The notes under the pieces are model-generated. The model was not told the DNA's origin. It ran no database searches and worked only from the letters and a program-made list of their open reading frames with translations. The translations under genes were made by a program, and so were the position numbers. A stretch of DNA of 64,000 nucleotides. Origin: a virus. Each line of letters begins with the position of its first letter. Position 1 is the first letter of the stretch. Location of the stretch: the IMG/VR virus record IMGVR_UViG_3300042391_001456, positions 1-64,000 of that record; one strand, given 5' to 3'. Below, piece after piece: positions 1 through 64,000 of the stretch.

Positions 1-3000
1 ATTATCTCTGTGTTTATAATCTGAGTTTAATGTTCCATACATATCATCATTGATGGATTCGTTTATTAAGCTCATGTAATCTATTACATTATCATAATAG
101 ACTTGAATTTCATACAACTTATTTAATGTTGATATTAGCATTGAATTTTTATCGGTATTAAAAATCAACTTTGAACCATTGGTTAATGGTATTGATTTTA
201 ATGTTTTTCCAAATAAATCCAATATTGTAATTTTTCCAGTTTCATAAACATAGATGAATGAATCATAGTAGTTTATAGACCATAGAGATGGAGTTGATGT
301 GTATGTATTTGAATCTTCAACTTGATTATTTCCATTTATAAATTTAATTAGACTACCATCAGTTGTTATTAAATTACTCCCTATTGTGTTTGTTAATACG
401 ATATTTCCTTTTGTATTTATTGGTGTTAATATATCGTTTAATATTCTATATAAATTATTTGAACTATCTTTAATTATAATACTATCATTTATTGAGTCAT
501 AGTGTATAAAATCTTTATTTAAGTTGAGTAAGGTAAATTCTTTTAATTTAGTTATAGTAGAATCTATTTGAAATATTTTATTATCTGATATAATATAAGA
601 TTTATTTTCTTTTTCATTCCATTTTATATTATATAAATTAACATTTAGAATACCATTTAACCCTGTTGTTGTTATGACACTATTTAATGTGTTTTTTATG
701 GAATTTAATTGGTTTATATTTCCAAGTATGGGAGCGGAGTTTAAACTATAATTCGGTTGTATAGTTGTTATATTACTATTAGTATCATAAGTTACTGATT
801 GTGCTTTTCCGGTCCATTTTCCAGTTCCTGTTGATGTGTTATATGTAAAATTAAATTCACTACCTATTTTAATTGAAGTTGTTATATCACCATTGATTAA
901 TATTGTATCTGTATAAACTTTACCACTCACATTATTATTGATTGTTGCTGTAGTTGATAATGTATTAACAACTTCTACGTTATAATTATTCAATATTGAT
1001 ATTGTTCCATCTATAAATATGATATATTTATAACCACTTTTATGATTTGATGATAAATACTTTGGTGTTTTTGTAAATTTTGTTATGTTTGATGATATGT
1101 CTACTATAGGATCAACTCTAATAATTGATTTTGATAGAAGACAATAAATTAAATTATCGAATTTATTGAATTCTAATTTAAGTCCATATCCTTCTGTTGT
1201 TTCTAAACCTAAGTTTATTATATTTTTAACTTTATTTGTCGTTGAATCTACCTTTAATAGGATTGTTGATGTTAATTTTTTTGCTAAAACATAATAGGAG
1301 TTTGATAACTGTACTGTTATTATATCATAAATATTATCAACATAAGTTTCAATTTCCAATAGCTCAACTCCTTTTATTGTTGAATCTATTTTAGCTGAGA
1401 AAAGAGTTTTATTAAAATGATTTAGATTTAAATCTGAGTTTTTTATAAAATCTGGTGTGTAACTAGCCGTTATTCCGAATCCTAAGTTAAATCCTAATGT
1501 TGAGTATGCTGATGAGTTATAAATTGAATTGGTTAATCCCCAAAATGGTCCTTGGTAACTTAATCCAACTTTGTTTTTATCTACATATTGTATATTATAT
1601 TCTTGATTATCATATACAAATCCTGAGTTGTTGATAGATATTAACATACCGGTTGATAATCCTATATTTTCAAAATTTCTAGTATCTATTTCATCATCTT
1701 TGAGAGTTATTTCATTCGATGAAATAACAATTCCGGTATTTGATTTATTTTTATTAATAATAAAAAAATCTTCATTTCCTGGTATTTGTATTTTTCCAAT
1801 ATTTATCTTTATATCCAATCTTCTATCTGGATATTTTGTGTCTACCTTAATTGAGTTATTTATATATGTAACAATTATACCATATTCTAAAAGTGTTGAT
1901 TTGTGTTTTACTACCCAATTGGATAAAGTTAATTGTATACTTATTGACGTGTTGATTGTATATAATTTATCATTTATATCAATAGTTAATAGTTTTGATA
2001 AATTTGATAAATTTGATATATTTTTAAAAGCCAAAATAGAGTTTTCAACGTAATAGTCTCCGCCAGTACCAACCTCTACTTTTAGTGATATTGGAACATT
2101 TGGAAAAAATGTTTTAAGTATTATAGAGTTTTGAAAATCAGAGTAATTACCGATGAAGTCTATTTCAGATACTATTCCTAATGTGTATAGTTTAACATAG
2201 TTAATTGTTAACCAATTTCTAAGAGTTCGATCTATGGTTCTTTCTAAATCCGGTTCACCTGCGTTATATATCCAGATAACATCTGACTCATATATTTGTC
2301 CGTTTATGGTTAATTTAATTCCCCAATCATCGATATCAGTGAAAATAATATTATATTTTGAATTATTTGAATAATTATAATTCATTTCTGTGTTTAGACT
2401 CTCTTGTACCTCAATCAATCTTTCATTTTTTTGAATTGTTGTTGATATCAAATTACTTGGTAATGCTTCTGTGTGATAGAAGTTAACCTCGGCATATTTG
2501 GATGAGTATTTTAGATCTGCTTTTAATTCATCATTTGAAAAATATAAATCTATATTATATAATTCTAAATTTGATCTGTACTTTTCGGCAGTTGATGAAA
2601 ATGTGTTTTTTGCATTTAATGTCCAATTGTATTCAAAATAGTCTTTATTTGTTGTTAAATAAATTTGGCATTTTTGAATATATTCTTTATTTATACTACC
2701 TTTTATTGGTAGAAATGATGTTTTATTCCAATATTCTGAATTTTCAGGAGTTATTGATGAGTTATTTATTTGATCTTGTGTATACGCTTTTACACACTCC
2801 CATATTTGATTATTATAAATAACCTGTGATTGTGTTGCGTAATAAGTTAAATTAAGATTTTTTGAAAAAACCGGTACATTTGATATGGTGTAATAATTTT
2901 TATTCAATTGTGATCCTGATATAGTAAATTCGGATCCTGGTTTTAAATTAGATGGGACATCTAAAAAATTATTAAAATATATTCTATTATCTTTTATTTC

Positions 3001-3816
3001 TAATTCTCCATCATATATTCTCGGTAAATCACTTTTTGTTATAACTTCAATTATTAATTTTGAATTAGTTGGTAACTTATCAATTGTTGTTGAATATTCA
3101 AAGTGTAATAAATCAATTAACTTAGTATTTGATATAGTATATGTGCCATTGTTATTGTTAGTGTTTACCACATTTAACTTTTTGCCATTAAATAATTTAT
3201 CATAAAAATTAGGTTCATTCCAATTTGATAAATTATTTTCAAATTTTGAATTAACATAATCATAAATACCAATGGAATTTACTGAGTTTAGTAGATATAA
3301 GTCTTCCCATGTTGTTGGATTTGTATAGATACTTGAATATTTTAATTCAAAAGTTGCATTATCCACATCCGATATTATCATAATAGCATCTTTTTTAGAT
3401 GATATTACTGTATAAACTCTCATTTCATCCGTAAATTCTAGTATTGCGTTATTAAAACTAACTAGTGTTCCAATTGGATATTTAATATCAAAGTTATCAC
3501 CATATATCCATTTTGAATAAAAGTTCCAATCATTGTTTACTGGTTCGATATTTTTAATTATCTGTTTATCTAAAGTTTTTTGATAGAAATGTATACCAAA
3601 CTCATTGAATAGTTGAAATTTATCCAATGATAGTCTTGAAGGTGATTCGAACTCAATTGATGGTACTTTTTCCATCGTATATAGTCCAAAAGTTTTATAT
3701 GTATCTGATGAGTTTTCATGAAATAGAATATCACCTTCAAATCTTTCATCAAATTGATCATATTTGAAATTTAGGCTATCCCCTTCTTTGTTAAAGAAAA
3801 TTAATGATTCGGACAT
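1..3816 (-). CDS. Large virion structural protein (baseplate/tail-associated?), >1272 aa, runs off the window start
   Basis: Not in the ORF track because no stop lies in the window. ATG at 3816 (MSESLIFFNKEGDSLNFKYD...), reading open in the parts I translated, including the frame at position 1. Late promoter on the minus strand at about 3835-3844. N/T/S/I-rich beta-type composition. Confidence 0.75.
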   Translation of the reverse strand, partial: MSESLIFFNKEGDSLNFKYDQFDERFEGDILFHENSSDTYKTFGLYTMEKVPSIEFESPSRLSLDKFQLFNEFGIHFYQKTLDKQIIKNIEPVNNDWNFYSKWIYGDNFDIKYPIGTLVSFNNAILEFTDEMRVYTVISSKKDAIMIISDVDNATFELKYSSIYTNPTTWEDLYLLNSVNSIGIYDYVNSKFENNLSNWNEPNFYDKLFNGKKLNVVNTNNNNGTYTISNTKLIDLLHFEYSTTIDKLPTNSKLIIEVITKSDLPRIYDGELEIKDNRIYFNNFLDVPSNLKPGSEFTISGSQLNKNYYTISNVPVFSKNLNLTYYATQSQVIYNNQIWECVKAYTQDQINNSSITPENSEYWNKTSFLPIKGSINKEYIQKCQIYLTTNKDYFEYNWTLNAKNTFSSTAEKYRSNLELYNIDLYFSNDELKADLKYSSKYAEVNFYHTEALPSNLISTTIQKNERLIEVQESLNTEMNYNYSNNSKYNIIFTDIDDWGIKLTINGQIYESDVIWIYNAGEPDLERTIDRTLRNWLTINYVKLYTLGIVSEIDFIGNYSDFQNSIILKTFFPNVPISLKVEVGTGGDYYVENSILAFKNISNLSNLSKLLTIDINDKLYTINTSISIQLTLSNWVVKHKSTLLEYGIIVTYINNSIKVDTKYPDRRLDIKINIGKIQIPGNEDFFIINKNKSNTGIVISSNEITLKDDEIDTRNFENIGLSTGMLISINNSGFVYDNQEYNIQYVDKNKVGLSYQGPFWGLTNSIYNSSAYSTLGFNLGFGITASYTPDFIKNSDLNLNHFNKTLFSAKIDSTIKGVELLEIETYVDNIYDIITVQLSNSYYVLAKKLTSTILLKVDSTTNKVKNIINLGLETTEGYGLKLEFNKFDNLIYCLLSKSIIRVDPIVDISSNITKFTKTPKYLSSNHKSGYKYIIFIDGTISILNNYNVEVVNTLSTTATINNNVSGKVYTDTILINGDITTSIKIGSEFNFTYNTSTGTGKWTGKAQSVTYDTNSNITTIQPNYSLNSAPILGNINQLNSIKNTLNSVITTTGLNGILNVNLYNIKWNEKENKSYIISDNKIFQIDSTITKLKEFTLLNLNKDFIHYDSINDSIIIKDSSNNLYRILNDILTPINTKGNIVLTNTIGSNLITTDGSLIKFINGNNQVEDSNTYTSTPSLWSINYYDSFIYVYETGKITILDLFGKTLKSIPLTNGSKLIFNTDKNSMLISTLNKLYEIQVYYDNVIDYMSLINESINDDMYGTLNSDYKHRDN

Positions 3817-3902
3817 TTATTTAATACTTTTTTGGTATATATTAAAAATCACTTCTTTGATAATTATTTTTAATATATAGAATTATAAAAATTATTAATA
3901 TT

Positions 3903-4685
3903 ATGAGAATTCTTAAATTTAATGAGAGTAAAAAAGAAAAAGATGTACAAGATGTAATTTTTGATATTAAATCATTAGAAAAAACTGATGATGATTTAAT
4001 CGGATTTGTAAGTGATTTCGAAGAAGTTAAAGACAGTGAAATAAAGAAAATTAAAAAAGAAATTCAAAATGACGGTGAGACACCTGGTTTGAAAAGGGCT
4101 ATCAAGAAATTTGAAGAATTTTCAGATGAGTTTATTAGTGATAATATTTCAGAGAATATTAAATATCATTTTGATAAATCACTTTCAGTTATTGAGAATA
4201 TTTTCAGACCTGGTTCAGATGAGTTTTTTAACTTATTGATAGAAGGTAGAAAGTTATTTGAAGCTAATAAATTTATTTTTAGTAAATTTGATAAGGAATT
4301 ATTTGAGAAAACAGACATTGGTAAATTTGGATATTTTAGAGGTCAATTAGTTCCATTAGATCTTCCAATGGAGATTATTGAGGAATTAAATGAGGCTGAA
4401 TATAAGGGTAGAGATGTTAAATTAAATAAACCTATGAGAAGTACAGGTCCTAAAAAGTATAAAGTTTATGTTAAAAATCCAAAGACTGATAGAGTTATGT
4501 GTGTTAACTTTGGAGATGTTAAGGGTGGCTTAAAATCAAAGTCTAGTAATGCTAAATCTAGAAAATCATTTGCTGCTAGACATAAATGTCATTTAAAGAA
4601 AGATAAAACTACTGCTGGGTATTGGTCATGTCGATTGAATAGATATAAAAATCTAGTTAAATCTGGAGGTGGTAAATATTGGTAG
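3903..4685 (+). CDS. Conserved phage protein; N-terminal MRILKFNES tag, basic C-terminal domain (KKYKVYV...NFGD...RKSFAARHKC...AGYWSCR)
   Basis: ORF with late promoter at about 3870; C-terminal motif familiar from large-phage hypotheticals. Confidence 0.7.
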   Translation: MRILKFNESKKEKDVQDVIFDIKSLEKTDDDLIGFVSDFEEVKDSEIKKIKKEIQNDGETPGLKRAIKKFEEFSDEFISDNISENIKYHFDKSLSVIENIFRPGSDEFFNLLIEGRKLFEANKFIFSKFDKELFEKTDIGKFGYFRGQLVPLDLPMEIIEELNEAEYKGRDVKLNKPMRSTGPKKYKVYVKNPKTDRVMCVNFGDVKGGLKSKSSNAKSRKSFAARHKCHLKKDKTTAGYWSCRLNRYKNLVKSGGGKYW

Positions 4686-4702
4686 AATAAAATAATTAGA
4701 TT

Positions 4703-4966
4703 ATGACACTTCCATTTAAAGAAACTAAAATAAGTGATAATGTATTTATAAGAGAGTTTAATCAAAATACAGATTCAGACGATTTTGTTTGGCATCTCGA
4801 TAGAGAAGATAGGATAATTGAATCTATTGGTGATACAGATTGGTTAATGCAATTGGATAATGAGCTTCCTAAGAAGATTGAAGGTGAGGTATTTATACCA
4901 ATGGGTATTTATCATCGTTTGATAAAGGGATCAAAAAATCTTAAAGTAAAGGTAATAAAGTTATAA
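4703..4966 (+). CDS. Small cupin-like protein
   Basis: WHLDRED...IPMGIYHRL two-His cupin-like pattern. Confidence 0.5.
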   Translation: MTLPFKETKISDNVFIREFNQNTDSDDFVWHLDREDRIIESIGDTDWLMQLDNELPKKIEGEVFIPMGIYHRLIKGSKNLKVKVIKL

Positions 4967-4975
4967 AAGTAGTAA

Positions 4976-5010
4976 AAAAATGAACCACTCAATTAGAGTG
5001 GTTCATTTTT
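4976..5010. terminator. Bidirectional intrinsic terminator
   Basis: AAAAATGAACCACTC-AATTA-GAGTGGTTCATTTTT between convergent genes. Confidence 0.85.
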
Positions 5011-6140
5011 TAATCAACTTTTGATTTATAATTATCACTATAAACTTTAATTATCTCATCATATTCATTTAAAACACCATTTTTAAAATCATCATTTTCA
5101 TATTTCTGTTTTATAATATATTCTTTGATATAACTTTCATATTCTAGTTTAATTGATATGTCTAATGTTTCTTCATCAATTTCTACTGCTTCTGATATAA
5201 TATCTTCACCATCTTCTCCTTTTTGTACAATATCATCTATGTATTCAACTGATGAAAAATTACCCTTCTCTAACATCATTTCTAATTTTCTTCTTAGTTT
5301 TCGATTGTTTATAAGTAGGTTATTTGAGATTGATATATCAATATAGTCTTTTGTATCGGATAATTCATCTAATTTATCAATATCTTCTTCTTTAATGACT
5401 TTGAACTTTCTAAATATCGGAGATATTTTATTTGGATAGAATATCTCTTTATCATTATTTGTGTCTATTACAAATATTCCTTTTTGATCCCCAGTATCAT
5501 TTCGATCCATTTGAAAAATAGATCCGACAAATGTAAAATTAGAATTACTTTGAACTAAGTGTATGTGTCCTGATCTAACCATTCTAAATGATCTAAAATC
5601 ATCTATATCAATCTTATCATTGTTTTTATGTGCGACTGATGTTAGGTGCATTTTACATCCGTTTAAATCAGAGTGACAAAATAAATAATCACAATTTTTA
5701 TTTTCGTTTATTATATTTACTTGTTCTGATTTTTTTTCAATATAAGGCATCATTAGAATTTTCAGATCATTATATTCTAAAATTGTTGGTTTATCATATA
5801 TTTTAACATTTGGTATGTATTTAAATGGTCTTACTGAATTTATTTCAGATGCACTTTTTGAATATAAGTCGTGGTTTCCTATTATTATGTGAAGAGGAGC
5901 TATTTTTGATATCTCTTCTACAATATCCATTCCGTAATTTAAAAGATTTATTGGAATAACATTTCTGTTATCAAATAAATCGCCTAAATGAACGATTATA
6001 TCACCGTCTTTTACTTCTTTTTTTAATAGTGGAATTAGAAATTCGGAAAAATATTGTTTGTGTATTTTATACCATTTATCAACTGAGTTTGGATAACCAA
6101 GACCTATATGTGAGTCTCCGATAAGAAAAATTTTACTCAT
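5010..6140 (-). CDS. Recombination endonuclease subunit, T4 gp47/SbcD/Mre11-like metallophosphoesterase
   Basis: GDSHIG, HLGDLFD, IGNHD, SGHIH motifs. Confidence 0.9.
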   Translation of the reverse strand: MSKIFLIGDSHIGLGYPNSVDKWYKIHKQYFSEFLIPLLKKEVKDGDIIVHLGDLFDNRNVIPINLLNYGMDIVEEISKIAPLHIIIGNHDLYSKSASEINSVRPFKYIPNVKIYDKPTILEYNDLKILMMPYIEKKSEQVNIINENKNCDYLFCHSDLNGCKMHLTSVAHKNNDKIDIDDFRSFRMVRSGHIHLVQSNSNFTFVGSIFQMDRNDTGDQKGIFVIDTNNDKEIFYPNKISPIFRKFKVIKEEDIDKLDELSDTKDYIDISISNNLLINNRKLRRKLEMMLEKGNFSSVEYIDDIVQKGEDGEDIISEAVEIDEETLDISIKLEYESYIKEYIIKQKYENDDFKNGVLNEYDEIIKVYSDNYKSKVD

Positions 6141-6314
6141 TCATAATTTATTATTTTTTATTTATATTATTTTAATTTATTTAAGTTGAAAAAGGAAAAA
6201 AATTAGTTTTTTAACTTAATATATACATATGAAAGTATAGAAAAAACAAGAGAAATAAATTAAAAAAATATATACTTTATAATTGGTAACAATTAAAAAA
6301 AAATAAAAAAAAAT

Positions 6315-6935
6315 ATGCCACTACCACATTACACTCAATTGACTCAAGTTGGTTCACCGGGTGGGCCAGGTACGTTTCCAGATGAGATAGTTTACACTAA
6401 CCTATTTGAGATTACTTTTGTATTGCCTACTACTTTACAAAACCAACAAAGAAATTCAACATTGTTATTAGAGAATGCAACAAGTGTTGACTTTAACCTT
6501 ACTGAATTTGACTTCACTCAAAAAGAGCAAAGATTTAAATATTCAACTAGAGTATTTCAAACTACTCCTGCTAAAACAAGTGGAGAAATTAGTATTAAAT
6601 TTCAAGTAAATGTTAATCAATCTGGTTCTATGGAGACTTGGAGTACATTAAAAGCTTGGTATGATTTAGTTTTTAATTCACAAGATGGAACAATGCATTA
6701 CAAATCTGATATTATCGGTACTATTATTGTTAATCAACATGATAAAAAAGGTGTTGTATTGAGAAGAGTTACTTTTCAAAATGTTCAGATTAAGAAAATT
6801 AATGGTTATTCATTAGATTGGTCTACAAATGGTACAATTGAAACTTGTCAAGCTGATTTCGTATGGGATTACTTTCTTGATGAGTATATTGATCCACCAT
6901 TTGGAGTTACTCCTCCAATGATACCTGGGTATTAA
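6315..6935 (+). CDS. Tail tube protein (T4 gp19-like)
   Basis: NLFEITF, W..LV.N..G...YK.D, LDW motifs; size; strong late promoter at about 6215. Confidence 0.8.
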   Translation: MPLPHYTQLTQVGSPGGPGTFPDEIVYTNLFEITFVLPTTLQNQQRNSTLLLENATSVDFNLTEFDFTQKEQRFKYSTRVFQTTPAKTSGEISIKFQVNVNQSGSMETWSTLKAWYDLVFNSQDGTMHYKSDIIGTIIVNQHDKKGVVLRRVTFQNVQIKKINGYSLDWSTNGTIETCQADFVWDYFLDEYIDPPFGVTPPMIPGY

Positions 6936-7049
6936 TTTAAAAAGAAAGTTCACATTAGTGAACTTTTTTTTATATGTGTATATAACATGAAGGACATCGA
7001 AAATCATAAGTTTATATTGTTATAAGCTTAAAAAAATAAACGATTATGG

Positions 7050-7415
7050 ATGTATTTAAATAATAAAGAATTGTATATAGAATTAGTGGTGAGTAAGGCA
7101 CAGGGTAGATTAACAAGAAACGCTCAAAAAATGTTAGAGCTTTTAGCAAAAAAAACAATAAAAAAAATGAGGTATTGGTCCAATGATGATAAAATGGATT
7201 GTTATCAAAGTGGATTACTTTATATTTTCCAAAATTGGTATAACTTTAATGAAGATAAATCGGTAAATGCTTTCGCATATTTTACTGAGATATTTAAGAG
7301 AGGGATTGCGAAAGGTTATAATGACTTATATAAAAAGAAAGGGGATAATGAACACCAAATCAGACTTATCTCAATTGAGGGAAGTAACGATGGGATGGGG
7401 CTACATTCATTATGA
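7050..7415 (+). CDS. Late-transcription sigma factor (T4 gp55-like), minimal size
   Basis: YLNNKEL...YNFNEDKSVNAFAYFTEI matches the gp55-family signature. Confidence 0.85.
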   Translation: MYLNNKELYIELVVSKAQGRLTRNAQKMLELLAKKTIKKMRYWSNDDKMDCYQSGLLYIFQNWYNFNEDKSVNAFAYFTEIFKRGIAKGYNDLYKKKGDNEHQIRLISIEGSNDGMGLHSL

Positions 7416-7517
7416 GGTTTCATTGCCCTTCGATTTAGTTGTTTCACCTGGATTTTAAAATGATAAATTTAGAGTACCTTCTATAAGAAGAATTGGAAGA
7501 GAAAAAATAGAAAAGAT

Positions 7518-7913
7518 ATGGAAAGAAAAATACCAAATTTAGAATCATTTTCAGTTTCACCAATTGTAGGTGATGATAAAACAGAAGAAAATTATAAAAT
7601 TCAGATTTATAAATTTGAAAGAAGAATCGAAGAACATCTTCTTGATATATTTAAAAAATTAAATATGAATGTTATTGTAAAAACAGATCCTTATTCACTT
7701 CCTTACAATAATGAATTTGTATATTCTCGTGGGTTTTCTTCATATATAAATGATTCATATGATTACTACTATATAAGTAGAGAAATATTAAAAGATGTTT
7801 TGGAAGTGTATATGCATCAATTTAGATTTTATATCTATGTTGATGTTTGTTTGAAGAGTGATAGTTCATTTGGCGGTGAGGTAAAATACCATTTCAGATA
7901 CTATAAAAAATAA
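7518..7913 (+). CDS. Hypothetical protein
   Basis: ORF with A-rich leader. Confidence 0.65.
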   Translation: MERKIPNLESFSVSPIVGDDKTEENYKIQIYKFERRIEEHLLDIFKKLNMNVIVKTDPYSLPYNNEFVYSRGFSSYINDSYDYYYISREILKDVLEVYMHQFRFYIYVDVCLKSDSSFGGEVKYHFRYYKK

Positions 7914-7980
7914 AACTTATTAATTAGGTTGATATAAACTTTTTTTATTAATTTTAATAAAATGTTTAAATATTTATATT

Positions 7981-8277
7981 ATGAATAAGGTTATATTTCA
8001 ATTTTGGGAAAATTCTATAGAAAACGTTGATGTTATACCTGATGGTTGTTCTATACACATAGATGAGATTGAGTTTAATAGATGGATTGATAGTATTTAC
8101 TCTACCCGTGATTTAAATGATATCCCAGAAGAATATGATAGAGTTATTGGTGATAAATTAATAGCTTTTGTAGAAGATGATCTATTTAAAAAAGTTGAAA
8201 ATTTTAAAACAATAAGACTATCTCAAAATCAACTTAATAATCTTATATTAATGGATGAAATAACCATTAAAGAATAA
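7981..8277 (+). CDS. Hypothetical protein (QFWE...PDGCSIH)
   Basis: ORF preceded by an AAACTT-N12-ATATAA element. Confidence 0.7.
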   Translation: MNKVIFQFWENSIENVDVIPDGCSIHIDEIEFNRWIDSIYSTRDLNDIPEEYDRVIGDKLIAFVEDDLFKKVENFKTIRLSQNQLNNLILMDEITIKE

Positions 8278-8802
8278 TTAAACATTAAATTTCTTTAAAT
8301 GTTCTTCGGTTATGATTATAAAATCATAACCTTTTTTGTTGCACCAATTTATCATGGTTTCCCATTTTTGTTTATTCTTGTACGCCATTTTTAAATCATA
8401 TTCAAAGTTTTTCAACTTTTTACCTTTATCTTCTGGTACTTGTAATCTACCTTCTGTTAAAGCTTGTACAAAATTATATTCTTTCTGTGGTTTAACTTCA
8501 GCAACTACCTGTCTTAAAACTCCATTTATTCTCATTTCATAATAGAAATCGACATGATATACATGGCTTTTTATTTTAGTGTCTCCATTTTCAAAGTGGG
8601 TCATTTGATATGGAATTTGTAAACATTCAGCTCCCCATTTAGTTATCTCTGGTTTTAGATCTAACCAAATCATTATTTTTTTCTCCCAAGAACTCCTATA
8701 AAATAATCCACCTTGATCATTCAATTTAATTACCTTCTCTTTATTTTTTGGTATAAATAAACCACCGTGGTATTTATTGTTATTTGGTTTTGAATTTAAC
8801 AT
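8278..8802 (-). CDS. Head completion nuclease (T4 gp4-like, TnsA-type PD-(D/E)XK)
   Basis: YRSSWE...W..E...IPY...YHVDF...EVKP...N..KW...F.IITE. Confidence 0.9.
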   Translation of the reverse strand: MLNSKPNNNKYHGGLFIPKNKEKVIKLNDQGGLFYRSSWEKKIMIWLDLKPEITKWGAECLQIPYQMTHFENGDTKIKSHVYHVDFYYEMRINGVLRQVVAEVKPQKEYNFVQALTEGRLQVPEDKGKKLKNFEYDLKMAYKNKQKWETMINWCNKKGYDFIIITEEHLKKFNV

Positions 8803-8845
8803 AAAATAAATTTCTTTTATTTATATATAAAAGAAAAAACTTTCT

Positions 8846-9532
8846 ATGGGTTTATTAGACGATCGAGTTAAATTGAGTTTATTAATTAATGGTAATGGAC
8901 TGCCGGATAACTATAAAAATAATGCTCTACATTTAATGGAAAAAATAACAAAGAGTGATAAAGAATATACTGCTATAAATGTTACTGATATAAAAGCTGG
9001 TAGTTTTTGTTTTATTCAATATCAAGATCCATCGAATTGGATGAAATGGTCTCCTGTTTTTATTGTTGACTCAAAGAAGTTTGATAATAAAATAATTATA
9101 TTTGGGGTTAATTTAAATTTTATACCTCTTGAGGTTAGAACAGTTATTTTTGATCCGTATTTTATTGAAAAAAACTTTGATATTAATTTGCCATTAAAGG
9201 TGAATTATAAAGGAATGTATGATGAATTGTTGAAGTGGGGTTTTGAGTATTCATTGGTTGAATATAATGCAATTCAGATAAAAATGGTTCATCAGATAGA
9301 AATGAATTCTGTTCCGAGATTTATAATGTCTGGTCATCCATTGACTAAATATGATCCTCAAAAGTTAATCCAAATCTGGACTAAAAAATTAGAGACTAGA
9401 GATCAGAGACATAATGAAATGATGAATTCCTTAATTTCTGATTTTTATGAAATGGATGGTAAAATTAAAGAGCAATATCAAGTTCTTAAAGGTCATATAC
9501 AAAGAATTCAAAATTCTTTAAGAAGATTTTAA
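8846..9532 (+). CDS. DNA end-protector protein (T4 gp2-like)
   Basis: Y.DP...W...PVF...GVNLNFIP..R pattern; divergent from gp4. Confidence 0.6.
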   Translation: MGLLDDRVKLSLLINGNGLPDNYKNNALHLMEKITKSDKEYTAINVTDIKAGSFCFIQYQDPSNWMKWSPVFIVDSKKFDNKIIIFGVNLNFIPLEVRTVIFDPYFIEKNFDINLPLKVNYKGMYDELLKWGFEYSLVEYNAIQIKMVHQIEMNSVPRFIMSGHPLTKYDPQKLIQIWTKKLETRDQRHNEMMNSLISDFYEMDGKIKEQYQVLKGHIQRIQNSLRRF

Positions 9533-9552
9533 AATATTCTGAAAAAATTTAG

Positions 9553-9560
9553 TATATTTG
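9553..9560 (+). promoter_or_regulatory. Bacteroidota housekeeping-sigma -7 element (TATATTTG), early promoter
   Basis: Matches TAnnTTTG, intergenic, upstream of 9582. Confidence 0.7.
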
Positions 9561-9581
9561 TATATATTAAAAATCTAAAAA

Positions 9582-10028
9582 ATGGACTATAAAACTTATA
9601 TCTCTGCTGCAAAACAAGTATCTACTCTAGGTCAAAAAGATTTATCTTTAAGATTTATCAAACATGCTGAATTATTGGAAGAAATGAAAATAGTTGATAT
9701 GAAATTTGATATTTTGGTAGGTGAAGTCAAATCTTTTAATAATGCTAAATTTCAATCAGCTCGAGTTATTAGAGAGAAAGAAGGTAATACTATTATATTT
9801 ATTTTTACATCAGGTGAAAATACTCACCGTGTTAATGTAACTGTTAATAAAGATGGTTCTGTTTCTTGGTTAGATGGTAATAAATTTTCAAACAGACAAT
9901 CTGTTAATAGTTTTATTAAATTATTTAAACATCTAAAAAATTATAAAAAAGATATAATAAAATTATTAGATGAATTATCACTAACTGAAACTAATCTGAA
10001 ATTCTCAAACCGAACATTTTATATCTAA
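9582..10028 (+). CDS. Hypothetical early protein
   Basis: ORF behind a host-type promoter. Confidence 0.7.
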   Translation: MDYKTYISAAKQVSTLGQKDLSLRFIKHAELLEEMKIVDMKFDILVGEVKSFNNAKFQSARVIREKEGNTIIFIFTSGENTHRVNVTVNKDGSVSWLDGNKFSNRQSVNSFIKLFKHLKNYKKDIIKLLDELSLTETNLKFSNRTFYI

Positions 10029-10032
10029 TATT

Positions 10033-10257
10033 ATGAAATTTGACTATGAAATAATAAAGGATTTTATTATTGAAAAAGATCCTACAGTAAAAAGAAAAAA
10101 TATCATTTTTGAAAATGTTTATTTATCAGAAGAATTAATAATGGCTCCTTATAGAGAACTTATTTGGTCAAATAAATTTAGTGTTAAGTTAGAGGACTAC
10201 GAACATAGACTAAAAGAAAAGTTGAGAGATAATAAACTGAGTGAATTAGGAATATAA
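10033..10257 (+). CDS. Small hypothetical protein with C-terminal RDxK tag (LRDNKLSELGI)
   Basis: ORF followed by a terminator at about 10257-10285. Confidence 0.7.
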   Translation: MKFDYEIIKDFIIEKDPTVKRKNIIFENVYLSEELIMAPYRELIWSNKFSVKLEDYEHRLKEKLRDNKLSELGI

Positions 10258-10335
10258 AAAAAGAGGTTTTTAAACCTCTTTTTTTATTTTTAGGGAGTTA
10301 TTATTTTTATATATAACATTAAAATTAATTTTTTA

Positions 10336-12075
10336 ATGGCTTCTTATAATTATAGAAATAATAACAGTGGTGATGGAATGGGTTTTGTAAATTCCGCTGT
10401 TGAAAATAAAGGTCTTTTTAATAGAATACTTCGTAATTTATCCAATTATGGTATGAATTATGATGATATGATAATTAGAAACCAAGTTGGTGTCGGTATT
10501 AATGAAGATCCTTATAGTGCTAAGGGTGATTCAATGTATAATTTCTTTTCACAGAGAGCTGTTGCTTCTGTTTTGAATAGAAAATCTATTCCTTATTTAG
10601 ATAGATCTTATCCAGATAAAAGAAGAATATTAAGAGAATATTCTATTAAAGATGAAATTAGAGATTTTGTTAGTGCAATTGCAGATGAATCAATTGTGTA
10701 TAATGATACAAAAGATTTCTGTTCACCATCTCCTCTTTCAAATGATTATTCTAAGGAAATAACTGATAAGTATCAAGAATACTTTGAGAAAGTTTACAAT
10801 AAATTTGGATTTTCTGATAGTGTAACTGCTTATCAAATGATGAAAGATTTTCTAATCGATGGTTATCTTGCAATTGAATTAGTTTGGGATGATAAAAAGA
10901 AGAATATTATTGCTTTTAATAGATTAAGACCAGAGAGTATAGTTCCTGCTTATGAGCCAAATGTTGGACACTTATGGATTCAATTTCCGGAAGATCCTCA
11001 GTTAAGAAGAATATTTTTAGATTCACAAATTGTTTTTATATCCTATTCTTCTCAGAATGATTATTCAGAGACATCATATGTTGAGGGTTTGATTAAGCCT
11101 TATAATCAGTTAAAAATTCTAGAACAAACTAGAATTATGTTTAACATTATGAATGCGACAATTTATCAAAAATTCACTATTCCAATTAAAGGTATGTCTC
11201 GTCAAAAAGCCGAAGAACAAATAGGTCAATTGATACAGGATTACTCGGAAGAGATTGAATTTGATGAATCATTAGGTACTATTCAGGTTAATGGGGCTAA
11301 ACACATACCTTATAATAAACAAGTTTGGTTCCCAGAGGGTGATGCTGGTACGCCAAATATGGAATTAATGACTCCACAAGGACATGATTTAAATGAAGAG
11401 TCTATGTTAAAGTGGTTTCATCAAGCACTTAAAAGAGCTTCTAAAATACCAGTTACTAGGTTTGAAGCTGAGAGTGGTGGTGGTACATTTGTAGCAGATC
11501 AATCTGGATTAACTAATGATGAGGTTAAATTTCATAATTTTATTGGTAGATTAAGAGCTAATTTTAAAGAATTAATTGTTAAACCAATAAAATTGCAAAT
11601 GTTAGTTGAGTTTCCTGAACTTATTGAAGATGATGTTGTTATGAATGAAATAGATATTAATTTCAACTCTAATCAAATTTTTGAAGAATGGAAAAAAATA
11701 AATAACTTAGCAAAAAGAGCCGAGGCAATTGGTACATTGACTGGTATTATGAATGGTGATAAACCTTATTTTCATATTGAATGGATTATGGATCATGTGT
11801 TTAAATTGACACCGGAGGAAAAAGCAGAGAATCAAAAATACTGGGCAAAGGATAGTTCTGGTGTTGGTTCTGGTGGTGCTCAGGGTGGTGCTCAAGGTGG
11901 AATGGATATGGGTGCTCAAGGTGGTGCTCAAGGTGGAATGGATATGGGTGCTCAAGGTGGTGCTCAAGGTGGAATGGATATGGGTGCTCAGGGTGGTGCT
12001 CAAGGAGGTCAAGCGGCTCCTGAAACTCCACCAGCTCAAGGTGGTGCTCAAGGTGGTGCTGAATTTGAATTCTAA
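10336..12075 (+). CDS. Portal protein (T4 gp20-like) with Gly/Gln-rich C-terminal tail
   Basis: FLIDG, SYVE..IKPYNQLKILE, KAEEQI, ASKIPVTR, DEVKF..FI.RLR..F. Confidence 0.95.
   Translation: MASYNYRNNNSGDGMGFVNSAVENKGLFNRILRNLSNYGMNYDDMIIRNQVGVGINEDPYSAKGDSMYNFFSQRAVASVLNRKSIPYLDRSYPDKRRILREYSIKDEIRDFVSAIADESIVYNDTKDFCSPSPLSNDYSKEITDKYQEYFEKVYNKFGFSDSVTAYQMMKDFLIDGYLAIELVWDDKKKNIIAFNRLRPESIVPAYEPNVGHLWIQFPEDPQLRRIFLDSQIVFISYSSQNDYSETSYVEGLIKPYNQLKILEQTRIMFNIMNATIYQKFTIPIKGMSRQKAEEQIGQLIQDYSEEIEFDESLGTIQVNGAKHIPYNKQVWFPEGDAGTPNMELMTPQGHDLNEESMLKWFHQALKRASKIPVTRFEAESGGGTFVADQSGLTNDEVKFHNFIGRLRANFKELIVKPIKLQMLVEFPELIEDDVVMNEIDINFNSNQIFEEWKKINNLAKRAEAIGTLTGIMNGDKPYFHIEWIMDHVFKLTPEEKAENQKYWAKDSSGVGSGGAQGGAQGGMDMGAQGGAQGGMDMGAQGGAQGGMDMGAQGGAQGGQAAPETPPAQGGAQGGAEFEF
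11875..12060 (+). repeat. 36-bp tandem repeat x3 plus partial copies (GAQGGAQGGMDM) in the portal tail
   Basis: GGTGCTCARGGTGGTGCTCAAGGTGGAATGGATATG units at 11875, 11911, 11947. Confidence 0.95.
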
Positions 12076-12085
12076 AAATTACTAT

Positions 12086-12118
12086 AAAAAAACCTCTCAA
12101 TATTTGAGAGGTTTTTTT
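12086..12118. terminator. Bidirectional intrinsic terminator
   Basis: AAAAAAACCTCTCAA-TAT-TTGAGAGGTTTTTTT. Confidence 0.85.
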
Positions 12119-12575
12119 ATGCTACATTATTTTCTTCTTTTATGTAAAAGTGACTGAATTGATCATCTATAAAACTCATTGATATTTCTAATTCAATTCC
12201 TGAATCCAATAGACCTATTATTGTTCTACCTAACTCTGTCTGTAATGGTCTCCATTCTATTTCCAACTCCTCAATAAAATCATTCTTTATAATCATTGAT
12301 ATAGTTTTCACTGCAAAAACTATATCAGATAACATTGGATCTGATGATCTATCACTACCAAGTTTGCCCCATTCATTAATATCTTCAATATCAAATTGAA
12401 TTCTTTTCCCCTCTAATAAAGAGTTTAATTTAATTTCTCTTTTAAATTGAATCCAGTTGGGCCACTTTTGTAATTTATCTTCAAATTGAGATATTTTGAT
12501 CCCATCTAAATAAAATTTATACTTTCTATTTTTTAGATGTGAATCACCACCATCTATTCTAAATAATTGACTCAT
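12117..12575 (-). CDS. Degenerate prohead-protease (gp21) paralog with internal RExK tag
   Basis: WGKLGSD...MLSD and RPLQTELGRTIIGLLDSGIELEISMS align by eye with YGEFDHP...SLSR and RLLSTYWGKEAKALVDDGCPVFVSSR of ORF 51590. Confidence 0.55.
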   Translation of the reverse strand: MSQLFRIDGGDSHLKNRKYKFYLDGIKISQFEDKLQKWPNWIQFKREIKLNSLLEGKRIQFDIEDINEWGKLGSDRSSDPMLSDIVFAVKTISMIIKNDFIEELEIEWRPLQTELGRTIIGLLDSGIELEISMSFIDDQFSHFYIKEENNVA

Positions 12576-12578
12576 AGT

Positions 12579-14483
12579 TTAAAATTTTAAAAAGTCTATT
12601 TGTTTCTTTTCTAAATTTGTTGATTTTACGACAACTTTTATTTTATCACCTAATCTTATTTCTTCCCCTAATTGACTTATCGCAACATATTTATCTGGAT
12701 ATGCCATCCATTTTCCTGGTAATTCTGATAATCTAATCAACCCTTCACACTTATTTTCTTCCAATTCTATATAGATTCCTCTATCTAATACACCGGAAAC
12801 TATACCATCAAATACTCTGCCTATTTTATCACTTAAATATTCCACTTGTTTATATTTAATTGAATCTCTCTGAGCTTTTGATGAAACAACTTCTTGTTTT
12901 GAGATCCATTCACATTTTGTATTTAAATCACCTGGTGTTAATTCACCTTTATATTTTTCTTGACCTAATGCTTTAGATAATAATCTATGTGTTAGTATAT
13001 CACTATATCTTCTTATTGGTGATGTAAAATGTGAATAATGTTGAAATCCTAGTCCATAGTGACCAATATCTCTGGTTGAGTATTTAGCTTTTTGTTGAGC
13101 TCTTATTATTAGAGTTGTTATTATATTCTCTTCACTCTCACCTTTTATCTTTTTAATTAGTTCATTTATAACTAACTTTGTTTTTTCAACTGTGTCCCCA
13201 AAGTGAATATCATATCCCAATCCTGATATAAATGATTTGAAATGTTCTAATTTACTTTCTTCTGGTTCTTCGTGTATTCTATTTACACATGGTAGGTTTC
13301 TAGACTTTATAAATTTAGCAACTTCTCTATTTGCTAATAACATATATTCCTCTATTAGGTGATTAGCTTCTTTTTGTTCTTTTAAATAAACCCCTATTGG
13401 TTTTTTATTATCATCTGCTAGTTTGAATTTAACTTCAACTCCTCCTATTTCCATAGAACCACCTAACATTCTTCTCTTTCTCATTTTTCTAGCTAATCTA
13501 TTTAATTCTAGAATTGCAGAATCACAATCTTTCCATTCTTCTGATGGTGTTCCTCTGTCGATAACTTCTTGAGCCATTTCATATGAGTAATCTCTATCTA
13601 CATTTATTATAGTTTTACCAAACCAAGTGCTTTCTATTCGACCATCATTATTTAACTCCACAATCACAGAAAAACATAGTTTATCACTTCCAGATTTGAG
13701 TGAACATATACCATTACTTAATCTCTTTGGTAACATTGGGACACATCTATCAACTAAATAAACGGATGTTGATCTTCTCAATGCTTCTTTATCTAATTCT
13801 GATCCTGGTTTTATATAATGTGTTACATCTGCTATGTTTATAGAAATAAATCTTTTACCATCTTTAAATTCCAATCCTATTGTATCATCCGCATCTTTTG
13901 AATCATGTGGATCTATTCCAATTGTTGGGACATTTCTTAGATCTCTTCTTCTTGATATTTCATTTTCTGTTATTACTTCAGGCATTATTTCCGCCTCATT
14001 TAAAACTTCTTGTGGAAAATCAACTGGTAATCCATATTCATACATTATAGCATTCATTTCAGTTTCATTCTCTCCTATAGATCCTAAAATTTTAGTAATT
14101 TTAGCATTGGGAGACTTTTGTCCATTTTCCCAACCAATAAATTCAACTAAAACTTTTTGATTATCTTCGGCTTTGTGAGATCCTTTTATATAGAAATCGA
14201 CATGTATTTTTGGATTATCTGGTATAACAAATGTGTGGTCTTTTTTTACTTGAGTGGTTCCTACAAATTCTGTTTTAAATCTCTTCACAACTTCTATTAC
14301 TTCTGCTTCTAGTTTTTTACCATTATCAAATAGTTTGACTTTTACCGTATCTAAGTGTAGTGAGTTACTTGTTCTTTTTTTGTTTATAAAAAATTCTTTT
14401 CCTTCGAATTTTAAAGTTCCATTTCCAGCTACTGAAAATTCTATTTGAGATTCTATTATATCTCCTTCTTTGTATTTAGCCAT
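12579..14483 (-). CDS. rnr: Ribonuclease R
   Basis: CSD domains, RNB motifs IDPHDSKDADD, IADV, IEEYML.AN, HFTSPIRRYSD, C-terminal S1. Confidence 0.92.
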   Translation of the reverse strand: MAKYKEGDIIESQIEFSVAGNGTLKFEGKEFFINKKRTSNSLHLDTVKVKLFDNGKKLEAEVIEVVKRFKTEFVGTTQVKKDHTFVIPDNPKIHVDFYIKGSHKAEDNQKVLVEFIGWENGQKSPNAKITKILGSIGENETEMNAIMYEYGLPVDFPQEVLNEAEIMPEVITENEISRRRDLRNVPTIGIDPHDSKDADDTIGLEFKDGKRFISINIADVTHYIKPGSELDKEALRRSTSVYLVDRCVPMLPKRLSNGICSLKSGSDKLCFSVIVELNNDGRIESTWFGKTIINVDRDYSYEMAQEVIDRGTPSEEWKDCDSAILELNRLARKMRKRRMLGGSMEIGGVEVKFKLADDNKKPIGVYLKEQKEANHLIEEYMLLANREVAKFIKSRNLPCVNRIHEEPEESKLEHFKSFISGLGYDIHFGDTVEKTKLVINELIKKIKGESEENIITTLIIRAQQKAKYSTRDIGHYGLGFQHYSHFTSPIRRYSDILTHRLLSKALGQEKYKGELTPGDLNTKCEWISKQEVVSSKAQRDSIKYKQVEYLSDKIGRVFDGIVSGVLDRGIYIELEENKCEGLIRLSELPGKWMAYPDKYVAISQLGEEIRLGDKIKVVVKSTNLEKKQIDFLKF

Positions 14484-14853
14484 TTTTATTTTTATTTTTA
14501 TCTCGTTTTGTATCTAGAGTTTTCCTCATTTTATCCATTACTTCATTATTTTGTATTGGATAATCAACTCCAAATGATTTTCTGAGAGTGTCTTTTCTTT
14601 TTGGTTCTGAACATTTTCTACAAAGATAATCTCCCCATTTTTTATTATCATATAGTAAATAGTTTTTATAGATTATATTTTTCTCAATTCCACAAGAGTC
14701 ACATTTGCATTTTATTTTAAAGTGAGATCCTTTTGAGAGTAGTTCGGGTGGTATAACAATAGTTTCTCCTATCGTAGTTTCGTAACCAAGATTGGTAAAA
14801 TAATTTAAATTATTTATATTAATTTTTATATTTATTTCCCTAGTGAGAATCAT
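14476..14853 (-). CDS. Zinc-ribbon protein resembling the DNA-binding part of phage homing endonucleases
   Basis: LSKGSH...CKCDSCG...CRKC, FGVDYPIQN; no nuclease domain. Confidence 0.65.
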   Translation of the reverse strand: MILTREINIKININNLNYFTNLGYETTIGETIVIPPELLSKGSHFKIKCKCDSCGIEKNIIYKNYLLYDNKKWGDYLCRKCSEPKRKDTLRKSFGVDYPIQNNEVMDKMRKTLDTKRDKNKNKNG

Positions 14854-14976
14854 AATTTTATCTATTATAATATTATATATAAAATTTTATGGATTGTTTA
14901 AACAAAATAGTTTATTAAAATATAAATTGAAGAGAAAGATATATTATAATATATATCAAAAAAATAATAATTAAAT

Positions 14977-15918
14977 ATGTCACAAAATGAAATGAGTGAA
15001 GAAGATTACTTAAAAAGACATCTTCAAGATTTGGAAGAAGGTAAAAAATCTCAAAATTTTATAAATTCTGATATTCCAATTTCTAATCCAAATATAGATA
15101 ATACTAGAGCATCTGACTTACAATACTTTAATTTTGATGTTAAGGAATTACCTTGTGGTCAGTTTTATCCATCTGGAACACTTTTTATGGTTAGACCTGC
15201 TCAAGTTAAAGAGATTCAATCATATTCGATGGTTGATGATAATAACTTTTATGATATTGTTGAGAAAATGAATGATATGTTACAGTCGTGTGTTCGTGTT
15301 AAATATGCTGATGGTAGAGTTTCTTCATATCTTGATATTAAAGATCAAGATAGATTGTTTCTAGTTTTTTTAATTAGAGAATTAACCTTTCAACAAGGTA
15401 ATGGTTTATCAGTTAATATAATGTGTAAATGTGGTGAAGAAAATGTTATTGAGTTAAAAAGAGATAATTTTGTTTATCATGATATTGATGATAAATTATT
15501 TAAATTTTATAATAAGAATACTGGTTCTTATCATTTCAACACTGTTAATGATAAAAATTTCGAACTTACTCCACCAAATATTGGATTACAAAAGGCATTT
15601 ACTGAATACATTTTAAAGGAAAATAATGAAAAAAGAAATCCAAATTTAGCATTTTTAAAAATTATTCCTTTTATGTTAGGTGGTAGAAGTAATATTACAT
15701 ATGATGGTATCAAAGCTAAATTAAAAGAATTTGAACAAATGGATCAAACATCTTTTCAGTTTTTAAATGCCGCTGTGAGTAAAATGACGTTTGGTATCAA
15801 AGAATTGAAGAAAAATTGTTCGTGTGGTGAGGAGATCCACACGGATATGCAGTTTCCCAACGGAGCCTCAGGTATTTTCGTTATTCATGACGCCTTTGAA
15901 GCATATATTAAAGAATAA
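14977..15918 (+). CDS. Baseplate hub / tail assembly protein (T4 gp26-like)
   Basis: LP.G.FY, VRP..VKE, DR.FL...IRE.T, CKCG and CSCG zinc knuckles. Confidence 0.8.
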   Translation: MSQNEMSEEDYLKRHLQDLEEGKKSQNFINSDIPISNPNIDNTRASDLQYFNFDVKELPCGQFYPSGTLFMVRPAQVKEIQSYSMVDDNNFYDIVEKMNDMLQSCVRVKYADGRVSSYLDIKDQDRLFLVFLIRELTFQQGNGLSVNIMCKCGEENVIELKRDNFVYHDIDDKLFKFYNKNTGSYHFNTVNDKNFELTPPNIGLQKAFTEYILKENNEKRNPNLAFLKIIPFMLGGRSNITYDGIKAKLKEFEQMDQTSFQFLNAAVSKMTFGIKELKKNCSCGEEIHTDMQFPNGASGIFVIHDAFEAYIKE

Positions 15919-16135
15919 ACTTCTTTTACAAAAACACTTTCATACTCAAGAGTGGTCAATGGATAATTGGCCATTCTGGATGTTTGAAGAAAACATTAAA
16001 CTTGTAAATGAAATTATTGAAGAAGAAGATAAACAGAGAAAATCTGATGAAGATTCTCAGAGATCAAGTATGCCAGACACATCATCTATGATGAAAAATG
16101 CATCAAATTTCACGAGTAATATTCCTAAATTTTAA
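15887..16135 (+). CDS. Baseplate hub assembly protein (T4 gp51-like); may be reached by frameshift from the upstream ORF
   Basis: LLLQKHF...MDNWPFW..E motif; overlaps the gp26-like ORF in the +1 frame (open from 15824). Confidence 0.65.
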   Translation: MTPLKHILKNKLLLQKHFHTQEWSMDNWPFWMFEENIKLVNEIIEEEDKQRKSDEDSQRSSMPDTSSMMKNASNFTSNIPKF

Positions 16136-16162
16136 AAACCCATCATTTGATGGGTTTTTTTA

Positions 16163-17095
16163 TTAGAATTCACCACTTTTGATCTTATTTATTTTATCTC
16201 TTAATTGAGATGCCATTTCATAATCTTCTATTGATAAATACTCTTCTAACTTTTTTTCTAATTTGGTTAGATCTGGTTTTATTTCTATCTCTGTATTTTG
16301 TATATTTTCTTTTTTAACTATTAATTCGATAGATTTTGAATTTTTGTAAAGTTCTTTTATTTCATTTCTAATTTCTATAGCTTTTTCAAAGTTTTGAGTT
16401 TTTATACAATATTCTAATTCTTTCTCTAAAGATTTTAAAAGGTTTATATCTAAGTTAGATATTTTGTCTCTTAAAATAGAAGCCTCCTCAAAGTTTTCAT
16501 TTGTTATAGCTACTTCTAATTTTTGATTTAAATCTTCTATATAATCTTTTTTCTCTTTTACTTTTTTCTCTTTTTTGAATACTAATTCTTTGCTATTATT
16601 TTTAATCATTTCAATTTCTTTTTCGGTTAAGTGAGTATACCATGTATTGAGAGTTAACTTGTCTTCTTTTTTATCATGCTTTACTGCAAAAACAAAAACA
16701 TTATCCTGTGTTAAGAATACTTTATCATAATCTCTTTTTTTGAAATATTCTAAATCTGCACAAAAAGTCAATTTATCGTAGTTGTTTTGTTTAAGGTTTA
16801 TAAATTTTATTTTAGATAAATTTTCATTTTTTAGATTATTGAATATAGTTGGTTCGATACTTAATAATTTATCATTTGATATCTCGTTAAATAATTTTGA
16901 TATATCACCATATTTATTGATGGTTGCTAATATTTTATATTCATTATCAATCTCAACTAAATATAATTTTGAATATTCATTCTTTTTAAAAAAGATGATA
17001 TCACCACTTTTGAAGTTTAAAATTTTACATATAGCACCTATTTGTAATCTATTATATGATTTAAGATCTATACATTTGATTGTTGATTGGTCCAT
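16163..17095 (-). CDS. Protein with three UVR (UvrB/C) coiled-coil motifs
   Basis: ENFEEASILRDKI, QNFEKAIEIRNEI, EDYEMASQLRDKI. Confidence 0.8.
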   Translation of the reverse strand: MDQSTIKCIDLKSYNRLQIGAICKILNFKSGDIIFFKKNEYSKLYLVEIDNEYKILATINKYGDISKLFNEISNDKLLSIEPTIFNNLKNENLSKIKFINLKQNNYDKLTFCADLEYFKKRDYDKVFLTQDNVFVFAVKHDKKEDKLTLNTWYTHLTEKEIEMIKNNSKELVFKKEKKVKEKKDYIEDLNQKLEVAITNENFEEASILRDKISNLDINLLKSLEKELEYCIKTQNFEKAIEIRNEIKELYKNSKSIELIVKKENIQNTEIEIKPDLTKLEKKLEEYLSIEDYEMASQLRDKINKIKSGEF

Positions 17096-17111
17096 CTTTT
17101 AATTATTTATA

Positions 17112-17119
17112 CAAATATA
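17112..17119 (-). promoter_or_regulatory. Bacteroidota-type -7 element (TATATTTG)
   Basis: TAnnTTTG upstream of the UVR gene. Confidence 0.7.
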
Positions 17120-17178
17120 GTAAATATTAAAAAATATACAATTTTTTTTTAATATATAATAAAAAAAATTCCTTTTTA

Positions 17179-19626
17179 ATGAAGTATATTGTTAATAGAG
17201 AAGTATTTATTCAAAGAAATATTTCTAAAAAGTTTGAAAAAACACCATATTCTGGTCATAATTTTCCTATATATGAAGAATATTCGGATGGTGGGAGTGG
17301 TAAACCAATGTTTAGTAATAATATTGGTTGGAACGATTCTTTATTGGGTCGTTTAATAAATCATATTATAAGAAAAGTTAAAGTAAAATTAGCATCTTTA
17401 GTTCAAATTCCAAAATTAATTAACCGACTTAATTCTGAATTTGAGAGAATTTATACCAATGGTTGTCTTATAGCTACCTATGATGCTGATATTAAGTATA
17501 AAATGGAGGTTATAAAATTAGAGTTTTATTCTTTTTTATTTGAAGTTAAAAATTCAATCGCTAATGGCGAAAGTGCTTCTATTATTAAATCTTTAGTTAA
17601 AAATGCTATTGGTAAGTTAAAAGAATCATCTGATGAGTTAGAAGATAAAGATAAAATGATACAGGAATTAGAGAAGTTTTTAGACTTTTTAGAGAATTAT
17701 AAAGATGATGAAAAAACTACAATCTCAACTGAGAATTCGGAGGCTTTTTCTGATAAATATAGTTTGTTAGTTTCTAATTTAACATATCTATCAAAAATTA
17801 TTGAGCAATATAAAAAGATAAATTTTGATTCACCATCTAATTCAAATGTTGATAGTAAAAAAGCGGTCAATCCAAATGTTAATGTTGGTGAAAAATCTAA
17901 GGTTGCTTCTATAGTTGATAGTTATCAATCATTTTGTGAGAATGTTATATCAAAAGAGCAAAATCATGCATTACAAGCATTTAAGAAATTAAAAATTCAA
18001 TGTCAAAATTTAGATAAAACATTGAAGGGATCAAAGGATCCAATTGTTAGCAATGTTGGGTTAAGTAAAGTAATATCCAATAAAGATAGTGAGGTTTATA
18101 AAAATTTTATAATAAAGTTATTTGTTGATATTGTTAAGAATATTTCCGGTAAAAATAAGACATTTACTATTCCTGCTAATAAATTGTATGAAAATTGGAA
18201 TTTTAGAATTGATAAACTAACGACTAGTGAATTTAGTTCAATATCTGATAAGATTTCAAAATTTGCTCATGTGGCTTTATTATTTAAAAAAGAAGAAGAG
18301 AACGGTAACTCACTTTACAATGAATATAATTTTGATGGTGTTGACTTTGGTAAAAACTTGAAGGGGTATGTTGATACTATGAGTCAGATAAAATCTCTAA
18401 AAGTTGGAAATAGTGAAGTTAATAATGAAGTTAAGGATAATTCGAACAATGATGAGATTTCTAAATATTTTGAAGATAATTGTAACACTGTATCTAAATT
18501 TGAGGTAGATGAAAAAATAATTGAAGAGTTAGAAGTTAAATTAAAAAATATAAATATTAAAAGAGGATTTATAATTGATGGATTTGATCCAATTATAGAG
18601 ATATTGAGAATTTTTAATCAGGCATATAAGTTATATATGACTCCAATTATCTCTAAAAGAAGTCAAAATTTAGATGGTTCTGCTGCTGGTCCTAGTCCAG
18701 GTACTCTCTTTGAGTATACCGATATGGGTGGTGGTAATAATGGTCCTTGGAGAAATAATGAAATTTTTGATAAATGGGAAGATGCTGTTTTTGATATTTT
18801 AGGTAATAGAAAATACCAAGTAATTTTCGATAAAGATACTTCATTGAGAGTTGGTGATGAAATTAGAGAAGGTAAAGGTCCATTGCTTAGAAAGTTTATG
18901 ACTGATTTATTAGATGGCTCTAAGTTATATGGTAAAGGTTCTTCTTCTGGTGATGGAGTGGGTGCTCAGAAAAATTTATTAGATAAATATTTTGATGAAG
19001 CACCAAAAGATGTTAGTGTTGAACCTACTGGTGGGAATGGTATTGTTGAGGCTAATGTTGAAATGCAACAAACAATAAATGAAAATTCTAAAAAAATAGA
19101 AATATTAAAATTAAATAGTCCTGGTCCGGTATATATTGATTCTCCAGGTACTTTCTTTATTATAGATGGATCTGACATTGATAAAAACATTAAAGTTCAA
19201 ATATTTGCTCATTATATTTCGGATGATAGAATATCATTTATAAGAAGCTTTGGACCTTGGAAAAAAGCAATAGATCCTATAGAGATAACTAAAAATGATT
19301 TAAATAATATGATTAATAAACCTTCTGCTGAGGGTGGCAATCCATATACTATATTCTATACTAATATTAAGAATTTTAAAAATGAGGTTCAATTAAATAA
19401 AGAAATGTCTATTAAATATACTTCTAAAGAAAAATACAATGAAAGTTATACATTAAATGTTAAAGTAAATGATATTTATAAAATTTGTATAAAAGAAGAA
19501 GATTTAAAGATATTAGACTTATCTAGTTCTTTTGATAAGGAGTATAAACAAAAATTTCAAAAATTAGGAGTAGATGTTCAATTTAAGCCAAAACCTGAAA
19601 ATAAAATTGTAAAATACACTAAATGA
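17179..19626 (+). CDS. Large late hypothetical protein, possible internal head protein
   Basis: 815-aa ORF, late promoter at about 17150, tag-like start MKYIVNREVF. Confidence 0.7.
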   Translation: MKYIVNREVFIQRNISKKFEKTPYSGHNFPIYEEYSDGGSGKPMFSNNIGWNDSLLGRLINHIIRKVKVKLASLVQIPKLINRLNSEFERIYTNGCLIATYDADIKYKMEVIKLEFYSFLFEVKNSIANGESASIIKSLVKNAIGKLKESSDELEDKDKMIQELEKFLDFLENYKDDEKTTISTENSEAFSDKYSLLVSNLTYLSKIIEQYKKINFDSPSNSNVDSKKAVNPNVNVGEKSKVASIVDSYQSFCENVISKEQNHALQAFKKLKIQCQNLDKTLKGSKDPIVSNVGLSKVISNKDSEVYKNFIIKLFVDIVKNISGKNKTFTIPANKLYENWNFRIDKLTTSEFSSISDKISKFAHVALLFKKEEENGNSLYNEYNFDGVDFGKNLKGYVDTMSQIKSLKVGNSEVNNEVKDNSNNDEISKYFEDNCNTVSKFEVDEKIIEELEVKLKNINIKRGFIIDGFDPIIEILRIFNQAYKLYMTPIISKRSQNLDGSAAGPSPGTLFEYTDMGGGNNGPWRNNEIFDKWEDAVFDILGNRKYQVIFDKDTSLRVGDEIREGKGPLLRKFMTDLLDGSKLYGKGSSSGDGVGAQKNLLDKYFDEAPKDVSVEPTGGNGIVEANVEMQQTINENSKKIEILKLNSPGPVYIDSPGTFFIIDGSDIDKNIKVQIFAHYISDDRISFIRSFGPWKKAIDPIEITKNDLNNMINKPSAEGGNPYTIFYTNIKNFKNEVQLNKEMSIKYTSKEKYNESYTLNVKVNDIYKICIKEEDLKILDLSSSFDKEYKQKFQKLGVDVQFKPKPENKIVKYTK

Positions 19627-20186
19627 GGTATTTAAAAAAATGGAATCTTTGGTTGGAAAATTTAGAAATTAAAGACTCTGATACATCTGATATTAAAAAA
19701 GCTAAAGAAAAATTGAATACTCTTAGATCACAAATAGATGAGTTCAATTCTAAATATAAAGAGATTGATATTGCTTATAAATCAAATGATGATAAAAAAA
19801 TATTAGACATGGAGAAAAAATTATTCGGTTCTACTGATATCAAAAATGGGGCTGATAGAAATGAATTTTTAGTTAAATATTTAAATATCGCTAAAAAGAA
19901 AAGACAAATAGATAAGGGTGTTAATCAAATAGCGACTGATAATCTAAATCTTCAGAAATCACAGGATATATTAAATATCGCGACTGATAAAGGTATTAAA
20001 GATCAGTATAATAAAGAAATACCAAAAATAAAACAAAAAATACAGAATACGAAAAATAGTATAGAAAAGAAAAAGGTTGATGTGTCTAATAGTTTTGAGG
20101 GAATTCAGAAAGAAATGTTGGAACGTGAGAAAGAAATGTTGAACTACATCAATCGGATAATAAAAGATTCAAATAGGGAGTATTAA
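19623..20186 (+). CDS. Coiled-coil protein with N-terminal tag (MRYLKKWNLWLE)
   Basis: ORF overlapping the upstream stop. Confidence 0.7.
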   Translation: MRYLKKWNLWLENLEIKDSDTSDIKKAKEKLNTLRSQIDEFNSKYKEIDIAYKSNDDKKILDMEKKLFGSTDIKNGADRNEFLVKYLNIAKKKRQIDKGVNQIATDNLNLQKSQDILNIATDKGIKDQYNKEIPKIKQKIQNTKNSIEKKKVDVSNSFEGIQKEMLEREKEMLNYINRIIKDSNREY

Positions 20187-20248
20187 AAATGGAAAAAAAT
20201 GGTTTTTTATACTTTATATATATGATAACAAAAAAATAATTAAAAAAT

Positions 20249-23200
20249 ATGGCAATTCAAATTGGAAAATACAAAAGACCAGGTATATTTATCGAGGAAT
20301 TTGATAAATCCATTATTGCAACACCTCAATCTGTTGATCAGTTAACTAACTTGGTTTTGGGTGTTTCAAAAAAGGGACCTGTGAATACACCAGTTAAAGT
20401 TAGCACTCTGAATGAGTTCGAGGCTATTTTTGGTGAAATTGACAGAAATTTAGAGAGAAGGGGATCTTTCTTTCATAGAACTGTCGAAAAAATGTTAGAG
20501 AGTTCACCAGTGTACGCTATGAATTTGTTATTAACAAATGATAACTTAGACACAGCTGAATATCAAACATTATCAACATCATCGGATATTTTAAATGATT
20601 CTAAAAGATTAGGTGCTTATAGAAGATTCCATGATACAACTGGATTCTGGAAAAAAGATACAGAATCTTTTATTAATTTAACTCGATCTAATCCTGGGTA
20701 TGGACAAAGAGCTCTTAATATTACAAACTTATCTGATAAACCAGTTTCGGTTTTTATCTATAAAACAAGAGTTAATAATTTTGACGTTACTGCGGAATCA
20801 TGGTTTGGTTCAAAAAAACCAAATTATATCAATTCTAATGATTTTATTTCAGATTACATGGTTGATGTTGTAGTTGTTGATGGTGATTGGTCAAATTATA
20901 AGACATTGGCTCAAGATAAAGTTTGGAGTAATTATTTTTTCTATGACACTAAACTTGGTTCAGGTCTTAGAAAAAATTTAGTTTTGGATTTTATTCAAAA
21001 TAGAAATGTTAAAGTATTGGGGTACTATGAAGGTCTTTCTTTGATTCCATATTTTAGAGATGGTAATAACAAAAATTTATTTATTGAAACAAATCTTAAT
21101 AAAGATACTGATAAAACTGGTATTTTTTGTTCATATAATATTGATATTGTTGAAACAGATGGTATTAATAATGTTATTGATTTAGTTGGACATACAATTG
21201 CTGCTAAAAATGAGACATATATAGATTTCTTATCATATCAGGCGAATATTTCAGAAGAAATTAAATTTGAAGTTAAACCATTGGATTTACCTGGTAACGT
21301 TACTGCTAATTTAGGTGGTATGACTTGTTCTGGTGTTATAAATGGTACTTCAGCATTAGGTAATAATTATGTAAATGTTCTTACTACTAGATCGACTTAT
21401 ACATCAAATAATTATAATGATTATTCTATTCTTGCTGTCAATACTAATGTTGATCATTTTTATCCAACTGTTAACGGAGCTCCTACTTATTCCGGTGTTC
21501 AAAAAAACTATAAAAATAGAACTTCATTGTTTGCGGATGGAACTACTTGGGGTATTAGATATATTAGTTATAATTTTGATAATAATGCAAATACTAATTT
21601 TGTTTATACATCAGCTACAAACTTTACTATAAAATATAATGTTCATGATTTAGCCTATGCTATTATAGATGGTGAGTATAAACCTGTTGTTTCCGATGCT
21701 AAGTCTGTAAATAATTACAAAGAAATTACCTTTACGGTTACTGCTGCTGATTATCCTCAATCAACCGCAACTCAATCATATGTTGCAACTGTTTATTATG
21801 ATTATGAAACATCCGGAATTAAATTATCAAGTAGTTTAACTAGTGGTAATGTTATTGGTATTACGTCAAAAGATATAGTTTTGAACACATTTAAATTTAA
21901 ATTAAAAGGAGACTCTAATGGTGTTAATAAATTTGTCCCATTTAATTCTTGGAATATATATAAAGATGTTAATGGTAATCGAGTTGATCGTAAATTCTCA
22001 CCAGTATATACAAGTGATGTTTATGGTTGGAATGCTTGGCCTGTTGTTAACCCAGCGACTAATGTTTTCAATACAACTTTTCAAGGACATTGGATGAATA
22101 GTGGATCTTCTTCAGATTCAATTCTTAATACCGAGGGAGTACATGTTGATGTTTCATTTTTAAATCCTAATTCGGATTATAGTAATCCATTGATACATGA
22201 TAATAGTTCATATATTCAAACTTTTTATAAAAATAAACCAACTAAAGCTTATTTATTTGATGATACAGCTGCTGTTATTGGAGCTTCTGGTAATCAAAAA
22301 TTTACAGGGGGTAGTTTTTCTACAGCAAATACTATAGAAAGATCTGGATTTGTATATGATAATAGAATATTAAGTTATTCTAATGTTGATAAATGGAATT
22401 ATGGAAGTTTTAGTCCAGTTTTTGCGACAAGTTCACCAAATTCAATTGGTAGTTGTACTTTTACATTTGATGATCAAACTGAACAGTTTTGTGCTGAATT
22501 GAGTACTGGGACTAAATGGGCATCTGGTGTTTCTCAGTTATCGAGTGGTGATTTAGTATCTGTTTGGTATTTAGATCCAAGTTTACTTTCCACAAAACGC
22601 GCTCTATCTGATTCGAATGCTGTACCAACAACTTTAGATACTTTTAACTCAACTGGTCGACCAACTTTATTTATAGTTGATAGAGTTGATTTGTCTTCTA
22701 ATAGAGTATATTTTTTAAATAATCAATGGGCTAATTCAAATGGTCCTTATCCAATACTTAATGCTATTATTAAAGGAACCGCTCTTAAATATCAAATGAC
22801 TCCTGCGAAAGATATTAATGGAAACTCAGTCGCTGTCAATGCTAATGTTACAAATAAATCTGGATTTACTGGTTTGGTAAATGGTCCTGCTGACGTTGTT
22901 AAAACTAATATTGCGGTAAGAGCTACTTTTGGTGGTGCTTCAAGAACATATGGTGTTGCTACTATAACAATAAAAGCAAATGCAACTGCTGCGACTATTT
23001 CGACAGGTGTTGAGGTTAATTTTACTTCTATTTGGGTAGCTGGTTTAACAGTAAATGAACTTATTACAACTGGTATAACATTCACTGTTGATGCAACTGG
23101 TACTTATGGTTTGAATCTAGTTACTGGTCAAGGTGGTATAACAACAGCACCTACCACTCCACTTACGTTTAAATTTAATCAAACGGCTTTAAATTCAATG

Positions 23201-25771
23201 CAAAAAGATCTTTCAATATCTACTGAGAAATTCACTTTAGAGAAGGTTAATCATGATTTATTTGATTATAGAGTTTCTTATGAAGGTGATGGTAAAATCA
23301 AATATACTTTCTTAAATACTGATAATAATGGTACTGATCCAAATAATTATAGACATTTCAGAAGACATAAAATGTTTAACAAATTAGTCGCATTATTAGA
23401 TAGTGCTGATAAAGATAAAAGAGCTTTAATACTAAATAGTGATTCTGGTAATAGAAAAGTGAGTATGGAAGGTATGTTCCTTTCTAATATAGTAAGAACA
23501 TCAACTCAAAATAAATCATTTATTTTAAATACTAATTTACCAAACTCAGAAATTGTTAAAAACGATTGGATAAAAGTTTTACAAGGTTTTTTAACTATTT
23601 ATTCTGTTGATGATGAGGTTATTTTGGGTACAAATGGTATGGATACTAGAATGATTGGTTTAACAAATAGCGTTACATCATCTGATATAACAATTGGTGA
23701 TGGTATTGGTGTAGTTTCTAAATATTCTGATTTATATCAACAATATTACAATGGATATATTAACAATGGTGATTACTTCCAAAATAATAGAATTCCATCC
23801 GATGTTTGGATGTCAACAGATGGATATTCAGTTACTTTCTTTGATGGTGAAGAAGATAAAGCAATTACTGGATTAAATACTGGTAAAACAACATTATTCG
23901 CTGGGTATAATTATATTATGTTTACTGCATCATTTGCTAATAATTCTGTTGTTAATGGTGTTACTTTGAAAAATGATCCTAAAATTCCAATCGGTGATAT
24001 GATCACTATTAAACAATCTATTCTTAATAGAAAAAGAATTACAATTCTTAGTGAAAATATGGCATCATCTTCAGCTGGTTCAATTACACAATTTACAGAT
24101 GCTAATGGACTAGTTTTAGATAGTGGTTTACTTAATAATGCTTCAAAATTATACATCTACAAAATCGCTGAAGAAGTCGTTTATGAAAAAGTTACAAGAG
24201 TAAAAGATTTATTAGATCATTCATTATCATCTGGTTTTAATTATTTAAATATGTTTATTGATAATAAAACCGAAGCTAATGGAAATGTTGTTAATAATTC
24301 ATTGTCTATTAGATTTAAAAATAGTTATAGCTCATTAATTCCGATGCCTCCATTAGGAAGTGTTTATGGGGCTAGTGATTTAGTTCCATTGAATAAATTT
24401 TATGTTATATCTCAAAGTTCAAATTATAAACAAACTTTAGAAATTGAATTATTACCAACTGGTGTTAAAGATAATCAATTGGTTGATGAAGATGGGACAT
24501 GGATAAGAGATAATCAAGTTTTAGTTAAAGGTGATAGATATTCTGAACTTAGAATTGGTGATTTCTTATTAGGTACTAACAATAGACTTGTTAGAATTAT
24601 TGATAAGAAAGTTTATAAAAACGATTCAAGTTTGGTTATAGTTACTTGTAATGGAGCAATTAAAAGAAATTTATTTGGATTGGATTGGCAAACATACTTG
24701 TATAGATCAGTTGATAACTACACATACGCTTATAAAGCATTAACATTTAAAGGATTTAAAACTAGAGTAGCTTCTTTACCAGATGGTACAGAAACAACTC
24801 AGAATAATATTTTAGATATTGTTGCTAAAGGAACTCCTTTATTCAGAGCTTTAACTAATAAAGAGGCTATTGATTATAGATATTTAGTTGATTCTTTTGG
24901 ATTGGGACTTAGTGAAAGATCAAAACAACAATTGGCTGATATTTGTGGAAGTAGAAGAGATATATTTGGTTTCTTAAATATGCCATCTGTTAAATCGTTC
25001 AAACAATCATCTTCGCCTACATTCGTAGATTCTAATGGTGATTTAAGTGTTGAGTTTATGGCAAAAGGTTCAAATCCTGATAAAGCAGCATCGTTTACGT
25101 ATACATTCGCTGATGGTGAAGGATCTACTTGTGTTGGTTACTTTACTCCTTATATTCAAGTTGATGATAATGGTAGACAGCTTTCTATGCCACCTGCATC
25201 ACACGTTGCGACAACATATATGAGGAAACATACTTCTAATTTGGGTGGTATTACTCCTTGGACAATCGCAGCTGGTGTTACTAATGGTAGAATTACTAAC
25301 ATTATTGGACTTGAACATAACTATAGTAATGAGGATATCGAATGGTTGAATCAATCACAAATGAACCCTATCGTGTTCAAAAGAAATAGAGGAAATGTAA
25401 TTGAGACTGAGAATACAGCTCAAACTCTTTACAAATCAGCTCTTTCTTATATCCACGTTAGAGAGGTGTTAATCGAATTGGAAAGAGAATTATCTAGAAT
25501 GTTATTAGATTTCCAATGGCAATATAACACAGCTGAAATCAGAGCTGAAATTAAACTTAGAGCTGATGTAATTTGTGAAACATATGTAAATAGAAATGGT
25601 TTATATAACTATTTTAATAAAATGGATGATGAGAATAACACATCTGAGATAATTGATAATCAAATTGGTGTTTTAGACACTTATGTTGAACCAATTAAGG
25701 GTATGGGTATCATTGTTAACAATGTTACGATACTTAGAACTGGAGCAATTGACGCTGGTGGATTCTTATAG
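20249..25771 (+). CDS. Contractile tail sheath protein (T4 gp18-like) with very large insertions, 1840 aa
   Basis: N-terminal RPGIFIEEFDKS...SKKGPVNTP; C-terminal PPAS, PW..AAG..G, NPI, SALSYIHVRE, D.ENNT...IDN. Confidence 0.92.
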   Translation: MAIQIGKYKRPGIFIEEFDKSIIATPQSVDQLTNLVLGVSKKGPVNTPVKVSTLNEFEAIFGEIDRNLERRGSFFHRTVEKMLESSPVYAMNLLLTNDNLDTAEYQTLSTSSDILNDSKRLGAYRRFHDTTGFWKKDTESFINLTRSNPGYGQRALNITNLSDKPVSVFIYKTRVNNFDVTAESWFGSKKPNYINSNDFISDYMVDVVVVDGDWSNYKTLAQDKVWSNYFFYDTKLGSGLRKNLVLDFIQNRNVKVLGYYEGLSLIPYFRDGNNKNLFIETNLNKDTDKTGIFCSYNIDIVETDGINNVIDLVGHTIAAKNETYIDFLSYQANISEEIKFEVKPLDLPGNVTANLGGMTCSGVINGTSALGNNYVNVLTTRSTYTSNNYNDYSILAVNTNVDHFYPTVNGAPTYSGVQKNYKNRTSLFADGTTWGIRYISYNFDNNANTNFVYTSATNFTIKYNVHDLAYAIIDGEYKPVVSDAKSVNNYKEITFTVTAADYPQSTATQSYVATVYYDYETSGIKLSSSLTSGNVIGITSKDIVLNTFKFKLKGDSNGVNKFVPFNSWNIYKDVNGNRVDRKFSPVYTSDVYGWNAWPVVNPATNVFNTTFQGHWMNSGSSSDSILNTEGVHVDVSFLNPNSDYSNPLIHDNSSYIQTFYKNKPTKAYLFDDTAAVIGASGNQKFTGGSFSTANTIERSGFVYDNRILSYSNVDKWNYGSFSPVFATSSPNSIGSCTFTFDDQTEQFCAELSTGTKWASGVSQLSSGDLVSVWYLDPSLLSTKRALSDSNAVPTTLDTFNSTGRPTLFIVDRVDLSSNRVYFLNNQWANSNGPYPILNAIIKGTALKYQMTPAKDINGNSVAVNANVTNKSGFTGLVNGPADVVKTNIAVRATFGGASRTYGVATITIKANATAATISTGVEVNFTSIWVAGLTVNELITTGITFTVDATGTYGLNLVTGQGGITTAPTTPLTFKFNQTALNSMQKDLSISTEKFTLEKVNHDLFDYRVSYEGDGKIKYTFLNTDNNGTDPNNYRHFRRHKMFNKLVALLDSADKDKRALILNSDSGNRKVSMEGMFLSNIVRTSTQNKSFILNTNLPNSEIVKNDWIKVLQGFLTIYSVDDEVILGTNGMDTRMIGLTNSVTSSDITIGDGIGVVSKYSDLYQQYYNGYINNGDYFQNNRIPSDVWMSTDGYSVTFFDGEEDKAITGLNTGKTTLFAGYNYIMFTASFANNSVVNGVTLKNDPKIPIGDMITIKQSILNRKRITILSENMASSSAGSITQFTDANGLVLDSGLLNNASKLYIYKIAEEVVYEKVTRVKDLLDHSLSSGFNYLNMFIDNKTEANGNVVNNSLSIRFKNSYSSLIPMPPLGSVYGASDLVPLNKFYVISQSSNYKQTLEIELLPTGVKDNQLVDEDGTWIRDNQVLVKGDRYSELRIGDFLLGTNNRLVRIIDKKVYKNDSSLVIVTCNGAIKRNLFGLDWQTYLYRSVDNYTYAYKALTFKGFKTRVASLPDGTETTQNNILDIVAKGTPLFRALTNKEAIDYRYLVDSFGLGLSERSKQQLADICGSRRDIFGFLNMPSVKSFKQSSSPTFVDSNGDLSVEFMAKGSNPDKAASFTYTFADGEGSTCVGYFTPYIQVDDNGRQLSMPPASHVATTYMRKHTSNLGGITPWTIAAGVTNGRITNIIGLEHNYSNEDIEWLNQSQMNPIVFKRNRGNVIETENTAQTLYKSALSYIHVREVLIELERELSRMLLDFQWQYNTAEIRAEIKLRADVICETYVNRNGLYNYFNKMDDENNTSEIIDNQIGVLDTYVEPIKGMGIIVNNVTILRTGAIDAGGFL

Positions 25772-25786
25772 TCTAATAAATAAATT

Positions 25787-25821
25787 AAAAAAAGTCTCAA
25801 AGAAATTTGAGACTTTTTTTT
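25787..25821 (+). terminator. Intrinsic terminator after the sheath gene
   Basis: AAAAAAGTCTCAAA-GAAA-TTTGAGACTTTTTTTT. Confidence 0.85.
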
Positions 25822-25871
25822 ATGAACAAAGTTAGGTGTATTTAATATATATGTAAAACTTATATGGTCAA

Positions 25872-27557
25872 ATGAATTTAGATATATTTAAAATAAATGA
25901 TCCATCCGGCAAGATGTGTAAAGAATCTTATGTCTCTAAGAATTTTACAGAGGAGTATGAATTTATTATTCAAAAAATAAACATTGATATCCCCTTTAAG
26001 GAGAAGGTTTATTTGGTGTTGAATAATATAGAAAAGCCTATTTGTAAAAATCCAAATTGTAAAAATCCGGTTAAGTTTAAAAATTCAACAATTGGATATT
26101 TGGACTATTGTAGTAATAAGTGTATAGGATCAGATCCTAATATAATAGAACTTAAAAAAATAAAATCTATTGAGAAGTTTGGAACAAAAACACCAGCTGA
26201 ATCAGATTTAGTAAAAGAGAAAATAAAAAAGACAAATAATGATAAATATGGTGGTAATTCGCCAATGTCATCTGATAATATTAAAAGTAAGTCAAAACAG
26301 ACTTTAATGAATAATTGGGGAGTTGAAAATCCCTCAAAATCTCAAGATATACAAAAAAAAAGAATAGAATCATTTAAACAAAGTAATTATAAAGAAAACT
26401 ATAAAAATACTTCTTTGAATAGATATGGTGTTGATCATCCATGGATGAATAATGATATACATAAAAAGACAATCGATTTATTTTACAAAAACTATAAACA
26501 AAGAATAGTTGATAATATTGATTTAAATAAATTCAAATTTATTGATTTTGAGATGGGTGATAAGACTAATTTAAAATTTTATTGTCATTCTTGTGAAAAT
26601 AAATTTAATATTTTAACATATCAGTTTTATTGGAGAATAAAGAATAATAATAGTATATGCACAGAATGTTATCCTATATCAGAAAGTTCATCAATTGATC
26701 AAATAGAAGTTTTTAACTTTATAAGAGAAAATTATCATGGTGAAATAATATCAAATGTTAAGGGAATAATAGATCCGTATGAGATTGATATTTATTTACC
26801 TGATTTGAAACTCGGTTTTGAGTTTAATGGGGTTTTTTGGCATTCAAATAAGTTTAAAAATAAAGATTATCATCTGAATAAATATAAAAAATCAATAGAT
26901 AATGAAATAAAATTGTGTACAATATGGGAAGATGATTGGACATTAAAAAGAGAGATTTGTGAATCATTTATTTTAAATAAAATATCTAAATCTGGTAGAT
27001 TGATGGCAAGAAAAACTAATATAAAGGAAATTGATTATAATACTTCAAGAGAATTTTTAGATAAAAACCATTTGCAAGGTGATTGTAAATCATCTAAAAG
27101 AATTGGTCTTTATTATGGTGACGAATTGGTTACTCTAATGACATTTTCGAAATTAAGACTTCCGTTTAATAGTAAGAATGTTGATGGTAAAGATAATTGG
27201 GAACTTACTAGATTTTGTAATAAATTGAATACAAGTGTAGTTGGTGGCGCATCTAAATTATTAAAATATTTTATAAAAAATTACAAACCTGTTGAAATAC
27301 AAACTTATTCAGATAATTTAATATCCGATGGTGATTTGTATGAGAAATTAGGATTTGAATATAAATGGACATCAAATCCTGGTTATTGGTATGTTGTTAA
27401 TAGTATTAGAAGTCATAGATTTAATTGGAGAAAATCAAAATTAGTAAAAGATGGGTATGATAGTAATAAAACTGGTGAGGAGATAATGGCTGAGTTGGGG
27501 TATTGGAGAATATATAATGCTGGTAATAAGAAATGGATTTTGGTTATTAATAAATAG
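25872..27557 (+). CDS. Homing-endonuclease-like protein: Zn fingers, (Y/W)GV repeats, Vsr/PD-(D/E)XK domain, C-terminal GNAT/Mom-like domain
   Basis: YEIDIYLPDLKLGFEFNGVFWHS; NHLQG...WELTRFC...GGASKLL...TYSD...LYEKLGF. Confidence 0.75.
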   Translation: MNLDIFKINDPSGKMCKESYVSKNFTEEYEFIIQKINIDIPFKEKVYLVLNNIEKPICKNPNCKNPVKFKNSTIGYLDYCSNKCIGSDPNIIELKKIKSIEKFGTKTPAESDLVKEKIKKTNNDKYGGNSPMSSDNIKSKSKQTLMNNWGVENPSKSQDIQKKRIESFKQSNYKENYKNTSLNRYGVDHPWMNNDIHKKTIDLFYKNYKQRIVDNIDLNKFKFIDFEMGDKTNLKFYCHSCENKFNILTYQFYWRIKNNNSICTECYPISESSSIDQIEVFNFIRENYHGEIISNVKGIIDPYEIDIYLPDLKLGFEFNGVFWHSNKFKNKDYHLNKYKKSIDNEIKLCTIWEDDWTLKREICESFILNKISKSGRLMARKTNIKEIDYNTSREFLDKNHLQGDCKSSKRIGLYYGDELVTLMTFSKLRLPFNSKNVDGKDNWELTRFCNKLNTSVVGGASKLLKYFIKNYKPVEIQTYSDNLISDGDLYEKLGFEYKWTSNPGYWYVVNSIRSHRFNWRKSKLVKDGYDSNKTGEEIMAELGYWRIYNAGNKKWILVINK

Positions 27558-27648
27558 ATTTATTAAATAAATATTTTTAAAATATTAAAAATAGAGGACT
27601 TTTTAAGTTTTAATATTTTAATAAAAAAAAATGATAATATATAGATTT

Positions 27649-27948
27649 ATGAGGTATTTAGAGTTAAAACACAATGGTAAAATATACACACATGTTGAAG
27701 AGATTGAAGATATTTTAGAAGATTTAGGGTTCAACTGGTTGGTTGATTCAGAGATTAGAAATTCTAAAATAGAAATAAAGAAGGGTACTTTAATTTGGTA
27801 TGATGGTATTTTTATATCAGGTGATTGGAATTATGGTATTTTTAAGGGTGGTGAATTTTATGGTAATTGGGAATCAGGTATTTTTGAAAGGGGTTTAATG
27901 AATGGAGAATGGAATGGGGGTATTAATTTATCTACTCATCTATCATAA
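27649..27948 (+). CDS. Gly/Trp-repeat small protein ((W/F)xxG repeats)
   Basis: WYDGIFISGDWNYGIFKGGEFYGNWESG; start placed at the ATG 5 nt after a late promoter. Confidence 0.7.
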   Translation: MRYLELKHNGKIYTHVEEIEDILEDLGFNWLVDSEIRNSKIEIKKGTLIWYDGIFISGDWNYGIFKGGEFYGNWESGIFERGLMNGEWNGGINLSTHLS

Positions 27949-27964
27949 AAAATAAAAAATCACT

Positions 27965-28414
27965 ATGAAACGCAGAAAAATCGATGTTAAATCATTATCT
28001 AGAGAAATTTATAATAGTGGAAAAATCAGAATTTTACATGAAGAATCCGACTATTATTTTGAAATTGGAAAAGAAATAACCACTGATTTGGCGGAAGCGA
28101 CGGCAATTTTGATGAGAGTTGTGGAGGCAAACGATAAAATTTGGAATTTAAAAATTGATATTATTGATTATGAAAAAATAGAACCATCTAAATGTTTGTT
28201 TTGGTTAACCGGAGGTCATTCGGAATGGAATAATTTAGAAAATTATAACAAGCCATGGAACTCTTATTATTTAAATTTTCAGGAGGAGTTTGGATTTTTA
28301 ATAATTACAATATTAAAGAAATCTAAAACATTGGGAGATTTGAGATATTATTTTAATAGGCATTTAAATTTACCAATATTATATGAATTTGCATTGAGTA
28401 AGAACATGATATAA
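27965..28414 (+). CDS. Hypothetical protein
   Basis: ORF followed by a terminator at about 28415-28443. Confidence 0.7.
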   Translation: MKRRKIDVKSLSREIYNSGKIRILHEESDYYFEIGKEITTDLAEATAILMRVVEANDKIWNLKIDIIDYEKIEPSKCLFWLTGGHSEWNNLENYNKPWNSYYLNFQEEFGFLIITILKKSKTLGDLRYYFNRHLNLPILYEFALSKNMI

Positions 28415-28460
28415 TAAAAAACTCACCAAATGGTGAGTTTTTTATTTTAATATATAAAAC

Positions 28461-28670
28461 ATGGAAAGTAAAGTATGTAGTAATCCATGGTGTAAGGGGA
28501 TATTTAACTATTCGATTGATGATAATGTTGATATTCCCGAAATTTGTCCAAAATGTCAATCATTTGATACTGAGTTAAGTGGTGGTGTTACTTGGAAAGA
28601 AAAACAATATGAAGGATCAAGATGGGAAGGACCTCATCAAATATCTTATAAAATAAAAAAATATTTCTAA
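28461..28670 (+). CDS. Small zinc-finger protein
   Basis: CSNPWC...CPKC; late promoter immediately upstream. Confidence 0.75.
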   Translation: MESKVCSNPWCKGIFNYSIDDNVDIPEICPKCQSFDTELSGGVTWKEKQYEGSRWEGPHQISYKIKKYF

Positions 28671-29515
28671 TGATAGCTCATTTTTTTGACTTGGATACAA
28701 TTTTAAGAGTTGATAATAAAGTTTGGATTATAGACGTTAAAAGTCCTAAGATACCAATTTATAAATTAGATCAATCTGATTATAACCTTATAAAAAAGGG
28801 TGTTTGGAAAGATCGTGGTGAACGATTTAATTTTAATGGTGATAATTATTGGTTGCCTGAAAATATTGCAAATGATTTAAAAATAAAATGTAAAAATCTT
28901 AAAATTGATACTTTCAATTTAACATTTTCTATGCAAGAGTTTTTTAATTCTGAAATTATTGGAGATGTTGATTATGATATAAATATAGATTTATTACTAC
29001 CTATAAAAAATACAACAGATCATATTTATTTGATATGTTCTAAAAATAATAAAAAGAATTATGAATTAATTTTAAAAAAATTAAAAGATAAATTCTTGGA
29101 AATGGGTTTAGATATAAAAGATATTTATTATTTATCTGAAACATTTTTTAATAGAAAGAATGATAGGATAGTATTTAATAAAGTAAAACTTTTATTACAA
29201 TTTTTAATTGGGTTAAAAAGTGATTCTGATAAGTTTATTGATAGTGAAATAACTAAATATGATATTGTTAATTATTATGATGATGATTTAGAAAATATTA
29301 ATATAAATCCGAATGACTTTCTAAAGTATTTATATGATAATAGTGATATTGTTTTAAAGGATAAAATTAGTAATGTCGTTAAATCGTATGATAATATTCT
29401 AAATATTAATTATGTTAGTCCTAATAAGATGAAAAGAATACAGACTAAAAAGAATATTTTATCTTTAAGTAAGATAATAAAAACATTTGAAAGTTTTAAA
29501 AAAAATAACCACTAA
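28670..29515 (+). CDS. HAD-like protein with C-terminal KIIKTFESF tag
   Basis: FFDLD motif I and YYDDD motif IV-like. Confidence 0.55.
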   Translation: MIAHFFDLDTILRVDNKVWIIDVKSPKIPIYKLDQSDYNLIKKGVWKDRGERFNFNGDNYWLPENIANDLKIKCKNLKIDTFNLTFSMQEFFNSEIIGDVDYDINIDLLLPIKNTTDHIYLICSKNNKKNYELILKKLKDKFLEMGLDIKDIYYLSETFFNRKNDRIVFNKVKLLLQFLIGLKSDSDKFIDSEITKYDIVNYYDDDLENININPNDFLKYLYDNSDIVLKDKISNVVKSYDNILNINYVSPNKMKRIQTKKNILSLSKIIKTFESFKKNNH

Positions 29516-29522
29516 TAAGTGG

Positions 29523-30155
29523 TTATTTTTTTTTATCTTCTTTATTTAACATTGCTTGTTTTATCAAATCATTCAATTTTTTATTGTCTGTTATAGTTCC
29601 ATCATCCTCTTTATCCTCTTTCATTTCAACATTATCTGATTTAGAAATTTCATTATTTTCAATATCATCATATCCTAAATCTTTTCTTAGTGTTTTATAA
29701 AATTTCTCCAATTCTGTTCTTTGACCACTTAAAAATTTAGCATTTTCTCTAATTTGTCCAATTGTTTGGTTTACAACTTCATGCATCCTAGCTGAATTAT
29801 CACCATTATCAACTTGTCTTAGTTGATTTAAAAAGTTTTTTCTAGTCATTTTGGCAAGAAATAATCCTTCGGCATAAACCATCGCGTCTTCTTTCATTTT
29901 ATTTGATATATAAGAATGATCTTTTAATTTAGGAACATCACCTAAATAGAGATCTACTAAAGATTCTAATACATCAGTTGATTGTTCATTTACACTATCT
30001 AAGTCTGATTCATAATCATATATTGCTATTTCCCCTAAGTCTGGTAAGTCTTCTGGTTTTGCTAAATGCATAGATAAATCAAAATTCATTGATTCTGATT
30101 GTATCTGTTCAAATTCATCTTTTATTCTATTTTTTTCTTTATCCGATTTCGACAT
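29523..30155 (-). CDS. Probable terminase small subunit (T4 gp16-like)
   Basis: SARMHEVVNQTI resembles gp16 PR..EV; helical; next to the large terminase gene. Confidence 0.6.
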   Translation of the reverse strand: MSKSDKEKNRIKDEFEQIQSESMNFDLSMHLAKPEDLPDLGEIAIYDYESDLDSVNEQSTDVLESLVDLYLGDVPKLKDHSYISNKMKEDAMVYAEGLFLAKMTRKNFLNQLRQVDNGDNSARMHEVVNQTIGQIRENAKFLSGQRTELEKFYKTLRKDLGYDDIENNEISKSDNVEMKEDKEDDGTITDNKKLNDLIKQAMLNKEDKKK

Positions 30156-30315
30156 CTTTTATTTCTATTTTTTCTTTATTTAAAAAATCTTTAATAATTT
30201 TATCTATTAATTTTGATTTATTTATATAATTATCATTGCAGTATAATTCAAACTCGTTATAAGTCTCTATATCCACTGAAAATCCAACTTTAACTTTTTT
30301 TATTCCTCTTTTCAT
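30139..30315 (-). CDS. Ribbon-helix-helix DNA-binding protein
   Basis: KVKVGFSVDIETYNEFELYC...INKSKLIDKIIKDFL; start placed at ATG 30315 just after a late promoter. Confidence 0.7.
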   Translation of the reverse strand: MKRGIKKVKVGFSVDIETYNEFELYCNDNYINKSKLIDKIIKDFLNKEKIEIKDVEIG

Positions 30316-30378
30316 AGTGTATATATTATTTCTAAAAATTGTACTTTTTCTACTTTTTGATTTAAATATATACATTAT

Positions 30379-32517
30379 ATGAGTAAGATAAAAAGTGATG
30401 ATGATAGACAAATAGTATTTACTACTAAGCTTGTTAATGAGTCTGTTGATAAAATAAACGATGGTATTCTATTAAAAAGATATGAAAATCCATGGTTAAA
30501 GGGTGAGATTGGTATAAGAAGAAGTGGTGTTATTTTTAAAATGACTGCTGAAGAGCAACAAGAATATATTAGATGTGCTCTTGATATACATTATTTTACT
30601 GAGAAATATTGTAAAACTAAACGAGAAGATGGTAGTGTTGGTTCTATAAAATTAAGAGATTATCAAGAAGAAATATTAGATAATTTTGTTCAGAATAGAT
30701 TTAATATACTAATGGCCGCTAGGCAATGTGGTAAAACAATTTCATCATCTATATTTATATTGCATTTTTTACTATTTAATAATGATAAGAATGCGATGCT
30801 TATCGCGAATAAGGGTGATACTGTTGTTGAGGTTGTTGATAAGATAAAGTCTATATATGCTTTATTACCATTCTTTTTAAAACCGGGTGTAAAAGTTTGG
30901 AATCAAAAGTCTATAACATTTGATAATGGGTGTAGAATTAAAACATCTGCTAGAACAAAAACACCAGCAGTTGGTTTTACCATAGATCTTCTCTATTTAG
31001 ATGAGTTTGCTCACATTCCTTCTAATATTATTGAAAGTTTTTATACCGCGGCTTTTCCGACTGTATCAGCTGTTCAAAATTCAAAAATTATTATTACATC
31101 TACTCCAAATGGTATGAATTTGTTTCATCGATTGTTAACAGATGCAGAGAGACCTGATGGTGATCCACAGAAGAATAACTACAAACCTATGAGAGTTTAT
31201 TGGTATCAAGTTCCTGGTAGGTTTGTTACATATATTAGATTGAATAATCATAAAATGTATGAACATGGTATCAAATCTGGTGATATATTATCATTAGTTA
31301 AAAATGATTGGGGAGATTTAACTAAAGTTGAAATGTCTTTTGATTTAGATCAACAAAAAGATGTTATTCATGTTTTTAATAATGATAAATGTTCATCTGA
31401 TGATATTAAAAGTATTCAGTTTGAGGATAAAAATGAAAACTGGAATTCAATTTTATCTATATCCGAAATAACTACTTGGAAAGATGAGGCTGTTAAAGAT
31501 ATTGGTGGTGAGGATGCGTTTAATCAAGAATATGGATTGAGATTTATCAATGGTAGTAGATCTTTATTATCAGAAGAGATAATAGATGATATTTTAAAGT
31601 CTAAAAAGAATTACGTATATGAGGAGTTGGATGAGTTTAAAAAATTGAGGTTTAATTATAGTGATCTTAAATGGATTGATTGTGATGATATGTATTTGCC
31701 AATTAATAGAAAAGATTATAAGATCGTTATATCGGTCGATATATCAGAGGGATTGGGTCAAGATTATTCCATTATTAATATTTTTAAAGTTTCGAAAAAA
31801 GAAACAGATTTAATTGAATCTCAAAGATTCAAATATAAATCCATAGTTGACTTTTTTAGATTAGAACAAATTGGAATTTATAGAAATAATTTTATATCCG
31901 TTAAACAATTATCCGAATTATTGTATTTAATTGCATTTGAATATTTCAACCCTGAAAATGTTAAAATTGTTTTAGAGTTGAATAATTATGGTAATACACT
32001 TTTAGCTGAGATGCCACATGTTTTTGATGGTAATAATCAATATGGATCATCCATCTTTGTCAGATATAAACACAGAGTTGATTCGAATGAGGAAAAAGTT
32101 GGTTTAAAAGTTGGAGATAATAAAAATATGATGGTCAAAGATTATCAAGATTTAATGCAAACCGGTGGTATATTTATTACAAATGAAGACAACATTAGAG
32201 AAATTACGACATTTGTTAAACATATAACTTCATCAGGAAATATTAGATATGCTGCTGATGGTAATAGTAATGATGATACAGTTATGACGTTAGTAAATAT
32301 GACTACAATTTTTGGAAAGCCCGAGTTTAAGGAATTTGTAGAGGATTTTGGAAATTCTGATAAATCATTTATGGAATACATAAATAAATGTATGAGTGAA
32401 TCTGACTTTGTTGAAAGTTTGGATTATGGTCAGGTGCTAAGAGCAAGAAAACAATTTATTAATAGAACAAAACCAAGTTATAATAGTAATATTAATTGGT
32501 TCGGTCAAAATAAATAA
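30379..32517 (+). CDS. Terminase large subunit (T4 gp17-like)
   Basis: LRDYQ, ARQCGKT Walker A, LYLDEFAH Walker B, ITSTPNG, VDISEG.G.DYS, NDDTVM. Confidence 0.96.
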   Translation: MSKIKSDDDRQIVFTTKLVNESVDKINDGILLKRYENPWLKGEIGIRRSGVIFKMTAEEQQEYIRCALDIHYFTEKYCKTKREDGSVGSIKLRDYQEEILDNFVQNRFNILMAARQCGKTISSSIFILHFLLFNNDKNAMLIANKGDTVVEVVDKIKSIYALLPFFLKPGVKVWNQKSITFDNGCRIKTSARTKTPAVGFTIDLLYLDEFAHIPSNIIESFYTAAFPTVSAVQNSKIIITSTPNGMNLFHRLLTDAERPDGDPQKNNYKPMRVYWYQVPGRFVTYIRLNNHKMYEHGIKSGDILSLVKNDWGDLTKVEMSFDLDQQKDVIHVFNNDKCSSDDIKSIQFEDKNENWNSILSISEITTWKDEAVKDIGGEDAFNQEYGLRFINGSRSLLSEEIIDDILKSKKNYVYEELDEFKKLRFNYSDLKWIDCDDMYLPINRKDYKIVISVDISEGLGQDYSIINIFKVSKKETDLIESQRFKYKSIVDFFRLEQIGIYRNNFISVKQLSELLYLIAFEYFNPENVKIVLELNNYGNTLLAEMPHVFDGNNQYGSSIFVRYKHRVDSNEEKVGLKVGDNKNMMVKDYQDLMQTGGIFITNEDNIREITTFVKHITSSGNIRYAADGNSNDDTVMTLVNMTTIFGKPEFKEFVEDFGNSDKSFMEYINKCMSESDFVESLDYGQVLRARKQFINRTKPSYNSNINWFGQNK

Positions 32518-32540
32518 CCACTCAAACTGAGTGGTTATTT

Positions 32541-32819
32541 TTAATTGGAATCCATTGTTACTGAAAGACCAGCATTTTTAAGTTTATCTTTCATATCGGA
32601 AATAGTATCATAATCACCATATTTAACGTCACATCTACCATTGTGATGTACTATAAATGCGCATTGATTGGCTTGTTCGTATTCGTGTTTACAAATTTTC
32701 ATTAAACATGTGATTACCCAATCAAATGAATTGTAGTCATCGTTTTCTAAAATTAGAACATATGGACTAGACAAGATTTCTTCTACTTGTGATTCTACTT
32801 GTTCTTTAGTTTTACTCAT
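32541..32819 (-). CDS. clpS: ATP-dependent Clp protease adaptor ClpS (Bacteroidota-type)
   Basis: LILENDDYNSFDWVI..L...EQA.QCA..VH..G.C.VK.G. Confidence 0.9.
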   Translation of the reverse strand: MSKTKEQVESQVEEILSSPYVLILENDDYNSFDWVITCLMKICKHEYEQANQCAFIVHHNGRCDVKYGDYDTISDMKDKLKNAGLSVTMDSN

Positions 32820-32846
32820 ACTTATTTTTATTTTTTTTATTATATA

Positions 32847-33368
32847 TTATAGGAATGTTTTTTCTGTTTTGTTGATAATGTCAATAATAGTTATTTTTAT
32901 ATTTTGTTTATCTGCCCATTTTTCAAACTCTGATAAATGCTCTTCTCTATCATCAAACATGATAAACTCTTCAACTCCTAAGGATTTTATTTTTTCTTCA
33001 AAAAGTTTTATTTTGAACTTTAAAGTATCTCCTCCCCAATTTAAGTGAACTTCATCAAACTCTATATCATTTTTTTCTAAAATTTTATGAACATTATCAC
33101 TCATACCTTCAACTTTTTTAAGTCGACCGGTTGCTAAAATTATATAATTTTCATCATCTTCTGTATATTCTAAAAAATGATTATATACCCAATCATTTTT
33201 AGGTATTTCAAATATTTCTAAATCCAAAGTTTCTGGTTTTCCCCACCAACCTTTATGCGACCAAACTTTTCCAGTTTTTTCTAAAAAAATACCTTTACCC
33301 AATTCTGGTTCAGGTGTGTGGAATAGAGTTTTGTCGAAATCGAATGATATTAGTTTTTTATATTTCAT
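32847..33368 (-). CDS. HAD phosphatase, 'Swiss Army Knife' RNA-repair-like
   Basis: FDFDKTLF.TP, WW..PETL, LATGR, FDDR.EH; host-type promoter TATCTTTG at 33373-33380. Confidence 0.75.
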   Translation of the reverse strand: MKYKKLISFDFDKTLFHTPEPELGKGIFLEKTGKVWSHKGWWGKPETLDLEIFEIPKNDWVYNHFLEYTEDDENYIILATGRLKKVEGMSDNVHKILEKNDIEFDEVHLNWGGDTLKFKIKLFEEKIKSLGVEEFIMFDDREEHLSEFEKWADKQNIKITIIDIINKTEKTFL

Positions 33369-33410
33369 ATAGCAAAGATAGTATATTTTTATATATAAAA
33401 AAAATAATTA

Positions 33411-33980
33411 ATGTTTATGTTGAGTGGTAAATTAAATACATTTTTTATCGGAACCATTTTGATAATGTCTATTATAATTTTCTTTTTATTTAAATTGTAT
33501 AAAAATGAAAGAGAAGATCGAATAAGATATAATAACAATATGATTTCTCTAATAGAGGATAAAAGCAGACAACAAATTTTAACTGTTAATGAATTGAAAA
33601 GATTATATCCAAAATATGATTCATTAGCTAAAGAATTGAAAATAAAAACAAAGTTTATAACAAACGTGATTGAGACTAGATATAATTTTAAAGATACTCT
33701 ATTGACTACAACTGTTATTAATCGAGATAGTTTGAGTGAAAAGTCATATTTTAATTTGAGTGAAAAGTGTTATAATTTAAGTGGATATATAAAGTCTGAT
33801 TCAATTTCTTTCACTAAAAAAGAATTTAATGATAAATTAACTACTTTTTTATACAAAGATTGGGAGAAAAAGTATTTATGGGGATTAATAAAAATAAGAC
33901 CTTTTTATAGTGTTAAGGTTTGGAGTGATTGTATGAGAGATACAATTACTGTTGAGAATAACATTAAAATAAAAGAGTGA
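33411..33980 (+). CDS. Membrane-anchored protein, possibly spanin/lysis-related
   Basis: N-terminal TM helix, coiled coil, KKYLWGL near the C-terminus. Confidence 0.5.
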   Translation: MFMLSGKLNTFFIGTILIMSIIIFFLFKLYKNEREDRIRYNNNMISLIEDKSRQQILTVNELKRLYPKYDSLAKELKIKTKFITNVIETRYNFKDTLLTTTVINRDSLSEKSYFNLSEKCYNLSGYIKSDSISFTKKEFNDKLTTFLYKDWEKKYLWGLIKIRPFYSVKVWSDCMRDTITVENNIKIKE

Positions 33981-34038
33981 AAGTGAAAAAAATGATATTT
34001 TTTTATTAATATATACTCTATAAAAAATTAAAATAAAT

Positions 34039-34638
34039 ATGAAATACGTTAGAACATTCGAATCATATAAGAGTTTAAAAGTTGAATTATCAAAAGTTAA
34101 TGAAAGCGCTCTTATTGATGCAGTAAAAGAATCTGTTTTGCAAGTTGGTGATACTTATAAAGTTAGATCTATGGTTGATATTCCACAGTCACTTATTAAT
34201 TCTTATGTTAAAAAAGTTAAAGATTCAACTGGTAAAAACATTCGTCAATTTTTTGGTGATGTTGAAATCGCGGAAGAATTATTAAAATACATTACTTTAA
34301 CTGGTTTAGATTTAGAAAAAATTCCAGGAAATGCTCTTATGGGTGGTGCTCAAGGTCAAGGACAAGCTCAACCACAGGTTCAAGTTGATACTCAATCTGA
34401 AGTTGAGCCACAAGCTGAACCACAAGCTCAGTCACAAGCTCAACCACAAGCTCAACCACAAGCTCAACCACAAGCTCAACCACAAGCTCAACCACAAGCT
34501 CAACCACAAGGACAAGCTCAGGATGGTGAATTTGAAGAGCCACAAGCTCAACCACAAGGACAAGCTCAAGAGGTAGAGGAAGAAAACGAAGAAGAAAAAG
34601 AAGAGGGTGAGGAAAACGAAGAAGAATTACCTTTATAA
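34039..34638 (+). CDS. Tagged late protein (MKYVRTFESY) with QPQA repeats and acidic tail
   Basis: ORF with a strong late promoter. Confidence 0.8.
   Translation: MKYVRTFESYKSLKVELSKVNESALIDAVKESVLQVGDTYKVRSMVDIPQSLINSYVKKVKDSTGKNIRQFFGDVEIAEELLKYITLTGLDLEKIPGNALMGGAQGQGQAQPQVQVDTQSEVEPQAEPQAQSQAQPQAQPQAQPQAQPQAQPQAQPQGQAQDGEFEEPQAQPQGQAQEVEEENEEEKEEGEENEEELPL
34435..34509 (+). repeat. 12-bp tandem repeat (CAAGCTCAACCA) x6, coding QAQP
   Basis: Direct inspection. Confidence 0.9.
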
Positions 34639-34707
34639 AAATACTAGTATCTAGAAATTTAAAACCCATCAATAAAATGATGGGTTTTTTGTTTTAATAT
34701 ATAGTAT

Positions 34708-34935
34708 ATGAAATACTTAAAATTATTTGAAGGTTTTAAAGAATTGGAATTTATACATACTGACACTTATAAAAGATATGTTAAAAATAAATTTCAACCG
34801 GTTGATATCGATGAGTTATTAGATTGGAGATTTAAATTTAAAAAGTTAAAGGATGAATCTGAAGATGAATCTGATTCAAATAAATATGAGAAGGAAATTA
34901 AAGCTATAGACTTTATATTATCAAAACATTTTTAA
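34708..34935 (+). CDS. Tagged small late protein (MKYLKLFEGF)
   Basis: ATG 4 nt after TAATATATA. Confidence 0.8.
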   Translation: MKYLKLFEGFKELEFIHTDTYKRYVKNKFQPVDIDELLDWRFKFKKLKDESEDESDSNKYEKEIKAIDFILSKHF

Positions 34936-34938
34936 AAA

Positions 34939-35406
34939 ATGAAACATTTAAAACTATTTGAAAACTTTGACTTAGGTGATGAGCATATAGATAAGATTAA
35001 ACAGATATGGAAAGTAGATCCTTTGGATTTTAGAGAAGTTGTCTTATCCTGTTTAGATCATGCGGACATTTATAGTGGATGTGATTTAACTTTTGTTCTT
35101 TGGCATCCTTATCCAGATTCAAATCTTGAAATAAAACCTATGTTTTATTTAGAGGATGAAGTTATTAAAAAAGGACCTTGGTATGACAACTTGGAATCAA
35201 TTGTTGAAAGTGAAAGAATCAAAATTGGTATAGAGGTAATTATACCCTATTTTGAAATTGATAGAATAGATAGATTCTGCGAAGAGTGTAATGCTAGATT
35301 TAGAAGAATGGATATTCCTTATATGTGTGCTAATCCAGATCCATTTGGAGAATCCTATCTAATCGAATTTGATTACACTTGGAGAAAATCATATTTAGAA
35401 AAATAA
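34939..35406 (+). CDS. Tagged late protein (MKHLKLFENF)
   Basis: ORF in the tag array. Confidence 0.8.
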   Translation: MKHLKLFENFDLGDEHIDKIKQIWKVDPLDFREVVLSCLDHADIYSGCDLTFVLWHPYPDSNLEIKPMFYLEDEVIKKGPWYDNLESIVESERIKIGIEVIIPYFEIDRIDRFCEECNARFRRMDIPYMCANPDPFGESYLIEFDYTWRKSYLEK

Positions 35407-35416
35407 TATATAGTAT

Positions 35417-35908
35417 ATGAAGTTTATTAAATTGTTTGAAAACTTTGAAAGTAGTTATACATTAGGTGATGTACTTCTTGACTCGTATGAAATTAATTAT
35501 GTTTTAGATGAGCAAAATATAACAGCTTACTATTCATTTTCTATTTATAGTGATTTGAATTCTAATTTAGTTATACACCAAATTGGAACAACAGATCCCA
35601 AAAATAGCGACGCTTTAATTAATAAATTAGAACAATTTATAAATCCAGTTACTAGTCTTAAAGACTTATTAAAAAGTGAATTTGGTATAGGTGATATGAT
35701 AACAATTAGTTTCTTTGATAATAGTGTTAATAAATATCATCAAGTTGAAGATATAAATGATGATAATAGAGGTAAATTTAATTCATATTTTAATCTCTTA
35801 AAAGATCATTTAGAACCATTTAGTGGATTATCAATTGAGATGAAACCATATAAGCTTTACACATCTTCAACACCGGTACTTACAATAATAATTAAAAAGA
35901 TAAAATGA
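35417..35908 (+). CDS. Tagged late protein (MKFIKLFENF)
   Basis: ORF with its own late promoter. Confidence 0.8.
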   Translation: MKFIKLFENFESSYTLGDVLLDSYEINYVLDEQNITAYYSFSIYSDLNSNLVIHQIGTTDPKNSDALINKLEQFINPVTSLKDLLKSEFGIGDMITISFFDNSVNKYHQVEDINDDNRGKFNSYFNLLKDHLEPFSGLSIEMKPYKLYTSSTPVLTIIIKKIK

Positions 35909-36540
35909 GATATTTAAAGACATTTGAAAGTCATTCGACTAAAGACATATTAATTATTGTTGACGTTCAAAAATCATTTCATGATTTTTTTACAGATAAC
36001 TATCTTAAAGAGCTTAAGAAGTATTGTAATAAGTTTGATAAAGTATATCAGATTTGGGATAATCATCATCTTGGTAAAAATGTTGATAAAGATTATCTAT
36101 ATGATAGAGATCCTGAAGAAGAAGATACTAACGATTTGTATGAATTTCCAAATCAAATTGATTTGATTGAGAAGAGATATAACTATGATGTGACTGTTGA
36201 TTTTTATAAACCTGTTTTGGATGAATCTGAATATGAGGAGATAAAAAGAAAAGAAGATGACGGTGAATTGATAAGAGGTGATTTCTTCCATACTAATGAG
36301 GGAACTATTATAGTTTATATTGGGAATAACCACAGATGGCACCATCTTCCTAAAAAACTCTATGATCTTTTTATGGAAATAACGGAAGCTCAGGTCGAAG
36401 ATAATGTATCGGTTACAATTGTTGGTGGTGCTGATGGAGAGTGTATAACTGATATTGAGGTTGCTGCTAAATCACTTGGTGTCAATTTCAAAAGTGATGA
36501 TAGATATATTTATAGCGCTAAAAATTGTCCTATAAAATAA
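35905..36540 (+). CDS. Isochorismatase/cysteine-hydrolase-like protein with tag (MRYLKTFESH)
   Basis: ILIIVDVQ..F and VTIVGG...EC motifs. Confidence 0.7.
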   Translation: MRYLKTFESHSTKDILIIVDVQKSFHDFFTDNYLKELKKYCNKFDKVYQIWDNHHLGKNVDKDYLYDRDPEEEDTNDLYEFPNQIDLIEKRYNYDVTVDFYKPVLDESEYEEIKRKEDDGELIRGDFFHTNEGTIIVYIGNNHRWHHLPKKLYDLFMEITEAQVEDNVSVTIVGGADGECITDIEVAAKSLGVNFKSDDRYIYSAKNCPIK

Positions 36541-36557
36541 AAATAAAAATTGCTAAT

Positions 36558-36767
36558 ATGCCATCAAAAAGTAAACAACAATTTAAATATATCTGGGCTA
36601 TGAGAAATAAATACAAGTCTAAGAAAAAAGCTCCTAAAAATATGAAATGGGTATTTAATAAGGAATGGACTGATGATGTTAAATTTAAAGATTTGCCAAA
36701 AAAAGTTAAAGAAAATCATATACAGGATTTTATATCATTTATAAATGAGATTTGCTTTAAACTATGA
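36558..36767 (+). CDS. Small basic protein (MPSKSKQQFKY...) with C-terminal tag-like HIQDFISFINE
   Basis: Start moved to ATG 36558; MP.KSK.Q...LP.KV type small phage protein. Confidence 0.7.
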   Translation: MPSKSKQQFKYIWAMRNKYKSKKKAPKNMKWVFNKEWTDDVKFKDLPKKVKENHIQDFISFINEICFKL

Positions 36768-37139
36768 TACAATAATATAAACTTCTATATCTTTCAGAGC
36801 AAAGTTAATTTCCATATATTCTTGGTATCTTTCGGGATCTTCTAATATCTCAACATCTAATGTGTAGTCTATATCATTTAATTCCGGTATAAAATATGTT
36901 ATCTGCTCATTTAATGATTCTTTAATTGACTCGGCTGATAATTTAGTTTCATGTAGATAATACGATAAATTTGCACCCAAATTAGGTTCGCCAAAAACCT
37001 CACCTTTTTCGGTGAATAATACCATTTCCCACTTTTGTATAATAACTTTTAGTATATCATCTTCTATTAATTCAAGATCTTTGAAATTGGGATTTCCTTT
37101 ATATGAAATGTAAAAGTCTGTAAAATTATAATTAGCCAT
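36762..37139 (-). CDS. Baseplate wedge subunit (T4 gp25-like)
   Basis: LFTEKGEVFGEPNLGANL..YL.E. Confidence 0.85.
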   Translation of the reverse strand: MANYNFTDFYISYKGNPNFKDLELIEDDILKVIIQKWEMVLFTEKGEVFGEPNLGANLSYYLHETKLSAESIKESLNEQITYFIPELNDIDYTLDVEILEDPERYQEYMEINFALKDIEVYIIVS

Positions 37140-37163
37140 GTAATATATATTAATAAAATATAT

Positions 37164-38126
37164 CTACATAAATAAATTTCTAAATTTTCCTATAATCGTC
37201 ATTCCTAATATAATTGGATCCGTATTAGTTTCAAGTAGAGGTGAATAATCTGATATTATAAAATTACAATCAAATAGTTTTGATGAGAGACTTGGATTTT
37301 TATCCATAATGTATTCTACAAAAGATCTACCTAATAATTTTACCATCTGATCTATTTTTTCTGGACCAAATGTATTCATTAAAAAATGGTATGTTTTATT
37401 GTAGTCATATTTTTTATCAAAAATGAAATCATATAATTCGATTTTAACCTTATTGGAGATATTTCCTGTTATTTCACTGTCTCCAGTTTGTAAGAAATCT
37501 TGAATCTCTACTAAAATGTTTCTAAAATCCGGAAATTTTTTACTAACTATTCTTACTAAATCCTCTTTTGTGATTTCTTTTTCTTCTTTTGGTAAAATTG
37601 TCTTTTGAATTCTCATAAAGAATTCTTTTTTTAAATACCTTTCTTCATCTATATTCTGGCAATCAAAGTTTATAGTCTTTATTCTAGATTTAAGACCATT
37701 TCCTATTTTTTCTATGTGATTGGTTGTTATAATAAATCTTACTTTATCATTATACTTCTCTATAAAGGCTTTAAATGCATCTTGAAATTGAGCTGAAACT
37801 CTTTCAAATTCATCTAAAAAAACATATTTTATATCAGAATCTCCTTCAAACATTGGTTTTGTTTTACAAAATGATGATATTTCTTCTCTAAGAAAATCGA
37901 TAGAGGTTTCTTCTGAGCAATTTACCTCCATGAATGGTTTATCCTTAGAATATTTCCCTATTAAAATTCTAGCTAGGCTAGTTTTACCAGTTCCCCAATG
38001 GCCATAGAATATATAATGTTGTGATACTCCAGATTCAAACTGTTTTCTGATTCTAGGTAATAATATTATATCCTCCAAATTTCTTGGCCTCCATTTTTCC
38101 CAAAGTATTAAAGATTTTACCGACAT
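37164..38126 (-). CDS. Clamp loader ATPase subunit (T4 gp44/RFC-like)
   Basis: WEKWRP, GHWGTGKTS, FLDEFE, FIITTN, SR, FPDFR. Confidence 0.93.
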   Translation of the reverse strand: MSVKSLILWEKWRPRNLEDIILLPRIRKQFESGVSQHYIFYGHWGTGKTSLARILIGKYSKDKPFMEVNCSEETSIDFLREEISSFCKTKPMFEGDSDIKYVFLDEFERVSAQFQDAFKAFIEKYNDKVRFIITTNHIEKIGNGLKSRIKTINFDCQNIDEERYLKKEFFMRIQKTILPKEEKEITKEDLVRIVSKKFPDFRNILVEIQDFLQTGDSEITGNISNKVKIELYDFIFDKKYDYNKTYHFLMNTFGPEKIDQMVKLLGRSFVEYIMDKNPSLSSKLFDCNFIISDYSPLLETNTDPIILGMTIIGKFRNLFM

Positions 38127-38191
38127 GATTATTATAATTTGATAAATGATATATGTTCTCTTAGAAAGAAAGTTTATTTAATATATAATTT

Positions 38192-39205
38192 ATGATAGGT
38201 AGCAAATTTAACTTTGAAGATATTTTCATGAGAGATTTAACTGTTGGTGTTCTATATACACTGGAGGATAAAATTAAGTGGAGAAATCGATTTTCTTCAG
38301 GTGATGTTTTTGTTAAAGTTCCAATATATTATTCTTTATCTGGAGATGAGAGATTTTTATTAGATTCATTTTCTGATGATATAGTTTCCGAAAATAGATA
38401 TGTTGAATTAAATACTGATATGATACCAAGAGGTCATTTGACTCTAACCGGTTTTAATATTAAGTCTGATGAGTTTGCAAATCCAAATGTTTGGCTAAAA
38501 ATGGTTGTTGAAAATGAGTGGGAGATTAGAAAAACACTTGCTCAGGTTAGAGCTATACCTATAACGGTTAATTATGATTTAGAAATATTGGTTTCATCTG
38601 AAATAGATACATTTAAATGCTCACAAGCTTTAATGGATACAATGTGGATATACAAATTTATATATTTTGAACATAATTTCATGAATATAGACGCTGTTAT
38701 CACTTTACCCGATAGTAATACAATTCAAATTAATAGAGAAAAGAATTTAACAAGTGATAATAAAATATCAGTTAAATTATCATTTTCGGTTGAGACATAT
38801 TATCCAGCCTGGAGATCTGATAAATTTGCAGATGTTGGTTATGTTATAGATGGTGGTGACGGTATGTCTGATTTAAATGGTTATAATAATAGTGGTGTTG
38901 TTCCTTGGTATATGAGCGGTACGCCTGATATTGATGAGCCTACACCATTTCCATTACCGGATACAAATTTACCAAAACCACTAAAACCTAGAACTATACC
39001 TACTGGTATAACCGGATCACTTTGGCCTAAATTAATAGGTACTTCCGGTTCTTCCGGTTCTTCCGGTTCTTCCGGTTCTTTTGGTACTTCTGTTTTTCGA
39101 GATGAAAATAATGGATATTCAACAAACACAATATCCACCAATCCAAAAAGATCAAAGTGGTATGATAATATACTTAGAGCTAGAGAGGAATTTAGAAAAA
39201 GGTAA
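38192..39205 (+). CDS. Tail terminator / sheath stabilizer (T4 gp15-like) with Pro/Gly/Ser-rich extension
   Basis: VKVPIYY, IPRG, AIP..V.YDL.I pattern; (GSS)x3 9-bp repeat near 39040-39080. Confidence 0.7.
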   Translation: MIGSKFNFEDIFMRDLTVGVLYTLEDKIKWRNRFSSGDVFVKVPIYYSLSGDERFLLDSFSDDIVSENRYVELNTDMIPRGHLTLTGFNIKSDEFANPNVWLKMVVENEWEIRKTLAQVRAIPITVNYDLEILVSSEIDTFKCSQALMDTMWIYKFIYFEHNFMNIDAVITLPDSNTIQINREKNLTSDNKISVKLSFSVETYYPAWRSDKFADVGYVIDGGDGMSDLNGYNNSGVVPWYMSGTPDIDEPTPFPLPDTNLPKPLKPRTIPTGITGSLWPKLIGTSGSSGSSGSSGSFGTSVFRDENNGYSTNTISTNPKRSKWYDNILRAREEFRKR

Positions 39206-39272
39206 AAAATAGAAAAAAATGATATTTTTTACTTAATATATATAATCAGAATATAAAAAAATATGAAATAAC

Positions 39273-40556
39273 ATGAAGAATCTAAAACTTGAATTATTTA
39301 ATTTTAAGAAGAATTTAACTCTTGAACAGGACGAAATCTCTTCTATAGTTGAAAGTCACATGAATGCATGCAATGTTGCATCTGAAAAGACAATAATTAA
39401 TTCTCTTAATGAGAAATTAAAAACATACACATATGATAAAGAAGTTAAATCTCTATTAGAGAGTTTAAACGATGATATGAAAAATTATGAATTATTGTAT
39501 GAATTGAAAAATTTATATAATGTTCTTAATACAAAAAATCAAGGTGAACTTTATAGACAACCAATTAATGTTCTTTTACAAACAATCAATCTTGAAGATG
39601 ATCAAGATAGAATGTCTAAAGTACTTAATGAGTTATCTGTTTATGATTGGGTTCCAGAAATTAAATTATTTGTACATAATTTAACAAAATCACCTGAAAA
39701 GAGAACAAACTTACTTAGTGGTGGTAAAGGAGAATCAATTTTTACATTAGTTGAGTCTGTTGAAGATGGACACATTGTTTTAGTTAAAGATTCTTGGTTT
39801 TTATTGACTGAAAATACAATTGAAAAAACTTTATTGGAAAATAATATTAAAGATGCTGAGGAATTAAAAACTTTAAGAATTTTAGAAACAGCAATGAAAT
39901 ATTCTAATATCACCGAAGATAGAATTAATTTTAGATTATCCGAATATCTAACAATTGGATTATCTGTTGATAAAAAAGGTAAAATATTCATTAATGATGA
40001 TGAAATGAATAATGAGACTACTTTGGAAAGTCTTTTCAATTCACCAATTATTCCAATTGTTAATAAAAACTTCTACCCTGTTCTTTTAGAAACGTCTAAA
40101 AATTTAGATAAGTTTATGGAGTTAGATGTTGTTAAAAGAGTTAATAACTTAATTAATCCTTATTTAGAATGTTTCGCATTTAATTATAAAAACTCACTAT
40201 ATTTATATAGATGTGATGAAAGACATGGAAATTCTTTTTTCAAATATGATTCAGCTTTAGAATTAGTTAATGAAGTAAGAAATGAATTAAATTATGATTT
40301 AACTTATTTCTTCGAGAATAAACTTTCTAAAGAAATGGTCGTTAAAAGAAAATTAGAAGATAAAGAAAGAGAAATTACTCTTAAATTAGAAGATGTTCAA
40401 TTTAATATTGAGAAACTTAAAGGATCTATCAAGATGATTGGTGAATCTGACGTTTTAATAACAGCTTTAAATAATTTAGAAAAAAGAGAAAATATTTTAA
40501 ACTCAGAATTAGACGGAGTAAAAGAACTTCAATATAACGAAAGAGTTAAATTATAA
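39273..40556 (+). CDS. Conserved late protein, possible prohead core component
   Basis: Strong late promoter; several L-x-E sites (LLES, LVES, LLEN); coiled-coil end. Confidence 0.6.
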   Translation: MKNLKLELFNFKKNLTLEQDEISSIVESHMNACNVASEKTIINSLNEKLKTYTYDKEVKSLLESLNDDMKNYELLYELKNLYNVLNTKNQGELYRQPINVLLQTINLEDDQDRMSKVLNELSVYDWVPEIKLFVHNLTKSPEKRTNLLSGGKGESIFTLVESVEDGHIVLVKDSWFLLTENTIEKTLLENNIKDAEELKTLRILETAMKYSNITEDRINFRLSEYLTIGLSVDKKGKIFINDDEMNNETTLESLFNSPIIPIVNKNFYPVLLETSKNLDKFMELDVVKRVNNLINPYLECFAFNYKNSLYLYRCDERHGNSFFKYDSALELVNEVRNELNYDLTYFFENKLSKEMVVKRKLEDKEREITLKLEDVQFNIEKLKGSIKMIGESDVLITALNNLEKRENILNSELDGVKELQYNERVKL

Positions 40557-40652
40557 TATCAATATATTAATTAAAAATCCTCAGAGAAATCTGGGGATTT
40601 TTGTTTTTATTCTCTTTTTTTATTTAATATATATAGAAAAATATATTATATT

Positions 40653-41453
40653 ATGAGTGATGTAAATGGATATGGTGATCAATATGTACCCGGAGGTGGT
40701 GGATATACAATCGAAGAAATGATTGATTTAGTACAAACTGAGTTAACAGTTGCCTGTGCTCTCCCAAAGACCTTACCAGATGCTAGTATTAGACAAATTA
40801 TTGAAAATAGAGCACTCCCATGGTTCTATAGATGGTATCAATATTCAGTTCAAAAAATTTATTACCTAATCAGAAAAGAAGCTTTTTATACTGATGAATT
40901 TACAAAATTTAGATACGTTGAAGTTCCTTGTGATATTCAAAGTGTTACATGGTTATATGAAGTTAGAGATCAAAGTCTTTTCCAACTTGGTATAAATACT
41001 CCAAATTTATCTGTAAACTTAGGTGTTACTAACCAACCATTTCTATCATCATATGTTACCACAATATCAGAATTGGGTGTTTATAAGACACTTCTTGATA
41101 ATATGAGTGATATGTTGAACCAAATGAATAAATATACTCTTAAACACCACTTCAATCAATTAAACCATCGAATACACATATTAACAAATGTTAAGTATGA
41201 TGTTATAATGGAGGCTTATGCCAATATACCTAGAGAAAAATTGTTTATGGATGATCTTTTTTATAAGTATTGCGTAGGATGGAGTAAAGTTATGTTAGGT
41301 AATATGGTGGGAAGGTATGATTTCCAACTCCCCGGCGCCGTGAAAATAAATAGCGCGGATTTAATATCACAAGGAAAAGAAGAAGTTAAAGAAGTGGAGG
41401 AAGAAATCAAAGGTCAATCAAATTCCTCGTTTTTTATAATGGTGAAACGCTAA
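40653..41453 (+). CDS. Neck protein (T4 gp13-like)
   Basis: Y.....K..LG....RY...LPGAVKIN......G.EE....EEE signature. Confidence 0.85.
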   Translation: MSDVNGYGDQYVPGGGGYTIEEMIDLVQTELTVACALPKTLPDASIRQIIENRALPWFYRWYQYSVQKIYYLIRKEAFYTDEFTKFRYVEVPCDIQSVTWLYEVRDQSLFQLGINTPNLSVNLGVTNQPFLSSYVTTISELGVYKTLLDNMSDMLNQMNKYTLKHHFNQLNHRIHILTNVKYDVIMEAYANIPREKLFMDDLFYKYCVGWSKVMLGNMVGRYDFQLPGAVKINSADLISQGKEEVKEVEEEIKGQSNSSFFIMVKR

Positions 41454-41534
41454 GTGAAAAGGACACATTTTTTTATATACCAATATAAAAAATTTGAAAT
41501 TAAAAAAACCAGTCTAATGACTGGTTTTTTTTAA

Positions 41535-41843
41535 TTAATAAAAAGAATATTTATCTTCTTCTTTAACACAATAAATTGATATTGGTTCTAACTTAATGTT
41601 ATTATCATCTTCGGTCACCATAAATCTAATTGTACCATCAATTATTTCTTGATTTGAAATTTTAATAGAAGAATTAGTTAATTCTTTCAACTCATTATAA
41701 ATTTCAAAGGTATTATCAATAGTTATAAAATTTTTATTACCATTTATCTTACCTAGATTGCCGTTATCGAAATATGATTTTTCGATTAATGATTTCAATA
41801 AATCGGAATTATCTAATTCCATTTTTACTTCATACTTTACCAT
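41535..41843 (-). CDS. Hypothetical protein
   Basis: ORF ending at a terminator at about 41502-41531. Confidence 0.65.
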   Translation of the reverse strand: MVKYEVKMELDNSDLLKSLIEKSYFDNGNLGKINGNKNFITIDNTFEIYNELKELTNSSIKISNQEIIDGTIRFMVTEDDNNIKLEPISIYCVKEEDKYSFY

Positions 41844-41866
41844 TTATATTTGTTTTTAGTTATTAC

Positions 41867-42091
41867 TTAATTATGATATGTTATATTAACTGAGGTTATA
41901 TCTTCTATATTTAGATATGTTTTATTTTTAGTTAAAATTTCTTTAAGAAGTTTTAAACTATCTGGTAGATCTTTATAATCTGTATTTTTATTTATTTTTT
42001 TAATAATTGGTGTTAAAGAGTTTATTTGAGTATTTGTTACTTCAATTTTTTCTCTTTTATCTTCAGTGTCTATAACTAAAAATGCTTTCAT
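41867..42091 (-). CDS. Hypothetical protein
   Basis: ORF behind an AAACTT-N13-ATATAA element. Confidence 0.65.
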   Translation of the reverse strand: MKAFLVIDTEDKREKIEVTNTQINSLTPIIKKINKNTDYKDLPDSLKLLKEILTKNKTYLNIEDITSVNITYHN

Positions 42092-42122
42092 AATTATTTT
42101 ATATTTTACTTATATATAAGTT

Positions 42123-42509
42123 TTAATCTTGTGTAATTAGATTTTTTATTTTTTCAACACCATCTGGATTTACTGAATGAATTATATACTCTGGGAATAT
42201 TAAATTATTTATTTTACAATAATTTAATAAAAATTTGGTACAATCTAACCCAGTGTAAACTCTATTCTCATTTAAATCAAACCATTCTTCAATTACCAGT
42301 TCTTCTTTTAGTTCTTCAACATCGGCTAAATCATAATCAAATGAAACTAAATCGGGAACACCATTTATTTCAATCCATTTAGTAAATTGTCCATAAGATC
42401 GAACTATATTCCATTCTTCGTGAAAGATTGTACAATTAACTTTTCGTTGCCACATATATTGTGCACAATCTCGTGGAATTCTCCAATCATCTAAGAATAA
42501 TCTTTTCAT
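42123..42509 (-). CDS. Cyclic-phosphate-processing receiver-domain protein
   Basis: LFLDDWR.P, VRSY..F, SFDYDL, TG.DC..FL, IHS.NP.G; host-type promoter TATGTTTG at 42515-42522. Confidence 0.8.
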   Translation of the reverse strand: MKRLFLDDWRIPRDCAQYMWQRKVNCTIFHEEWNIVRSYGQFTKWIEINGVPDLVSFDYDLADVEELKEELVIEEWFDLNENRVYTGLDCTKFLLNYCKINNLIFPEYIIHSVNPDGVEKIKNLITQD

Positions 42510-42547
42510 AATAGCAAACATAAGGATAATTTTTTAATATATAAAAT

Positions 42548-42637
42548 ATAACCGGGTGACGTAAGTCCCATATTTTAGGACCGGTATTAGTTACATCTAA
42601 TAGAAAAAGAGGAATTCGCTACTCCTCTTTTTCATTT
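42548..42637 (+). ncRNA. Candidate small structured RNA
   Basis: Late promoter at 42535-42543 with no ORF downstream; GC-rich nested stems ACCGG/CCGGT, GAC-GTAA-GTC, TATTAG/CTAATA, then an 11-bp hairpin. Confidence 0.5.
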
Positions 42638-43579
42638 TTATAACTTTATGATATAACAGAGTGCGAAATATGTAGGTCTATTTTCGATTGGAGTTGGGTC
42701 ATTTGGTATGTAAACCGTATCTCCATTAAATGTAATACTTTTGAAACCAGGACCATCTTTTTTGGGTCCAGTTCCATAATTTGAAAAAATAGTTGGAGTC
42801 CACATCCCACCATCACCATCTACACCTTTGTTACCAGTTGAATCGGTTCCGGATGTAGCGGCAGTTACTGTAGTGACAGCTTCATAATATGATCCATAAG
42901 TATTTGGATCGACTTTACTTTTTGCAAATGTGTAACCATTATTTCGGTAGTATTTATGTTCGTGTTCTGGAATATTTTTAAGAGTTAATATATTATTATT
43001 AACCCCTCCTTTATCACCAACATTATATCCAGAACCTATTACTGAGTTATTATCACCACCTGCCCCAACTATAAATCTTTCTCTTAGATCTAATAGTTGA
43101 GGATTATCGCCGGAACCACCAAATGGGTAGTTTTGACCTTTTAATTGATTATATAAACTCGTATCACCATACGTATTTTTATCTAATACCCTACCATCAC
43201 AGATAATCCATCCACCTGGTATTCCACTGTACCCCCACATTACTATTGTTCCTGGTAATACGTATGATGCGGTTGTCAATTGTTGATTTAGTTGAGTATT
43301 TTGTTCATCTAATTTCTTTTTTAAATCATCTATTTGATCTTGTAGATCTTTAAATAAATCTGTGTTGGTTGTGTTATTAGTATTTGTTACATTTACATTT
43401 CCACCATCAGTTGAATCTTCACCGACACCTTCTACATTAATAGAAACTTCTTGCCCAAATAGAGTAAAGACAACAGTATTACCCCATCCATCATAGAATT
43501 TACCATCAATTGTTTGTATAATTCTACCATATCCATGTGTGTCTAAGGAATGTATTTGATATTCAGGGTATCTAGGCAT
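42638..43579 (-). CDS. Tail-collar-domain protein (short fiber/baseplate)
   Basis: PGTIVMW...IPGGWIICDG, DLRERFIVGAG, LT..NIP.H.H, ENRP.YFAL.YIIKL. Confidence 0.88.
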   Translation of the reverse strand: MPRYPEYQIHSLDTHGYGRIIQTIDGKFYDGWGNTVVFTLFGQEVSINVEGVGEDSTDGGNVNVTNTNNTTNTDLFKDLQDQIDDLKKKLDEQNTQLNQQLTTASYVLPGTIVMWGYSGIPGGWIICDGRVLDKNTYGDTSLYNQLKGQNYPFGGSGDNPQLLDLRERFIVGAGGDNNSVIGSGYNVGDKGGVNNNILTLKNIPEHEHKYYRNNGYTFAKSKVDPNTYGSYYEAVTTVTAATSGTDSTGNKGVDGDGGMWTPTIFSNYGTGPKKDGPGFKSITFNGDTVYIPNDPTPIENRPTYFALCYIIKL

Positions 43580-43601
43580 AATATATTTTTATTTTTATAT
43601 A

Positions 43602-44588
43602 TTAAAGCCAATCTTTTTTCTTAAAGAATATTATTAGAGATGTTGCTATTGATACTATAATTCCCCAAAAGATGAAATAACCCCATCTCCATTTTAATTC
43701 TGGTAGGTATTCAAAATTCATCCCATATATACCCGCCAAAAATGTTAATGGTATGAATATTGTACTTATTATTGTTAAGAGTTTCATTATTTGGTTCATT
43801 TTTTGACCTTGAATTGAATAATATAAATTTGATAATCCATCTAGTATTTGTTTAGTATCATCAATTTCATCTAAGATATCAACTATATTATCATAGAGTT
43901 CATGAAAAAATCTTCTATTATCAGATTCGATTAGATTTGTATTCATGTTTTCTAAATGTGTTAATATATTTTTAAAAGGAGTTACTAGTTTTTTCAACTC
44001 CAACAATTTTCTTTTTTGTTGTTCTATTTGATTGAAATCAAATTTAGACTTATCACTATTTATGTCTTTTTCAATCGAGTTAACTTCTTTGTTAATAGAG
44101 TATAGAATATCAAAATAGTTATCAATTAAACAACTCAATAGTCTATATAATAGATAATCGCTCGATTTTTGTCGTATTCTGCCTCTATCATTTACTATTC
44201 TATCTCTAACATCATTAAAATGGTCTAATTTTTTACTTTGAAATGATATTAAAAAATTGCTACCTAATATAAAAGTTATTTTATTCTTTTTTATTTCATT
44301 TTTTTCCATCTTCCCGGATTTTATGGTAAAAAAGATATAATATGTATATTCCTCCAACTTGGGTTTTAAATCTTTAAATATATCTTCAGTTGTTACTTTA
44401 TCAATATTAAAGTTATCACATAGTTTTTTTATATGATCAACATCATCTATATTGTGAAAGTTTAACCAATTCACACTTTTATCACAAATTTGATCGTAAT
44501 TAAAACTCTTAGAGAAATATTCAGGATTATTAATCTCTAAATTATATTCATTTGAATTGTAGTGATAAAATTGGCATATTTTTTTCAT
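43602..44588 (-). CDS. corA: Magnesium/cobalt transporter CorA
   Basis: MN..MK.LT....IF.PLTF.AGIYGMNF...PEL.W.WGY. Confidence 0.93.
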   Translation of the reverse strand: MKKICQFYHYNSNEYNLEINNPEYFSKSFNYDQICDKSVNWLNFHNIDDVDHIKKLCDNFNIDKVTTEDIFKDLKPKLEEYTYYIFFTIKSGKMEKNEIKKNKITFILGSNFLISFQSKKLDHFNDVRDRIVNDRGRIRQKSSDYLLYRLLSCLIDNYFDILYSINKEVNSIEKDINSDKSKFDFNQIEQQKRKLLELKKLVTPFKNILTHLENMNTNLIESDNRRFFHELYDNIVDILDEIDDTKQILDGLSNLYYSIQGQKMNQIMKLLTIISTIFIPLTFLAGIYGMNFEYLPELKWRWGYFIFWGIIVSIATSLIIFFKKKDWL

Positions 44589-44624
44589 AATTCTATATAT
44601 TAAAAATTAATATATAGAATTATG
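44586..44624. promoter_or_regulatory. Perfect 18-bp inverted repeat holding two back-to-back late promoters and both start codons
   Basis: CATAATTCTATATATTAA-AAA-TTAATATATAGAATTATG. Confidence 0.85.
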
Positions 44625-45866
44625 GATATAATAAAATTTTCAAAATTTAACGAGAATGTTCAACTACCAGTTTTAGATATTGTTATTGATTCAAATGGTA
44701 AACTTTATAATGGTAGATTTGGAGACCTAATAAAGGGTAATGTTGTTATTAAAAAAGTAAAAGGTATAAATACCACAGTTGATATATTGGGTAGTGATAA
44801 TAAGAGCTATGTTGCTGGTATAGATAAAAATGGATATTTAGTCGCGCCACCATCTAATATAAAAGACGATTGTTTATTTGTAAATGGTGATTTTGTTAAA
44901 ATACCTATAGATGTTTTAAATTCTATGAAGAAAAAAGATTCTATTTGGAGATTTGGTGTTGATTACACACAATTATTATCATCAGAATCTACTGGTTGGG
45001 TTAATGTTAAAATTGATATGGAGATCTTTAAAAGAGTTAAAAGATATTCATCTGGATTGGGCAGTGTTAAAAGAGGACACACAGCATTTATTTCAAAATT
45101 AGAGGATTTAAACTCTATTAACTTTATTAAAAAAAGAAAAAGAAGTATTAAAAGTATTCAAAGAGAAATGTCTGTTATAATGTTATTGCATTATATCGAA
45201 GAAATTAAAAGTTTTTTCACACCATCAGCAGCTGGATTTTTATTCGAATCTTTTATCGCTGGATTAATTCCAAATGCTAAAGTAATTAGTGATAATAGCG
45301 CAGCTGATATTGTTTCGGATGGTAGAGGTTATCAGGTTAAAACTTTAGATGCTCACAATAACCCAAGTGTTGAGTTTATTATGAGAGATATTGATGGTGT
45401 TAAACAATTTTTAGATCATTATGTTGTTTGTTTTAAGTATGCTGATAGAATAGAAATCTATGTATTGGATGGTGATGTCTCATCACCATCATATTGTGGT
45501 AATCTTTTGAAAAATAGTAAGACCTTTACAAAAGTTGATAAGAAAAATCAAGTAACAAAAATCTATAGAGAATCTTCATATTCTAGAATAAATACATCTA
45601 AAATTAATCCATATATTATTAATTTATTGGGAATTGATGAGAGTATTGATATTATATCAATGGGTTTAAAAGAAACTTTAAATAAATTATATACCGAGTT
45701 ATCATCATTTCAATATAACGTAGAAACTATTGTTGCTGGAGTTAATAAAGATGGTAAACTAATCGGAACAAATGAATTCGATGCTTATAGTAATTTGGCT
45801 AGAAAGAATGCTGAAATTATGAAAGGTGAGTTAGAAAACTTAATAAAACATTACAAAAGAGATTAA
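44622..45866 (+). CDS. Tagged protein (MDIIKFSKFNE) with a putative PD-(D/E)XK-like nuclease core
   Basis: AGFLFESFIAGL...ADI...YQVK. Confidence 0.5.
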   Translation: MDIIKFSKFNENVQLPVLDIVIDSNGKLYNGRFGDLIKGNVVIKKVKGINTTVDILGSDNKSYVAGIDKNGYLVAPPSNIKDDCLFVNGDFVKIPIDVLNSMKKKDSIWRFGVDYTQLLSSESTGWVNVKIDMEIFKRVKRYSSGLGSVKRGHTAFISKLEDLNSINFIKKRKRSIKSIQREMSVIMLLHYIEEIKSFFTPSAAGFLFESFIAGLIPNAKVISDNSAADIVSDGRGYQVKTLDAHNNPSVEFIMRDIDGVKQFLDHYVVCFKYADRIEIYVLDGDVSSPSYCGNLLKNSKTFTKVDKKNQVTKIYRESSYSRINTSKINPYIINLLGIDESIDIISMGLKETLNKLYTELSSFQYNVETIVAGVNKDGKLIGTNEFDAYSNLARKNAEIMKGELENLIKHYKRD

Positions 45867-45870
45867 AGTT

Positions 45871-46158
45871 ATGAAAATATTAAAATATTTAGATTTTATA
45901 AACGAATCGCTACCACGTCAACAATCAGTTGATCAGTTAAAACGTGTTATGAAACAATCATCAAAAACTGATATTGGTAATAGAATTTCTGATATGAATA
46001 AACAGGGAGCTAATATACAATATATTCAAAATCCAATTGATAATGGCATCGAATCTTTTGAGGATTGGCAAAAGCATAATAAGAAATTTGTTTCTTCTTG
46101 GAACTTAAAAGGAATGTTAGGACCATTTAAAGGTGAAGATAATAAGCAAAATAAATAA
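45871..46158 (+). CDS. Tagged small protein (MKILKYLDFINE)
   Basis: ORF. Confidence 0.75.
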   Translation: MKILKYLDFINESLPRQQSVDQLKRVMKQSSKTDIGNRISDMNKQGANIQYIQNPIDNGIESFEDWQKHNKKFVSSWNLKGMLGPFKGEDNKQNK

Positions 46159-46160
46159 TT

Positions 46161-46901
46161 ATGATTTTTTTAAAAAAATATTCAAATTTTATGAATAATG
46201 GAATAATAATAGCCATTGGAGGTTCTGAAAATGTTGTAGATAATACTATTTTATCAGAAGTTATAAAAAATTCAAAATTCAAAAAAAATTCAAAAATTAT
46301 AATAATCCCAACTGCATCATCCCATCAAGATGATGTCGATGTTAAATATAAAACAGCATTCGAGAAATTAGGGTGTAAGTATATAAAAACACTATTTATA
46401 TCATCTAAGGATCAAGTTGATTCAGAAGATAATTTGAATCTATTAAAAGAATCTAATATCTTAATGTTTTCTGGTGGTGATCAATCTAGAATAAGTGAAT
46501 GTTTTATAGGAACTAAATTTTTAGAAATTTTAATAAATAAATTTAATTCAGATCATTTTGTTGTAGCTGGTACTTCAGCCGGTGCTATGTGTTTATCTAA
46601 TAATATGATAACCGGTGGAGATAAAATTGTTAAATGTGGAGTGGGTTTATCATTTATTCCGGAACTAATAATAGATACTCATTTTACGGAAAGAAATAGA
46701 TTATCTAGATTATCTAATGCAATTTCAATCTATCCAAATAGAATTGGTGTTGGTTTATCTGAAGATACTGGAATTATTATAAAGAATAATGAAATAGAAG
46801 TTATTGGAACGGGTAGTGTTACTGTTTTTAATTTTGAGGATTTAAAAGAATTAAAATTTAAAGTTTTATATTCTGGTGATAAGTCAATTTTAAATAAATA
46901 A
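46161..46901 (+). CDS. Cyanophycinase-like S51 serine peptidase with a tag-like N-terminal extension
   Basis: IGGSE, IPTAS, SGGDQ, GTSAGAM, IDTHF.ER.RL.RL, GLSEDT. Confidence 0.88.
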   Translation: MIFLKKYSNFMNNGIIIAIGGSENVVDNTILSEVIKNSKFKKNSKIIIIPTASSHQDDVDVKYKTAFEKLGCKYIKTLFISSKDQVDSEDNLNLLKESNILMFSGGDQSRISECFIGTKFLEILINKFNSDHFVVAGTSAGAMCLSNNMITGGDKIVKCGVGLSFIPELIIDTHFTERNRLSRLSNAISIYPNRIGVGLSEDTGIIIKNNEIEVIGTGSVTVFNFEDLKELKFKVLYSGDKSILNK

Positions 46902-46916
46902 TATAATTAAAAAATG

Positions 46917-46963
46917 ATATATAGAATATTAAGTATTTAAAAAGATTTAATGAGGTTATATAG
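46917..46963 (+). pseudogene. Remnant of a late promoter plus tag cassette (I-KYLKRFNE-VI-stop)
   Basis: GATATATAGAAT-ATT-AAG-TAT-TTA-AAA-AGA-TTT-AAT-GAG; ATT sits where ATG is in sister genes. Confidence 0.55.
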
Positions 46964-47028
46964 ACTTAGAAACACAAAAAAGATTTAAAAAATATGTATA
47001 TCAATACATAAAAAAATAAATAGTAAAT

Positions 47029-47352
47029 ATGAAATATTTAAAAACGTTTGAGAGTTATAGTGAGAAAGGTTTAGCTCAGGAAATTGCTGAAGACATTCTA
47101 CCAAAACTACAAGAAATTAAAAAAGAGAAAGGTATTTTTACAGTAGGTATGTTTGATAACTACATGGAAGAAAGAAAAGGTGATATGAAATTAACTGACG
47201 AAGTTATGTCTGAATTAGTTAATATGGGATTTGATTTTGATTCTGGTGATGATGATGATTTCTACTTTGTAGAAGATGACGAAGAAGGTGATGTTCCACC
47301 ACCTCCTCCTGGCTTCGAAGGTTATCCAGGGATGGAATATAGTTTAAACTAA
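47029..47352 (+). CDS. Tagged acidic protein (MKYLKTFESY)
   Basis: ORF. Confidence 0.8.
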   Translation: MKYLKTFESYSEKGLAQEIAEDILPKLQEIKKEKGIFTVGMFDNYMEERKGDMKLTDEVMSELVNMGFDFDSGDDDDFYFVEDDEEGDVPPPPPGFEGYPGMEYSLN

Positions 47353-47369
47353 AAAAATAAATATAAGTG

Positions 47370-47552
47370 ATGAAACATTTAAGAAAATTCAACGAAGCTG
47401 CTAAAGTTGAAAAAACATCTAAGAAAGATGAGATTGAAGACTTTATCAGTAAGAATAAGAAAAACAAATCTTCTTACGAAATGTATAAAGTATTAAGAGA
47501 AAAAGGTTATACTGAAGCCAATCTTAAAGATTATTTCTACGATAACTACTAA
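47370..47552 (+). CDS. Tagged small protein (MKHLRKFNEA)
   Basis: ORF, ATG at 47370. Confidence 0.75.
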   Translation: MKHLRKFNEAAKVEKTSKKDEIEDFISKNKKNKSSYEMYKVLREKGYTEANLKDYFYDNY

Positions 47553-47568
47553 AAATTAATTATACATT

Positions 47569-48171
47569 ATGTTAAAAAGTAAATCAAAAATGATTAAACC
47601 AATTACACTTCCTGAATACAAAGGTGATAGGGTTTATATGCACGAATTTGATATGGCTAATCCTTCACTACCAATTGGTTATGAAAGATGGAATGGTGTT
47701 CTTAAAGAAATAATCGCTAGTTCACCAAAACAAACTGGGAAAGCTTATATCACTATTGATGAGAAAATTGTAAGAGCTGGTGAATCTCATAGAAGAGGTG
47801 GACCACATACTGATGGAAACTATCTATTTGGATGGGGCGGCGGTGGGGGCGGCTGGTTAACTGGTGAAGATGGTAGATTTCTACCAAGAGAACAACACAA
47901 AGAACAATATTGTTCTGATAAAGGTGGTATGTTAATTGTCTCTTCTTACGAGGCTTGTAAAGGTTGGGATGGAGATTTTGATGGAGAACCAAACCAAGGT
48001 GGTGATTGTTCACACTTAGACCTTTCTAAATTAGAAAGTTATAATCTTAAAGCAAATACTTTATATTGGGGAAATAGTACATTCATCCACGAATCACTAC
48101 CATTGGAAGAAGATGTTAAAAGACAATTAATTAGAATAACTCTACCAGCTGATGCTGAAGAATTAGTTTAA
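47569..48171 (+). CDS. 2OG-Fe(II) oxygenase-like protein
   Basis: HRRGGPHTDG (HxD), distal HES, R.L.R. Confidence 0.65.
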   Translation: MLKSKSKMIKPITLPEYKGDRVYMHEFDMANPSLPIGYERWNGVLKEIIASSPKQTGKAYITIDEKIVRAGESHRRGGPHTDGNYLFGWGGGGGGWLTGEDGRFLPREQHKEQYCSDKGGMLIVSSYEACKGWDGDFDGEPNQGGDCSHLDLSKLESYNLKANTLYWGNSTFIHESLPLEEDVKRQLIRITLPADAEELV

Positions 48172-48206
48172 GATAGTGATTGTCAAATATCTAGACAGTC
48201 TTAAAT

Positions 48207-48237
48207 AAAAAACCCACTCAATTTGAGTGGGTTTTTT
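48207..48237. terminator. Bidirectional intrinsic terminator
   Basis: AAAAAACCCACTCA-ATT-TGAGTGGGTTTTTT. Confidence 0.85.
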
Positions 48238-48294
48238 CATTTATATACATTATTAGATTTCTAACCATTCTTTTTCTACGAAGAGTATTATCTA

Positions 48295-48519
48295 TTATTT
48301 ATCAATTATTTGGTCAATTTTTTCGTCACGAATTTCAGATTTAGATTTAATGACCGTTAATCTACTCTCAGAAATAACATCAACTTCATCATTATAATCA
48401 TCACCTAAATATTCAATTACTTCATCCTCGGAATTTGCTAAGTAAACACCACAAACACAATCCCATCCCATTTCTACATTGGTTAGGACATAGATATTTT
48501 TACCTTTTAAGTCTATCAT
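48295..48519 (-). CDS. Small early protein with C-terminal RDxK tag (IRDEKIDQIIDK)
   Basis: ORF coupled by TAATG to the upstream ORF. Confidence 0.75.
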   Translation of the reverse strand: MIDLKGKNIYVLTNVEMGWDCVCGVYLANSEDEVIEYLGDDYNDEVDVISESRLTVIKSKSEIRDEKIDQIIDK

Positions 48520-48689
48520 TATTTCAATACCATATATTTAACACCATCTACAATTTTGGTAACATATTTACCAGTTTCTTTTTTCTCAACATTTTTAGAT
48601 GCTCTTTTAGTCGCAACTTTACCGGATTTAGATTTCTCTACTTCACCATACTTTTGTTTGATAACTTCTTTCATTGAAAATCTTTCCAT
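48519..48689 (-). CDS. 56-aa basic early protein (MERFSMKEVIKQKYG...KIVDGVKYMVLK), missed by the ORF track
   Basis: Hand translation; host-type promoter TATATTTG at 48715-48722; stop overlaps the next start. Confidence 0.75.
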   Translation of the reverse strand: MERFSMKEVIKQKYGEVEKSKSGKVATKRASKNVEKKETGKYVTKIVDGVKYMVLK

Positions 48690-48747
48690 AATTGATAATG
48701 TTTAATTGTTTCTACAAATATAATAAAACTTTTTTAATATATAATAA

Positions 48748-49506
48748 ATGATTAATGAAAATAAAATGTGGTATAAAACCATACCAGAAATTATAAATTG
48801 GTTAGATAGTAAATCAAGCTTACCATGGATCTGGATTGATACAGAGACTAGCGGACTCGGTGGTCCAAAAAAACAACAACTTACTCAAGTTTCAGCAATT
48901 TCAACTCAATATGATTTTAATTCTAATTCTTTTATTGAATTAGATACTTATGATCAAAAAATAAAATTAACAGATGATATAAAATCTAGATATAATTCAC
49001 CTGGTGATACAAGTAGAAGAATATTGAGTTTTAATCATTATGGATCAGGCCAATATAAATGGAGAAATGAAGAAGAAGTAGTTAATGAGTTTTTTAATTG
49101 GTTGGAAAGATATGAGCCATGTTTATTTGTGGCTCAGAATGCTGGTTTTGATATGAATATGTTATCTGGTAGATTTGAACACAAAATAACTAATGAGGTA
49201 TTTGATACTAAGATGTTAATTCAATTATATTATTTACCACTTATTCAAAAATTAGCTGAGACTGATAGTAAATATAAAGATTTAATCAATTTTATTGGAA
49301 CATCTAGTAGAGATAATGGACTTATTTCTTCTTCTTTATCTAAAATTGGACCAGCACTTGGCTTAAATATGAGTGGTTATCACGATGCTTTAACAGATTG
49401 TAGATTGACTATGAATATGTATTTAAAAATTGTTGATTTTCTAAAAGAAAATAAATCGGTTGATATAATGAAGTATCAAACTGATAGAATAAAAGTTATT
49501 AGATAA
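48748..49506 (+). CDS. DEDDh 3'-5' exonuclease
   Basis: IDTETSGL, AQNAGFD, HDALTD. Confidence 0.88.
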   Translation: MINENKMWYKTIPEIINWLDSKSSLPWIWIDTETSGLGGPKKQQLTQVSAISTQYDFNSNSFIELDTYDQKIKLTDDIKSRYNSPGDTSRRILSFNHYGSGQYKWRNEEEVVNEFFNWLERYEPCLFVAQNAGFDMNMLSGRFEHKITNEVFDTKMLIQLYYLPLIQKLAETDSKYKDLINFIGTSSRDNGLISSSLSKIGPALGLNMSGYHDALTDCRLTMNMYLKIVDFLKENKSVDIMKYQTDRIKVIR

Positions 49507-49508
49507 TA

Positions 49509-50123
49509 ATGGATAATTTATTTAAAAGAGGTAGATCGTTAATTGATAAAGATATTGTTACTATTAAAGTGCCATTCATAAACTTTGATGGTAAAGAAGA
49601 TTTTGGTTTATTACAAGTACATAAAGATATTAGTGAAGAAGTTATTAATATCTTCAATGAGATAAAGAATATTGGTTTCCCAATTTTCAAAGTTGAAACC
49701 GTTGATAATTATGATTATGATGATGAGAAATTAGCTGATGGTAATATTACATCTAGTTATAATTTTAGATTTGTTAGTGGGTCTACTAAATTAAGTGATC
49801 ATTCTATTGGATTGGCAATTGATATAAATCCGATGCAGAATCCTTGGATACACATATCAGCATTGAATAAGTATATTTATAAACCAGGTGAAAAAGGAAC
49901 AATAGAGTCTTCTTCTGAAGTGGTGAATATTTTTAAGAAGTTTGGTTGGTCTTGGGGTGGTGATTGGAAAAATCCAGATTATCAACATTTTTTTAAAGGT
50001 GGTGATATTAATAAGAATATTAAGAACAAATTATATATTGATTTGGGAATTGATAATCCATATCAAAGTTCTAATAAGGTCTTTAATTTCAAAGACTTTA
50101 TCAAAAGTGTTATCAAACGTTAA
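49509..50123 (+). CDS. M15-family peptidoglycan peptidase with C-terminal tag-like KVFNFKDFIK
   Basis: YNFR...LSDHSIGLAIDINP..NP, WGGDW...DYQHF. Confidence 0.88.
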   Translation: MDNLFKRGRSLIDKDIVTIKVPFINFDGKEDFGLLQVHKDISEEVINIFNEIKNIGFPIFKVETVDNYDYDDEKLADGNITSSYNFRFVSGSTKLSDHSIGLAIDINPMQNPWIHISALNKYIYKPGEKGTIESSSEVVNIFKKFGWSWGGDWKNPDYQHFFKGGDINKNIKNKLYIDLGIDNPYQSSNKVFNFKDFIKSVIKR

Positions 50124-50159
50124 ACTTATAGAATATCTAATATAAAATAGTTAATCAGA

Positions 50160-50363
50160 ATGGATATAATTGGATCTAAAATAAGAGTTTTAACATATTA
50201 TAAGGAGTGGAAAGATTCTAATTCTAATATAGTTGCATCACATTCTAAATATAATGATTTAGAGGTGTTAAGTATTGAAGAAGTTAAAAAGTATGATGAT
50301 TTTATTAAATATCGTTTAACAATGACGGACGGTGTTGTTTTAAATTTATTCAAAGGATATTAA
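50160..50363 (+). CDS. Hypothetical protein
   Basis: ORF behind an AAACTT-N12-ATATAA element. Confidence 0.6.
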   Translation: MDIIGSKIRVLTYYKEWKDSNSNIVASHSKYNDLEVLSIEEVKKYDDFIKYRLTMTDGVVLNLFKGY

Positions 50364-50462
50364 AGATAATAAAAAAAATTGAAATTAAAAACTTTTATAT
50401 TAAAATTTAATATAAATACTAACTGACAACGAAGTCAGTATTAAAAACAAATAAAAAGCAAA

Positions 50463-51443
50463 ATGGCAAATGAAATGGACGATCTATTTAATGGCGGATT
50501 AGACAGTAAAATGGATTTTTTAAACGAGCAAAAAGGAAGTACTAAAAACAATGATGGAATCTACCGAGTAGATTTATCAAAAGTTAAGGACAAAAAAAGA
50601 GGATGGAGATCTGTAGTGAGATTTTTACCTAATTTAACTAAAGAGAGTAAAGTTGGTGAATTAGCAGTTGAGAAAATTACTCACTATGTTGATATCAAAA
50701 ATCCTAAAGAATTGAGTGGATGGTTTGATTCTCCAAAAAATTTCAACGAAAAATGTGCATTAACTGATTTGTATTACACTATGCAAAACTCTAAAAATGC
50801 AGTTTTAATTGAAAAATCAAAACAATTAAAGTATTCAAAAAAGTATTATTCTTATGTACTTGTAATTGAAGATGAGCAACAACCAGAATTAGTTGGTAAA
50901 ACTATGATCTTCCAATACGGTAAAACAATTAAAGATAAAATTTCACAAGAGAAAAACGGAGAAATCTCAGGAGTTCCTTGTAATGTTTTTGATTTAGCTG
51001 AGGGTAAAGATTTCGTAATGATTGTTAAAGAAATTCAAACTGGTGATGAAAAATACCCAGATTATAAAATGTCTACTTTTAAAAGTGATACAACTTCTTT
51101 ACCAATTTATTTTAAAGACAAAGGAGCATTCAAAAACGTACCAACAACAGAAGTGGATGGTAAGTTAAGAGTTACATCTGAAGCTCAATCAAAAGTTAGA
51201 GATTTCTTGTTAGATAGAGAACATGATTTAGAAGAATTCGCACCTAAAAAGTTAAGTGATGATCAAAATGGAAAAATTACTGAGATTATTAATTTCTTAA
51301 CAGGAAAATCTTCTCAAACTTTCGCTAAGACTGAGACAAAACCATCATCCGATGATTTTGATTTTGATGATAGTTTTACACAAAAAACAACATCTACTAC
51401 ATCAGTAGAGGCTGAAGAAGATGATTTTTTTGGTGATTTCTAA
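50463..51443 (+). CDS. Single-stranded DNA-binding protein (T4 gp32-like)
   Basis: VVRFLP, YYSYVLVIED...PE..GK..IF.YG..I..KI, FD...G.DF, acidic tail EEDDFFGDF. Confidence 0.92.
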   Translation: MANEMDDLFNGGLDSKMDFLNEQKGSTKNNDGIYRVDLSKVKDKKRGWRSVVRFLPNLTKESKVGELAVEKITHYVDIKNPKELSGWFDSPKNFNEKCALTDLYYTMQNSKNAVLIEKSKQLKYSKKYYSYVLVIEDEQQPELVGKTMIFQYGKTIKDKISQEKNGEISGVPCNVFDLAEGKDFVMIVKEIQTGDEKYPDYKMSTFKSDTTSLPIYFKDKGAFKNVPTTEVDGKLRVTSEAQSKVRDFLLDREHDLEEFAPKKLSDDQNGKITEIINFLTGKSSQTFAKTETKPSSDDFDFDDSFTQKTTSTTSVEAEEDDFFGDF

Positions 51444-51589
51444 TAACAATTAAAATTATAAAATTTTAAAACCTGACTTAAAAAGTCAGGTTTTTTTTGT
51501 GCTCAATAATTTATATAAAAAATCCACTCTTTTTAAAAGAGAGCTTTTATCTACAATATATACACTTAGATAAAAAATAAATAAATTAA

Positions 51590-53713
51590 ATGAAACCAGT
51601 TTTAATTGTAGAAAATTCGACTAATTCCTTAATTAAGGAATCTGTAGCTAAGAACGATTATATATTAGGTGGTATTTTCACTGAATTCGGAGTTAAAAAC
51701 CGTAATGAAAGAATTTACACAGCTGATAAATTTCTTCCAGCTTTACAGGAGATGAATGAAAGAATGTCTGGATTAGGAGCCGTTTACGGTGAATTTGATC
51801 ATCCAGATGTTTTTGATACTTCATTATCAAGAGCTTCTCACATAATTACAAAAGCTAATTATGTTCAGGAATCTAATCACGTTGCTGGTGAAATCAGATT
51901 ATTAAGTACTTATTGGGGTAAAGAAGCTAAGGCGCTTGTCGATGACGGGTGTCCTGTTTTTGTTTCTTCTAGAGCAGCAGGTATTACTGAATCTGATGGA
52001 TCAGTATCTCTTAAAAAATTATTTACTTATGATATCGTTGCTGACCCTGGATTTGCATCTGCAAAGATGAGTGTTAAGGTCTTAAATGAGTCATTAGGTT
52101 ATGATAATCCACAATCTAACTTTAGGATATATGAAATGTCCGATGAGTCAAAAATAAATGATCTATTTAACATGAATAAAAATGAATTTGTTACCAAGCA
52201 ACAATTAACTGACTATTCTAAATATTTAGTTAATGAATTAGCTTCTACTAAAAAAGAAGTTAAAACTGCTATTTCTAAAGGTAATTTAACACCTAAGAAA
52301 TTAGAGCAACTACTTGAGTATTATGATGAGTTAAATACTACTAATACACAAGTTGTTAAGTATTTAGATTATTTAGCTGAAAAAGTTCAAATTATGGTTA
52401 ATGAGAATAAGTCTTTGAAAGAAACAACAGACAAACTTATTAAACACAATGACTATTTAGCTGAAAATCTTGAAAAAGCTGTTAATTACTCTGAGTATTT
52501 AGCTGAAAATTTAGATAAGAATATTGCTTATTCTGAATATGTAGCTGAGAACTTAGATAAAAACATCTCTTATTCTGAGTATATCGCTGAGAACTTAGAT
52601 AAAAATATTGCTTATTCTGAGTATATCGCTGAGAACTTAGATAAAAATATTGCTTATTCTGAGTATATCGCTGAGAACTTAGATAAAAATATTGCTTATT
52701 CTGAGTATATCGCTGAGAACTTAGATAAAAACATCGCTTATTCTGAGTATATCGCTGAGCACGTTGATAATAATATTGCGTATTCTGAATATTTAGCTGA
52801 GCACGTTGAGGGAAATATCGCTTATTCTGAGTATATCGCTGAGAATTTAGATGATAACATCGCTTATTCTGAGTATATCGCTGAGAATTTAGATAAATCT
52901 ATTTCTTACTCTGAAATGATTACTGAAACACTTAAGGGTGGTAAAGTATTCGAATCATATGAAAATTTCCCAACATTACAAGATGCTGGAATTTCAGCAA
53001 TTGAATCTGAAAAAGAAGAAGTTGAAGAAAGAGAAGAAGAAAGAGAAGATTTAGGTATCTCTCACATTTCAGACGAAAAAGAATATTACACAGAAGAAGA
53101 AAAAGAAGAAAATATTGAAAATTTAGAAGAAGAAAAAGAAGAAGAAGAAGATTGTACACCTGCTTATGAAGAAAAAACATTTAATGGTGATACTGATACT
53201 GAGCTGTCTTTATCTATCGATAAACTAATTGAGGAAGCTAAAAAACGTAAAGTTTCTGAAACATCAGATTTGAATTTCTTGAAATTCTTATCTAAATCAC
53301 AAGTTGATAGTTTTTATGCATTAACTAATGAAGAGCAAGAAACTGTTAAACTTCACATAAACGAAAGAAGTTACTTCACAGGAAAAGAAGTTCTTACATT
53401 AATTTCTGAAGCACTATCAACTAAAAATGAAACTCTTGAAGAAAGAGTTATCAGAATGATGCCTGAAAACACTAAGGCTATCTGGAATCAGTTAAATGAA
53501 TCTGCTAAAAAATCTTTCCTTTCACAGGCTAGATTATACCCAGAGGAAATGTTGATGACTGAATCACAAGTTGATCATTTCTGGGGAACTAGAAACATCA
53601 AAACAAATGAATCTGTAACTAAAAAATTAGTTTCTCATGATGCTTTAATTCAAGAAGATAAATTATCTGATAATGAAGTTAGTGCTATTATGGAAAGGTT
53701 CAAAAATATTTAA
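51590..53713 (+). CDS. Prohead protease (T4 gp21-like) fused to a scaffold/core region
   Basis: KNRNERIY, GEFDHP, SH.I, VSSRAAG, TYDIVADPGF; then coiled-coil repeats and an acidic linker; directly upstream of the capsid gene. Confidence 0.93.
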   Translation: MKPVLIVENSTNSLIKESVAKNDYILGGIFTEFGVKNRNERIYTADKFLPALQEMNERMSGLGAVYGEFDHPDVFDTSLSRASHIITKANYVQESNHVAGEIRLLSTYWGKEAKALVDDGCPVFVSSRAAGITESDGSVSLKKLFTYDIVADPGFASAKMSVKVLNESLGYDNPQSNFRIYEMSDESKINDLFNMNKNEFVTKQQLTDYSKYLVNELASTKKEVKTAISKGNLTPKKLEQLLEYYDELNTTNTQVVKYLDYLAEKVQIMVNENKSLKETTDKLIKHNDYLAENLEKAVNYSEYLAENLDKNIAYSEYVAENLDKNISYSEYIAENLDKNIAYSEYIAENLDKNIAYSEYIAENLDKNIAYSEYIAENLDKNIAYSEYIAEHVDNNIAYSEYLAEHVEGNIAYSEYIAENLDDNIAYSEYIAENLDKSISYSEMITETLKGGKVFESYENFPTLQDAGISAIESEKEEVEEREEEREDLGISHISDEKEYYTEEEKEENIENLEEEKEEEEDCTPAYEEKTFNGDTDTELSLSIDKLIEEAKKRKVSETSDLNFLKFLSKSQVDSFYALTNEEQETVKLHINERSYFTGKEVLTLISEALSTKNETLEERVIRMMPENTKAIWNQLNESAKKSFLSQARLYPEEMLMTESQVDHFWGTRNIKTNESVTKKLVSHDALIQEDKLSDNEVSAIMERFKNI
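52445..52927 (+). repeat. 42-bp (14-aa) in-frame tandem repeat YSEYIAENLDKNIA, 10 full copies plus 2 degenerate
   Basis: Units start at 52487 and step by 42 to 52907. Confidence 0.97.
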
Positions 53714-53797
53714 TCTATAAAAAATCCACACTTGAAAAAAACGAGTAAAAATAAGGAAATATATAGAAAATAAAAATAAAAAAAAATAAAATAAATT

Positions 53798-55489
53798 ATG
53801 TCACACATTAGAATAGACAATGCGAAAGCAACTAAGAAATGGGCTCCAGTTTTAGAAAACATGGGAGTAACTGGTGATAGAGTTGAATGGATGGCTGAAT
53901 ATGCTGAGTTTCACTCTATTAACGAAAATGCGTATGTAAACGCTGCAAACGTAGCAGGTATGGGAGCTATAACAGCTGCACAACCAGGATTATATGCTGG
54001 TACTACTACAACTGCTGCTCAAGGTACATATGGTCCTTTATCAGGTTCAGGAGACGTAGGTCAAAACCTTTTACCAGTAGCTATGAAAATTGCTGCTCAA
54101 ACAATCGGTTTAGATTTAGTAGCAGTTAAACCAACTCCAGGTCCGAAAATCGATTTACTTTATGTAGATTTCGTTTATGATGACGTTGATCAATTACAAA
54201 ACGAAAGACCACAAGTATTTAAATTAGCAAGTGTTAACGAAACTTTGGTAAATAACTTAACTAATTTGGTTAAAGCTGAAGGTAGATTAGTAACTGGTGG
54301 TATCAGTGGTACTAGAGTTTTTGTTGGTATTACACAATCTAACGCATTTAGCGCAACTTCAGAATCTTCGTTCCCAGCAACTGGAAAAGCAGGTGTTGTT
54401 GAATTTTTAGGTTTCTCAAGAATTGATGGATATCCAATGTTTAAAGCTTATAGACAAGCTAATACAGGTGGTCAATTTAACTACTTCTCATTTGATTCAA
54501 AATTAAATACATTTGACTCATCTAGTGCTATGTCTGCTCAGATTAAAACAATCGCTGGATATACTTTCTCAGCTGCTCCTTCAATTGAATTAGTATCTGC
54601 ATTAGAAGATCATATCCCAGGTTTCTCTGCAAACTGGACAGGAGCAAAAGCATCTGGTGATTATCCAATGGATCGTTACTCTGATGATACATCTTATTCA
54701 GGTGTTATCGGACCAAAAATCTCTTCTAAAACTATCGCAGTTGGTACTATCGAAGTATCTTCAGCTTTAAGAAGAACTGAAATCGAAGATATTAAAGCTA
54801 ACACTGGTATGGATATCGTTCAAAAAATGGAATCTATCCTTGTTAATGAATTATCTCAAACAATTTCTAAACAAATCGTTGCTAAGATTTTTGAAATGGG
54901 TGAATTAAACAGAAAAAGTAGTGCTCCTTTAAGATCAGGTGTTTCTTCTTTCGTTTCTGCTTCTGCTTCAACTATCTTTGACTTGAACACTAATTATGCG
55001 TCTACTTCAGTTTCTGGTGAAACTACTCACGCTGTTCAAAGAAAATTGATTACTAAAATTGCACACGCTTCTAACTTCATCGCTACTGAAGGTCGTGTAG
55101 GACCAGCTCAATACATCATTACAAATGGAGGTTTAGCTGCAGCACTTCAAGATATCGCTGGTTATACTATTAACCCAGTTAAATCTAAATTAAACGGACA
55201 AGGTCAATTATACCCTGTAGGTTCAATCGGAGATATTTCTATCTATGTTGATCCATACATGAAGTATAATGATAACAGAATCGTTTTAGGAAGAAAAAAC
55301 AACGCTGATCAACCAGGTATCATTTTCGTACCTTATTTAATGGCACAATCTATCTCAGTTATTTCTGAAGCGACTTTCGCTCCAAGAATGTTACTAAGAT
55401 CAAGATATGCAGTTGCTGAAGTTGGATGGTATCCACAAAAACAATTTATGACGATTGTTGTTGAAGATGCAAATCAATTATTAAACTAA
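53798..55489 (+). CDS. Major capsid protein (T4 gp23-like)
   Basis: KKWAPVLE, DLVAVKP..GP, YVDPY, FVPY, TFAPR....SRY. Confidence 0.95.
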   Translation: MSHIRIDNAKATKKWAPVLENMGVTGDRVEWMAEYAEFHSINENAYVNAANVAGMGAITAAQPGLYAGTTTTAAQGTYGPLSGSGDVGQNLLPVAMKIAAQTIGLDLVAVKPTPGPKIDLLYVDFVYDDVDQLQNERPQVFKLASVNETLVNNLTNLVKAEGRLVTGGISGTRVFVGITQSNAFSATSESSFPATGKAGVVEFLGFSRIDGYPMFKAYRQANTGGQFNYFSFDSKLNTFDSSSAMSAQIKTIAGYTFSAAPSIELVSALEDHIPGFSANWTGAKASGDYPMDRYSDDTSYSGVIGPKISSKTIAVGTIEVSSALRRTEIEDIKANTGMDIVQKMESILVNELSQTISKQIVAKIFEMGELNRKSSAPLRSGVSSFVSASASTIFDLNTNYASTSVSGETTHAVQRKLITKIAHASNFIATEGRVGPAQYIITNGGLAAALQDIAGYTINPVKSKLNGQGQLYPVGSIGDISIYVDPYMKYNDNRIVLGRKNNADQPGIIFVPYLMAQSISVISEATFAPRMLLRSRYAVAEVGWYPQKQFMTIVVEDANQLLN

Positions 55490-55506
55490 TCATAAATAGA
55501 TTATAT

Positions 55507-55543
55507 AGAAAAGAGAGAACAAAAGTTCTCTCTTTTTTTTTTT
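55507..55543 (+). terminator. Intrinsic terminator after the capsid gene
   Basis: AAAAGAGAGAAC-AAAA-GTTCTCTCTTTTTTTTTT. Confidence 0.88.
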
Positions 55544-55621
55544 ATATAAATTATTATATAACGAGTCTCTCTTTATACTCTAAATTTCTAAAAGTGATTT
55601 TATAAGTTTAATATATAAATC

Positions 55622-55957
55622 ATGAGTAATTATTTATTTGCATATGGTATGTTTAGAGATGCCGCTAGAAACCTTTTAGGAAAACCAAAACACATTGGTA
55701 GAAAAAGTGTATTAGGTACAATGTGGAGAGTAGATCCATTTTACCCAGGTGTTGTTTTAGATGATAAAAATGTAGTTTGGGGTGATTTGTATGAAATTGA
55801 TACAAAAGTTCTTCCAGAATTAGATGAGTTTGAGGGAGAAGAATATTATAGAAGGATTATTAAAACTCAAGATGGTATTGAGTGTTGGATATATGAATGG
55901 ATATTACCCACTACTTCATTTAAAATTATTAAAAGTGGAGATTGGTTAATTAGATAA
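55622..55957 (+). CDS. Gamma-glutamylcyclotransferase (AIG2-like)
   Basis: LFAYG, YPG, VWGDLYEI...L..LDEFEG..Y.R, WIY. Confidence 0.85.
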   Translation: MSNYLFAYGMFRDAARNLLGKPKHIGRKSVLGTMWRVDPFYPGVVLDDKNVVWGDLYEIDTKVLPELDEFEGEEYYRRIIKTQDGIECWIYEWILPTTSFKIIKSGDWLIR

Positions 55958-55972
55958 AAATATTTAATAAAA

Positions 55973-56590
55973 ATGATTAAAAAATATATCGAATATATTA
56001 AAGAGAATGTTACACCCAAAAGTGATGTAGCTGAGCTCAATGGAAATGGACTAGATGTTAAACACAAAACATTAATTGATATTAATAATCCTGATATGAA
56101 ATATGATATTTATTGGGGTAGAAATGCAAAAACTAATGATTATTTAACAACTAATTTTTCTGGTAAATTTGCCAGACAAATTGGTGGTAATTTACCTAGT
56201 GAAAATGATATTTGGATGCATATAACAAGTTCTTTAAATAAAGAACATTTTTATAAGACTAAATCTGGTGATGTTTTTGAGGGAGATAAACCTGAAAGAA
56301 GAGTTGTTGGAACACATTTAATAATAAAAACTCTGAAAGATGATAAAGTTCCAGAAAATATTATCTTACAATCTGCTGATATAGTTAGAAAAAATAGTCA
56401 TTTAGAAATTATCACAGAAGAAGGAAAAAAGAGAATAGTTGCTACCGACTTAGAAAATTGTGATATAGTTTTTTGTAAAAAGAATTATGTTAGTAAAAAA
56501 CCAGGTAGTGTATTAGGTCAAGTTCAAGTTGAACACTCAAACGCTAGATACATTCAATATACAAAGGGAAATATAAATATTAAAAATTAA
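55973..56590 (+). CDS. NFACT-R (DUF814) RNA-binding domain protein with tag (MIKKYIEYIKE)
   Basis: I..GRNA..ND.LT...DIWMH...G.H.II...PG...G.V. Confidence 0.75.
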   Translation: MIKKYIEYIKENVTPKSDVAELNGNGLDVKHKTLIDINNPDMKYDIYWGRNAKTNDYLTTNFSGKFARQIGGNLPSENDIWMHITSSLNKEHFYKTKSGDVFEGDKPERRVVGTHLIIKTLKDDKVPENIILQSADIVRKNSHLEIITEEGKKRIVATDLENCDIVFCKKNYVSKKPGSVLGQVQVEHSNARYIQYTKGNINIKN

Positions 56591-56616
56591 TATATACTAA
56601 AAATAAAAATAAAAAA

Positions 56617-58452
56617 ATGGCAGAAGAAACAAATCTACCAAAAATAAAAATATCTAAAGAATTAGCATCGGTATTACAAAAAACTGAAGACTTAGGTGAT
56701 TATATCTCATTTGAAATAATTTGTATGGGTGATGATGATAGTGAGCATTTTAATGGTTTAAAAATTACAGATGTGAATGTTTCAAAAAAAGATTTTTGTT
56801 TTGAAGTAACTACATTAGATGGTAAGAAAATGGATATGAAGTGTGGTAATTTCATTAGATACTACTTTCATAACTATTTTACACCAAGTGATATTCAAAA
56901 CTTCGTAAACCTTTATAATAAAGTTAAAAATGGTGAGTCAGTGGCTGATGAAAAAATTCCAATCAATGTTTCAAAGTTTGAATATAATCCGTTAGATCCG
57001 AGATCTACTTTTCTTTCACTTGTTACTAAAACATATCCACATGGACACGAAGATGAAGTTCTTCAATTCTTACCACAATTGGATAAAGATATCGTTGGAA
57101 ACTATTACAAAATAATTGGAGATAATCCAACAACAATGTTTACATGTCATTTAGATACTGCTGATAGAAAACAGGCTGTTACAAGACTTTATTCTATACA
57201 AGTTGATGATCAAGAACATATTGTTACCGATGGTACAACTGTATTAGGAGCTGATGATAAATCAGGAACAACAGTTATGTTATATATGATGGCAAAAAAT
57301 GTACCAGGTCTTTATTACTTCTTTATCGGAGAAGAAAGGGGTGGTATTGGATCTAGAGCTTTAGCTGATAAATATGATGAAGTTTCTTATTTAAAAAATA
57401 TTAAAAGATGTGTTTCTTTTGATAGAAGAAAGACTATTTCAGTTATCACCTCACAAGCAGGTGGTGTTTGTTGTTCTGATGAATTTGCAAATGCTCTTTG
57501 TGATGAGTATAATAAAAATGGATTAAATCTTAAACCAGACCCAACTGGAGTATTTACTGATTCGGCTTCATTCATTGATGATATTTCAGAATGTACAAAT
57601 GTTTCTGTTGGATATCTTAACGAACATACTGGTAAAGAAATTCAAAATATGGATTATTTAATAGATTTATGTAAAGCATCTGTTAATGTTAATTGGGATT
57701 CATTACCAACTGTTAGAACTGTTCAAGATAGAGCAGCTATGAAAGAAATGATTAATAGAGTAAAATCTTCAAATAAAGAATTTGTTGATTCGTTAAAAGG
57801 TGTTAATTTGGATAAAACTATTTCCACAGATTATGGAAATGTATATGTTAATTTTGATTTAGATAATGAGTCTCTTGATAACATCATTGAAAGTTTAACA
57901 GAGTTGAGAAAGGTAATGAGATTACACAAAAAGCCAGCTTCTTGTTTATTCGATGAAACTTATTTACAAATATTTTTAGGTAAAGAAAGTGGTCAAAAAA
58001 TAACAACACTTGATATTGAAGATGATGATAAATATGAGTCTCAAAAATTAAAAAAATATGAACAATTTTTAACTGAAAAATACTGGGATGATGAAGATGG
58101 TCAAGATGAAGATGAAGAAGATAACGATAAAGAACAAGATATAGAACATCTTAAATATCTTTTAAGGCAAATGTTGACTAAAGCAGGTATTAAGAATTCT
58201 ACAATAACTAATAATGGATTGAATTTAAAAATTCAAATTATTCCACCATCGTATGGGATGATTGACTATTTTTATAAATTAGATGATATTATACACATCT
58301 ATGAAACAATTAAAAAGTTTGATAAAGATATTTTAGTTGATTTTGATTTAGAGTGTGATATTTGGGAAACTAAAAAAATAGAACCTCTTTTAATTTTCAA
58401 TTTCTATTCTAACCAAGATGATTATGAAGATGAATCTGGTTTACCATTTTAA
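56617..58452 (+). CDS. M28/M20-like zinc peptidase with internal tag (KLKKYEQFLTE) and an extra C-terminal domain
   Basis: CHLDT, LGADDKSG, GEERG..GS, SFDR, TDS, N.SVGY..EHT. Confidence 0.85.
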   Translation: MAEETNLPKIKISKELASVLQKTEDLGDYISFEIICMGDDDSEHFNGLKITDVNVSKKDFCFEVTTLDGKKMDMKCGNFIRYYFHNYFTPSDIQNFVNLYNKVKNGESVADEKIPINVSKFEYNPLDPRSTFLSLVTKTYPHGHEDEVLQFLPQLDKDIVGNYYKIIGDNPTTMFTCHLDTADRKQAVTRLYSIQVDDQEHIVTDGTTVLGADDKSGTTVMLYMMAKNVPGLYYFFIGEERGGIGSRALADKYDEVSYLKNIKRCVSFDRRKTISVITSQAGGVCCSDEFANALCDEYNKNGLNLKPDPTGVFTDSASFIDDISECTNVSVGYLNEHTGKEIQNMDYLIDLCKASVNVNWDSLPTVRTVQDRAAMKEMINRVKSSNKEFVDSLKGVNLDKTISTDYGNVYVNFDLDNESLDNIIESLTELRKVMRLHKKPASCLFDETYLQIFLGKESGQKITTLDIEDDDKYESQKLKKYEQFLTEKYWDDEDGQDEDEEDNDKEQDIEHLKYLLRQMLTKAGIKNSTITNNGLNLKIQIIPPSYGMIDYFYKLDDIIHIYETIKKFDKDILVDFDLECDIWETKKIEPLLIFNFYSNQDDYEDESGLPF

Positions 58453-58500
58453 TAAAATTAAATAACTCACTTTTTTAGTGAGTTATTTTTTTTTAAACTT

Positions 58501-58532
58501 TTTGTATATTTAAAATATTATATATATATTTG
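58501..58532 (+). promoter_or_regulatory. Full Bacteroidota consensus promoter TTTG-N20-TATATTTG for the tmRNA
   Basis: TTTG 58501-58504, TATATTTG 58525-58532. Confidence 0.8.
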
Positions 58533-58554
58533 TAGAAATAATTACAAAAACTAT

Positions 58555-58920
58555 GGGGGCGTCATTAGATTCGCCTAGCAGTGTGTAGGTGGTTATGCAG
58601 GAATCGGGTTTTCATATGTCCGATCAATAAATTATATGATAACGTCGTAAATGGCAAAACAAATGAAGTAGGAACTCGTGAAGATTTAGTAGCGGCCCTA
58701 AACGCAATCAAAGCTGAAGAGCTTGAATTAGTTTAATTAAGAGAAACTAATCAAAAAAATTCTCCGACTGTATCACACAGTAAATGTGAAACCAGAATTG
58801 TTAGAGTGATGGGTTAATTCAACTAACTATTTTGTAAGTTTAGAAAAATTTACTATTCCTGTGAATGAGTAATTACAAACAGCTGATTAGTACACCCGGG
58901 GCGGTTCCGGGTCGCTTCCA
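58555..58920 (+). ncRNA. ssrA: tmRNA
   Basis: Acceptor stem GGGGGCG/CGCTTCC-A with G3.U70; T-arm ACCCGG/CCGGGT; long P2 helix (GCAGGAAT/ATTCCTGT); pk1 (TCGGGT/GTCCGA with TCATAT/ATATGA); tag ORF 58653-58736; terminator follows. Confidence 0.9.
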
Positions 58921-58925
58921 CTAAA

Positions 58926-58954
58926 CAAAGTCCACTTTTAAAGTGGACTTTTTT
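58926..58954 (+). terminator. Intrinsic terminator after the tmRNA
   Basis: AAAGTCCACTTT-T-AAAGTGGACTTTTTT. Confidence 0.85.
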
Positions 58955-58975
58955 GTTTTAAAAAATATAATTTTT

Positions 58976-59467
58976 ATGAGTTCTATTGAAGGTTTTAAAG
59001 GAGAATGGTCATTCTTATCGAATTTTTATCCATGTGAGATTCAATATGATGGATTAACTTATAAAAGTGTAGAACATTTTTATGTTGCTATGAAATTCAA
59101 TAATGAACAAATGATTAATGGGAAACATTATACTATTGGAGATTTTCGAGAAATGATTTCACTCACACCAAGTCCTGGTTTAGTTAAAAAAATTGGTCAA
59201 AAAATTATAATAAGATCTGATTGGGATATCAGAAAATTGAGATTTATGAATTGGGCAATTCGTGAGAAGTTTAAAGATATAAACTTATCAGAACTTCTTA
59301 TTGGCACAGAAGATATGGAATTAGTTGAGTCTAATAATTGGAATGATACTTTTTGGGGAGTTTGTAACGGAAAAGGTAAAAATCATCTTGGTAAAATATT
59401 GATGAAGGTTAGAGATGAGCTAAGAGGTGTTGAGAAAAAAACTGGTTTAGAAGAATTTTTTAATTGA
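58976..59467 (+). CDS. NADAR (YbiA-like) hydrolase
   Basis: FLSNFY, Y.SVEH...A.K, R.DW, KF...L..LL..T...LVE...WND.FWG...G.N.LG.ILM.VR. Confidence 0.92.
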   Translation: MSSIEGFKGEWSFLSNFYPCEIQYDGLTYKSVEHFYVAMKFNNEQMINGKHYTIGDFREMISLTPSPGLVKKIGQKIIIRSDWDIRKLRFMNWAIREKFKDINLSELLIGTEDMELVESNNWNDTFWGVCNGKGKNHLGKILMKVRDELRGVEKKTGLEEFFN

Positions 59468-59522
59468 AACTTATAGTTAAGTTATCTCTATAACTAAAGA
59501 AAAAATAAATATAGAAAGTAAT

Positions 59523-60476
59523 ATGTGCGCAATGATAAGTTATTTTGGTGGTAAGAGTTCAAATGTTTTCCACGAATTTATAAATAAAAAAATACCCAAA
59601 GATGGTAGTATAAAAACCTATTTAGAAGCATTTAGTGGTTCAATGGGTACTTACTTAGATGATGATTCTTTAAAATTTGACACGGTTATCTATAATGATA
59701 AAAACCGTCATCAAGTTAATTTGTATTATTGTTGTTCGAAACCAGAAGAATTTTTACCTTATTTAGAAAATCTTAAAAATACTTTATTAAAGACTGAAGA
59801 AACAGAAGTTTTAAAAAAGTGGGATTTCTATAAAGGTATTTATAAGGAGTATCAAAAGAATGATTTTTTAGATAATACTGATTTCCAAATTGGAGACTTT
59901 GAAAAGGCCGCTATTTATGCTTTTCTTATCACATCCGCTCACAACTCTGTGTACCCACGTGGAGCGGGCTTCAATGGTTACAAAAAAGATAAAGATAGAC
60001 TTAAATTGGAAGTTCTTATTGATAAATTAAAAAAGAACAAATATACAGAGAAGTTACAATCAATCACTGAGTATAATAACATCGATTTTGAAGAACTTAT
60101 TACTAAATATGATAGTGTGGATACTTATATCTATTTAGATCCACCATATGCAAGATTTAACGAAGGTAAAGGAGATGATGATGGTAAGAGATTGTTTTGG
60201 TACGGTTCTGATAAGGATGGTGTATTTGGTCCAGCTTCACATAGAAGACTTTTAGAGTTGATTAAAAAATCAGAAGCTAGATGGTCATTATCATATTACT
60301 ATTTTCCACTTTTAGAAGAGTTATTACCGAGAGATAAATATTTTTGGTTTGAGAAAGAAGTATTTAGAAGCTCTGCACAAGGTGGTAATAATGCCGATCT
60401 TAAAAAAGAACAAGAAAAAGGAGTTGAGTTATTGATATTAAACTACAATCCGGAGACTGGTGAAAAAATAAAGTAG
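59523..60476 (+). CDS. DNA adenine methyltransferase (Dam/D12 class)
   Basis: YFGGKS, EAFSGS, YND, YLDPPY. Confidence 0.9.
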   Translation: MCAMISYFGGKSSNVFHEFINKKIPKDGSIKTYLEAFSGSMGTYLDDDSLKFDTVIYNDKNRHQVNLYYCCSKPEEFLPYLENLKNTLLKTEETEVLKKWDFYKGIYKEYQKNDFLDNTDFQIGDFEKAAIYAFLITSAHNSVYPRGAGFNGYKKDKDRLKLEVLIDKLKKNKYTEKLQSITEYNNIDFEELITKYDSVDTYIYLDPPYARFNEGKGDDDGKRLFWYGSDKDGVFGPASHRRLLELIKKSEARWSLSYYYFPLLEELLPRDKYFWFEKEVFRSSAQGGNNADLKKEQEKGVELLILNYNPETGEKIK

Positions 60477-60479
60477 TTT

Positions 60480-61169
60480 ATGTATAGTGATTTAATAAAA
60501 GGAGTTAATGAATTATTAAGTATTGATACAAGAGACTTTTTAATTTTAGATGATACTATAACATCTAATAAGAATACTGTAAGTATTTCTGTTCATCTCA
60601 CAGCAAACGATTCAAATATAGAACAATTTGTTAGTCATGTTAAATATGAAGTTTTTAGAACTTTATATAAGTACATCTTTAAACAGATGAAATTTAATAA
60701 TAAATTTATTGATTTGAGAAATCTTAAATTTACTGAGAAATTAAATAGGACTAGTTTATTTTTATCTCAATTTAAATATAAAAACATATTGAGTAATAGT
60801 AGAATATCGACTGAACTACAAGATTCATTATCTTTTCATTTTTCTAAAATGAAACCAAATACATCCAGTGATATTTATGAAATAGGTAAGTATTTAGATT
60901 TTGAAGCTTATGTTGATCCATATCTTAGATATAGTGATGAAGAGATTTATTTATTTAATGATATACGATTTAATATAAATAACTTTCAATATGATGTTAT
61001 CAGTGAAGCAACTTTTACACCAAGATTGATGATTACTTATGATTTTTATTTTGAAATATTTGATAATGAAATAGTTTATATCATAGATGATGAGTTTCAA
61101 AAATCATTACCAATTCTATTATCTCAAATTAGAGACGAAAAAATAGATAAACTTATAAATGGCAATTAA
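60480..61169 (+). CDS. Truncated, degenerate major-capsid-protein paralog with C-terminal RDxK tag
   Basis: YEIG...YVDPYLRYSD..I.L and VISEATFTPRLMI match capsid YPVG...YVDPYMKYND..I.L and VISEATFAPRMLL; ends IRDEKIDKLINGN. Confidence 0.85.
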   Translation: MYSDLIKGVNELLSIDTRDFLILDDTITSNKNTVSISVHLTANDSNIEQFVSHVKYEVFRTLYKYIFKQMKFNNKFIDLRNLKFTEKLNRTSLFLSQFKYKNILSNSRISTELQDSLSFHFSKMKPNTSSDIYEIGKYLDFEAYVDPYLRYSDEEIYLFNDIRFNINNFQYDVISEATFTPRLMITYDFYFEIFDNEIVYIIDDEFQKSLPILLSQIRDEKIDKLINGN

Positions 61170-61419
61170 TCCACCAAATCCATTTCTTGTTAATTCATCG
61201 ACTAATCAGTCAATTCCACTTCTTATCAATTCATCGACTGGTGAATCGGCACTTATAGTTGACTCGGATGGTAATGTTATAGTTAAGAAATTAGTTTTAT
61301 TGGATGATAAAACTGGAAAGAAATGGGAGGTAAAAATTTCTGATGGTGAAATTTACATGGAGCCTCTTGAAAAATCTGATAAAAGAGATTTTAAAATAAA
61401 AAAGATTTTAAATGACTAA
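61159..61419 (+). CDS. Small protein with C-terminal RDxK tag (KRDFKIKKILND)
   Basis: ORF overlapping both neighbours. Confidence 0.75.
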   Translation: MAINPPNPFLVNSSTNQSIPLLINSSTGESALIVDSDGNVIVKKLVLLDDKTGKKWEVKISDGEIYMEPLEKSDKRDFKIKKILND

Positions 61420-61735
61420 ACACTTAGATAGAATATACAAAATGGGATTTATTGTAACATTAGATTGGAATATGTGTTTTACGATAACTTTACCACACTA
61501 TCATTCTCCAAATTTTGGTCATGAGTGTAATGTTTTAGTCTGTCAATTTGATGATACGATCATAAATATAAAATTTTCAGAGGTTGTTGAATATTGCTGT
61601 GATATTTTTTATGAATGGTATAATGAATATGTTCATATAATAGATGATACAACTCCAGAAGAGTTTAGTAAAATAACTTTAGGTAACATAACAACTCGTG
61701 TTAATAGAGACTTAAAATTAGATAAACTACTATAA
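61412..61735 (+). CDS. Small protein with C-terminal RDxK tag (NRDLKLDKLL)
   Basis: ORF followed by a bidirectional terminator at about 61738-61766. Confidence 0.75.
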   Translation: MTKHLDRIYKMGFIVTLDWNMCFTITLPHYHSPNFGHECNVLVCQFDDTIINIKFSEVVEYCCDIFYEWYNEYVHIIDDTTPEEFSKITLGNITTRVNRDLKLDKLL

Positions 61736-61767
61736 ACAAAAAGAGAGTCAAATGACTCTCTTTTTGT

Positions 61768-62040
61768 TTATCTTAATTTGTTAGTCCAATTACCAATTTT
61801 CCTTTGGGTAGTTAAATCTTTCATAGCTCCAAAATTAGCTGTTGGTTTATTCCAATCTATTAGTTTTCCATTCATGTGTGTTAACATAGGATCAGTACCT
61901 CTATATAAATCCATTACTTTTCTATTAGCATCATCTATATCATCTGCTTCAATTTCTACCACTTCATCATTTTTATTTAGAAGAGTGTAAGTATAAGTAT
62001 TTGACTCATTAAAATTAGTCCAATTTTTAATTTTATTCAT
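61768..62040 (-). CDS. Tagged small protein (MNKIKNWTNFNES)
   Basis: Start moved to ATG 62040. Confidence 0.7.
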   Translation of the reverse strand: MNKIKNWTNFNESNTYTYTLLNKNDEVVEIEADDIDDANRKVMDLYRGTDPMLTHMNGKLIDWNKPTANFGAMKDLTTQRKIGNWTNKLR

Positions 62041-62045
62041 AATAA

Positions 62046-62444
62046 TTATTTTCTTTTTAACCAATCTTCAAACATCATAGAATAATCACCGTCACTATCT
62101 AAACACTCACTTCTATATTGTCTATAAACTTTTAAACAAATTTCCTTTTCCTCTGGTGTAATTTCACCAGACTCATCATATCTATCAGAAAAAATACCTT
62201 CATTAGTTTCTTCTTCCATAGCATCTAACGTATCTTCAATTTCATCAACCGAATAATCAGTCAATTTATGAGTAACTGGATTATATTCAGTTCTCTTATT
62301 ACCTAAATGTTGTTGGTCTTCTGAATTAGGCTTTCTTTGAAGATCTGCCTTTGCTAATTTTTCCTTATCTGTTGCAAAGTCTTTAAAGTTAGAAACTTTT
62401 CTATCACCTACATTAAATGTTGGTTGGTTATCTCTATAATTCAT
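62046..62444 (-). CDS. Hypothetical protein with internal tag-like RKVSNFKDF
   Basis: ORF. Confidence 0.7.
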   Translation of the reverse strand: MNYRDNQPTFNVGDRKVSNFKDFATDKEKLAKADLQRKPNSEDQQHLGNKRTEYNPVTHKLTDYSVDEIEDTLDAMEEETNEGIFSDRYDESGEITPEEKEICLKVYRQYRSECLDSDGDYSMMFEDWLKRK

Positions 62445-62447
62445 ATT

Positions 62448-63152
62448 TTAATCTTTATTTTTTAATTTACTATCCAATAGTTTTGCTATATTTGATCCAA
62501 TAAAATAGTGTATATTATTTATTGTATCAGTTTCAACTGTTTTAATATCATCCATAAACTTAAATTGAAATTTATATTTATCAACATCATCTTTATCTTC
62601 GGCTTCTATTTTCCAAATAGATAGATCTATAAAGTAATTATTGTTTATGTTTATTTTAAAATCAAATGTTGTTTCATGACAAGGAGTTGTTTTAAATTTT
62701 GGACTATATTCCACATCAAATATTGAGTAGTCTGTGATTTTTGCTCTTTTCATATAATAGTTAAGAAATAAAGCTGGGGCCTCTATAAAATCTGAAAGTA
62801 TTTGTATATCTTCTCCAAAGTCATTTGAGTCAATTATATCTTTAATTTTTTCCTCCAAGTCTATGATATTTTTGAAATCAATTTTATGATAAACGCAATT
62901 TATATCATATAGATATAAAAATGTGTTATCAATTAAGTGTCTTTTACTATTATCTACTTTGAAAATAAATTTAGTATGTATTATTGTCGCATCCTCTGTA
63001 TTTAAACCATGTAAGGAAATAATAAGTTTAATAAAATCATCATTTTTTGGCGATTCATAAACAATATCCACTGTTGACACCAAACCTTTCTCCTCATCAA
63101 ATACATCTTTGTATAAGTTTTCTATTTCTGATATATTAATATTCATTTTCAT
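62448..63152 (-). CDS. Hypothetical protein
   Basis: ORF; start probably ATG 63152 or 63146, overlapping the upstream endonuclease stop. Confidence 0.7.
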   Translation of the reverse strand: MKMNINISEIENLYKDVFDEEKGLVSTVDIVYESPKNDDFIKLIISLHGLNTEDATIIHTKFIFKVDNSKRHLIDNTFLYLYDINCVYHKIDFKNIIDLEEKIKDIIDSNDFGEDIQILSDFIEAPALFLNYYMKRAKITDYSIFDVEYSPKFKTTPCHETTFDFKININNNYFIDLSIWKIEAEDKDDVDKYKFQFKFMDDIKTVETDTINNIHYFIGSNIAKLLDSKLKNKD

Positions 63153-64000
63153 TTTTATTTTTTTTAAAATCTGATTCCCATATAGATATAATACTATATC
63201 CACTCTTTATAAATAAATCTTCTCTTTCCAAAACTTTATTGTATAAATCTCCGAATTTCTTTTTGGAAACAGTATTATAACTTTCACTGTCATATATATC
63301 TAAATTACCATGCCAATAATCACCATAGAACTCATATATTGTCATTGTATTTGGATCATACCCATCTACAATATATTTTTTACCATCAATTGTTATTTTA
63401 TATTGCCTATCCATTTCCATATCAATACTATCTAACCACTCAGTCTCCATTTTAGAAATTATTTTAGAACATTTTGGACAACCCTTTTTGTGTATTAAAT
63501 GATTATTTGGTGTTTGATTAAAATTTCCATGTTTTCTACATTTTATAATTACTTTAGTTGAATGATTTATGTAGCTAACAAGACTATAATCATACAAACC
63601 ACCATGCACAACAATGGATCTATTTATGAAACTACTTTCTGATATTCTGTGACTTTCACGAGCACACTTAGGACATCCTTGTCCACTAAGGTGTTTAAAA
63701 GCCATTTGAGTAAATTCGCCATGTTTTTTGCATATAATATTAATTTTCTTTTTCATTGATTTGAAACCGATATTATCATATGAATATAAATTACCATGTA
63801 CTTTTCTTAATTCATTTAATATTTGTAATTGAGTTGGATTTCTATTTTCATCATAACATTTTTTACAACCCTGTCCTATCATATGAGCCTGAGCTCTTTG
63901 TTCAAACAACCCATGTTTTTTACATATAATTTTAATCTTATCCTTAGAATATTTATAATCAACTATGGAATAATCATACAAATCACCATGCATTGATTTA
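63136..64000 (-). CDS. Homing-endonuclease-like protein with repeated HG..YDYS...C.KHG.F.Q....H..G.GC.KC zinc modules and a Vsr-like nuclease domain; 5' end probably outside the window
   Basis: Three repeats, then VDGYD...IYEFYGDYWHG...GY.I..IWE; frame stays open to the window edge. Confidence 0.85.
   Translation of the reverse strand, partial: KSMHGDLYDYSIVDYKYSKDKIKIICKKHGLFEQRAQAHMIGQGCKKCYDENRNPTQLQILNELRKVHGNLYSYDNIGFKSMKKKINIICKKHGEFTQMAFKHLSGQGCPKCARESHRISESSFINRSIVVHGGLYDYSLVSYINHSTKVIIKCRKHGNFNQTPNNHLIHKKGCPKCSKIISKMETEWLDSIDMEMDRQYKITIDGKKYIVDGYDPNTMTIYEFYGDYWHGNLDIYDSESYNTVSKKKFGDLYNKVLEREDLFIKSGYSIISIWESDFKKNKNENEY

Follow-up and report, generated by a model that had tools for sequence, protein, structure and literature searches.

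A conserved, portable peptide tag on unrelated proteins of a huge phage: a candidate T4-style prohead-targeting signal

The stretch of viral DNA analysed here (the window: 64,000 nucleotides, positions 1 to 64,000 of IMG/VR record IMGVR_UViG_3300042391_001456) belongs to a contig of 102.7 kb with 117 genes, which is only part of the genome of a huge, uncultured phage. All features described below lie on the plus strand, except where stated. The head module comprises a T4-type portal (gp20; 10336..12075; Portal_T4, PF07230 3e-57), a fusion of a gp21-like prohead protease with a scaffold-like C-terminal half (51590..53713), and a gp23-type major capsid protein, MCP (53798..55489; Gp23, PF07068 2e-28). 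Besides the portal and Gp23, gp32 is among the T4-type matches. The closest cultured phages share about 26-31% identity with the MCP.

A short N-terminal peptide recurs on a series of other genes in the window. Its dominant form, class A, is described by the strict motif M-[KR]-[YHF]-[LIV]-[KR]-x-F-E-x-[FYH]; shifted forms are of the K-Y-L-D-F-I-N-E type (class B) or the K-F-N-E-S type (class B2). The tagged genes form two tandem clusters, 34039-36540 and 44622-47552. The former holds the class-A starts MKYVRTFESY (34039..34638; 13.8 bits), whose body has a Q/A/P-rich low-complexity region and an acidic tail and whose tag is kept in orthologues, MKYLKLFEGF (34708..34935; 75 aa, 15.0 bits), with a TAATATATA box 4 nt upstream, MKHLKLFENF (34939..35406; 155 aa, 17.2 bits), MKFIKLFENF (35417..35908; 163 aa, 15.5 bits), and MRYLKTFESH (35905..36540), which precedes a cysteine-hydrolase/isochorismatase-like body. 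In L081, an untagged gene of 172 aa takes the place of gene 34939..35406. The latter cluster contains class-B2 MDIIKFSKFNEN on an orphan of 414 aa (44622..45866), class-B MKILKYLDFINES (45871..46158), which is the tag most like the T4 capsid-targeting sequence (CTS), a Peptidase S51 with the weak tag-like start MIFLKKYSNF (46161..46901; 4.1 bits) and its Pfam domain from residue 16, class-A MKYLKTFESY on an acidic protein of 107 aa (47029..47352; 16.8 bits), and class-B2 MKHLRKFNEA (47370..47552; 60 aa, 8.5 bits). Outside the clusters, class-B2 MRILKFNES (3903..4685) is followed by a second element, KKFEEF, at residue 68, and in P0172 the C-terminal domain of this gene is fused to a 35905-type body. 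Additionally, the tagged gene MRYLKKWNLWLEN (19623..20186; 12.8 bits) lies directly upstream of the tail sheath gene, and class-B MIKKYIEYIKEN (55973..56590) has the same body with other tag variants in its orthologues. On the minus strand, gene 61768..62040 starts with the weak or shifted tag MNKIKNWTNFNES (1.1 bits). All 18 motif instances listed in an earlier sequence-only reading are present in the sequence, although two of the 14 N-terminal ones, 46161 and 62040, are weak.

The recurrence of the motif greatly exceeds chance. Strict class A is found at 6 of the 117 real gene starts and at none of 1,182 control ATGs of the contig (626 off-frame ATGs and 556 internal Mets), and composition-matched simulations gave about 0 in 20,000. 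A held-out position weight matrix, trained solely on unrelated families from relatives and applied at a threshold of >=12 bits, recovered 7/117 real starts versus 3/1,182 controls. N-terminal matches number three for class B (expected <=0.7) and three for class B2 (expected 0.04). Well-supported tagged genes thus amount to about 13 of 117 (6-7 of class A and 6 of class B/B2), or ~11% of the contig's genes. BLAST detected no similarity, and hence no paralogy, between the bodies of tagged genes, as had been claimed for these otherwise unrelated proteins; a short N-terminal peptide common to unrelated proteins is also what marks a T4-type CTS. The tag was previously called genome-wide, a term that holds for the contig and for the closest complete relative (642 kb), where 21 class-A copies occur, and no further, because the available part of the genome is limited to 102.7 kb. 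No published description of such a tag was found.

Selection acts on the peptide. Ser9 of the tag is encoded by both TCA and AGT, and two families have also kept the motif at their C-terminal ends. Its codons also vary, synonymously and across families, at Lys/Arg (AAA/AAG/AGA/AGG) and Leu (TTA/CTA/TTG). Charged and aromatic residues alternate in the tag, and polar linkers come after it. A Sec or lipoprotein signal peptide was rejected, since a hydrophobic core of >=7 residues after the basic N-region is lacking. The tag mostly ends in a hydrophobic-x-Glu element, with a small or polar residue next. The ending is I-N-E, I-K-E, I-T-E or F-N-E in classes B and B2, and L-F-E (3 genes) or T-F-E (3 genes) in class A. 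Half of the class-A tags accordingly carry Thr at P3, whereas gp21 would be expected to take Leu/Ile.

The tag is usually N-terminal; in some proteins it is C-terminal or lies between two domains. A C-terminal class-A copy, KIIKTFESF (29471..29497), occupies residues 268-276 of the 281 encoded by gene 28670-29515, ending 5 residues before the end, and is conserved in orthologues. The class-B copy DFISFINE (36726..36749; residues 57-64/69 of gene 36558-36767) is kept in 12 orthologues. This conservation of C-terminal copies shows that the tag is not limited to the N-terminus and bears out the claimed independence of position. An internal class-B copy, KLKKYEQFLTE (58045..58077; residues 477-487/611 of the M28-like peptidase 56617-58452), is almost the same as the tags with which its paralogues begin; an acidic linker and then a C-terminal domain come after it. 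Furthermore, a weak, putative C-terminal copy without Glu, KVFNFKDF (50076..50099), covers residues 190-197/204 of the M15_4 peptidase 49509-50123. Positions 28670, 36558, 49509 and 56617, earlier given for such 'internal' motifs, are the starts of the genes that contain them.

The family of gene 35905 illustrates how the tag is carried. Across 118 homologues, residues 1-8 hardly change, while the linker behind them is variable; in the AF2 model, disorder is restricted to residues 1-10 and the fold begins at residue 14. The same type of body is also found with no tag, under at least four different tag classes and, in fusion proteins, after hydrophobic-N-E-S junctions; long multi-module proteins show regularly repeated junctions ending in Glu. 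The tag is therefore portable, as the sequence-only reading had proposed, and can be described as a conserved module of ~8-13 residues outside the folded body of unrelated proteins. The name isochorismatase-like for this body is backed by a weak fold match and by a conserved D-K-C pattern (invariant D20 and K90, nearly invariant C180), but not by any Pfam or PHROG match. The top Foldseek matches were to nicotinamidase/cysteine hydrolase/isochorismatase; their probability reached 0.99, but E was >= 0.01 and TM 0.4-0.5. As for the remaining cargo once proposed, S51 (46161), M15_4 (49509) and M28-like (56617) peptidases were recovered, whereas the nuclease-like, NFACT-R and HAD assignments found no family support. 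These three peptidases bear the weakest or non-N-terminal motifs.

The protease-scaffold fusion provides parallels to the tag. Its protease domain (residues ~20-170) retains H71, S126/S127 and D148, invariant in 13 relatives; the catalytic His, Ser and Asp of Peptidase S77 are conserved and aligned with those of gp21, whose triad has been described (PMC5694885). Alignment with the real T4 gp21 by hhalign gave a probability of 89.6% (E 1.9e-6), the blocks GEFDHP and VSSR matching T4 GELNHP and VSSRG. The domain stays below the gathering score of Peptidase S77 (PF03420; 23.8 bits vs 27, E 3.4e-5), and its predicted structure is a poor model. The scaffold half contains a tandem array (52486..52914; period 42 nt; 10.2 copies by TRF, 11 regex matches) that encodes NLDKNIAYSEYIAE, a CTS-like unit ending I-A-E, in ~11 repeats of A-Y-S-E-Y-I-A-E. 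Its Y-S-E-Y-I-A-E agrees at 5/7 positions with Y-Q-E-F-I-A-E of the T4 IPII/IPIII CTS, and both class B and the repeat fit Y-x-[ED]-[FY]-I-x-E. After the array comes K-V-F-E-S-Y (52943..52960), an element of the same type as the class-A tag core. The repeat is conserved in 75/80 relatives, and in every case K-[LIV]-[FN]-E-[SN] comes after it. The MCP N-terminus carries a conserved WM(S/A)EYAE-x-H-x-[IM]-N-E|N block with a candidate cut after E43, and [IM]-N-E-N is invariant in the propeptide; T4 core proteins contain SINEN, SIFES and ELFES. Conserved sites in its own scaffold and in the MCP suggest what specificity the gp21-like protease may have. Tag type (F-E vs N-E) and post-repeat element do not co-vary across 61 loci (odds ratio 1.3, p 0.55), so mimicry of the scaffold by the tag is unsupported by co-variation.

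The TAATATATA box is a real intergenic element (31/38 copies intergenic), and the promoters that it marks are presumably late. A link between these promoters and the tag had been put forward. Several tagged genes do start 4-5 nt downstream of a box, but others lie inside operons without one, and box-led units, by a relaxed definition, also hold 76% of the untagged genes. The association discriminates only weakly.

The tag is probably, with somewhat better than even confidence, a T4-style signal for prohead targeting and protease cutting that has been greatly expanded, the bodies being kept in the head and some entering the host. The T4 comparison made at the outset rests on homology and goes beyond analogy, since a T4-type portal, MCP and gp21-like protease are encoded. 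The tag would dock its protein onto the scaffold core during prohead assembly, like the T4 CTS, and the gp21-like protease would then cut after Glu, so that an N-terminal tag is lost, a C-terminal one is trimmed, or fused modules come apart. Inside the head, the bodies would remain alongside the DNA, and some or all of them may enter the host at infection. The presumed cargo, ~13 of the 117 contig genes, consists mostly of small orphans together with a cysteine-hydrolase-like enzyme and probably peptidases. In T4, Alt is cleaved at both ends (PMC5694885), and the internal proteins of T-even phages have just a CTS in common (PMC3012670). It is conceivable, though rather doubtful, that the clade possesses a general sequence-readable address system. 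Its interchangeable tags, similar to the array repeat and the post-repeat element of the protease-scaffold protein, would bring dozens of unrelated proteins from each genome into the head for delivery to the host, among them enzymes and polyproteins cut at Glu-ending junctions.

A less ambitious explanation is that the motif is a mere processing site for a Glu-specific protease, gp21-like or other, with no capsid targeting and no need of packaging; short terminal peptides would be removed or polyproteins split, for example in enzyme activation. All tag classes and fusion junctions share a hydrophobic-x-E-[SNA] element just before the body, which is what such a site would look like, and the multi-module proteins with regular Glu-ending junctions and the missing co-variation of tag and scaffold types also fit. 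However, gp21-type proteases are known to act within the prohead (PMC5694885), so a substrate that is cut must be there. Moreover, M-K-Y-L-K, well upstream, is as conserved as the cleavage site, which suggests a role beyond P3-P1, and the loss of 8 residues outside the fold has no obvious activating effect. Processing alone thus seems unlikely. The tag might instead bind a non-capsid partner, for instance a chaperone of phage or host origin or a host AAA+ protease that reads it as a degron, or it might direct the protein to another place in the cell. Short, disordered, conserved terminal peptides on unrelated proteins are typical of many linear motifs, and N-terminal Met-basic-hydrophobic degrons are known for ClpXP. 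Such docking leaves unexplained the likeness to the scaffold repeat, the post-repeat element and the MCP propeptide site, as well as the Glu-ending fusion junctions, and we regard it as improbable.

Two further explanations are very improbable. The shared start might be a nucleic-acid or translation feature, that is, an AT-rich unstructured 5' coding region of leaderless or SD-less mRNAs, or a cassette of promoter and first codons spread by recombination. The codons are AT-rich, and the starts 4-5 nt past the TAATATATA box suggest leaderless mRNAs; yet the codon variation in Ser, Lys/Arg and Leu, the box-free tagged genes within operons, and the absence of matches among the 626 off-frame AT-rich ATG ORFs speak against it, and the conserved C-terminal and internal peptide copies largely refute it. 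The two tandem clusters, in turn, could indicate a single fast-evolving paralogous family in which the N-terminus alone is still recognisable, but the bodies are dissimilar by BLAST, come from different families (cysteine-hydrolase-like, S51, M28-like), and in one family occur tagged, untagged and with different tags.

If the tag indeed acts as a head address, sequence alone would tell which proteins uncultured huge phages package and perhaps inject. Candidates for first-wave host takeover and anti-defence, mostly orphans here, could then be reached directly. Additionally, the T4 CTS would be the small, well-studied end of a far larger system, with one short motif common to scaffold, protease sites and cargo tags, and natural short packaging tags would become available for Bacteroidota-type phages.

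Among known systems, giant phages of the phiKZ/SPN3US type (S80) have many head proteins cut after Glu by a gp21-related protease, and their propeptides are thought to guide incorporation into the prohead (PMC5694885). Those propeptides mostly exceed 100 residues, have no common short tag and end in S/A/G-x-E, whereas the tags here span ~8-13 residues with L, I, F, M or T at P3, and the head genes are T4-type; an identity with S80 propeptides was rejected on tag length and P3. Tenacibaculum phage PTm1 likewise has a fused protease-scaffold ORF, annotated 'prohead core scaffolding protein and protease' (BBI90692.1), adjoining a gp23-type MCP (identity about 31% over 56% of the protein) with a homologous WMSEM-LTINE-N block in its propeptide, but it differs in its scaffold repeat and has no class-A tags. 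The CTS of T4, cut by gp21 and found on IPI, IPII and IPIII and as short propeptides of Alt and gp24, is likewise an N-terminal peptide of ~10 residues on unrelated proteins; it ends hydrophobic-x-Glu, as most tags here do; a gp20 portal, gp23 MCP and gp21-type protease occur together in both phages; and T4 also keeps diverse cargo genes in variable clusters that retain only the tag (PMC3012670). Resemblance to T4 Y-Q-E-F-I-A-E is seen in class-B tags (K-Y-L-D-F-I-N-E) and in the scaffold repeat (Y-S-E-Y-I-A-E), whereas class A shares only M-K and Phe7 with MKTYQEFIAE, and its DNA pattern is absent from T4. The dominant tag, M-K-Y-L-K-x-F-E-x-F, departs from the T4 sequence. T4 has a handful of tags, set against some 11% of contig genes and the 21 copies of the 642-kb relative. 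Unlike T4, this phage uses several tag classes simultaneously, carries conserved copies at C-termini and fusion-internal junctions, includes enzyme-like bodies in its cargo, and joins the protease and the scaffold, separate in T4 as gp21 and gp22, in one protein with ~11 CTS-like repeats.

The window represents the first 64 kb of one 102,753-bp contig with a G+C content of ~27%. Its closest relatives, in both DNA and protein, are the 460-735-kb 'uncultured phage' genomes LR756502.1, LR745206.1, and LR756501.1 (MCP identity 70%, 68%, and 50%, respectively), and the closest cultured phages, namely Chryseobacterium phages MA9V-1/2, Lak phages, Tenacibaculum phage PTm1, and Sphingomonas phage PAU, are far off (MCP identity 26-32%). 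The morphogenesis module is T4-type, comprising a portal (10336-12075; PF07230, 3e-57), a 1,840-aa sheath protein (20249-25771), the large terminase (30379-32517), gp32 (50463-51443), a 707-aa 'head maturation protease' (51590-53713), and a gp23-type MCP (53798-55489; PF07068, 2e-28). The portal C-terminus (11850-12075) carries ~3 copies of a low-complexity repeat, GAQGG-M-D-M, followed by a terminal A-E-F-E-F, and T4 gp20 lacks this repeat. The large terminase gene of relatives is interrupted by a 328-aa inserted ORF (L087:825-4627), and a homing endonuclease (phrog_3339) is located in the window at 25872-27557. Additionally, the intergenic region 58453-58975 (523 nt) has GGGGGCG at its start and a T-arm-like hairpin plus CGCTTCC-A at its end; paired, these ends could make a tmRNA-like acceptor stem of 7 bp that includes a G3:U pair, and no tmRNA was called there by ARAGORN or Rfam (gathering and E<=1).

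All 18 instances of a ~10-residue tag listed by the sequence-only reading are present in the sequence, the one at 62040 on the minus strand. Greedy gene calling yielded 117 genes on the contig, named here by start coordinate. The strict motif M-[KR]-[YFHIL]-[LIVM]-[KR]-x-[FWY]-[ENDS]-[ESNGA]-[FYHW], a regex composed after the data had been seen, occurs at six of the 117 gene starts (34039, 34708, 34939, 35417, 35905, and 47029) and is not equally common on control ATGs (0/626 off-frame ATG ORFs, 0/556 in-frame internal Mets); in simulations of composition-matched N-termini (20,000 sets), it almost never appeared. Chance or AT bias was rejected as the source of the motif. Because of the origin of the regex, a held-out scorer was also trained, using one N-terminus per family from 281 families without a member on the contig. 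This unsupervised two-component model returned the consensus M-K-Y-[IL]-K-[LK]-F-E-x-[FY] and was kept as a scorer only, as its refit membership was noisy. At >=12 bits it recovered seven of the 117 real starts (the six strict-motif genes and 19623) against 3 of 1,182 controls. N-termini are further enriched in two classes that are register-shifted relative to this class A: class B, [FYW]-x-[EDNKQS]-[FYW]-[ILVF]-x-E, with three (45871, 55973, 95268; <=0.7 expected), and class B2, [KR]-x?-[FYW]-N-E-[SNA], with three (3903, 44622, 47370; 0.04 expected). Thus, ~13 tagged genes (11%) are well supported, and the tag is weak at 46161 and 62040. The ORF 7981-8277 and its orthologues share a conserved start, M-N-K-V-[IL]-x-Q-[IFL]-W-E-[EN]-S, which received no score from the anchored model and may be a further tag variant with Gln for Lys and Trp for Phe.

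The tags had also been placed behind late promoters, and this link is weak. The box TAATATATA is a real intergenic element (31 of 38 copies intergenic) located ~4-5 or 16-24 nt from the ATG, and a core, AATATATA, lies upstream of the genes for the portal, sheath, protease, and MCP. All tagged genes reside in box-led units versus 76% of the others (p 0.04), but tagged genes show no enrichment of TAATATATA or a relaxed box within 60 nt (p 0.45). The label 'late' is putative. The box frequently stops just 4-5 nt short of the ATG, with examples at 34692-34707, 35401-35416, 44606-44621, 48732-48747, and 55606-55621; should TAATAT serve as the -10 element, such transcripts would be leaderless or near-leaderless.

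A recurrent gene start could in principle reflect a feature of the mRNA or paralogy of the tagged genes, and both were rejected as highly improbable. The tagged bodies showed no mutual similarity by BLAST, which speaks against paralogy. As for the mRNA, one tagged gene encodes Ser9 by TCA and others by AGT, codon choice also varies for Lys/Arg, Leu, Phe, and Glu, and the peptide is conserved far from any start codon. Orthologues of 28670 have the C-terminus [LI]-I-[KR]-T-F-E-[SR]-F and those of 36558 (n=12) D-F-[IL]-x-F-[ILV]-N-E, each followed by ~5 residues. The tag is therefore not tied to the N-terminus, as had been proposed, and a translation-start or promoter-cassette explanation is ruled out.

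In orthologous tag clusters, the tag is retained with conservative substitutions and gene content shifts, genes being exchanged, missing, or split by HNH endonuclease insertions. HNH-like endonuclease genes were observed inside the tag cluster of relatives at L084:4925-5605 and L091:7301-7990. The 35905 family, which lacks a Pfam domain, comprises 1,221 homologues. Among the 118 that are 64-98% identical, residues 1-8 (M-[RK]-Y-L-K-T-F-E) hardly vary, residues 9-12 form a variable linker, and the body runs from K-D-I-L-I-I-V-D-V-Q. An exhaustive search of cluster representatives revealed three forms of this body: untagged with the start at residue 3, in at least 25 representatives, most of them long multidomain proteins; preceded by one of at least four short tag classes (MKYLKTFESF, MKKYLEFINE, MITTI-x-EFK-x-FEA, and P-L-F-E-[EQ]-[FY]); and after 140-450-residue N-terminal regions, with a junction [ILFY]-N-E-S 6-9 residues ahead of the body in fusion proteins that start with a class-A tag themselves. 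The portability claimed for the tag is thus borne out. The related-locus search found no viral-contig relatives of P0180, a member with another tag. Similarly, 55973 orthologues combine one body with several tag variants, and some members of the M28-like peptidase family are N-terminally tagged M-K-L-K-K-Y-N-N-Y-L-N-E; a near-identical sequence is internal in 56617, at residue 477, which suggests fusion with a once-separate tagged ORF. The M28-like paralogues 56617-58452 and 81618-82778 of the contig share 50% identity over ~240 residues, the former having an additional 130-residue N-terminal domain and a C-terminal extension behind the internal tag. In P0172, a 35905-type body is followed, as a fusion, by the C-terminal domain of 3903-4685 (phrog_7595); domain shuffling thus occurs among the tagged proteins. 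The untagged long relatives P0200 (920 aa) and P0201 (551 aa) are module chains with regular Glu-ending junctions (repeated P-K-[TK]-F-[IV]-Y-E and R-T-L-E-K, respectively), and, judging by sequence, resemble polyproteins that carry cut sites of their own.

The AF2 model of 35905 (40-sequence alignment; pLDDT 89.5) falls below 50 in residues 1-10 only, and the first strand spans 14-19; the tag is thus a flexible appendage outside the fold. Its top fold matches are nicotinamidase, cysteine hydrolase, and isochorismatase, with probability up to 0.99 but E >= 0.01, and in the family D20 and K90 never vary and C180 almost never does; the 'isochorismatase-like' assignment is therefore plausible, not established. 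Family searches gave no support for the nuclease-like, NFACT-R, and HAD cargo. The tagged 34039-34638 and its orthologues (related loci L081-L094) contain a Q/A/P-rich repeat and a strongly acidic tail always terminating E-E-L-P-x; this combination is reminiscent of the acidic T4 prohead core protein gp67, and by that analogy the protein may belong to the core instead of being cargo.

Searched for with a degenerate DNA pattern, the class-A start has 21 copies in LR756502.1 (reversed-pattern control, 1) and none in LR756501.1, Lak-B5, PTm1, and T4. By this pattern, the exact tag is confined to the clade, and relatives further away presumably carry different ones. No description of such a tag was found in the searchable literature, nor virion proteomics of cultured relatives in the open literature; the PTm1 GenBank record has no virion-protein flags.

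Single-sequence searches of the protease and MCP against the PDB gave no match, and profile searches returned gp23 for the MCP (E 1.7e-4) and gp21 for the protease at E 0.65 only. By hhalign, the first ~170 residues of the protease ORF nevertheless match the actual T4 gp21 (probability 89.6%, E 1.9e-6, 143 columns), with GEFDH71P opposite GELNHP and FVSS126-127RAAG opposite GVSSRGLG. H71, S126/127, and D148 are unchanged across 13 relatives and fit the His/Ser/Asp catalytic triad of gp21 (PMC5694885). Pfam S77 stayed under its cut-off (23.8 vs 27 bits), and the protease-domain model was set aside for fold search because of its poor AF2 quality (pLDDT 54). The C-terminal half of this ORF is scaffold-like and includes an array encoding N-L-D-K-N-I-A-Y-S-E-Y-I-A-E with a 42-nt period (10.2 copies according to TRF, 11 matches to a regex), found in 75 of 80 related loci. 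Behind it lies K-[LIV]-[FN]-E-[SN] (61 classifiable loci), in this phage G-G-K-V-F-E-S-Y-E-N-F, whose core is identical to that of the class-A tag. The MCP begins with a conserved W-M-(S/A)-E-Y-A-E-x-H-x-[IM]-N-E-N block and a variable linker. Judging from these motifs, sites expected of a gp21-type enzyme would recur in scaffold, MCP, and tags. The post-repeat type (F or N) does not co-vary with the tag type (F-E or N-E; odds ratio 1.3, p 0.55, 61 loci), and scaffold mimicry by the tags is not supported.

Taken as a whole, the tag is probably a T4-style prohead address with a gp21-type cut site, greatly expanded to N-termini, C-termini, and junctions. The tag would dock a protein onto the scaffold, the gp21-type protease would cut its site, and the tagged proteins would stay in the head and be injected. 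Recurrent cut-like sites would also suit a processing site without targeting role, which is unlikely; a flexible, portable peptide would suit some other docking or degron motif, marginally less likely still. The prohead-address reading has counterparts in T4. The scaffold unit Y-S-E-Y-I-A-E matches the IPII/IPIII CTS core Y-Q-E-F-I-A-E (from the T4 record) at 5/7 positions, both ending in I-A-E, and the MCP block plus linker resembles the arrangement of the gp23 propeptide. T-I-N-E-N of the PTm1 MCP is homologous to the [IM]-N-E-N here, and T4 core proteins contain S-I-N-E-N (gp68) and S-I-F-E-S and E-L-F-E-S (gp22). Furthermore, T-even internal proteins are diverse and have the CTS alone in common (PMC3012670), and T4 Alt is processed at either terminus (ITE-6 and LTE-619; PMC5694885). 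Thus, both elements of the proposed system have precedent.

Follow-up and report, generated by a model that had tools for sequence, protein, structure and literature searches.

A C-terminal helix around an invariant arginine behaves like an address label on about one fifth of the proteins of a phage and its relatives

The T4 CTS of IPI-III and Alt is an N-terminal peptide that is found on a handful of late proteins and is cleaved by the prohead protease. Clp proteases have their own C-terminal degrons and adaptor-binding peptides, among them the ssrA tag, the SspB XB peptide and the MuA tail. The cargo-loading peptide of encapsulins is also short and C-terminal, occurs on unrelated cargo proteins and is read by the HK97-fold shell; the cargo is co-expressed with the shell protein and is usually encoded beside the shell gene. 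Clamp-binding motifs (QL[SD]LF and the gp45-binding tails of T4) are C-terminal peptides with paired aromatic residues. In poxviruses, the ankyrin/PRANC (F-box-like) host-range proteins contain PRANC; this domain is folded, has about 40-50 residues and binds eukaryotic Skp1. Finally, in the HeH, SAP and Rho_N domains the first helix ends in L-G-I, after which an extended loop leads to a second helix; the tag described below may resemble this first helix ('E-L-R-x-x-x-K-E-L-G-I').

Here we describe a protein tail, a short C-terminal helix around an invariant Arg, that marks about one fifth of the proteins, mostly small ones, of a huge, uncultured phage and of its relatives and behaves like an address label. 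It is modular, placed at the C-terminus, selected at the protein level, carried by non-late genes and restricted to phages. The literature was searched for the motif, for C-terminal motifs of huge phages and for the accessions used here, and no description of the tag was found. The window, i.e. the whole stretch of 64,000 nucleotides that was analysed, is part of a 103-kb contig. For this window the initial annotation had listed six proteins with the strict motif R-[DE]-x-K-[IL]-x-x-[IL]. All six peptides are present in the ORFs it named (Table 1), the positions attached to them being ORF boundaries and not motif positions. Six is, however, an undercount: the same contig holds 6 more tagged ORFs outside the window, and the feature is proteome-wide.

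On the contig, the strict motif has 10 matches in 120 ORFs, of which 8 lie within the last 15-16 residues, while shuffled controls give on average 0.47 matches overall and 0.025 at the C-terminus (binomial P 1e-10 for the placement). The C-terminal enrichment over shuffled sequences, on which the initial annotation had staked the tag, is thus present. In the complete relative LR756502.1 there are 78 strict matches, 67 of them C-terminal (P 4e-78), against 2.75 and 0.1 in its shuffles, and a second complete relative, LR745206.1, has 74 C-terminal copies. The reversed motif occurs 0 times on the contig and 4 times in LR756502.1. Together, the shuffles and the reversed motif reject a composition artefact of a genome with 27% GC. 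In bacterial genomes the motif is matched at chance level. In its relaxed form, R-x-x-[KR]-[IL]-x-x-[IL]-[LGI], the tag ends about 20% of all ORFs, also in LR756504.1; it closes 162-191 ORFs per complete relative, where 16-18 are expected.

The consensus covers about 14 residues, phi-K-S-x-phi-R-[DE]-x-K-[LI]-x-x-[LI]-[LG]-[I/x], and the hydrophobic residues of its logo, at -5, -1, +4, +7 and +8, form an amphipathic pattern. When the motif is anchored without the Arg, this position is Arg in 101/105, 100/106 and 31/33 cases and never Lys, which fits specific recognition. After the last conserved hydrophobic residue 0-8 residues follow, and about 15-20% of the copies are internal, so the tag does not depend on a free carboxylate at a set distance.

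Table 1. Tagged ORFs of the window, their tails, and the ClpS-like gene.
Feature	Coordinates	Strand	Remarks
74-aa ORF	10033-10257	+	LRDNKLSELGI at stop; tail residues 60-74, nt 10210-10254
152-aa ORF	12117-12575	-	internal KREIKLNSLL, residues 45-54; REIKLNSLL, residues 46-54, nt 12414-12440
ClpS-like adaptor gene	32541-32819	-	strongest genomic correlate of the tag, no more than a lead
74-aa ORF	48295-48519	-	IRDEKIDQIIDK at stop
Tail of ORF 48295-48519	residues 59-74, nt 48298-48345	-	EIRDEKIDQIIDK, then stop
229-aa ORF, major capsid protein paralogue	60480-61169	+	IRDEKIDKLINGN at stop
Tail of ORF 60480-61169	residues 213-229, nt 61116-61166	+	SQIRDEKIDKLINGN
86-aa ORF	61159-61419	+	KRDFKIKKILND at stop; tail residues 71-86, nt 61369-61416
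107-aa Cys/His-rich ORF	61412-61735	+	NRDLKLDKLL at stop; tail residues 94-107, nt 61691-61732

The tagged ORFs of the window differ in how far they can be followed in other genomes. ORF 10033-10257, which is located directly upstream of the T4-type portal gene and carries the LGI flavour of the tag, has a distant homologue in LR756502.1 that is also tagged. In ORF 48295-48519 the tail is kept in 13 full-length metagenomic homologues, and the internal motif of ORF 12117-12575 is kept in its orthologues in LR756502.1 and LR745206.1. Orthologues of ORF 61159-61419 are tagged in LR745206.1 and have a degenerate tail in LR756502.1. For ORF 61412-61735 no homologue was found in the three complete relatives; 3' of its tail there is a terminator-like hairpin. 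The last three ORFs of the table are consecutive, as the initial annotation had claimed, with overlaps of 11 and 8 nt.

The bodies that carry the tail are unrelated. When 75 tagged bodies were clustered with BLAST, 73 clusters were obtained, which rejects paralogy of the bodies and bears out another of the earlier claims. Paralogues are few within one genome, and the bodies turn over fast. When 72 tagged proteins were scanned against Pfam and PHROG, there were almost no matches, and the ESM Atlas gave no lead. It could be imagined that the carriers descend from one small ancestor and have diverged so far that only the last helix, a structural element of the fold, is still recognisable. The tandem arrays of genes of similar small size would agree with this, and so would LR756504.1, where paralogue families of up to 7 members share a longer segment, F-x-T-x-x-E-[YH]-R-K. 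However, the number of clusters, carrier lengths from 53 to about 730 aa, a carrier that is a capsid-protein paralogue and others that match differing PHROG or Pfam families, as well as the gain or loss of the tail between orthologues, make such a common origin quite improbable. Within orthologue families the tail is invariant. In W1-W2 orthologue pairs the conservation is 55% in the tail and 45% in the body, only a modest difference.

A further argument against a single family comes from the predicted structure. In the AlphaFold2 model of ORF 48295-48519 the body (residues 7-49, pLDDT 72-86) is parted from a helix at residues 59-71 by a linker, residues 50-58, with pLDDT below 50. A helix predicted to be free of the body, the amphipathic pattern and the fact that no reader was found would also be expected if the tails associated with one another, in short coiled coils or helical bundles and without a separate reader, in which case the small effectors would be oligomeric or gathered in one mixed assembly. 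We consider self-association of this kind unlikely: a simple coiled coil would not usually have an invariant Arg that is never Lys, with preferred Asp and Lys, a stable bundle would normally need more than two to three helical turns, and the Gly-Ile ending resembles a helix cap rather than the end of a coiled coil.

Selection acts on the peptide and not on the underlying DNA. At the conserved tag positions synonymous codons are used in the same proportions as genome-wide, with AGA, AGG and CGN for Arg and all codons of Leu and Ile, which indicates selection at the protein level. A DNA or RNA element at gene ends, active in recombination, processing or re-initiation and with the peptide as an incidental product, is rejected by this codon usage and comes close to being refuted. 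In favour of such an element, the tail-coding DNA of dense arrays adjoins the upstream side of the next gene; but Ile and Leu replace each other, several tails have a terminator and not a gene after them, and the motif is always in the frame of a long ORF. Of the modular docking helix that the initial annotation had proposed, modularity and protein-level selection hold, and the helix on a linker is backed by the AlphaFold2 prediction, while no reader was found among the candidates.

The tagged genes are located mainly in terminal arrays. In a de novo k-mer test that separated the gene classes, a putative late promoter, TAATATATA, was obtained; known promoter consensus strings gave no such separation. 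The motif is found upstream of 0.6-3.7% of the tagged genes, compared with 13% of other genes, and it also precedes the portal, capsid-protein and terminase genes. Late genes carry a second tag at the N-terminus, M-K-[HY]-[LI]-K-x-[YF]-x-E-F, which is T4 CTS-like, and 39-44% of the N-tagged genes have TAATATATA upstream. The C-terminal R tag largely excludes this N-terminal 'KxFE' tag (odds ratio 0.26-0.5). Further, Bacteroidota-type TAnnTTTG elements are readable upstream of 9582 and of the 48689-48295 operon (minus strand). The earlier statements that the carriers are non-late, that they lack the KxFE tag and that some of them follow host-type promoters are in agreement with our results.

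The initial annotation had also described two of the tagged bodies as broken copies of head proteins. The head genes of the phage are T4-like (portal PF07230, protease PF03420). In ORF 60480-61169, residues 103-185 align with residues 440-533 of the capsid protein (E 8e-12), so the capsid ancestry stands: the ORF is paralogous to the C-terminal part of the major capsid protein, with the tag added to it. It is not broken, however, as the paralogue and its tail are conserved in >30 metagenomic clusters; tagged orthologues are present in LR756502.1 and LR745206.1, and R218, D219, K221, I222 and L225 do not vary among 26 sequences. Its AlphaFold2 model (pLDDT 46) was too poor for use. ORF 12117-12575 shows no BLASTP similarity to the prohead-protease domain of the phage, and here the claim falls.

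A capsid-protein paralogue among the carriers, the L-G-I ending of the tail and the presence of a short C-terminal peptide on unrelated proteins in a virus with an HK97-type capsid bring to mind a loading signal that attaches to the inside of the HK97-fold capsid, in the style of encapsulin cargo, and loads proteins for ejection. We regard this as very unlikely, given that the carriers are depleted of the late-promoter motif that the portal, capsid-protein and terminase genes have, that their terminal arrays are apart from the head module, and that late proteins are already marked by the separate N-terminal tag.

The tag differs between lineages. The R-D variant is found in two genomes and the R-K variant in LR756504.1, while LR756501.1 has a different tag, DPYGEENW, in place of the R tag. 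Co-evolution with a reader would lead to just such lineage-specific variants. There are no tagged proteins whose orthologues span the LR756502/LR745206 pair and LR756504.

Phyletic profiling of candidate readers did not identify a tag partner, and none of the phage genes tested is universal among the tag-positive records. The best correlate is the ClpS-like gene of Table 1, whose product shares 72% identity with the ClpS of LR756502.1. The window and 7 tag-positive records have ClpS, as against 0/5 tag-negative phages; PF02617 matches were obtained in the tag-positive LR756502.1, LR745206.1 and LR756504.1 and in three IMG/VR contigs. It should be noted that the compared genomes are related, so these co-occurrence counts are not independent, and that ClpS is known as a reader of N-termini and not of C-termini. 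Each complete tag-positive genome has two ClpP genes and an Hsp100; ClpP and Hsp100 are common, but both are present in tag-negative phages too and are not specific to tag-positive ones. Among three contigs that may all be incomplete, the 344-kb G004 lacks ClpS, G002 lacks ClpP and G003 lacks Hsp100. PrkA/DUF444 and an LMW-phosphatase-like gene located inside an array were excluded as readers, each being carried by only three genomes.

From these properties we infer that a tag partner exists. The best explanation, which we hold to be about evenly balanced between right and wrong, is that the tail is a common address peptide read by one shared partner. An amphipathic C-terminal helix would be tethered through a flexible linker to accessory proteins that are small, evolve fast and are non-late; the partner would recognise the invariant Arg and the hydrophobic face of the tail, and would handle about one fifth of the proteome as one class. 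The leading concrete guess for this partner, although itself a fairly improbable one, is a Clp-type unfoldase or protease that removes early proteins at a given time; such a machine would join the phage ClpS, Hsp100 and ClpP to host components.

More broadly, we tentatively suggest that huge phages may use a sorting code of two labels, a C-terminal early one and an N-terminal late one. A lineage-specific C-terminal peptide (the R tag, or DPYGEENW in LR756501.1) would then mark a fast-evolving early accessory set that makes up about one fifth of the proteome, and an N-terminal CTS-like peptide with its own late promoter another fifth of the proteome, while a dedicated receptor of the C-terminal label would route or time all early effectors together. 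If this is the case, the tag offers a handle for the capture and study of hundreds of orphan proteins.

Most genes of megaphage genomes are small orphans without a known function, and a peptide found at the end of about 20% of them delimits a functional class and predicts non-late timing of the carrier genes. The peptide can be used as bait for the reader or be deleted to probe its role, and it provides a simple marker to recognise this group of phages in metagenomes. A reader, if it exists, would place the control of infection at one central point; if it is a Clp-type machine, the tag would represent the first degron system of a phage that is both virus-encoded and proteome-wide.

How does the tag compare with the known systems? 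Like the R tag, the T4 CTS is a short terminal address peptide common to unrelated phage proteins, but the R tag is C-terminal, is found on about 20% of ORFs and belongs to non-late genes; on the contig no strict copy is located in the first 16 residues. It is the separate N-terminal tag that seems to have the CTS-like role. Clp degrons, which commit their carriers to one machine, are also short C-terminal peptides on unrelated proteins. In contrast to ssrA-type degrons, the R tag has no Ala-Ala or similar signature fixed at the extreme C-terminus, lies at a variable distance from the end and has internal copies. Two other machines can be set aside on phage gene content: coupled vWA-MoxR systems with C-terminal peptides need a MoxR AAA+ ATPase, and PF07726 has no match over the cut-off in 13/13 records; the arginine-phosphorylation degron of McsB/ClpC needs a McsB-type protein arginine kinase, and PF00217 is absent from 16/16 phage records. 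Phage-encoded MoxR and McsB are thereby excluded as readers.

With the encapsulin peptide the R tag shares a short C-terminal position on unrelated proteins. It has no GSL-x-IGSLK-like core, and its genes, in terminal arrays and depleted of the late-promoter motif, are neither beside the shell gene nor late. Unlike clamp-binding motifs with their aromatic pair, it has no aromatic residue conserved at the core positions of its logo. Compared with HeH, SAP and Rho_N, the tagged protein ends at G-I, without the second helix. In its architecture and genomic setting the tag is like the poxvirus PRANC proteins, which also combine many variable bodies with one conserved C-terminal element, terminal arrays and rapid turnover; here, however, the element is a 14-residue helix, and it is found in a bacterial virus.

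All six copies of the peptide R-[DE]-x-K-[IL]-x-x-[IL] (the R tag) listed in the initial annotation are present where it put them, five at C-termini and one internally. The window covers the initial 64 kb of a phage contig of 102,753 bp and 27% GC. In the 120 ORFs of this contig the strict motif occurs 10 times, 8 of them within the last 15 residues, compared with 0.47 and 0.025 in composition-preserving shuffles, which bears out the idea of a tag placed at C-termini. The comparison set comprised three complete relatives and stretches of five further large phages. The copies are C-terminal in 67 of 78 cases in LR756502.1 and in 74 of 92 in LR745206.1. These two uncultured phages of 635-642 kb were sampled in a freshwater lake and in the subsurface (PMC9723777), and their capsid protein is 68-70% identical to that of the window; for LR756504.1, the third complete relative, and the tag-negative LR756501.1 the identity is 50%.

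Further, we scanned each genome de novo for patterns over-represented in the final 16 residues. The pattern R...phi..phi ranked first in each of them, with 191/911, 181/871 and, for LR756504.1, 162/866 ORFs where 16-18 are expected; the tag thus ends about one fifth of all ORFs. Among ORFs of 80-120 aa its share is 35-40%. The logo of the tag, about 14 residues long, reads phi-K-S-x-phi-R-[DE]-x-K-[LI]-x-x-[LI]-[LG]-[I/x] with two endings, ...L-G-I-stop and ...I-L followed by 0-4 residues and the stop. In LR756504.1 the tag takes the variant form ...E-[YH]-R-K-x-[KIR]-I-[EDN]-x-L-[LI].

Features of the window
Feature	Position	Strand	Remark
ORFs with C-terminal R tag	10033-10257, 48295-48519, 60480-61169, 61159-61419, 61412-61735
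ORF with internal R tag	12117-12575
N-tagged ORFs (starts)	34039, 34708, 34939, 35417, 45871, 47029, 47370, 55973
Genes preceded by (T)AATATATA	10336, 30379, 53798, 55622, 56617, 25872, 17179
Portal	10336-12075		PF07230
RNase II/R-type exoribonuclease	12579-14483	-	RNB (E 3e-100), CSD2, S1
Terminase	30379-32517
ClpS-like adaptor	32541-32819	-
707-aa protein, T4-type prohead-protease domain in N-terminal part	51590-53713	+	PF03420, E 2e-7
Major capsid protein	53798-55489

Synonymous codons at the conserved tag positions occur in genome-wide proportions (for arginine AGA 110 against 110.8 expected, AGG 23 against 19.1, CGN 15 against 18.2), indicating that selection acts on the protein; that the tail is a by-product of a nucleic-acid signal is therefore less likely. 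When the motif is anchored without its arginine, this residue is still found in 101/105, 100/106 and 31/33 C-terminal matches, and lysine never.

The bodies that carry the tail are diverse. With tails removed, 75 strict carriers form 73 BLAST clusters, only 16/196 and 7/191 carriers have a same-genome paralogue, and Pfam and PHROGs searches recognise almost none; that all carriers are one ultra-divergent family is the less likely reading. No orthologues of tagged proteins were found between the LR756502/LR745206 pair and LR756504, and most tagged proteins of the contig lack a homologue in the three complete relatives. Judged from these comparisons, tagged proteins turn over fast. Between orthologues the tail is sometimes lost, degraded or extended past the motif; within two families, 60480-61169 (26 sequences) and 48295-48519 (13 sequences), it is invariant, and the internal copy of 12117-12575 is kept in both orthologues. 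The 60480-61169 protein aligns to capsid-protein residues 440-533 (E 8e-12) and carries the tail after that, so here the tail is joined to a domain of known ancestry.

In the AlphaFold2 model of the 74-aa protein 48295-48519, a small body of beta-beta-alpha-beta type (pLDDT 72-86) is followed by a linker of low confidence (residues 50-58) and then by the tail, a helix at residues 59-71 (pLDDT about 60). Judged by sequence alone, the L-x-x-L-G-I ending fits a helix C-cap. The tail is best explained as a peptide read by one putative partner, since it is modular, selected at the protein level and set apart from the body by a linker, never has lysine for arginine, and differs between lineages. Self-association of the tails is less likely. 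Reading by the partner may lead to docking, localisation or timed degradation.

Both ends of the complete genomes hold co-directional arrays in which carriers are concentrated; in LR756502.1, 40 of the 55 ORFs at 620-640 kb and 23 of the 54 at 0-20 kb are tagged. An N-terminal tag, M-K-[HY]-[LI]-K-x-[YF]-x-E-F, is found on about as many other ORFs (15-20%); it is similar to the T4 capsid targeting sequence and also occurs on many ORFs of the comparison stretches L004-L127. The two tags are negatively associated, with an odds ratio of 0.26-0.5 and P values as low as 1e-7.

The head genes of the window are of T4-like type; the 707-aa protein is encoded directly upstream of the major capsid protein. 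The exoribonuclease gene is also found in all three complete relatives. Comparing upstream regions of gene classes by k-mers gave the motif TAATATATA, also written (T)AATATATA. Its usual distance to the start codon is 10-30 nt; at the window genes tabulated above it lies about 10-40 nt upstream. Portal, capsid-protein, terminase and N-tagged genes have it in front of them, and by analogy with TATAAATA of T4 it is probably this group's late promoter. N-tagged genes have it upstream in 39-44% of cases; the share is 13% for other genes and 0.6-3.7% for C-tagged ones. If it is the late promoter, the R tag marks non-late genes, in agreement with the initial annotation. That the tail is a capsid-loading peptide is less likely.

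A DNA pattern encoding R-D-x-K-L-x-x-L-G-I-stop matched 16 loci in IMG/VR, on low-GC contigs, where nearly all small ORFs are tagged (e.g. 19 ORFs in 10.9 kb at L046); over whole records the pattern is counted 7-62 times and the control 1-2 times. The capsid protein of three such contigs is 73-76% identical to that of the window. One contig, G002 (385 kb, capsid protein 76% identical), is rated 95% complete by CheckV, a value that is doubtful for this clade as complete relatives have 635-642 kb. In 596 Gb of bacterial genomes the pattern has six matches, which is chance level, and none ends a plausible gene. The tag was not found in the sampled parts of LR756500.1, Lak-B5, Chryseobacterium phage MA9V-1, Tenacibaculum phage PTm1 and LR756501.1. 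The last has a different tag, [LE]-D-P-Y-G-E-E-[ND]-W, at 29 C-termini and 34 internal sites in 400 kb, on proteins of 55-843 aa, and in no other genome examined. In LR756500.1 the ending H-x-x-N-A-D-D-F-G-[FL]-[FL]-D-N is shared by about 15 proteins, 150-370 aa long, that seem to form a single paralogue family instead of being unrelated bodies with a tag.

LR756502.1 shares 46 proteins with both other tag-positive genomes that are unseen in the sampled tag-negative ones, among them ClpS, an Hsp100, PrkA with DUF444, GrpE, NusG and an LMW-phosphatase-like protein, whose gene lies within a tagged-gene array. In whole-record scans ClpS is found in the three complete genomes, the window and three IMG/VR contigs, is absent from the 344-kb tag-positive contig G004, and occurs in none of five tag-negative records. 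Each complete genome has two strong copies of ClpP, five contigs have one or two and G002 has none; ClpP is also present in tag-negative Lak-B5. Hsp100, about 700 aa in the complete relatives, is found in five tag-positive records and in tag-negative LR756501.1. Among tag-positive records PrkA occurs only in the three complete genomes, and no tag-negative record has it; the LMW-phosphatase-like protein is likewise confined to these three, without significant match in tag-negative records. PrkA (AAA and C-terminal domain) adjoins DUF444, at L017:13831-17139 (LR756502.1 273831-277142), a pair seen only in the three complete tag-positive megaphages. Neither MoxR nor a McsB-type kinase was found in any tag-positive or tag-negative record. 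No universal phage-encoded reader emerged from phyletic profiling and these scans; among these related genomes and incomplete contigs, ClpS is the best correlate of the tag.

A Clp route for tagged proteins is the leading concrete guess. Literature searches found no description of the tag. Iyer et al. 2021 (PMC7824862) described ClpP and ClpS in jumbo phages, likely routing proteins to host ClpAP, and no shared tail. Proteome-wide terminal tags may be a general habit of large phages, to which the R tag adds a new example with a chemistry of its own.

What the first reader, a model, noticed from the sequence alone, without database searches (positions are those of the whole stretch)
58555..58920. 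Phage tmRNA with a long tag lacking the Ala-Ala degron and with an altered T-loop
Seen: after TAAAT the frame GGC(58653)...TAA(58736) encodes GKTNEVGTREDLVAALNAIKAEELELV (27 aa). An LVAA is buried mid-tag and the end is acidic ...EELELV. The T-loop is GGCGGTT instead of TTCGANT, there is an extra G4.U pair, and CCA is not encoded, but the G3.U70 alanine determinant is kept. Established: typical tags are about 10 aa and end in ...LAA, which ClpXP recognises. Inference: it frees stalled ribosomes (for example after toxin mRNA/tRNA cleavage) while sparing the products or routing them to another protease. It is expressed from a consensus host promoter. The resume codon is inferred from context.
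Basis: partly seen in the sequence, partly recalled or inferred. Interest (0 to 1): 0.72.

Follow-up and report, generated by a model that had tools for sequence, protein, structure and literature searches.

The report
Divergent megaphage tmRNA with long tag
This giant-phage fragment carries a real ribosome-rescue RNA (tmRNA) gene that standard finders miss; it adds a conserved 27-residue tail to unfinished proteins instead of the usual 9-10, and what happens to those tagged proteins is untested.

Summary
Window 58555-58920 (+) is a one-piece tmRNA gene in a Lak/Mahaphage-like megaphage fragment. ARAGORN and Rfam do not call it.

Across 33 homologues, 96% of 61 proposed base pairs form, against 36-44% when partners are slid. 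Thirty-eight pairs show compensatory changes. G3:U70 and A73 are invariant.

The tag frame shows coding selection. Third codon positions vary most, indels are only 3 or 6 nt, and 22 of 33 copies have no start codon. The stop codon sits in a hairpin loop in 32 of 33 copies.

Tags are 27-30 aa and never end in Ala-Ala; 21 end in Val and 12 in Ala. Thirty-one tmRNAs from the Bacteroidota phylum sample have 9-10 aa tags that all end in AA.

The "altered" T-loop, GGCRGUN, matches the functional alphaproteobacterial type (Rfam RF01849 consensus GGCgGUA), here in an unpermuted gene. Lacking an encoded CCA is ordinary for the host phylum.

All five complete or near-complete relatives encode SmpB, a CCA-adding-type enzyme and a Clp unfoldase; four encode ClpP. 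None of these genes lies on this contig.

Rescue function is well supported. Whether the tag spares or condemns products is open.

This scan has already followed up the same family on other DNA. I class it as a new variant of a known kind.

The parts
58501..58532 (+). Promoter-like region of Bacteroidota type: TTTG (58501-58504), a 20-nt spacer, then TATATTTG (58525-58532), ending 22 nt before the mature 5' end
   Evidence: Sequence. A TAnnTTTG box lies 12-29 nt upstream of the first G in 25 of 33 homologues. That this motif is the Bacteroidota -33/-7 consensus is from memory (Bayley et al. 2000), not tested.
58555..58920 (+). tmRNA gene, one-piece and unpermuted, 366 nt up to discriminator A73; CCA is not encoded
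   Evidence: covariation; tag frame.
58555..58561 (+). Acceptor stem, 5' strand GGGGGCG
   Evidence: It pairs with 58913-58919. G1:C, G2:C and G3:U are invariant. Pairs 5 and 6 show compensatory changes (AU:20, GC:8; UA:29, AU:2, CG:1).
58562..58574 (+). D-loop analogue (UCAUUAGAUUCGC), no stem, with UAG in place of the standard UGG
   Evidence: The A/G at this position tracks T-loop position 55: A with G in 29 sequences, G with U in 3, A with U in 1.
58575..58602 (+). Long helix P2, 5' strand; it pairs with 58857-58890
   Evidence: Twenty-two pairs in three segments, 94-99.6% paired, 14 with changes on both sides (helices 2-4).
58603..58644 (+). Pseudoknot PK1. Stem ATCGG (58603-58607) pairs with CCGAT (58620-58624). 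The loop GUUUUCAUAUG pairs with 58632-58644.
   Evidence: First stem is 100% paired (helix 5). The second stem can form in most homologues with different sequences, e.g. GUUGUCU/GAGGCAAC, GUUA/UAAC, GUCA/UGAC, GAUAUC/GGUAUC.
58647..58652 (+). Resume-codon context GUAAAU, with U at -5 and A at -4
   Evidence: All 33 homologues have T at -5 and A at -4. This is the pyrimidine-85/purine-86 rule described for E. coli (PMC8363625). A Chitinophagales tmRNA reads CAAAU|GGC AAU ACA.
58653..58736 (+). Tag reading frame, 27 codons plus TAA: GKTNEVGTREDLVAALNAIKAEELELV
   Evidence: Codon-position entropy is 0.49/0.51/0.83. Gaps in the tag are only 3 or 6 columns. Twenty-two of 33 copies lack any ATG/GTG/TTG between the upstream in-frame stop and the resume codon.
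58670..58699 (+). Helix inside the tag coding region: AGG..UCGU pairs with GCGG.CCU
   Evidence: helices 6-7. All four pairs of the inner helix have changes on both sides. These changes alter the peptide (TR..AA becomes SN..FA in L038/L027).
58723..58754 (+). Helix 5-like hairpin with the TAA stop codon in its loop
   Evidence: The stop codon is enclosed by a hairpin in 32 of 33 homologues, with varied stem sequences.
58768..58789 (+). Pseudoknot PK2: CUGU/ACAG crossed by UCAC/GUGA
   Evidence: helices 8 and 9. All four pairs of the second stem covary (UCAC/GUGA, UCGC/GCGA, UUAC/GUAA, CUAC/GUAG).
58790..58856 (+). Region where PK3/PK4 would lie. Only one hairpin (58836-58841 with 58846-58851) is resolved; the rest is not.
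   Evidence: helix 10 (95.8% paired, 4 pairs with double changes). The alignment here is gappy.
58894..58912 (+). T arm: a 6-bp stem (ACCCGG/CCGGGU) and a 7-nt loop GGCGGUU
   Evidence: All six pairs covary (helix 11). Loop census: GGCAGUA 11, GGCAGUG 7, others. It matches the RF01849 consensus GGCgGUA.
58913..58920 (+). Acceptor stem 3' strand CGCUUCC plus discriminator A; followed by CUA
   Evidence: 3' flanks in the family: CAA 23, CTA 9, CCA 1.
58927..58961 (+). Intrinsic terminator: an 11-bp hairpin followed by a T run
   Evidence: A stable hairpin lies just downstream in all 33 homologues, most followed by a T run.

Best explanation
The stretch is a functional phage ssrA gene encoding a one-piece tmRNA.

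Shown by sequence: it is its own transcription unit, with a Bacteroidota-type promoter, a leader of about 22 nt and a terminator.

Inferred steps:
- The precursor is trimmed. CCA is added by a CCA-adding enzyme, either the host's or the one that complete relatives encode.
- Host AlaRS charges the RNA with alanine through the invariant G3:U70/A73.
- The RNA is bound by the phage's own SmpB, which is found in complete relatives but not on this fragment.
- The complex enters ribosomes stalled on broken or stop-less mRNAs.
- Translation resumes at GGC (58653). It adds Ala plus 27 residues and stops at a TAA held in a hairpin loop, which releases the ribosome.

The elbow uses the alphaproteobacterial-type D-loop/T-loop pair (UAG with GGCRGU) instead of the standard UGG with UUCRA.

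The benefit to the phage is probably to keep ribosomes available during a long infection, or after nuclease-based defence. The tag most likely still marks products for a Clp-type protease, but this last step is the least certain.
For: Structure:
- 61 pairs are 96% paired, 38 with compensatory change, and 0 of 500 shuffles match.
- G3:U70 is present in 33 of 33 sequences.
- PK1 and PK2 are supported.
- The stop codon lies in a hairpin loop in 32 of 33 copies.

Translation of the tag:
- Third-position entropy is 0.83 against 0.49 and 0.51, with 3n-only indels.
- The frame has no start codon in 22 of 33 copies.
- U(-5)A(-4) precedes the resume codon in 33 of 33 copies (rule from PMC8363625).

Elbow: GGCgGUA is the RF01849 consensus and occurs in phage Melnitz tmRNA. 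D-loop and T-loop co-vary.

Partners in relatives:
- SmpB is present in 5 of 5 complete or near-complete relatives and in 2 further contigs. It is full length with its C-terminal tail.
- No canonical tmRNA scores above the cut-off in the two complete genomes.
- A CCA-adding-type enzyme is in 5 of 5, a Clp unfoldase of about 710 aa in 5 of 5, and ClpP in 4 of 5.
- A clear AlaRS gene was found in none of the 5; W02 has only a 292-aa fragment-like ORF. This fits strict retention of host identity elements.

Promoter and terminator are conserved.
Against: - There is no expression, processing, charging or tagging data.
- ARAGORN and Rfam RF00023 do not recognise it.
- The 6-bp T stem gives a 13-bp acceptor/T stack, against 12 bp in standard tmRNA. 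Whether EF-Tu accepts that is unknown.
- G54 and G55 cannot carry the usual m5U and pseudouridine modifications.
- PK3/PK4 are not resolved.
- This contig carries no SmpB, CCA enzyme or Clp unfoldase. It is only 18% of a genome, so the absence is uninformative.
- No tag ends in Ala-Ala, so the degron step is conjecture.
Confidence: 0.8

Rival explanations
1. Rescue without destruction. The RNA frees ribosomes, but the long tag is not a degron. It spares products from host ClpXP, or serves another purpose such as a handle for a phage factor.
For: - None of the 33 tags ends in Ala-Ala, whereas 31 of 31 host-phylum tags do.
- The most conserved part is internal (EVGTREDLVAAL), not the C-terminus.
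- Part of that conservation is RNA structure rather than peptide (helices 6-7).
Against: - Every tag still ends in Val or Ala preceded by mostly aliphatic or small residues, the general character of C-terminal degradation signals.
- Relatives encode ClpP and a Clp unfoldase.
- Coding selection extends to the last codons.
Confidence: 0.2
2. Decoy or inhibitor. The RNA competes with host tmRNA for AlaRS, SmpB, EF-Tu or stalled ribosomes to shut down host quality control, and does not itself tag proteins. The TLD-only form of mycobacteriophage DS6A is reported to behave this way.
For: - The DS6A form is reported to inhibit endogenous tmRNA when expressed in E. coli (PMC11915505).
- The elbow and T stem here differ from the host type.
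Against: - The tag frame is under clear coding selection with 3n-only indels.
- The resume context follows the rule.
- The stop codon is placed in a helix 5-like loop.
- The phages carry their own full-length SmpB.
Confidence: 0.05
3. Non-functional remnant. It would be a decaying copy of a captured host tmRNA gene, or the leftover of an integration site in ssrA.
For: - Standard tools do not recognise it.
- Phage and island integration into ssrA is common (PMC11915505).
Against: - It is full length, with its own promoter and terminator.
- Thirty-eight pairs are kept by compensatory change across diverged copies.
- It is conserved in megaphage contigs of many samples.
- No homologue was found in 401 Bacteroidota genomes.
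Confidence: 0.02
4. An ordinary small protein gene (the 51-aa ORF 58581-58736) or an unrelated structured RNA.
For: In this window the frame is open from a GTG at 58581.
Against: - Upstream of GGC the frame is not conserved. Gaps there are of 1-2 nt, and 22 of 33 copies have no start codon.
- The termini form an Ala-type acceptor stem with a T arm.
Confidence: 0.01

Closest known systems
Standard one-piece bacterial tmRNA (SsrA, Rfam RF00023) with SmpB, e.g. the Bacteroidota genes sampled here (L235-L264, L218)
   Same: - Gene order and overall architecture: acceptor stem, stemless D-loop, long P2, PK1 before the resume codon, start-less tag frame, stop codon in helix 5, PK2, T arm.
- G3:U70 and A73.
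- Most family members share acceptor stems found in Bacteroidota genes (GGGGAUG/CAUCUCC, GGGGGUG/CACCUCC); the window itself has GGGGGCG/CGCUUCC.
- Resume context AAAU|GGC AAx ACA, as in a Chitinophagales gene.
- A 3' flank CAA rather than CCA in most genes.
   Different: - T-loop GGCRGUN instead of UUCRANU.
- D-loop UAG instead of UGG.
- A 6-bp T stem instead of 5 bp.
- A tag of 27-30 aa instead of 9-10 aa, ending in Val or Ala but never Ala-Ala.
- An extra covarying helix inside the tag.
- No RF00023 match at all, against 105-186 bits for the cellular genes.
Alphaproteobacterial two-piece (permuted) tmRNA, Rfam RF01849; the example read here is phage Melnitz ssrA (MZ577097)
   Same: The same elbow. 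The consensus T-loop is GGCgGUA (GGCAGUA in Melnitz), and the D-loop reads UAGG rather than UGG.
   Different: - Those genes are circularly permuted and mature into two pieces. This one is unpermuted, with a single promoter and terminator.
- Their T stem is 5 bp.
- The Melnitz tag is 14 aa and ends ALAA.
- RF01849 does not match the window.
Other phage tmRNAs: phage G (tag AKLNITNNELQVA), mycobacteriophage DS6A (TLD-only form), and tmRNA/SmpB reported in huge phages
   Same: - tmRNA and SmpB genes in very large phages are already reported (Al-Shayeb et al. 2020).
- One study found tmRNA genes in about 2.3% of phage genomes (PMC9004378).
- The phage G tag also ends in VA rather than AA (PMC12484599).
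   Different: - Those were found with ARAGORN, which does not find this family, even in the two complete megaphage genomes LR756502 and LR745206.
- The tag here is about twice as long.
Mycoplasma tmRNA with a long tag of about 27 aa degraded by Lon (recalled from Gur and Sauer 2008; not checked here)
   Same: A precedent for a long tag with a non-LAA ending that is still a degron, read by a different protease.
   Different: The lineage and tag sequence are unrelated, and the T-loop there is standard. The comparison rests on memory only.

Membership tests
tmRNA (SsrA), as a functional class | The 5' and 3' ends pair into a 7-bp acceptor stem | tested here: met
   99.6% of cells are paired, with two pairs showing compensatory change (helix 1).
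tmRNA (SsrA), as a functional class | Alanine identity: G3:U70 wobble pair and discriminator A73 (PMC3968760) | tested here: met
   GU is present in 33 of 33 sequences and A73 is invariant.
tmRNA (SsrA), as a functional class | T stem-loop plus a reduced, stemless D-loop that interact | tested here: met
   All six T-stem pairs covary. The loop is of the RF01849 type. D-loop A/G tracks T-loop position 55, but this rests on only two or three independent changes.
tmRNA (SsrA), as a functional class | Internal reading frame without a start codon, ending in a stop, and translated | tested here: met
   Translation is inferred from the substitution and indel pattern, not observed.
tmRNA (SsrA), as a functional class | Pseudoknot PK1 just upstream of the resume codon, and the stop codon in helix 5 | tested here: met
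tmRNA (SsrA), as a functional class | Further pseudoknots PK2-PK4 | tested here: inconclusive
   PK2 is supported. The PK3/PK4 region shows one hairpin and is otherwise unresolved. These pseudoknots are dispensable in some active tmRNAs (PMC3968760).
tmRNA (SsrA), as a functional class | 3'-terminal CCA | not testable with these tools
   It is not encoded here (CTA). The same holds for 24 of 31 cellular comparison genes. Post-transcriptional addition cannot be seen in DNA.
tmRNA (SsrA), as a functional class | Dedicated partner protein SmpB in the same genome | tested here: inconclusive
   SmpB is absent from this 102.7-kb fragment. It is present in 5 of 5 complete or near-complete relatives and in 2 further contigs.
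tmRNA (SsrA), as a functional class | Aminoacylation, ribosome entry and tagging activity | not testable with these tools
   This requires biochemistry.
Rfam RF00023 (tmRNA) / ARAGORN tmRNA call | Score at or above the gathering threshold (47 bits), or an ARAGORN hit | tested here: not met
   No hit even at E <= 10. ARAGORN finds none in the window or in 123 loci. Positive controls work.
Alphaproteobacterial two-piece tmRNA (RF01849) | Circularly permuted gene order | tested here: not met
   The 5' acceptor strand is at the start of the gene and the T arm at its end. There is one promoter and one terminator.
Alphaproteobacterial two-piece tmRNA (RF01849) | T-loop GGCRGUA with a UAG-type D-loop | tested here: met

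The most novel reading that the evidence does not exclude
The phage tmRNA and phage SmpB form a rescue pair that is orthogonal to the host's. The alpha-type elbow and 13-bp acceptor/T stack would be read preferentially by the phage SmpB. The long conserved tag would be a private degron or handle for the phage's own Clp unfoldase and ClpP. The phage would then clear stalled ribosomes, for example after defence nucleases cut mRNA or tRNA, without depending on or saturating host ClpXP.
Probability: 0.2. Interest if true: 0.75.

Novelty: new variant of a known kind. Interest (0 to 1): 0.55.

Why it matters
- Annotation gap: surveys that rely on ARAGORN or Rfam list these megaphages as having SmpB but no tmRNA. 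That understates how complete their translation toolkit is.
- Natural experiment on the tmRNA elbow: the family puts an alpha-type D-loop/T-loop pair in an unpermuted gene, with one extra T-stem pair.
- Natural experiment on tag design: the tag is three times the host length, never ends in Ala-Ala, and part of its sequence is dictated by an RNA helix.
- Testable biology: if the tag is read by the phage's own Clp machine, this would be a virus-encoded protein quality-control pathway that can be tested in Bacteroides.

Tried and rejected
- ARAGORN on the window, on the two GenBank relatives and on all fetched loci found nothing.
- Rfam at gathering threshold and at E <= 10 found no tmRNA family. 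On the 57-nt T-arm piece alone there was a 10-bit, E = 0.94 match to RF04321, which is not significant.
- Single-sequence folding gave z = -0.97, which is uninformative.
- A column-wise helix search for pseudoknots was too noisy in the gappy regions. I replaced it with per-sequence duplex and hairpin checks.
- A helix register I first guessed inside the distal tag was wrong. Hairpins there shift register between subgroups, so I do not claim them.
- Alternative resume frames were rejected. The +1 frame (GCA AAA CAA AUG AAG UAG) would give a 5-aa tag, but it does not explain the third-position variation and 3n indels that continue for more than 20 further codons.
- Stop-codon recoding is not evident in this window. 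Coding coverage is 91% under the standard code, and TAG=Q adds nothing.
- Several attempts to check the alpha-type T-loop failed: papers were not held, a supposed alphaproteobacterial MAG and its class gave no RF01849 hits, and a text search for GGCRGUA gave no papers. It was finally settled with phage Melnitz and the RF01849 consensus.
- tblastn of SmpB, CCA-enzyme and Clp unfoldase from relatives against the whole 102.7-kb contig gave no hits. The ClpP queries in that call were extracted from the wrong strand and say nothing.
- I looked for SmpB residue changes that track the elbow type. I saw only a one-residue loop difference, with n = 1 against 6, which is too thin to claim.

Full report
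OBSERVATION.
- The stretch 58555-58920 begins GGGGGCG and ends CGCTTCC-A. These pair into a 7-bp stem with G3:U70 and a second wobble, G4:U69.
- The T arm is ACCCGG/GGCGGTT/CCGGGT (58894-58912). The discriminator A is followed by CTA.
- The frame from GGC at 58653 to TAA at 58734-58736 encodes GKTNEVGTREDLVAALNAIKAEELELV.
- ARAGORN finds no tRNA or tmRNA in the window. Rfam finds nothing at gathering thresholds, and no tmRNA family even at E <= 10 on 800 nt.

CONTEXT.
- The window is the first 64 kb of a 102,753-bp IMG/VR virus contig estimated to be 18% complete. It has 27% G+C and is well coded under the standard code.
- Neighbouring genes are a prohead protease, a Gp23-type major capsid protein, a GGACT-domain protein, a NADAR protein and a Dam-type methylase.
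- The nearest GenBank records are the unannotated "uncultured phage" genomes LR756502 (642,428 bp) and LR745206 (634,780 bp).
- Their sizes match the >634-kb Mahaphage genomes that Al-Shayeb et al. predicted to replicate in Bacteroidetes (PMC7162821). That identification is my inference.

HOMOLOGUES.
- Two conserved words from a three-way alignment pulled many IMG/VR contigs.
- BLAST with the window RNA matched 49 loci, giving 38 distinct sequences, at 67-81% identity for near-full-length matches.
- I aligned the window with 32 full-length copies (A2).
- No copy was found by BLAST in 401 genomes sampled across the phylum of a Bacteroidia MAG. Only 32-42-nt AT-rich matches appeared.

STRUCTURE.
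- RNAalifold alone recovers the acceptor stem, a long P2 helix, the first stem of PK1 and the T arm.
- I added PK2 and counted a named structure of 61 pairs. Of all cells, 96.0% are paired, against 36-44% when the 3' partners are slid by 1-3 columns.
- Thirty-eight pairs have a change on both sides, and 0 of 500 shuffles reach any of the five measures.
- All six T-stem pairs covary, as do seven of eight pairs in the basal part of P2 and all four in the second PK2 stem.
- The second PK1 stem could not be scored by column. In most sequences it forms between the 5' half of the P3 loop and a segment 10-18 nt downstream, with different sequences in different lineages.
- The tag's stop codon lies in the loop of a hairpin in 32 of 33 copies, as in helix 5 of standard tmRNA.
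- The PK3/PK4 region is not resolved.

TAG FRAME.
Every gap inside the tag is 3 or 6 columns, whereas the flanks are full of 1- and 2-column gaps.
- In 22 of 33 copies there is no ATG, GTG or TTG between the nearest upstream in-frame stop and the conserved GGN/GAC codon. The frame therefore cannot be an ordinary gene.
- All 33 copies have U at -5 and A at -4. This is the pyrimidine-85/purine-86 arrangement that positions the resume codon on SmpB in E. coli (PMC8363625).
- A Chitinophagales tmRNA called by ARAGORN reads CAAAU|GGC AAU ACA (tag GNTQYAMAA). The phage reads GUAAAU|GGC AAA ACA.
- Tags are 27-30 aa. Twenty-one end in Val and 12 in Ala; none ends in Ala-Ala.
- The short +1 frame (AKQMK, stop) is rejected because coding signatures continue for 20 more codons.
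- Part of the conservation is at the RNA level. A helix inside the tag (columns 131-134 with 147-150) covaries at all four pairs and drags the peptide with it.

HOST-PHYLUM BASELINE.
- Among 41 sampled genomes, 37 have an RF00023 hit of 105-186 bits.
- ARAGORN called 31 comparison tmRNAs (30 of these hits plus the Chitinophagales gene L218). Their tags are 9 or 10 aa and all end in AA. Every listed gene has a TTCRAnT T-loop on a 5-bp stem, and most have a GG in the D-loop.
- Only 7 of the 31 cellular tmRNA genes whose 3' ends were read encode CCA. The commonest 3' flank is CAA, the same as in the phage family (CAA 23, CTA 9, CCA 1).
- The missing CCA is therefore ordinary.

THE T-LOOP.
- The family consensus is GGCAGUR: 11 copies of GGCAGUA, 7 of GGCAGUG, and the window's GGCGGUU.
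- The Rfam alpha_tmRNA consensus reads GAC-CCGGG-GGCgGUA-CCCGG-CGcCUCC-ACCA, with a D-loop AAAuAGGAUCGAC. Phage Melnitz ssrA, an alpha-type permuted gene, has GGCAGUA.
- The elbow here is therefore the one used by functional alphaproteobacterial tmRNAs, not a lesion.
- Within the family, D-loop UAG goes with G at T-loop position 55 (29 copies). UGG goes with U (3 copies: L111/L100 and L112). There is one exception, L056. That is only two or three independent events, so it is suggestive at best.
- ARAGORN finds Melnitz as a permuted tmRNA and finds the Bacteroidota genes. I infer it misses this family because it expects the alpha-type loop only in permuted genes. I did not test this by altering the sequence.
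- The T stem has one more pair than either standard or alpha-type genes (A:U in 31 of 32 distinct sequences, C:G once). This gives a 13-bp acceptor/T stack.

TRANSCRIPTION UNIT.
- TTTG (58501-58504) is followed by a 20-nt spacer and TATATTTG (58525-58532), which ends 22 nt before the first G.
- A TAnnTTTG box lies 12-29 nt upstream in 25 of 33 copies. A stable hairpin lies just downstream in all 33 copies, most followed by a T run.
- That TTTG/TAnnTTTG is the Bacteroidota promoter consensus is from memory.

PARTNERS.
- SmpB (Pfam PF01668, 162-183 bits) is encoded in both complete GenBank genomes, in all three IMG/VR relatives rated 95-98% complete, and in two further contigs.
- It is full length, aligns to solved SmpB structures through the C-terminal tail, and keeps aromatic residues at the positions of E. 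coli Tyr24 and Tyr55 (my reading).
- It is at most 50% identical to any cellular SmpB found. The best match is a Bacteroidia MAG.
- The two complete genomes have no RF00023 match above the cut-off, so this RNA is the only candidate partner.
- The same five genomes encode a PolyA_pol/CCA-adding-type enzyme (5 of 5), an AAA_2 Clp unfoldase of about 710 aa (5 of 5) and ClpP (4 of 5, up to three copies).
- A clear AlaRS gene was found in none of the five; W02 has only a 292-aa fragment-like ORF. This fits the strict retention of host alanine identity elements.
- None of these genes is on the present fragment (its ClpP queries were faulty).

MECHANISM AND RIVALS.
- The core claim, a working tmRNA that rescues stalled ribosomes with phage SmpB, rests on the evidence above. 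I put it at about 0.8.
- The fate of tagged proteins is open. Aliphatic C-termini and phage Clp genes favour degradation. The total absence of Ala-Ala, against 31 of 31 host tags, favours something different from host ClpXP recognition.
- A decoy role is unlikely because the tag is under coding selection.
- A relic is excluded by covariation.
- An ordinary ORF is excluded by the missing start codons.

COMPARISON AND NOVELTY.
- tmRNA and SmpB genes in huge phages are already reported, but those tmRNAs were assigned with ARAGORN, which does not see this family.
- The 2025 tmRNA database update searched RefSeq viruses with ARAGORN and an Rfam-based finder, and gives 10 aa as the commonest tag length (PMC11915505).
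- I found no paper describing this family.
- Earlier follow-ups in this scan reached the same reading on other contigs. Their leads on the alpha-type loop and on SmpB/Clp genes were re-tested here and hold.
- I class it as a new variant of a known kind.

LIMITS.
- Everything is comparative sequence analysis. No expression, processing, charging or tagging has been observed.
- The host is inferred.
- The contig lacks the partner genes because it is a fragment.

Noticed in passing
L002:1981-2005, L120:888-912, L122:9130-9155 and nine other loci: A conserved GC-rich hairpin, CCTCACTTCCT(3-9 nt)GGGAGTGAGG, lies just after the tmRNA terminator in 12 related loci. It is absent from this window. It could be a second terminator or a small element.
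   Followed up: partly
L111, L100, L098, L112 (alignment A2, tag stop position): Four relatives end the tag with TAG instead of TAA. If those phages read TAG as a residue, as some megaphages are said to, their tags would run on. The window itself shows no sign of recoding.
   Followed up: partly
L107:775-1147 and its 3' flank: This is the only family member that encodes CCA after the discriminator.
   Followed up: no
window 58670-58699 and A2 columns 125-154: An RNA helix inside the tag coding region covaries, and the compensatory changes alter the peptide (TR...AA becomes SN...FA). Part of the tag sequence is therefore set by RNA structure.
   Followed up: partly
Tags of L060, L113, L122 and others: The 29-aa tags look like two similar halves (...REDLVAA / ...VEDLATV). 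This suggests an internal duplication or a read-through extension of a shorter tag that once ended in VAA. I made no statistical test.
   Followed up: no
LR756502 (W01) 364599-365000 and 367597-368013: A third, weaker ClpP-like ORF (94 bits) lies about 2.6 kb upstream of smpB in this complete relative.
   Followed up: no
LR745206 (W02) 368019-368711 (L265): A 292-aa ORF matches only parts of the alanyl-tRNA synthetase catalytic family (55 bits). It could be a fragment or a stand-alone domain.
   Followed up: no
Phage SmpB alignment: SmpBs of phages whose tmRNA T-loop has the non-standard G at position 54 (GGCAGUR, and L111's GUCAGUG) have one extra residue in the loop before the ...H(D/E)xxR(D/E)KKLLL motif. 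The phage whose tmRNA has a UUCGUC loop (L056 contig) has the bacterial-length loop with LNHD. With n = 1 against 6, relatedness is a confound.
   Followed up: partly
window 55622-55957 and 58943-60476: A GGACT (gamma-glutamyl cyclotransferase-like) gene sits just after the capsid gene. A NADAR-domain gene and a Dam-type methylase follow the tmRNA gene.
   Followed up: no

Follow-up and report, generated by a model that had tools for sequence, protein, structure and literature searches.

A compact paralog of the major capsid protein in a relative of huge Bacteroidota phages, a possible accessory capsid look-alike

Introduction

The HK97 fold is known almost solely as a building block of shells. 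In phage T4, the major capsid protein (MCP) gp23 (PF07068; 7VRT) has an HK97-fold paralog in the same genome, gp24 (PDB 1YUE), a protein of approximately 427 amino acids (aa) with an insertion domain. The T4 gene order is 23-segD-24, with gene 24 on the downstream side. Family 1 encapsulins, such as those of Thermotoga maritima and Quasibacillus thermotolerans, have a compact version of the fold (200-270 aa) with an N-terminal helix, and encapsulin cargo genes carry short C-terminal peptides. A core-only architecture is also found in gp215 of phage MA9V-2 (244 aa) and ORF-116 of phage PTm1 (191-197 aa); both phages are cultured and both proteins are annotated only as hypothetical.

Here we describe a gene for a 229-aa protein, the mini-MCP, at positions 60480-61169 (+ strand) of a 64-kb stretch of phage DNA (the window). 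Like T4 gp24, the mini-MCP is an HK97-fold paralog of a gp23-type MCP of the same genome and is encoded downstream of it. However, it consists of the core alone, followed by a C-terminal helix whose tail (R-D-x-K) is common to unrelated proteins; its gene lies in an operon with NADAR and methylase genes, and it evolves far faster than its MCP and is patchily distributed. Its homology to gp23-type MCPs is clear and T4 gp23 was its best structural match, but it is less than half their size, does not match PF07068 and has neither propeptide nor insertion domain. Encapsulins resemble it in compactness and in the N-terminal helix, and the genes adjoining it also end in a short conserved C-terminal peptide. 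Unlike encapsulins, the mini-MCP is itself tailed, it has no sequence kinship with them, and no recognisable cargo enzyme adjoins it. The proteins gp215 and ORF-116 share its core-only architecture without the R-D-x-K tail; ORF-116 groups with the mini-MCP family, whereas gp215 is an independent copy.

Results

The window covers the first 64 kb of an IMG/VR virus contig of 102,753 bp, whose completeness is estimated at 18%; the G+C content of the phage DNA is 27%. The MCP is of the gp23 type (53798-55489, + strand, 563 aa; Pfam Gp23, PF07068, 2.2e-28; phrog_138, major head protein). It shared 68-70% identity with the MCPs of LR745206 and LR756502, two uncultured phages of 634-642 kb, and its more distant kin were those of the Lak phages, Tenacibaculum phage PTm1 and Chryseobacterium phages MA9V-1 and MA9V-2, indicating that the phage is a relative of huge Bacteroidota-infecting phages. 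Head genes were dispersed across the genome, with the portal gene at 10336-12075, and morons, including a gamma-glutamyl cyclotransferase gene, lay directly behind the MCP gene. Because head genes are scattered, distance from a "head module" means little here and gene context is weak evidence. Pfam and PHROG searches gave no support for the identity of the ORF at 12117-12575 as an inactive protease paralog.

In BLASTP, mini-MCP residues 103-185 aligned with MCP residues 440-533 at 33% identity (E=8e-12), and these two loci were the only strong matches when either protein was searched against the contig. The three blocks collinear with the MCP that had been noticed in a preliminary description of the locus were real, and all fell within this one alignment; the sizes given there, 229 aa against 563 aa, were also borne out by the two ORFs. 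When the 124-sequence mini-MCP family alignment was compared with a small MCP profile in hhalign, the homology extended to mini-MCP 33-191 against MCP 317-539 (99.3% probability, E=1.9e-20, 170 columns), running from the E-loop return strand through the spine helix and the A-domain to the long P-domain strands. On these sequence comparisons, the mini-MCP is derived from the phage's own MCP lineage. No Pfam family, and so not Gp23 (PF07068), was matched at E<=0.01, and the only PHROG match was weak (phrog_28442, E=5.6e-4). Two parts of the MCP are absent from the mini-MCP, namely the propeptide (about residues 1-85) and the insertion domain of approximately 170 aa (about residues 130-300), since the hhalign match covers only MCP 317-539 and 229 aa leave no room for them. 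By eye, D19-F-L-I-L-D-D of the mini-MCP resembles D124-F-V-Y-D-D of the MCP, the strand immediately ahead of the insertion domain; a clean excision of that domain would fit this resemblance.

The AlphaFold2 model built with the 124-sequence alignment had a pLDDT of 92.5 and a pTM of 0.86. The deep alignment was needed; a shallow one of 27 close relatives gave a pLDDT of only 41. According to model secondary structure and structural alignment ranges, residues 1-207 (60480-61100, + strand) make up an HK97 core. A helix at the N-terminus (2-14) is followed by a short hairpin (21-39) and a helix of 26 residues (44-69), after which come a region of mixed alpha/beta structure (75-159), a pair of long strands (162-193) and one last strand (196-202). 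By HK97 topology, not by inspection of model coordinates, residues 21-39 would take the E-loop position, where the model has a hairpin of only 19 residues, 44-69 would be the spine helix, 75-159 the A-domain, 162-193 the P-domain and 196-202 the last A-domain strand. An extra C-terminal helix was predicted at residues 210-227 (61107-61160, + strand).

A Foldseek search with the model returned 142 PDB and 146 BFVD matches at E<=1e-3, and among the matches listed, all those with informative descriptions were HK97-fold capsid proteins or encapsulins. VIA-align found 263 chains at Z>=8. The best match was T4 gp23 (7VRT; Z 11.2 over 184 residues, model 18-204), followed by phage HRP29 (Z 11.1, 200 residues) and T4 gp24 (1YUE; Z 10.4, rmsd 3.7 Å, 197 residues, model 1-205 on chain 5-422); T7, HK97 and encapsulins gave Z of 9-10.3. 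Model confidence, Foldseek and VIA-align thus agreed in placing the mini-MCP in the HK97-fold superfamily, in line with the capsid kinship first proposed. However, that proposal had also described the protein as truncated, without the N-terminal half of the MCP, and as non-assembling. Truncation did not hold up: the homology reaches mini-MCP 33-191, and model residues 1-207 align with whole HK97-fold capsid proteins, showing that the full core is present. As modelled, residues 1-207 are a complete minimal HK97 core and not a fragment, which leaves its non-assembling nature a conjecture. A profile search of PDB sequences with the mini-MCP gave nothing meaningful and the ESM Atlas no usable match. 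A search for longer or fused forms of the protein found none, which is weak evidence.

The operon starts with a NADAR-domain gene (58976-59467, + strand; PF08719, 2.7e-24) and continues with a gene for a D12-class (Dam-like) N6-adenine DNA methyltransferase (59523-60476, + strand; PF02086, 3.2e-11; phrog_56), whose stop lies 3 nt before the mini-MCP start. The Pfam matches and this spacing bear out the statement that the mini-MCP follows NADAR and methylase genes. The next gene, p86 (61159-61419, + strand, 86 aa), overlaps the mini-MCP stop by 11 nt and its product ends in the tail (...KRDFKIKKILND). It is overlapped in turn by p107 (61412-61735, + strand, 107 aa; tail ...NRDLKLDKLL), the last gene of the operon, which is closed by a bidirectional terminator-like hairpin of 18 pairs (61732-61771). 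Other terminator-like hairpins were found just upstream of the NADAR gene (58927-58951), after the MCP gene and after the peptidase gene. Five related contigs and LR745206 kept the order protease-scaffold (51590-53713 in the window), MCP, small genes, M28-like peptidase, non-coding stretch, NADAR, methylase, mini-MCP, p86 and p107, with a GIY-YIG endonuclease between NADAR and methylase in some relatives; homing-endonuclease-like genes occurred near the MCP or within the operon in relatives. The p86 gene was kept in contigs L025, L028 and L029 and in LR745206, and was absent in L027. The non-coding stretch upstream of the operon (58555-58925), which is richer in G+C, yielded neither a tRNA or tmRNA nor any known RNA family in searches with ARAGORN and Rfam.

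The expected count of the decamer TTAATATATA was 3.1, and 20 copies were found. Among the genes that these copies closely precede are head-tail-adaptor-like and tail-fibre-like ones, suggesting that the decamer is probably a late promoter. No exact copy was present on the + strand between 56597 and 64000, in keeping with the earlier remark that the mini-MCP has no late promoter of its own, with the qualification that the MCP, too, has only a degenerate copy: the regions upstream of the MCP and methylase genes each contain only a two-mismatch version. Bacteroidota promoters have the consensus TTTG-N19-21-TAnnTTTG, and a candidate of this host type, TTTG-N20-TAtaTTTG, was read at 58501-58532 (+ strand), ahead of the stretch at 58555-58925. 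Because exact TTAATATATA is missing and a host-type promoter candidate lies upstream, the mini-MCP operon looks non-late, as far as sequence motifs can tell. A scan for sigma-70-type promoters was uninformative (68 found, 72 expected).

The tail of the mini-MCP, R218-D-E-K-I-D-K-L-I226, is encoded at 61131-61157. Across the 124-member alignment, only G136 and R218 were invariant; D146, K221 and I222 were kept in >=90% of members, and the consensus end was R-D-x-K-I-D-x-I-L. The tail was therefore the best-conserved part of the family in this alignment, whose members were picked by whole-sequence score, which favours tail-bearing relatives. In the 102-kb contig, six of nine hits to the strict motif lay <=10 residues from a C-terminus, a zone that holds approximately 13% of ORF residues. 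With a slightly looser pattern, nine ORFs of the contig end in the tail; it is common to about ten unrelated small proteins of this phage, and three consecutive small ORFs of LR745206 carry it. The Arg, Asp, Ile and Leu codons of the tail copies vary synonymously, indicating that a peptide is conserved and not a DNA signal. C-terminal enrichment and synonymous variation together confirmed the RDxK tag that had been noted on the mini-MCP as a selected peptide.

Profile searches with the family alignment found a mini-MCP of 243 aa with the tail in LR745206 and another in LR756502. LR756500 encodes one of 313 aa without the tail (P0168), which stands in tandem with a 209-aa paralog and adjoins DNA-polymerase pieces; the mini-MCP reading frame of LR756501 contains one TAA. 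In PTm1, ORF-116 matches the family profile, lacks the tail and lies between genes for an NTP pyrophosphohydrolase and a helicase. The same search of LR756504, Lak-A1 and Lak-B1, which have the same MCP type, matched the MCP only and no mini-MCP. The gene was thus found in non-structural contexts in three lineages, namely this phage with its close kin, PTm1 and LR756500. In this phage the mini-MCP gene follows the MCP gene at a distance of 5 kb on the same strand, and it also follows it on the same strand in LR745206 and LR756502.

BLAST revealed a second compact MCP paralog (268 aa) at 79009-79815 (- strand) of the contig, outside the window. It matches MCP residues 406-513 (E=4e-10) and had no BLAST match to the mini-MCP. 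It belongs to a conserved family of its own with an ortholog in LR745206, its gene is directly preceded by a family-2 glycosyltransferase gene, and its residues 49-61, ahead of the HK97 part, read N-R-[DE]-L-A-I-D-x-I-L-D-D-K, which is tail-like. In the tree, the mini-MCP family formed one clade (SH-aLRT 96) and the second paralog family another (100); the placement of the long-branched PTm1 and LR756500 209-aa rows was unsure. MA9V-2 gp215 matches residues 325-527 of the MA9V-2 MCP (E=6e-22) and grouped with that MCP (SH-aLRT 95), indicating an independent duplication; its gene is downstream of the MCP gene, with a homing-endonuclease-like gene between them. Since the tree separates gp215 from the mini-MCP family, core-only MCP copies arose at least twice. 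The paper on MA9V-1 contains an SDS-PAGE gel without protein identification.

An exhaustive search retrieved 168 mini-MCP clusters (50% identity) at E<=1e-3, nearly all of 220-270 aa. A word-indexed search retrieved 31 clusters of 226-239 aa with 54-94% identity over the full length, and a search for related loci with a narrower alignment found three viral and five metagenome loci. The family is unnamed and undescribed and has no Pfam match. For six coding sequences, the Nei-Gojobori dN/dS of the mini-MCP was 0.32-0.52, or about 0.4, with bootstrap values of 0.43 (95% interval 0.27-0.74) and 0.39 (0.24-0.69). All values were below 1, and positive selection was not seen at this resolution. The mini-MCP gene has the lowest G+C content in the region (22%; GC3 12%); because it is so low, synonymous change is probably underestimated and the true dN/dS lower. 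Judged by its coding sequence, it is an intact working gene under purifying selection. The preliminary description had considered neutral evolution as a pseudogene; instead, the reading frame was intact and both intervals lay below 1.

Between this window and LR745206, the MCP was 68% identical and the mini-MCP only 30%. In a tree of the shared core, from a quick maximum-likelihood search with SH-aLRT support only, terminal branches of the mini-MCP were approximately 10 times as long as those of the MCP (0.89 against 0.085 for LR745206). For the pair L028-L029, the mini-MCP had the highest dN of eight genes compared (0.157); the values for MCP and methylase were 0.083 and 0.035, respectively. 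A gene that changes so quickly and is spread so patchily resembles accessory or conflict genes more than the gene of a shell building block.

Discussion

We tentatively place first, at a probability of roughly 0.38, the reading that the mini-MCP is an accessory look-alike of the capsid protein and not a standard building block of the shell; a gp24-like vertex or minor capsid protein comes second. The accessory reading is favored by the non-structural gene contexts in three lineages and the missing exact TTAATATATA in the operon, by fast evolution and the absence from Lak-A1, Lak-B1 and LR756504, by the loss of propeptide and insertion domain with only a 19-residue hairpin at the E-loop position, and by a tail common to unrelated ORFs. 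That compact MCP copies arose more than once, as gp215 of MA9V-2 shows, points the same way. Several findings argue against it. The mini-MCP retains the entire core, its N-terminal helix included, and in this it is like encapsulins, which assemble from similarly minimal parts. In this phage, in LR745206 and in LR756502 the gene comes after the MCP gene on the same strand, and the MA9V-2 copy is placed likewise. Scattered head genes, and the two-mismatch TTAATATATA that the MCP has in common with the methylase, weaken the argument from context. Moreover, we know of no natural protein with an HK97 core that functions as a monomer on its own; every well-studied one is a shell builder.

In an accessory role, the mini-MCP would act as a compact copy of the HK97 core that has neither the propeptide tying an MCP to the scaffold nor the insertion domain. 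It would be made before or apart from the late head genes, co-transcribed with the NADAR enzyme and the Dam-type methylase, and could expose, to some recogniser of capsid proteins, the surfaces that a capsid subunit shows before assembly. Candidate partners would be a host sensor, an assembly factor of a rival or satellite, or the phage's own assembly machinery. The R-D-x-K-I-x-x-L helix might tie the mini-MCP to a partner or a fate that it has in common with the tagged small proteins. Early or middle expression, exclusion from the shell and any binding partner are what we infer for such a protein.

A role as a gp24-like vertex (penton) protein or another minor capsid protein is somewhat doubtful but a serious rival. 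The compact subunit would then fill the eleven non-portal vertices or another special position in the lattice, with its C-terminal helices near the capsomer axis. The mini-MCP is specifically homologous to the phage's own MCP, it has a whole HK97 core with T4 gp23 and gp24 among the best matches, and the family is old, constant in length and under purifying selection. Its position downstream of the MCP gene on the same strand, in this phage and in LR745206 and LR756502, fits as well; the independent MA9V-2 copy has a similar position, and its arrangement recalls that of genes 23 and 24 in T4. To our knowledge, T4 gp24 is the only well-studied phage MCP paralog, and it is a vertex protein. However, a vertex protein would have to fit the MCP lattice, and the mini-MCP evolves at approximately 10 times the rate of the MCP. 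Searches of the Lak phages and LR756504 did not detect it; the insertion domain and propeptide, both retained by gp24, are missing from it; its tail recurs in small proteins that do not look structural; and it sits in one operon with NADAR and methylase genes without an exact late-type motif. The second compact paralog family could equally provide the vertex protein. The original judgement that a gp24-like vertex role is less likely therefore stands as to rank, but not as a reason to set that role aside, given the structural matches to gp23 and gp24.

A narrower version of the accessory reading, in which the mini-MCP is an immune decoy that blocks a capsid-triggered host sensor, for example one of the Lit or CapRel kind, or a poison of competing phages' capsids, is quite unlikely. 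NADAR domains and Dam-type methylases have counter-defence roles, and the operon unites both gene types with the mini-MCP; rapid change and a patchy distribution are what conflict genes typically show, and the fold of a capsid monomer appears in the model to be kept. By contrast, our literature searches turned up no precedent for a decoy made from a capsid protein, and dN/dS stayed under 1 in every comparison, giving no hint of positive selection at this resolution.

Very unlikely, too, is a small encapsulin-like shell built by the mini-MCP itself, in which the C-terminal tail would serve to load or dock the tagged neighbours. The size and N-terminal helix are like those of encapsulin protomers, to which residues 1-200 align at Z 9-9.8, and the products of the next two genes, like several encoded elsewhere, terminate in this same peptide, as cargo proteins would. 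However, the candidate shell protein is itself tailed and encapsulin shells are not, profile and tree derive it from the phage MCP and not from encapsulins, there was no Pfam encapsulin match, and two proteins of the family, PTm1 ORF-116 and LR756500 P0168, have no tail. Finally, a decaying remnant of a partial capsid-gene duplication, for instance one left by the homing-endonuclease-like genes seen near the MCP or in the operon of relatives, was rejected as having next to no chance, given an intact ORF, a length constant in 31 close and 168 distant clusters, dN/dS values of 0.43 and 0.39 with intervals below 1, and a confidently predicted fold.

Returning to the accessory reading, its broadest form is that huge Bacteroidota phages repeatedly evolve free, non-assembling mini capsid cores, made outside the late programme, addressed by a tail that dozens of accessory proteins would also carry, and acting as capsid mimics. 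We regard this generalization as unlikely on present evidence; such mimics may, for example, blind capsid-sensing host immunity or disturb the capsid assembly of rivals.

The mini-MCP represents a large unnamed family of tagged, fast-evolving, core-only MCP copies among the replication and counter-defence genes of the largest known phages. The tail would be an undescribed addressing signal in its own right. As MA9V-2 and PTm1 are cultured, whether such copies are part of the virion is a question accessible to experiment in these phages; the role of the tail is not, since their copies are untagged. If the mini-MCPs are vertex proteins, they would be the smallest known and would show how very large capsids are closed. 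If the mimic reading is true, they would be the first HK97-fold proteins with a non-shell role and the first capsid decoys, and such free mimics would be a new way for phages to handle capsid-sensing immunity or competitors.

Head-assembly genes and probable late promoter

The T4-type portal protein was encoded on the plus strand at 10336-12075 (PF07230, 3e-57) and carried a run of GGAQGGMDMGAQ repeats at its C-terminus. A prohead-protease-like N-terminus was combined with a long ...YSEYLAENLDKNI... repeat run in a 707-aa protein (51590-53713, plus strand), which looks like a protease-scaffold fusion with acidic heptad-like repeats. The decamer TTAATATATA occurred at 20 sites in the window vs 3.1 expected, including 38178, 39233, 40624, 43596 (minus strand), 55608 and 56587. 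Many gene starts, including those of adaptor-like and tail-fibre-like genes, had the decamer 5-25 nt upstream; this motif is probably the phage late promoter.

Peptidase and non-coding stretch upstream of the NADAR operon

The M28-like peptidase (56617-58452, plus strand; phrog_4191, 1.3e-62) ended in ...DDYEDESGLPF, an acidic tip resembling the C-terminal tail of bacterial SSB; its counterparts in relatives ended in ...EDDGIPF or ...DDDEGLPF. Ahead of the NADAR operon lay a non-coding stretch richer in G+C (58555-58925, plus strand), starting with GGGGCG and ending in ...CCACTA, which was preceded by a host-type promoter-like site (58501-58532) and followed by a terminator-like hairpin (58927-58951). 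The stretch contained a small frame with the C-terminal end ...AIKAEELELV. Its appearance is tmRNA-like, but neither ARAGORN nor Rfam returned a match for it.

Variation in relatives and a second compact paralog

Between the NADAR and methylase genes, two relatives carried a 213-aa ORF on the opposite, minus strand (L019:8293-8934 and L029:6293-6934), whose N-terminus looks like that of a GIY-YIG homing endonuclease; this intervening ORF was absent from the window. The match to the mini-MCP family in a 735-kb phage (LR756501.1, 542302-542832, plus strand) contained a single in-frame TAA; it could represent a disrupted copy, a pair of genes, or a gene whose stop is recoded. Outside the window, a second compact MCP paralog of 268 aa was encoded on the minus strand of the same contig (79009-79815; L005:1423-2229), its gene overlapping a family-2 glycosyltransferase gene at the latter's end. 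This paralog had a conserved family of its own, and its tail-like motif was located at residues 49-61, N-terminal to the HK97 part.

Tail peptide on other ORFs

A variant of the mini-MCP C-terminal tail (...RDNKLSELGI) ended a 74-aa ORF (10033-10257) preceding the portal gene. In the uncultured phage LR745206 (about 8215-11412), three small consecutive ORFs of 105, 158 and 78 aa ended in ...RDQKIDDILE, ...RDKKLKELGIC and ...RDQKLKELGI, respectively. All three (3/3) were thus tail-ended, showing that arrays of tagged genes occur in relatives too.
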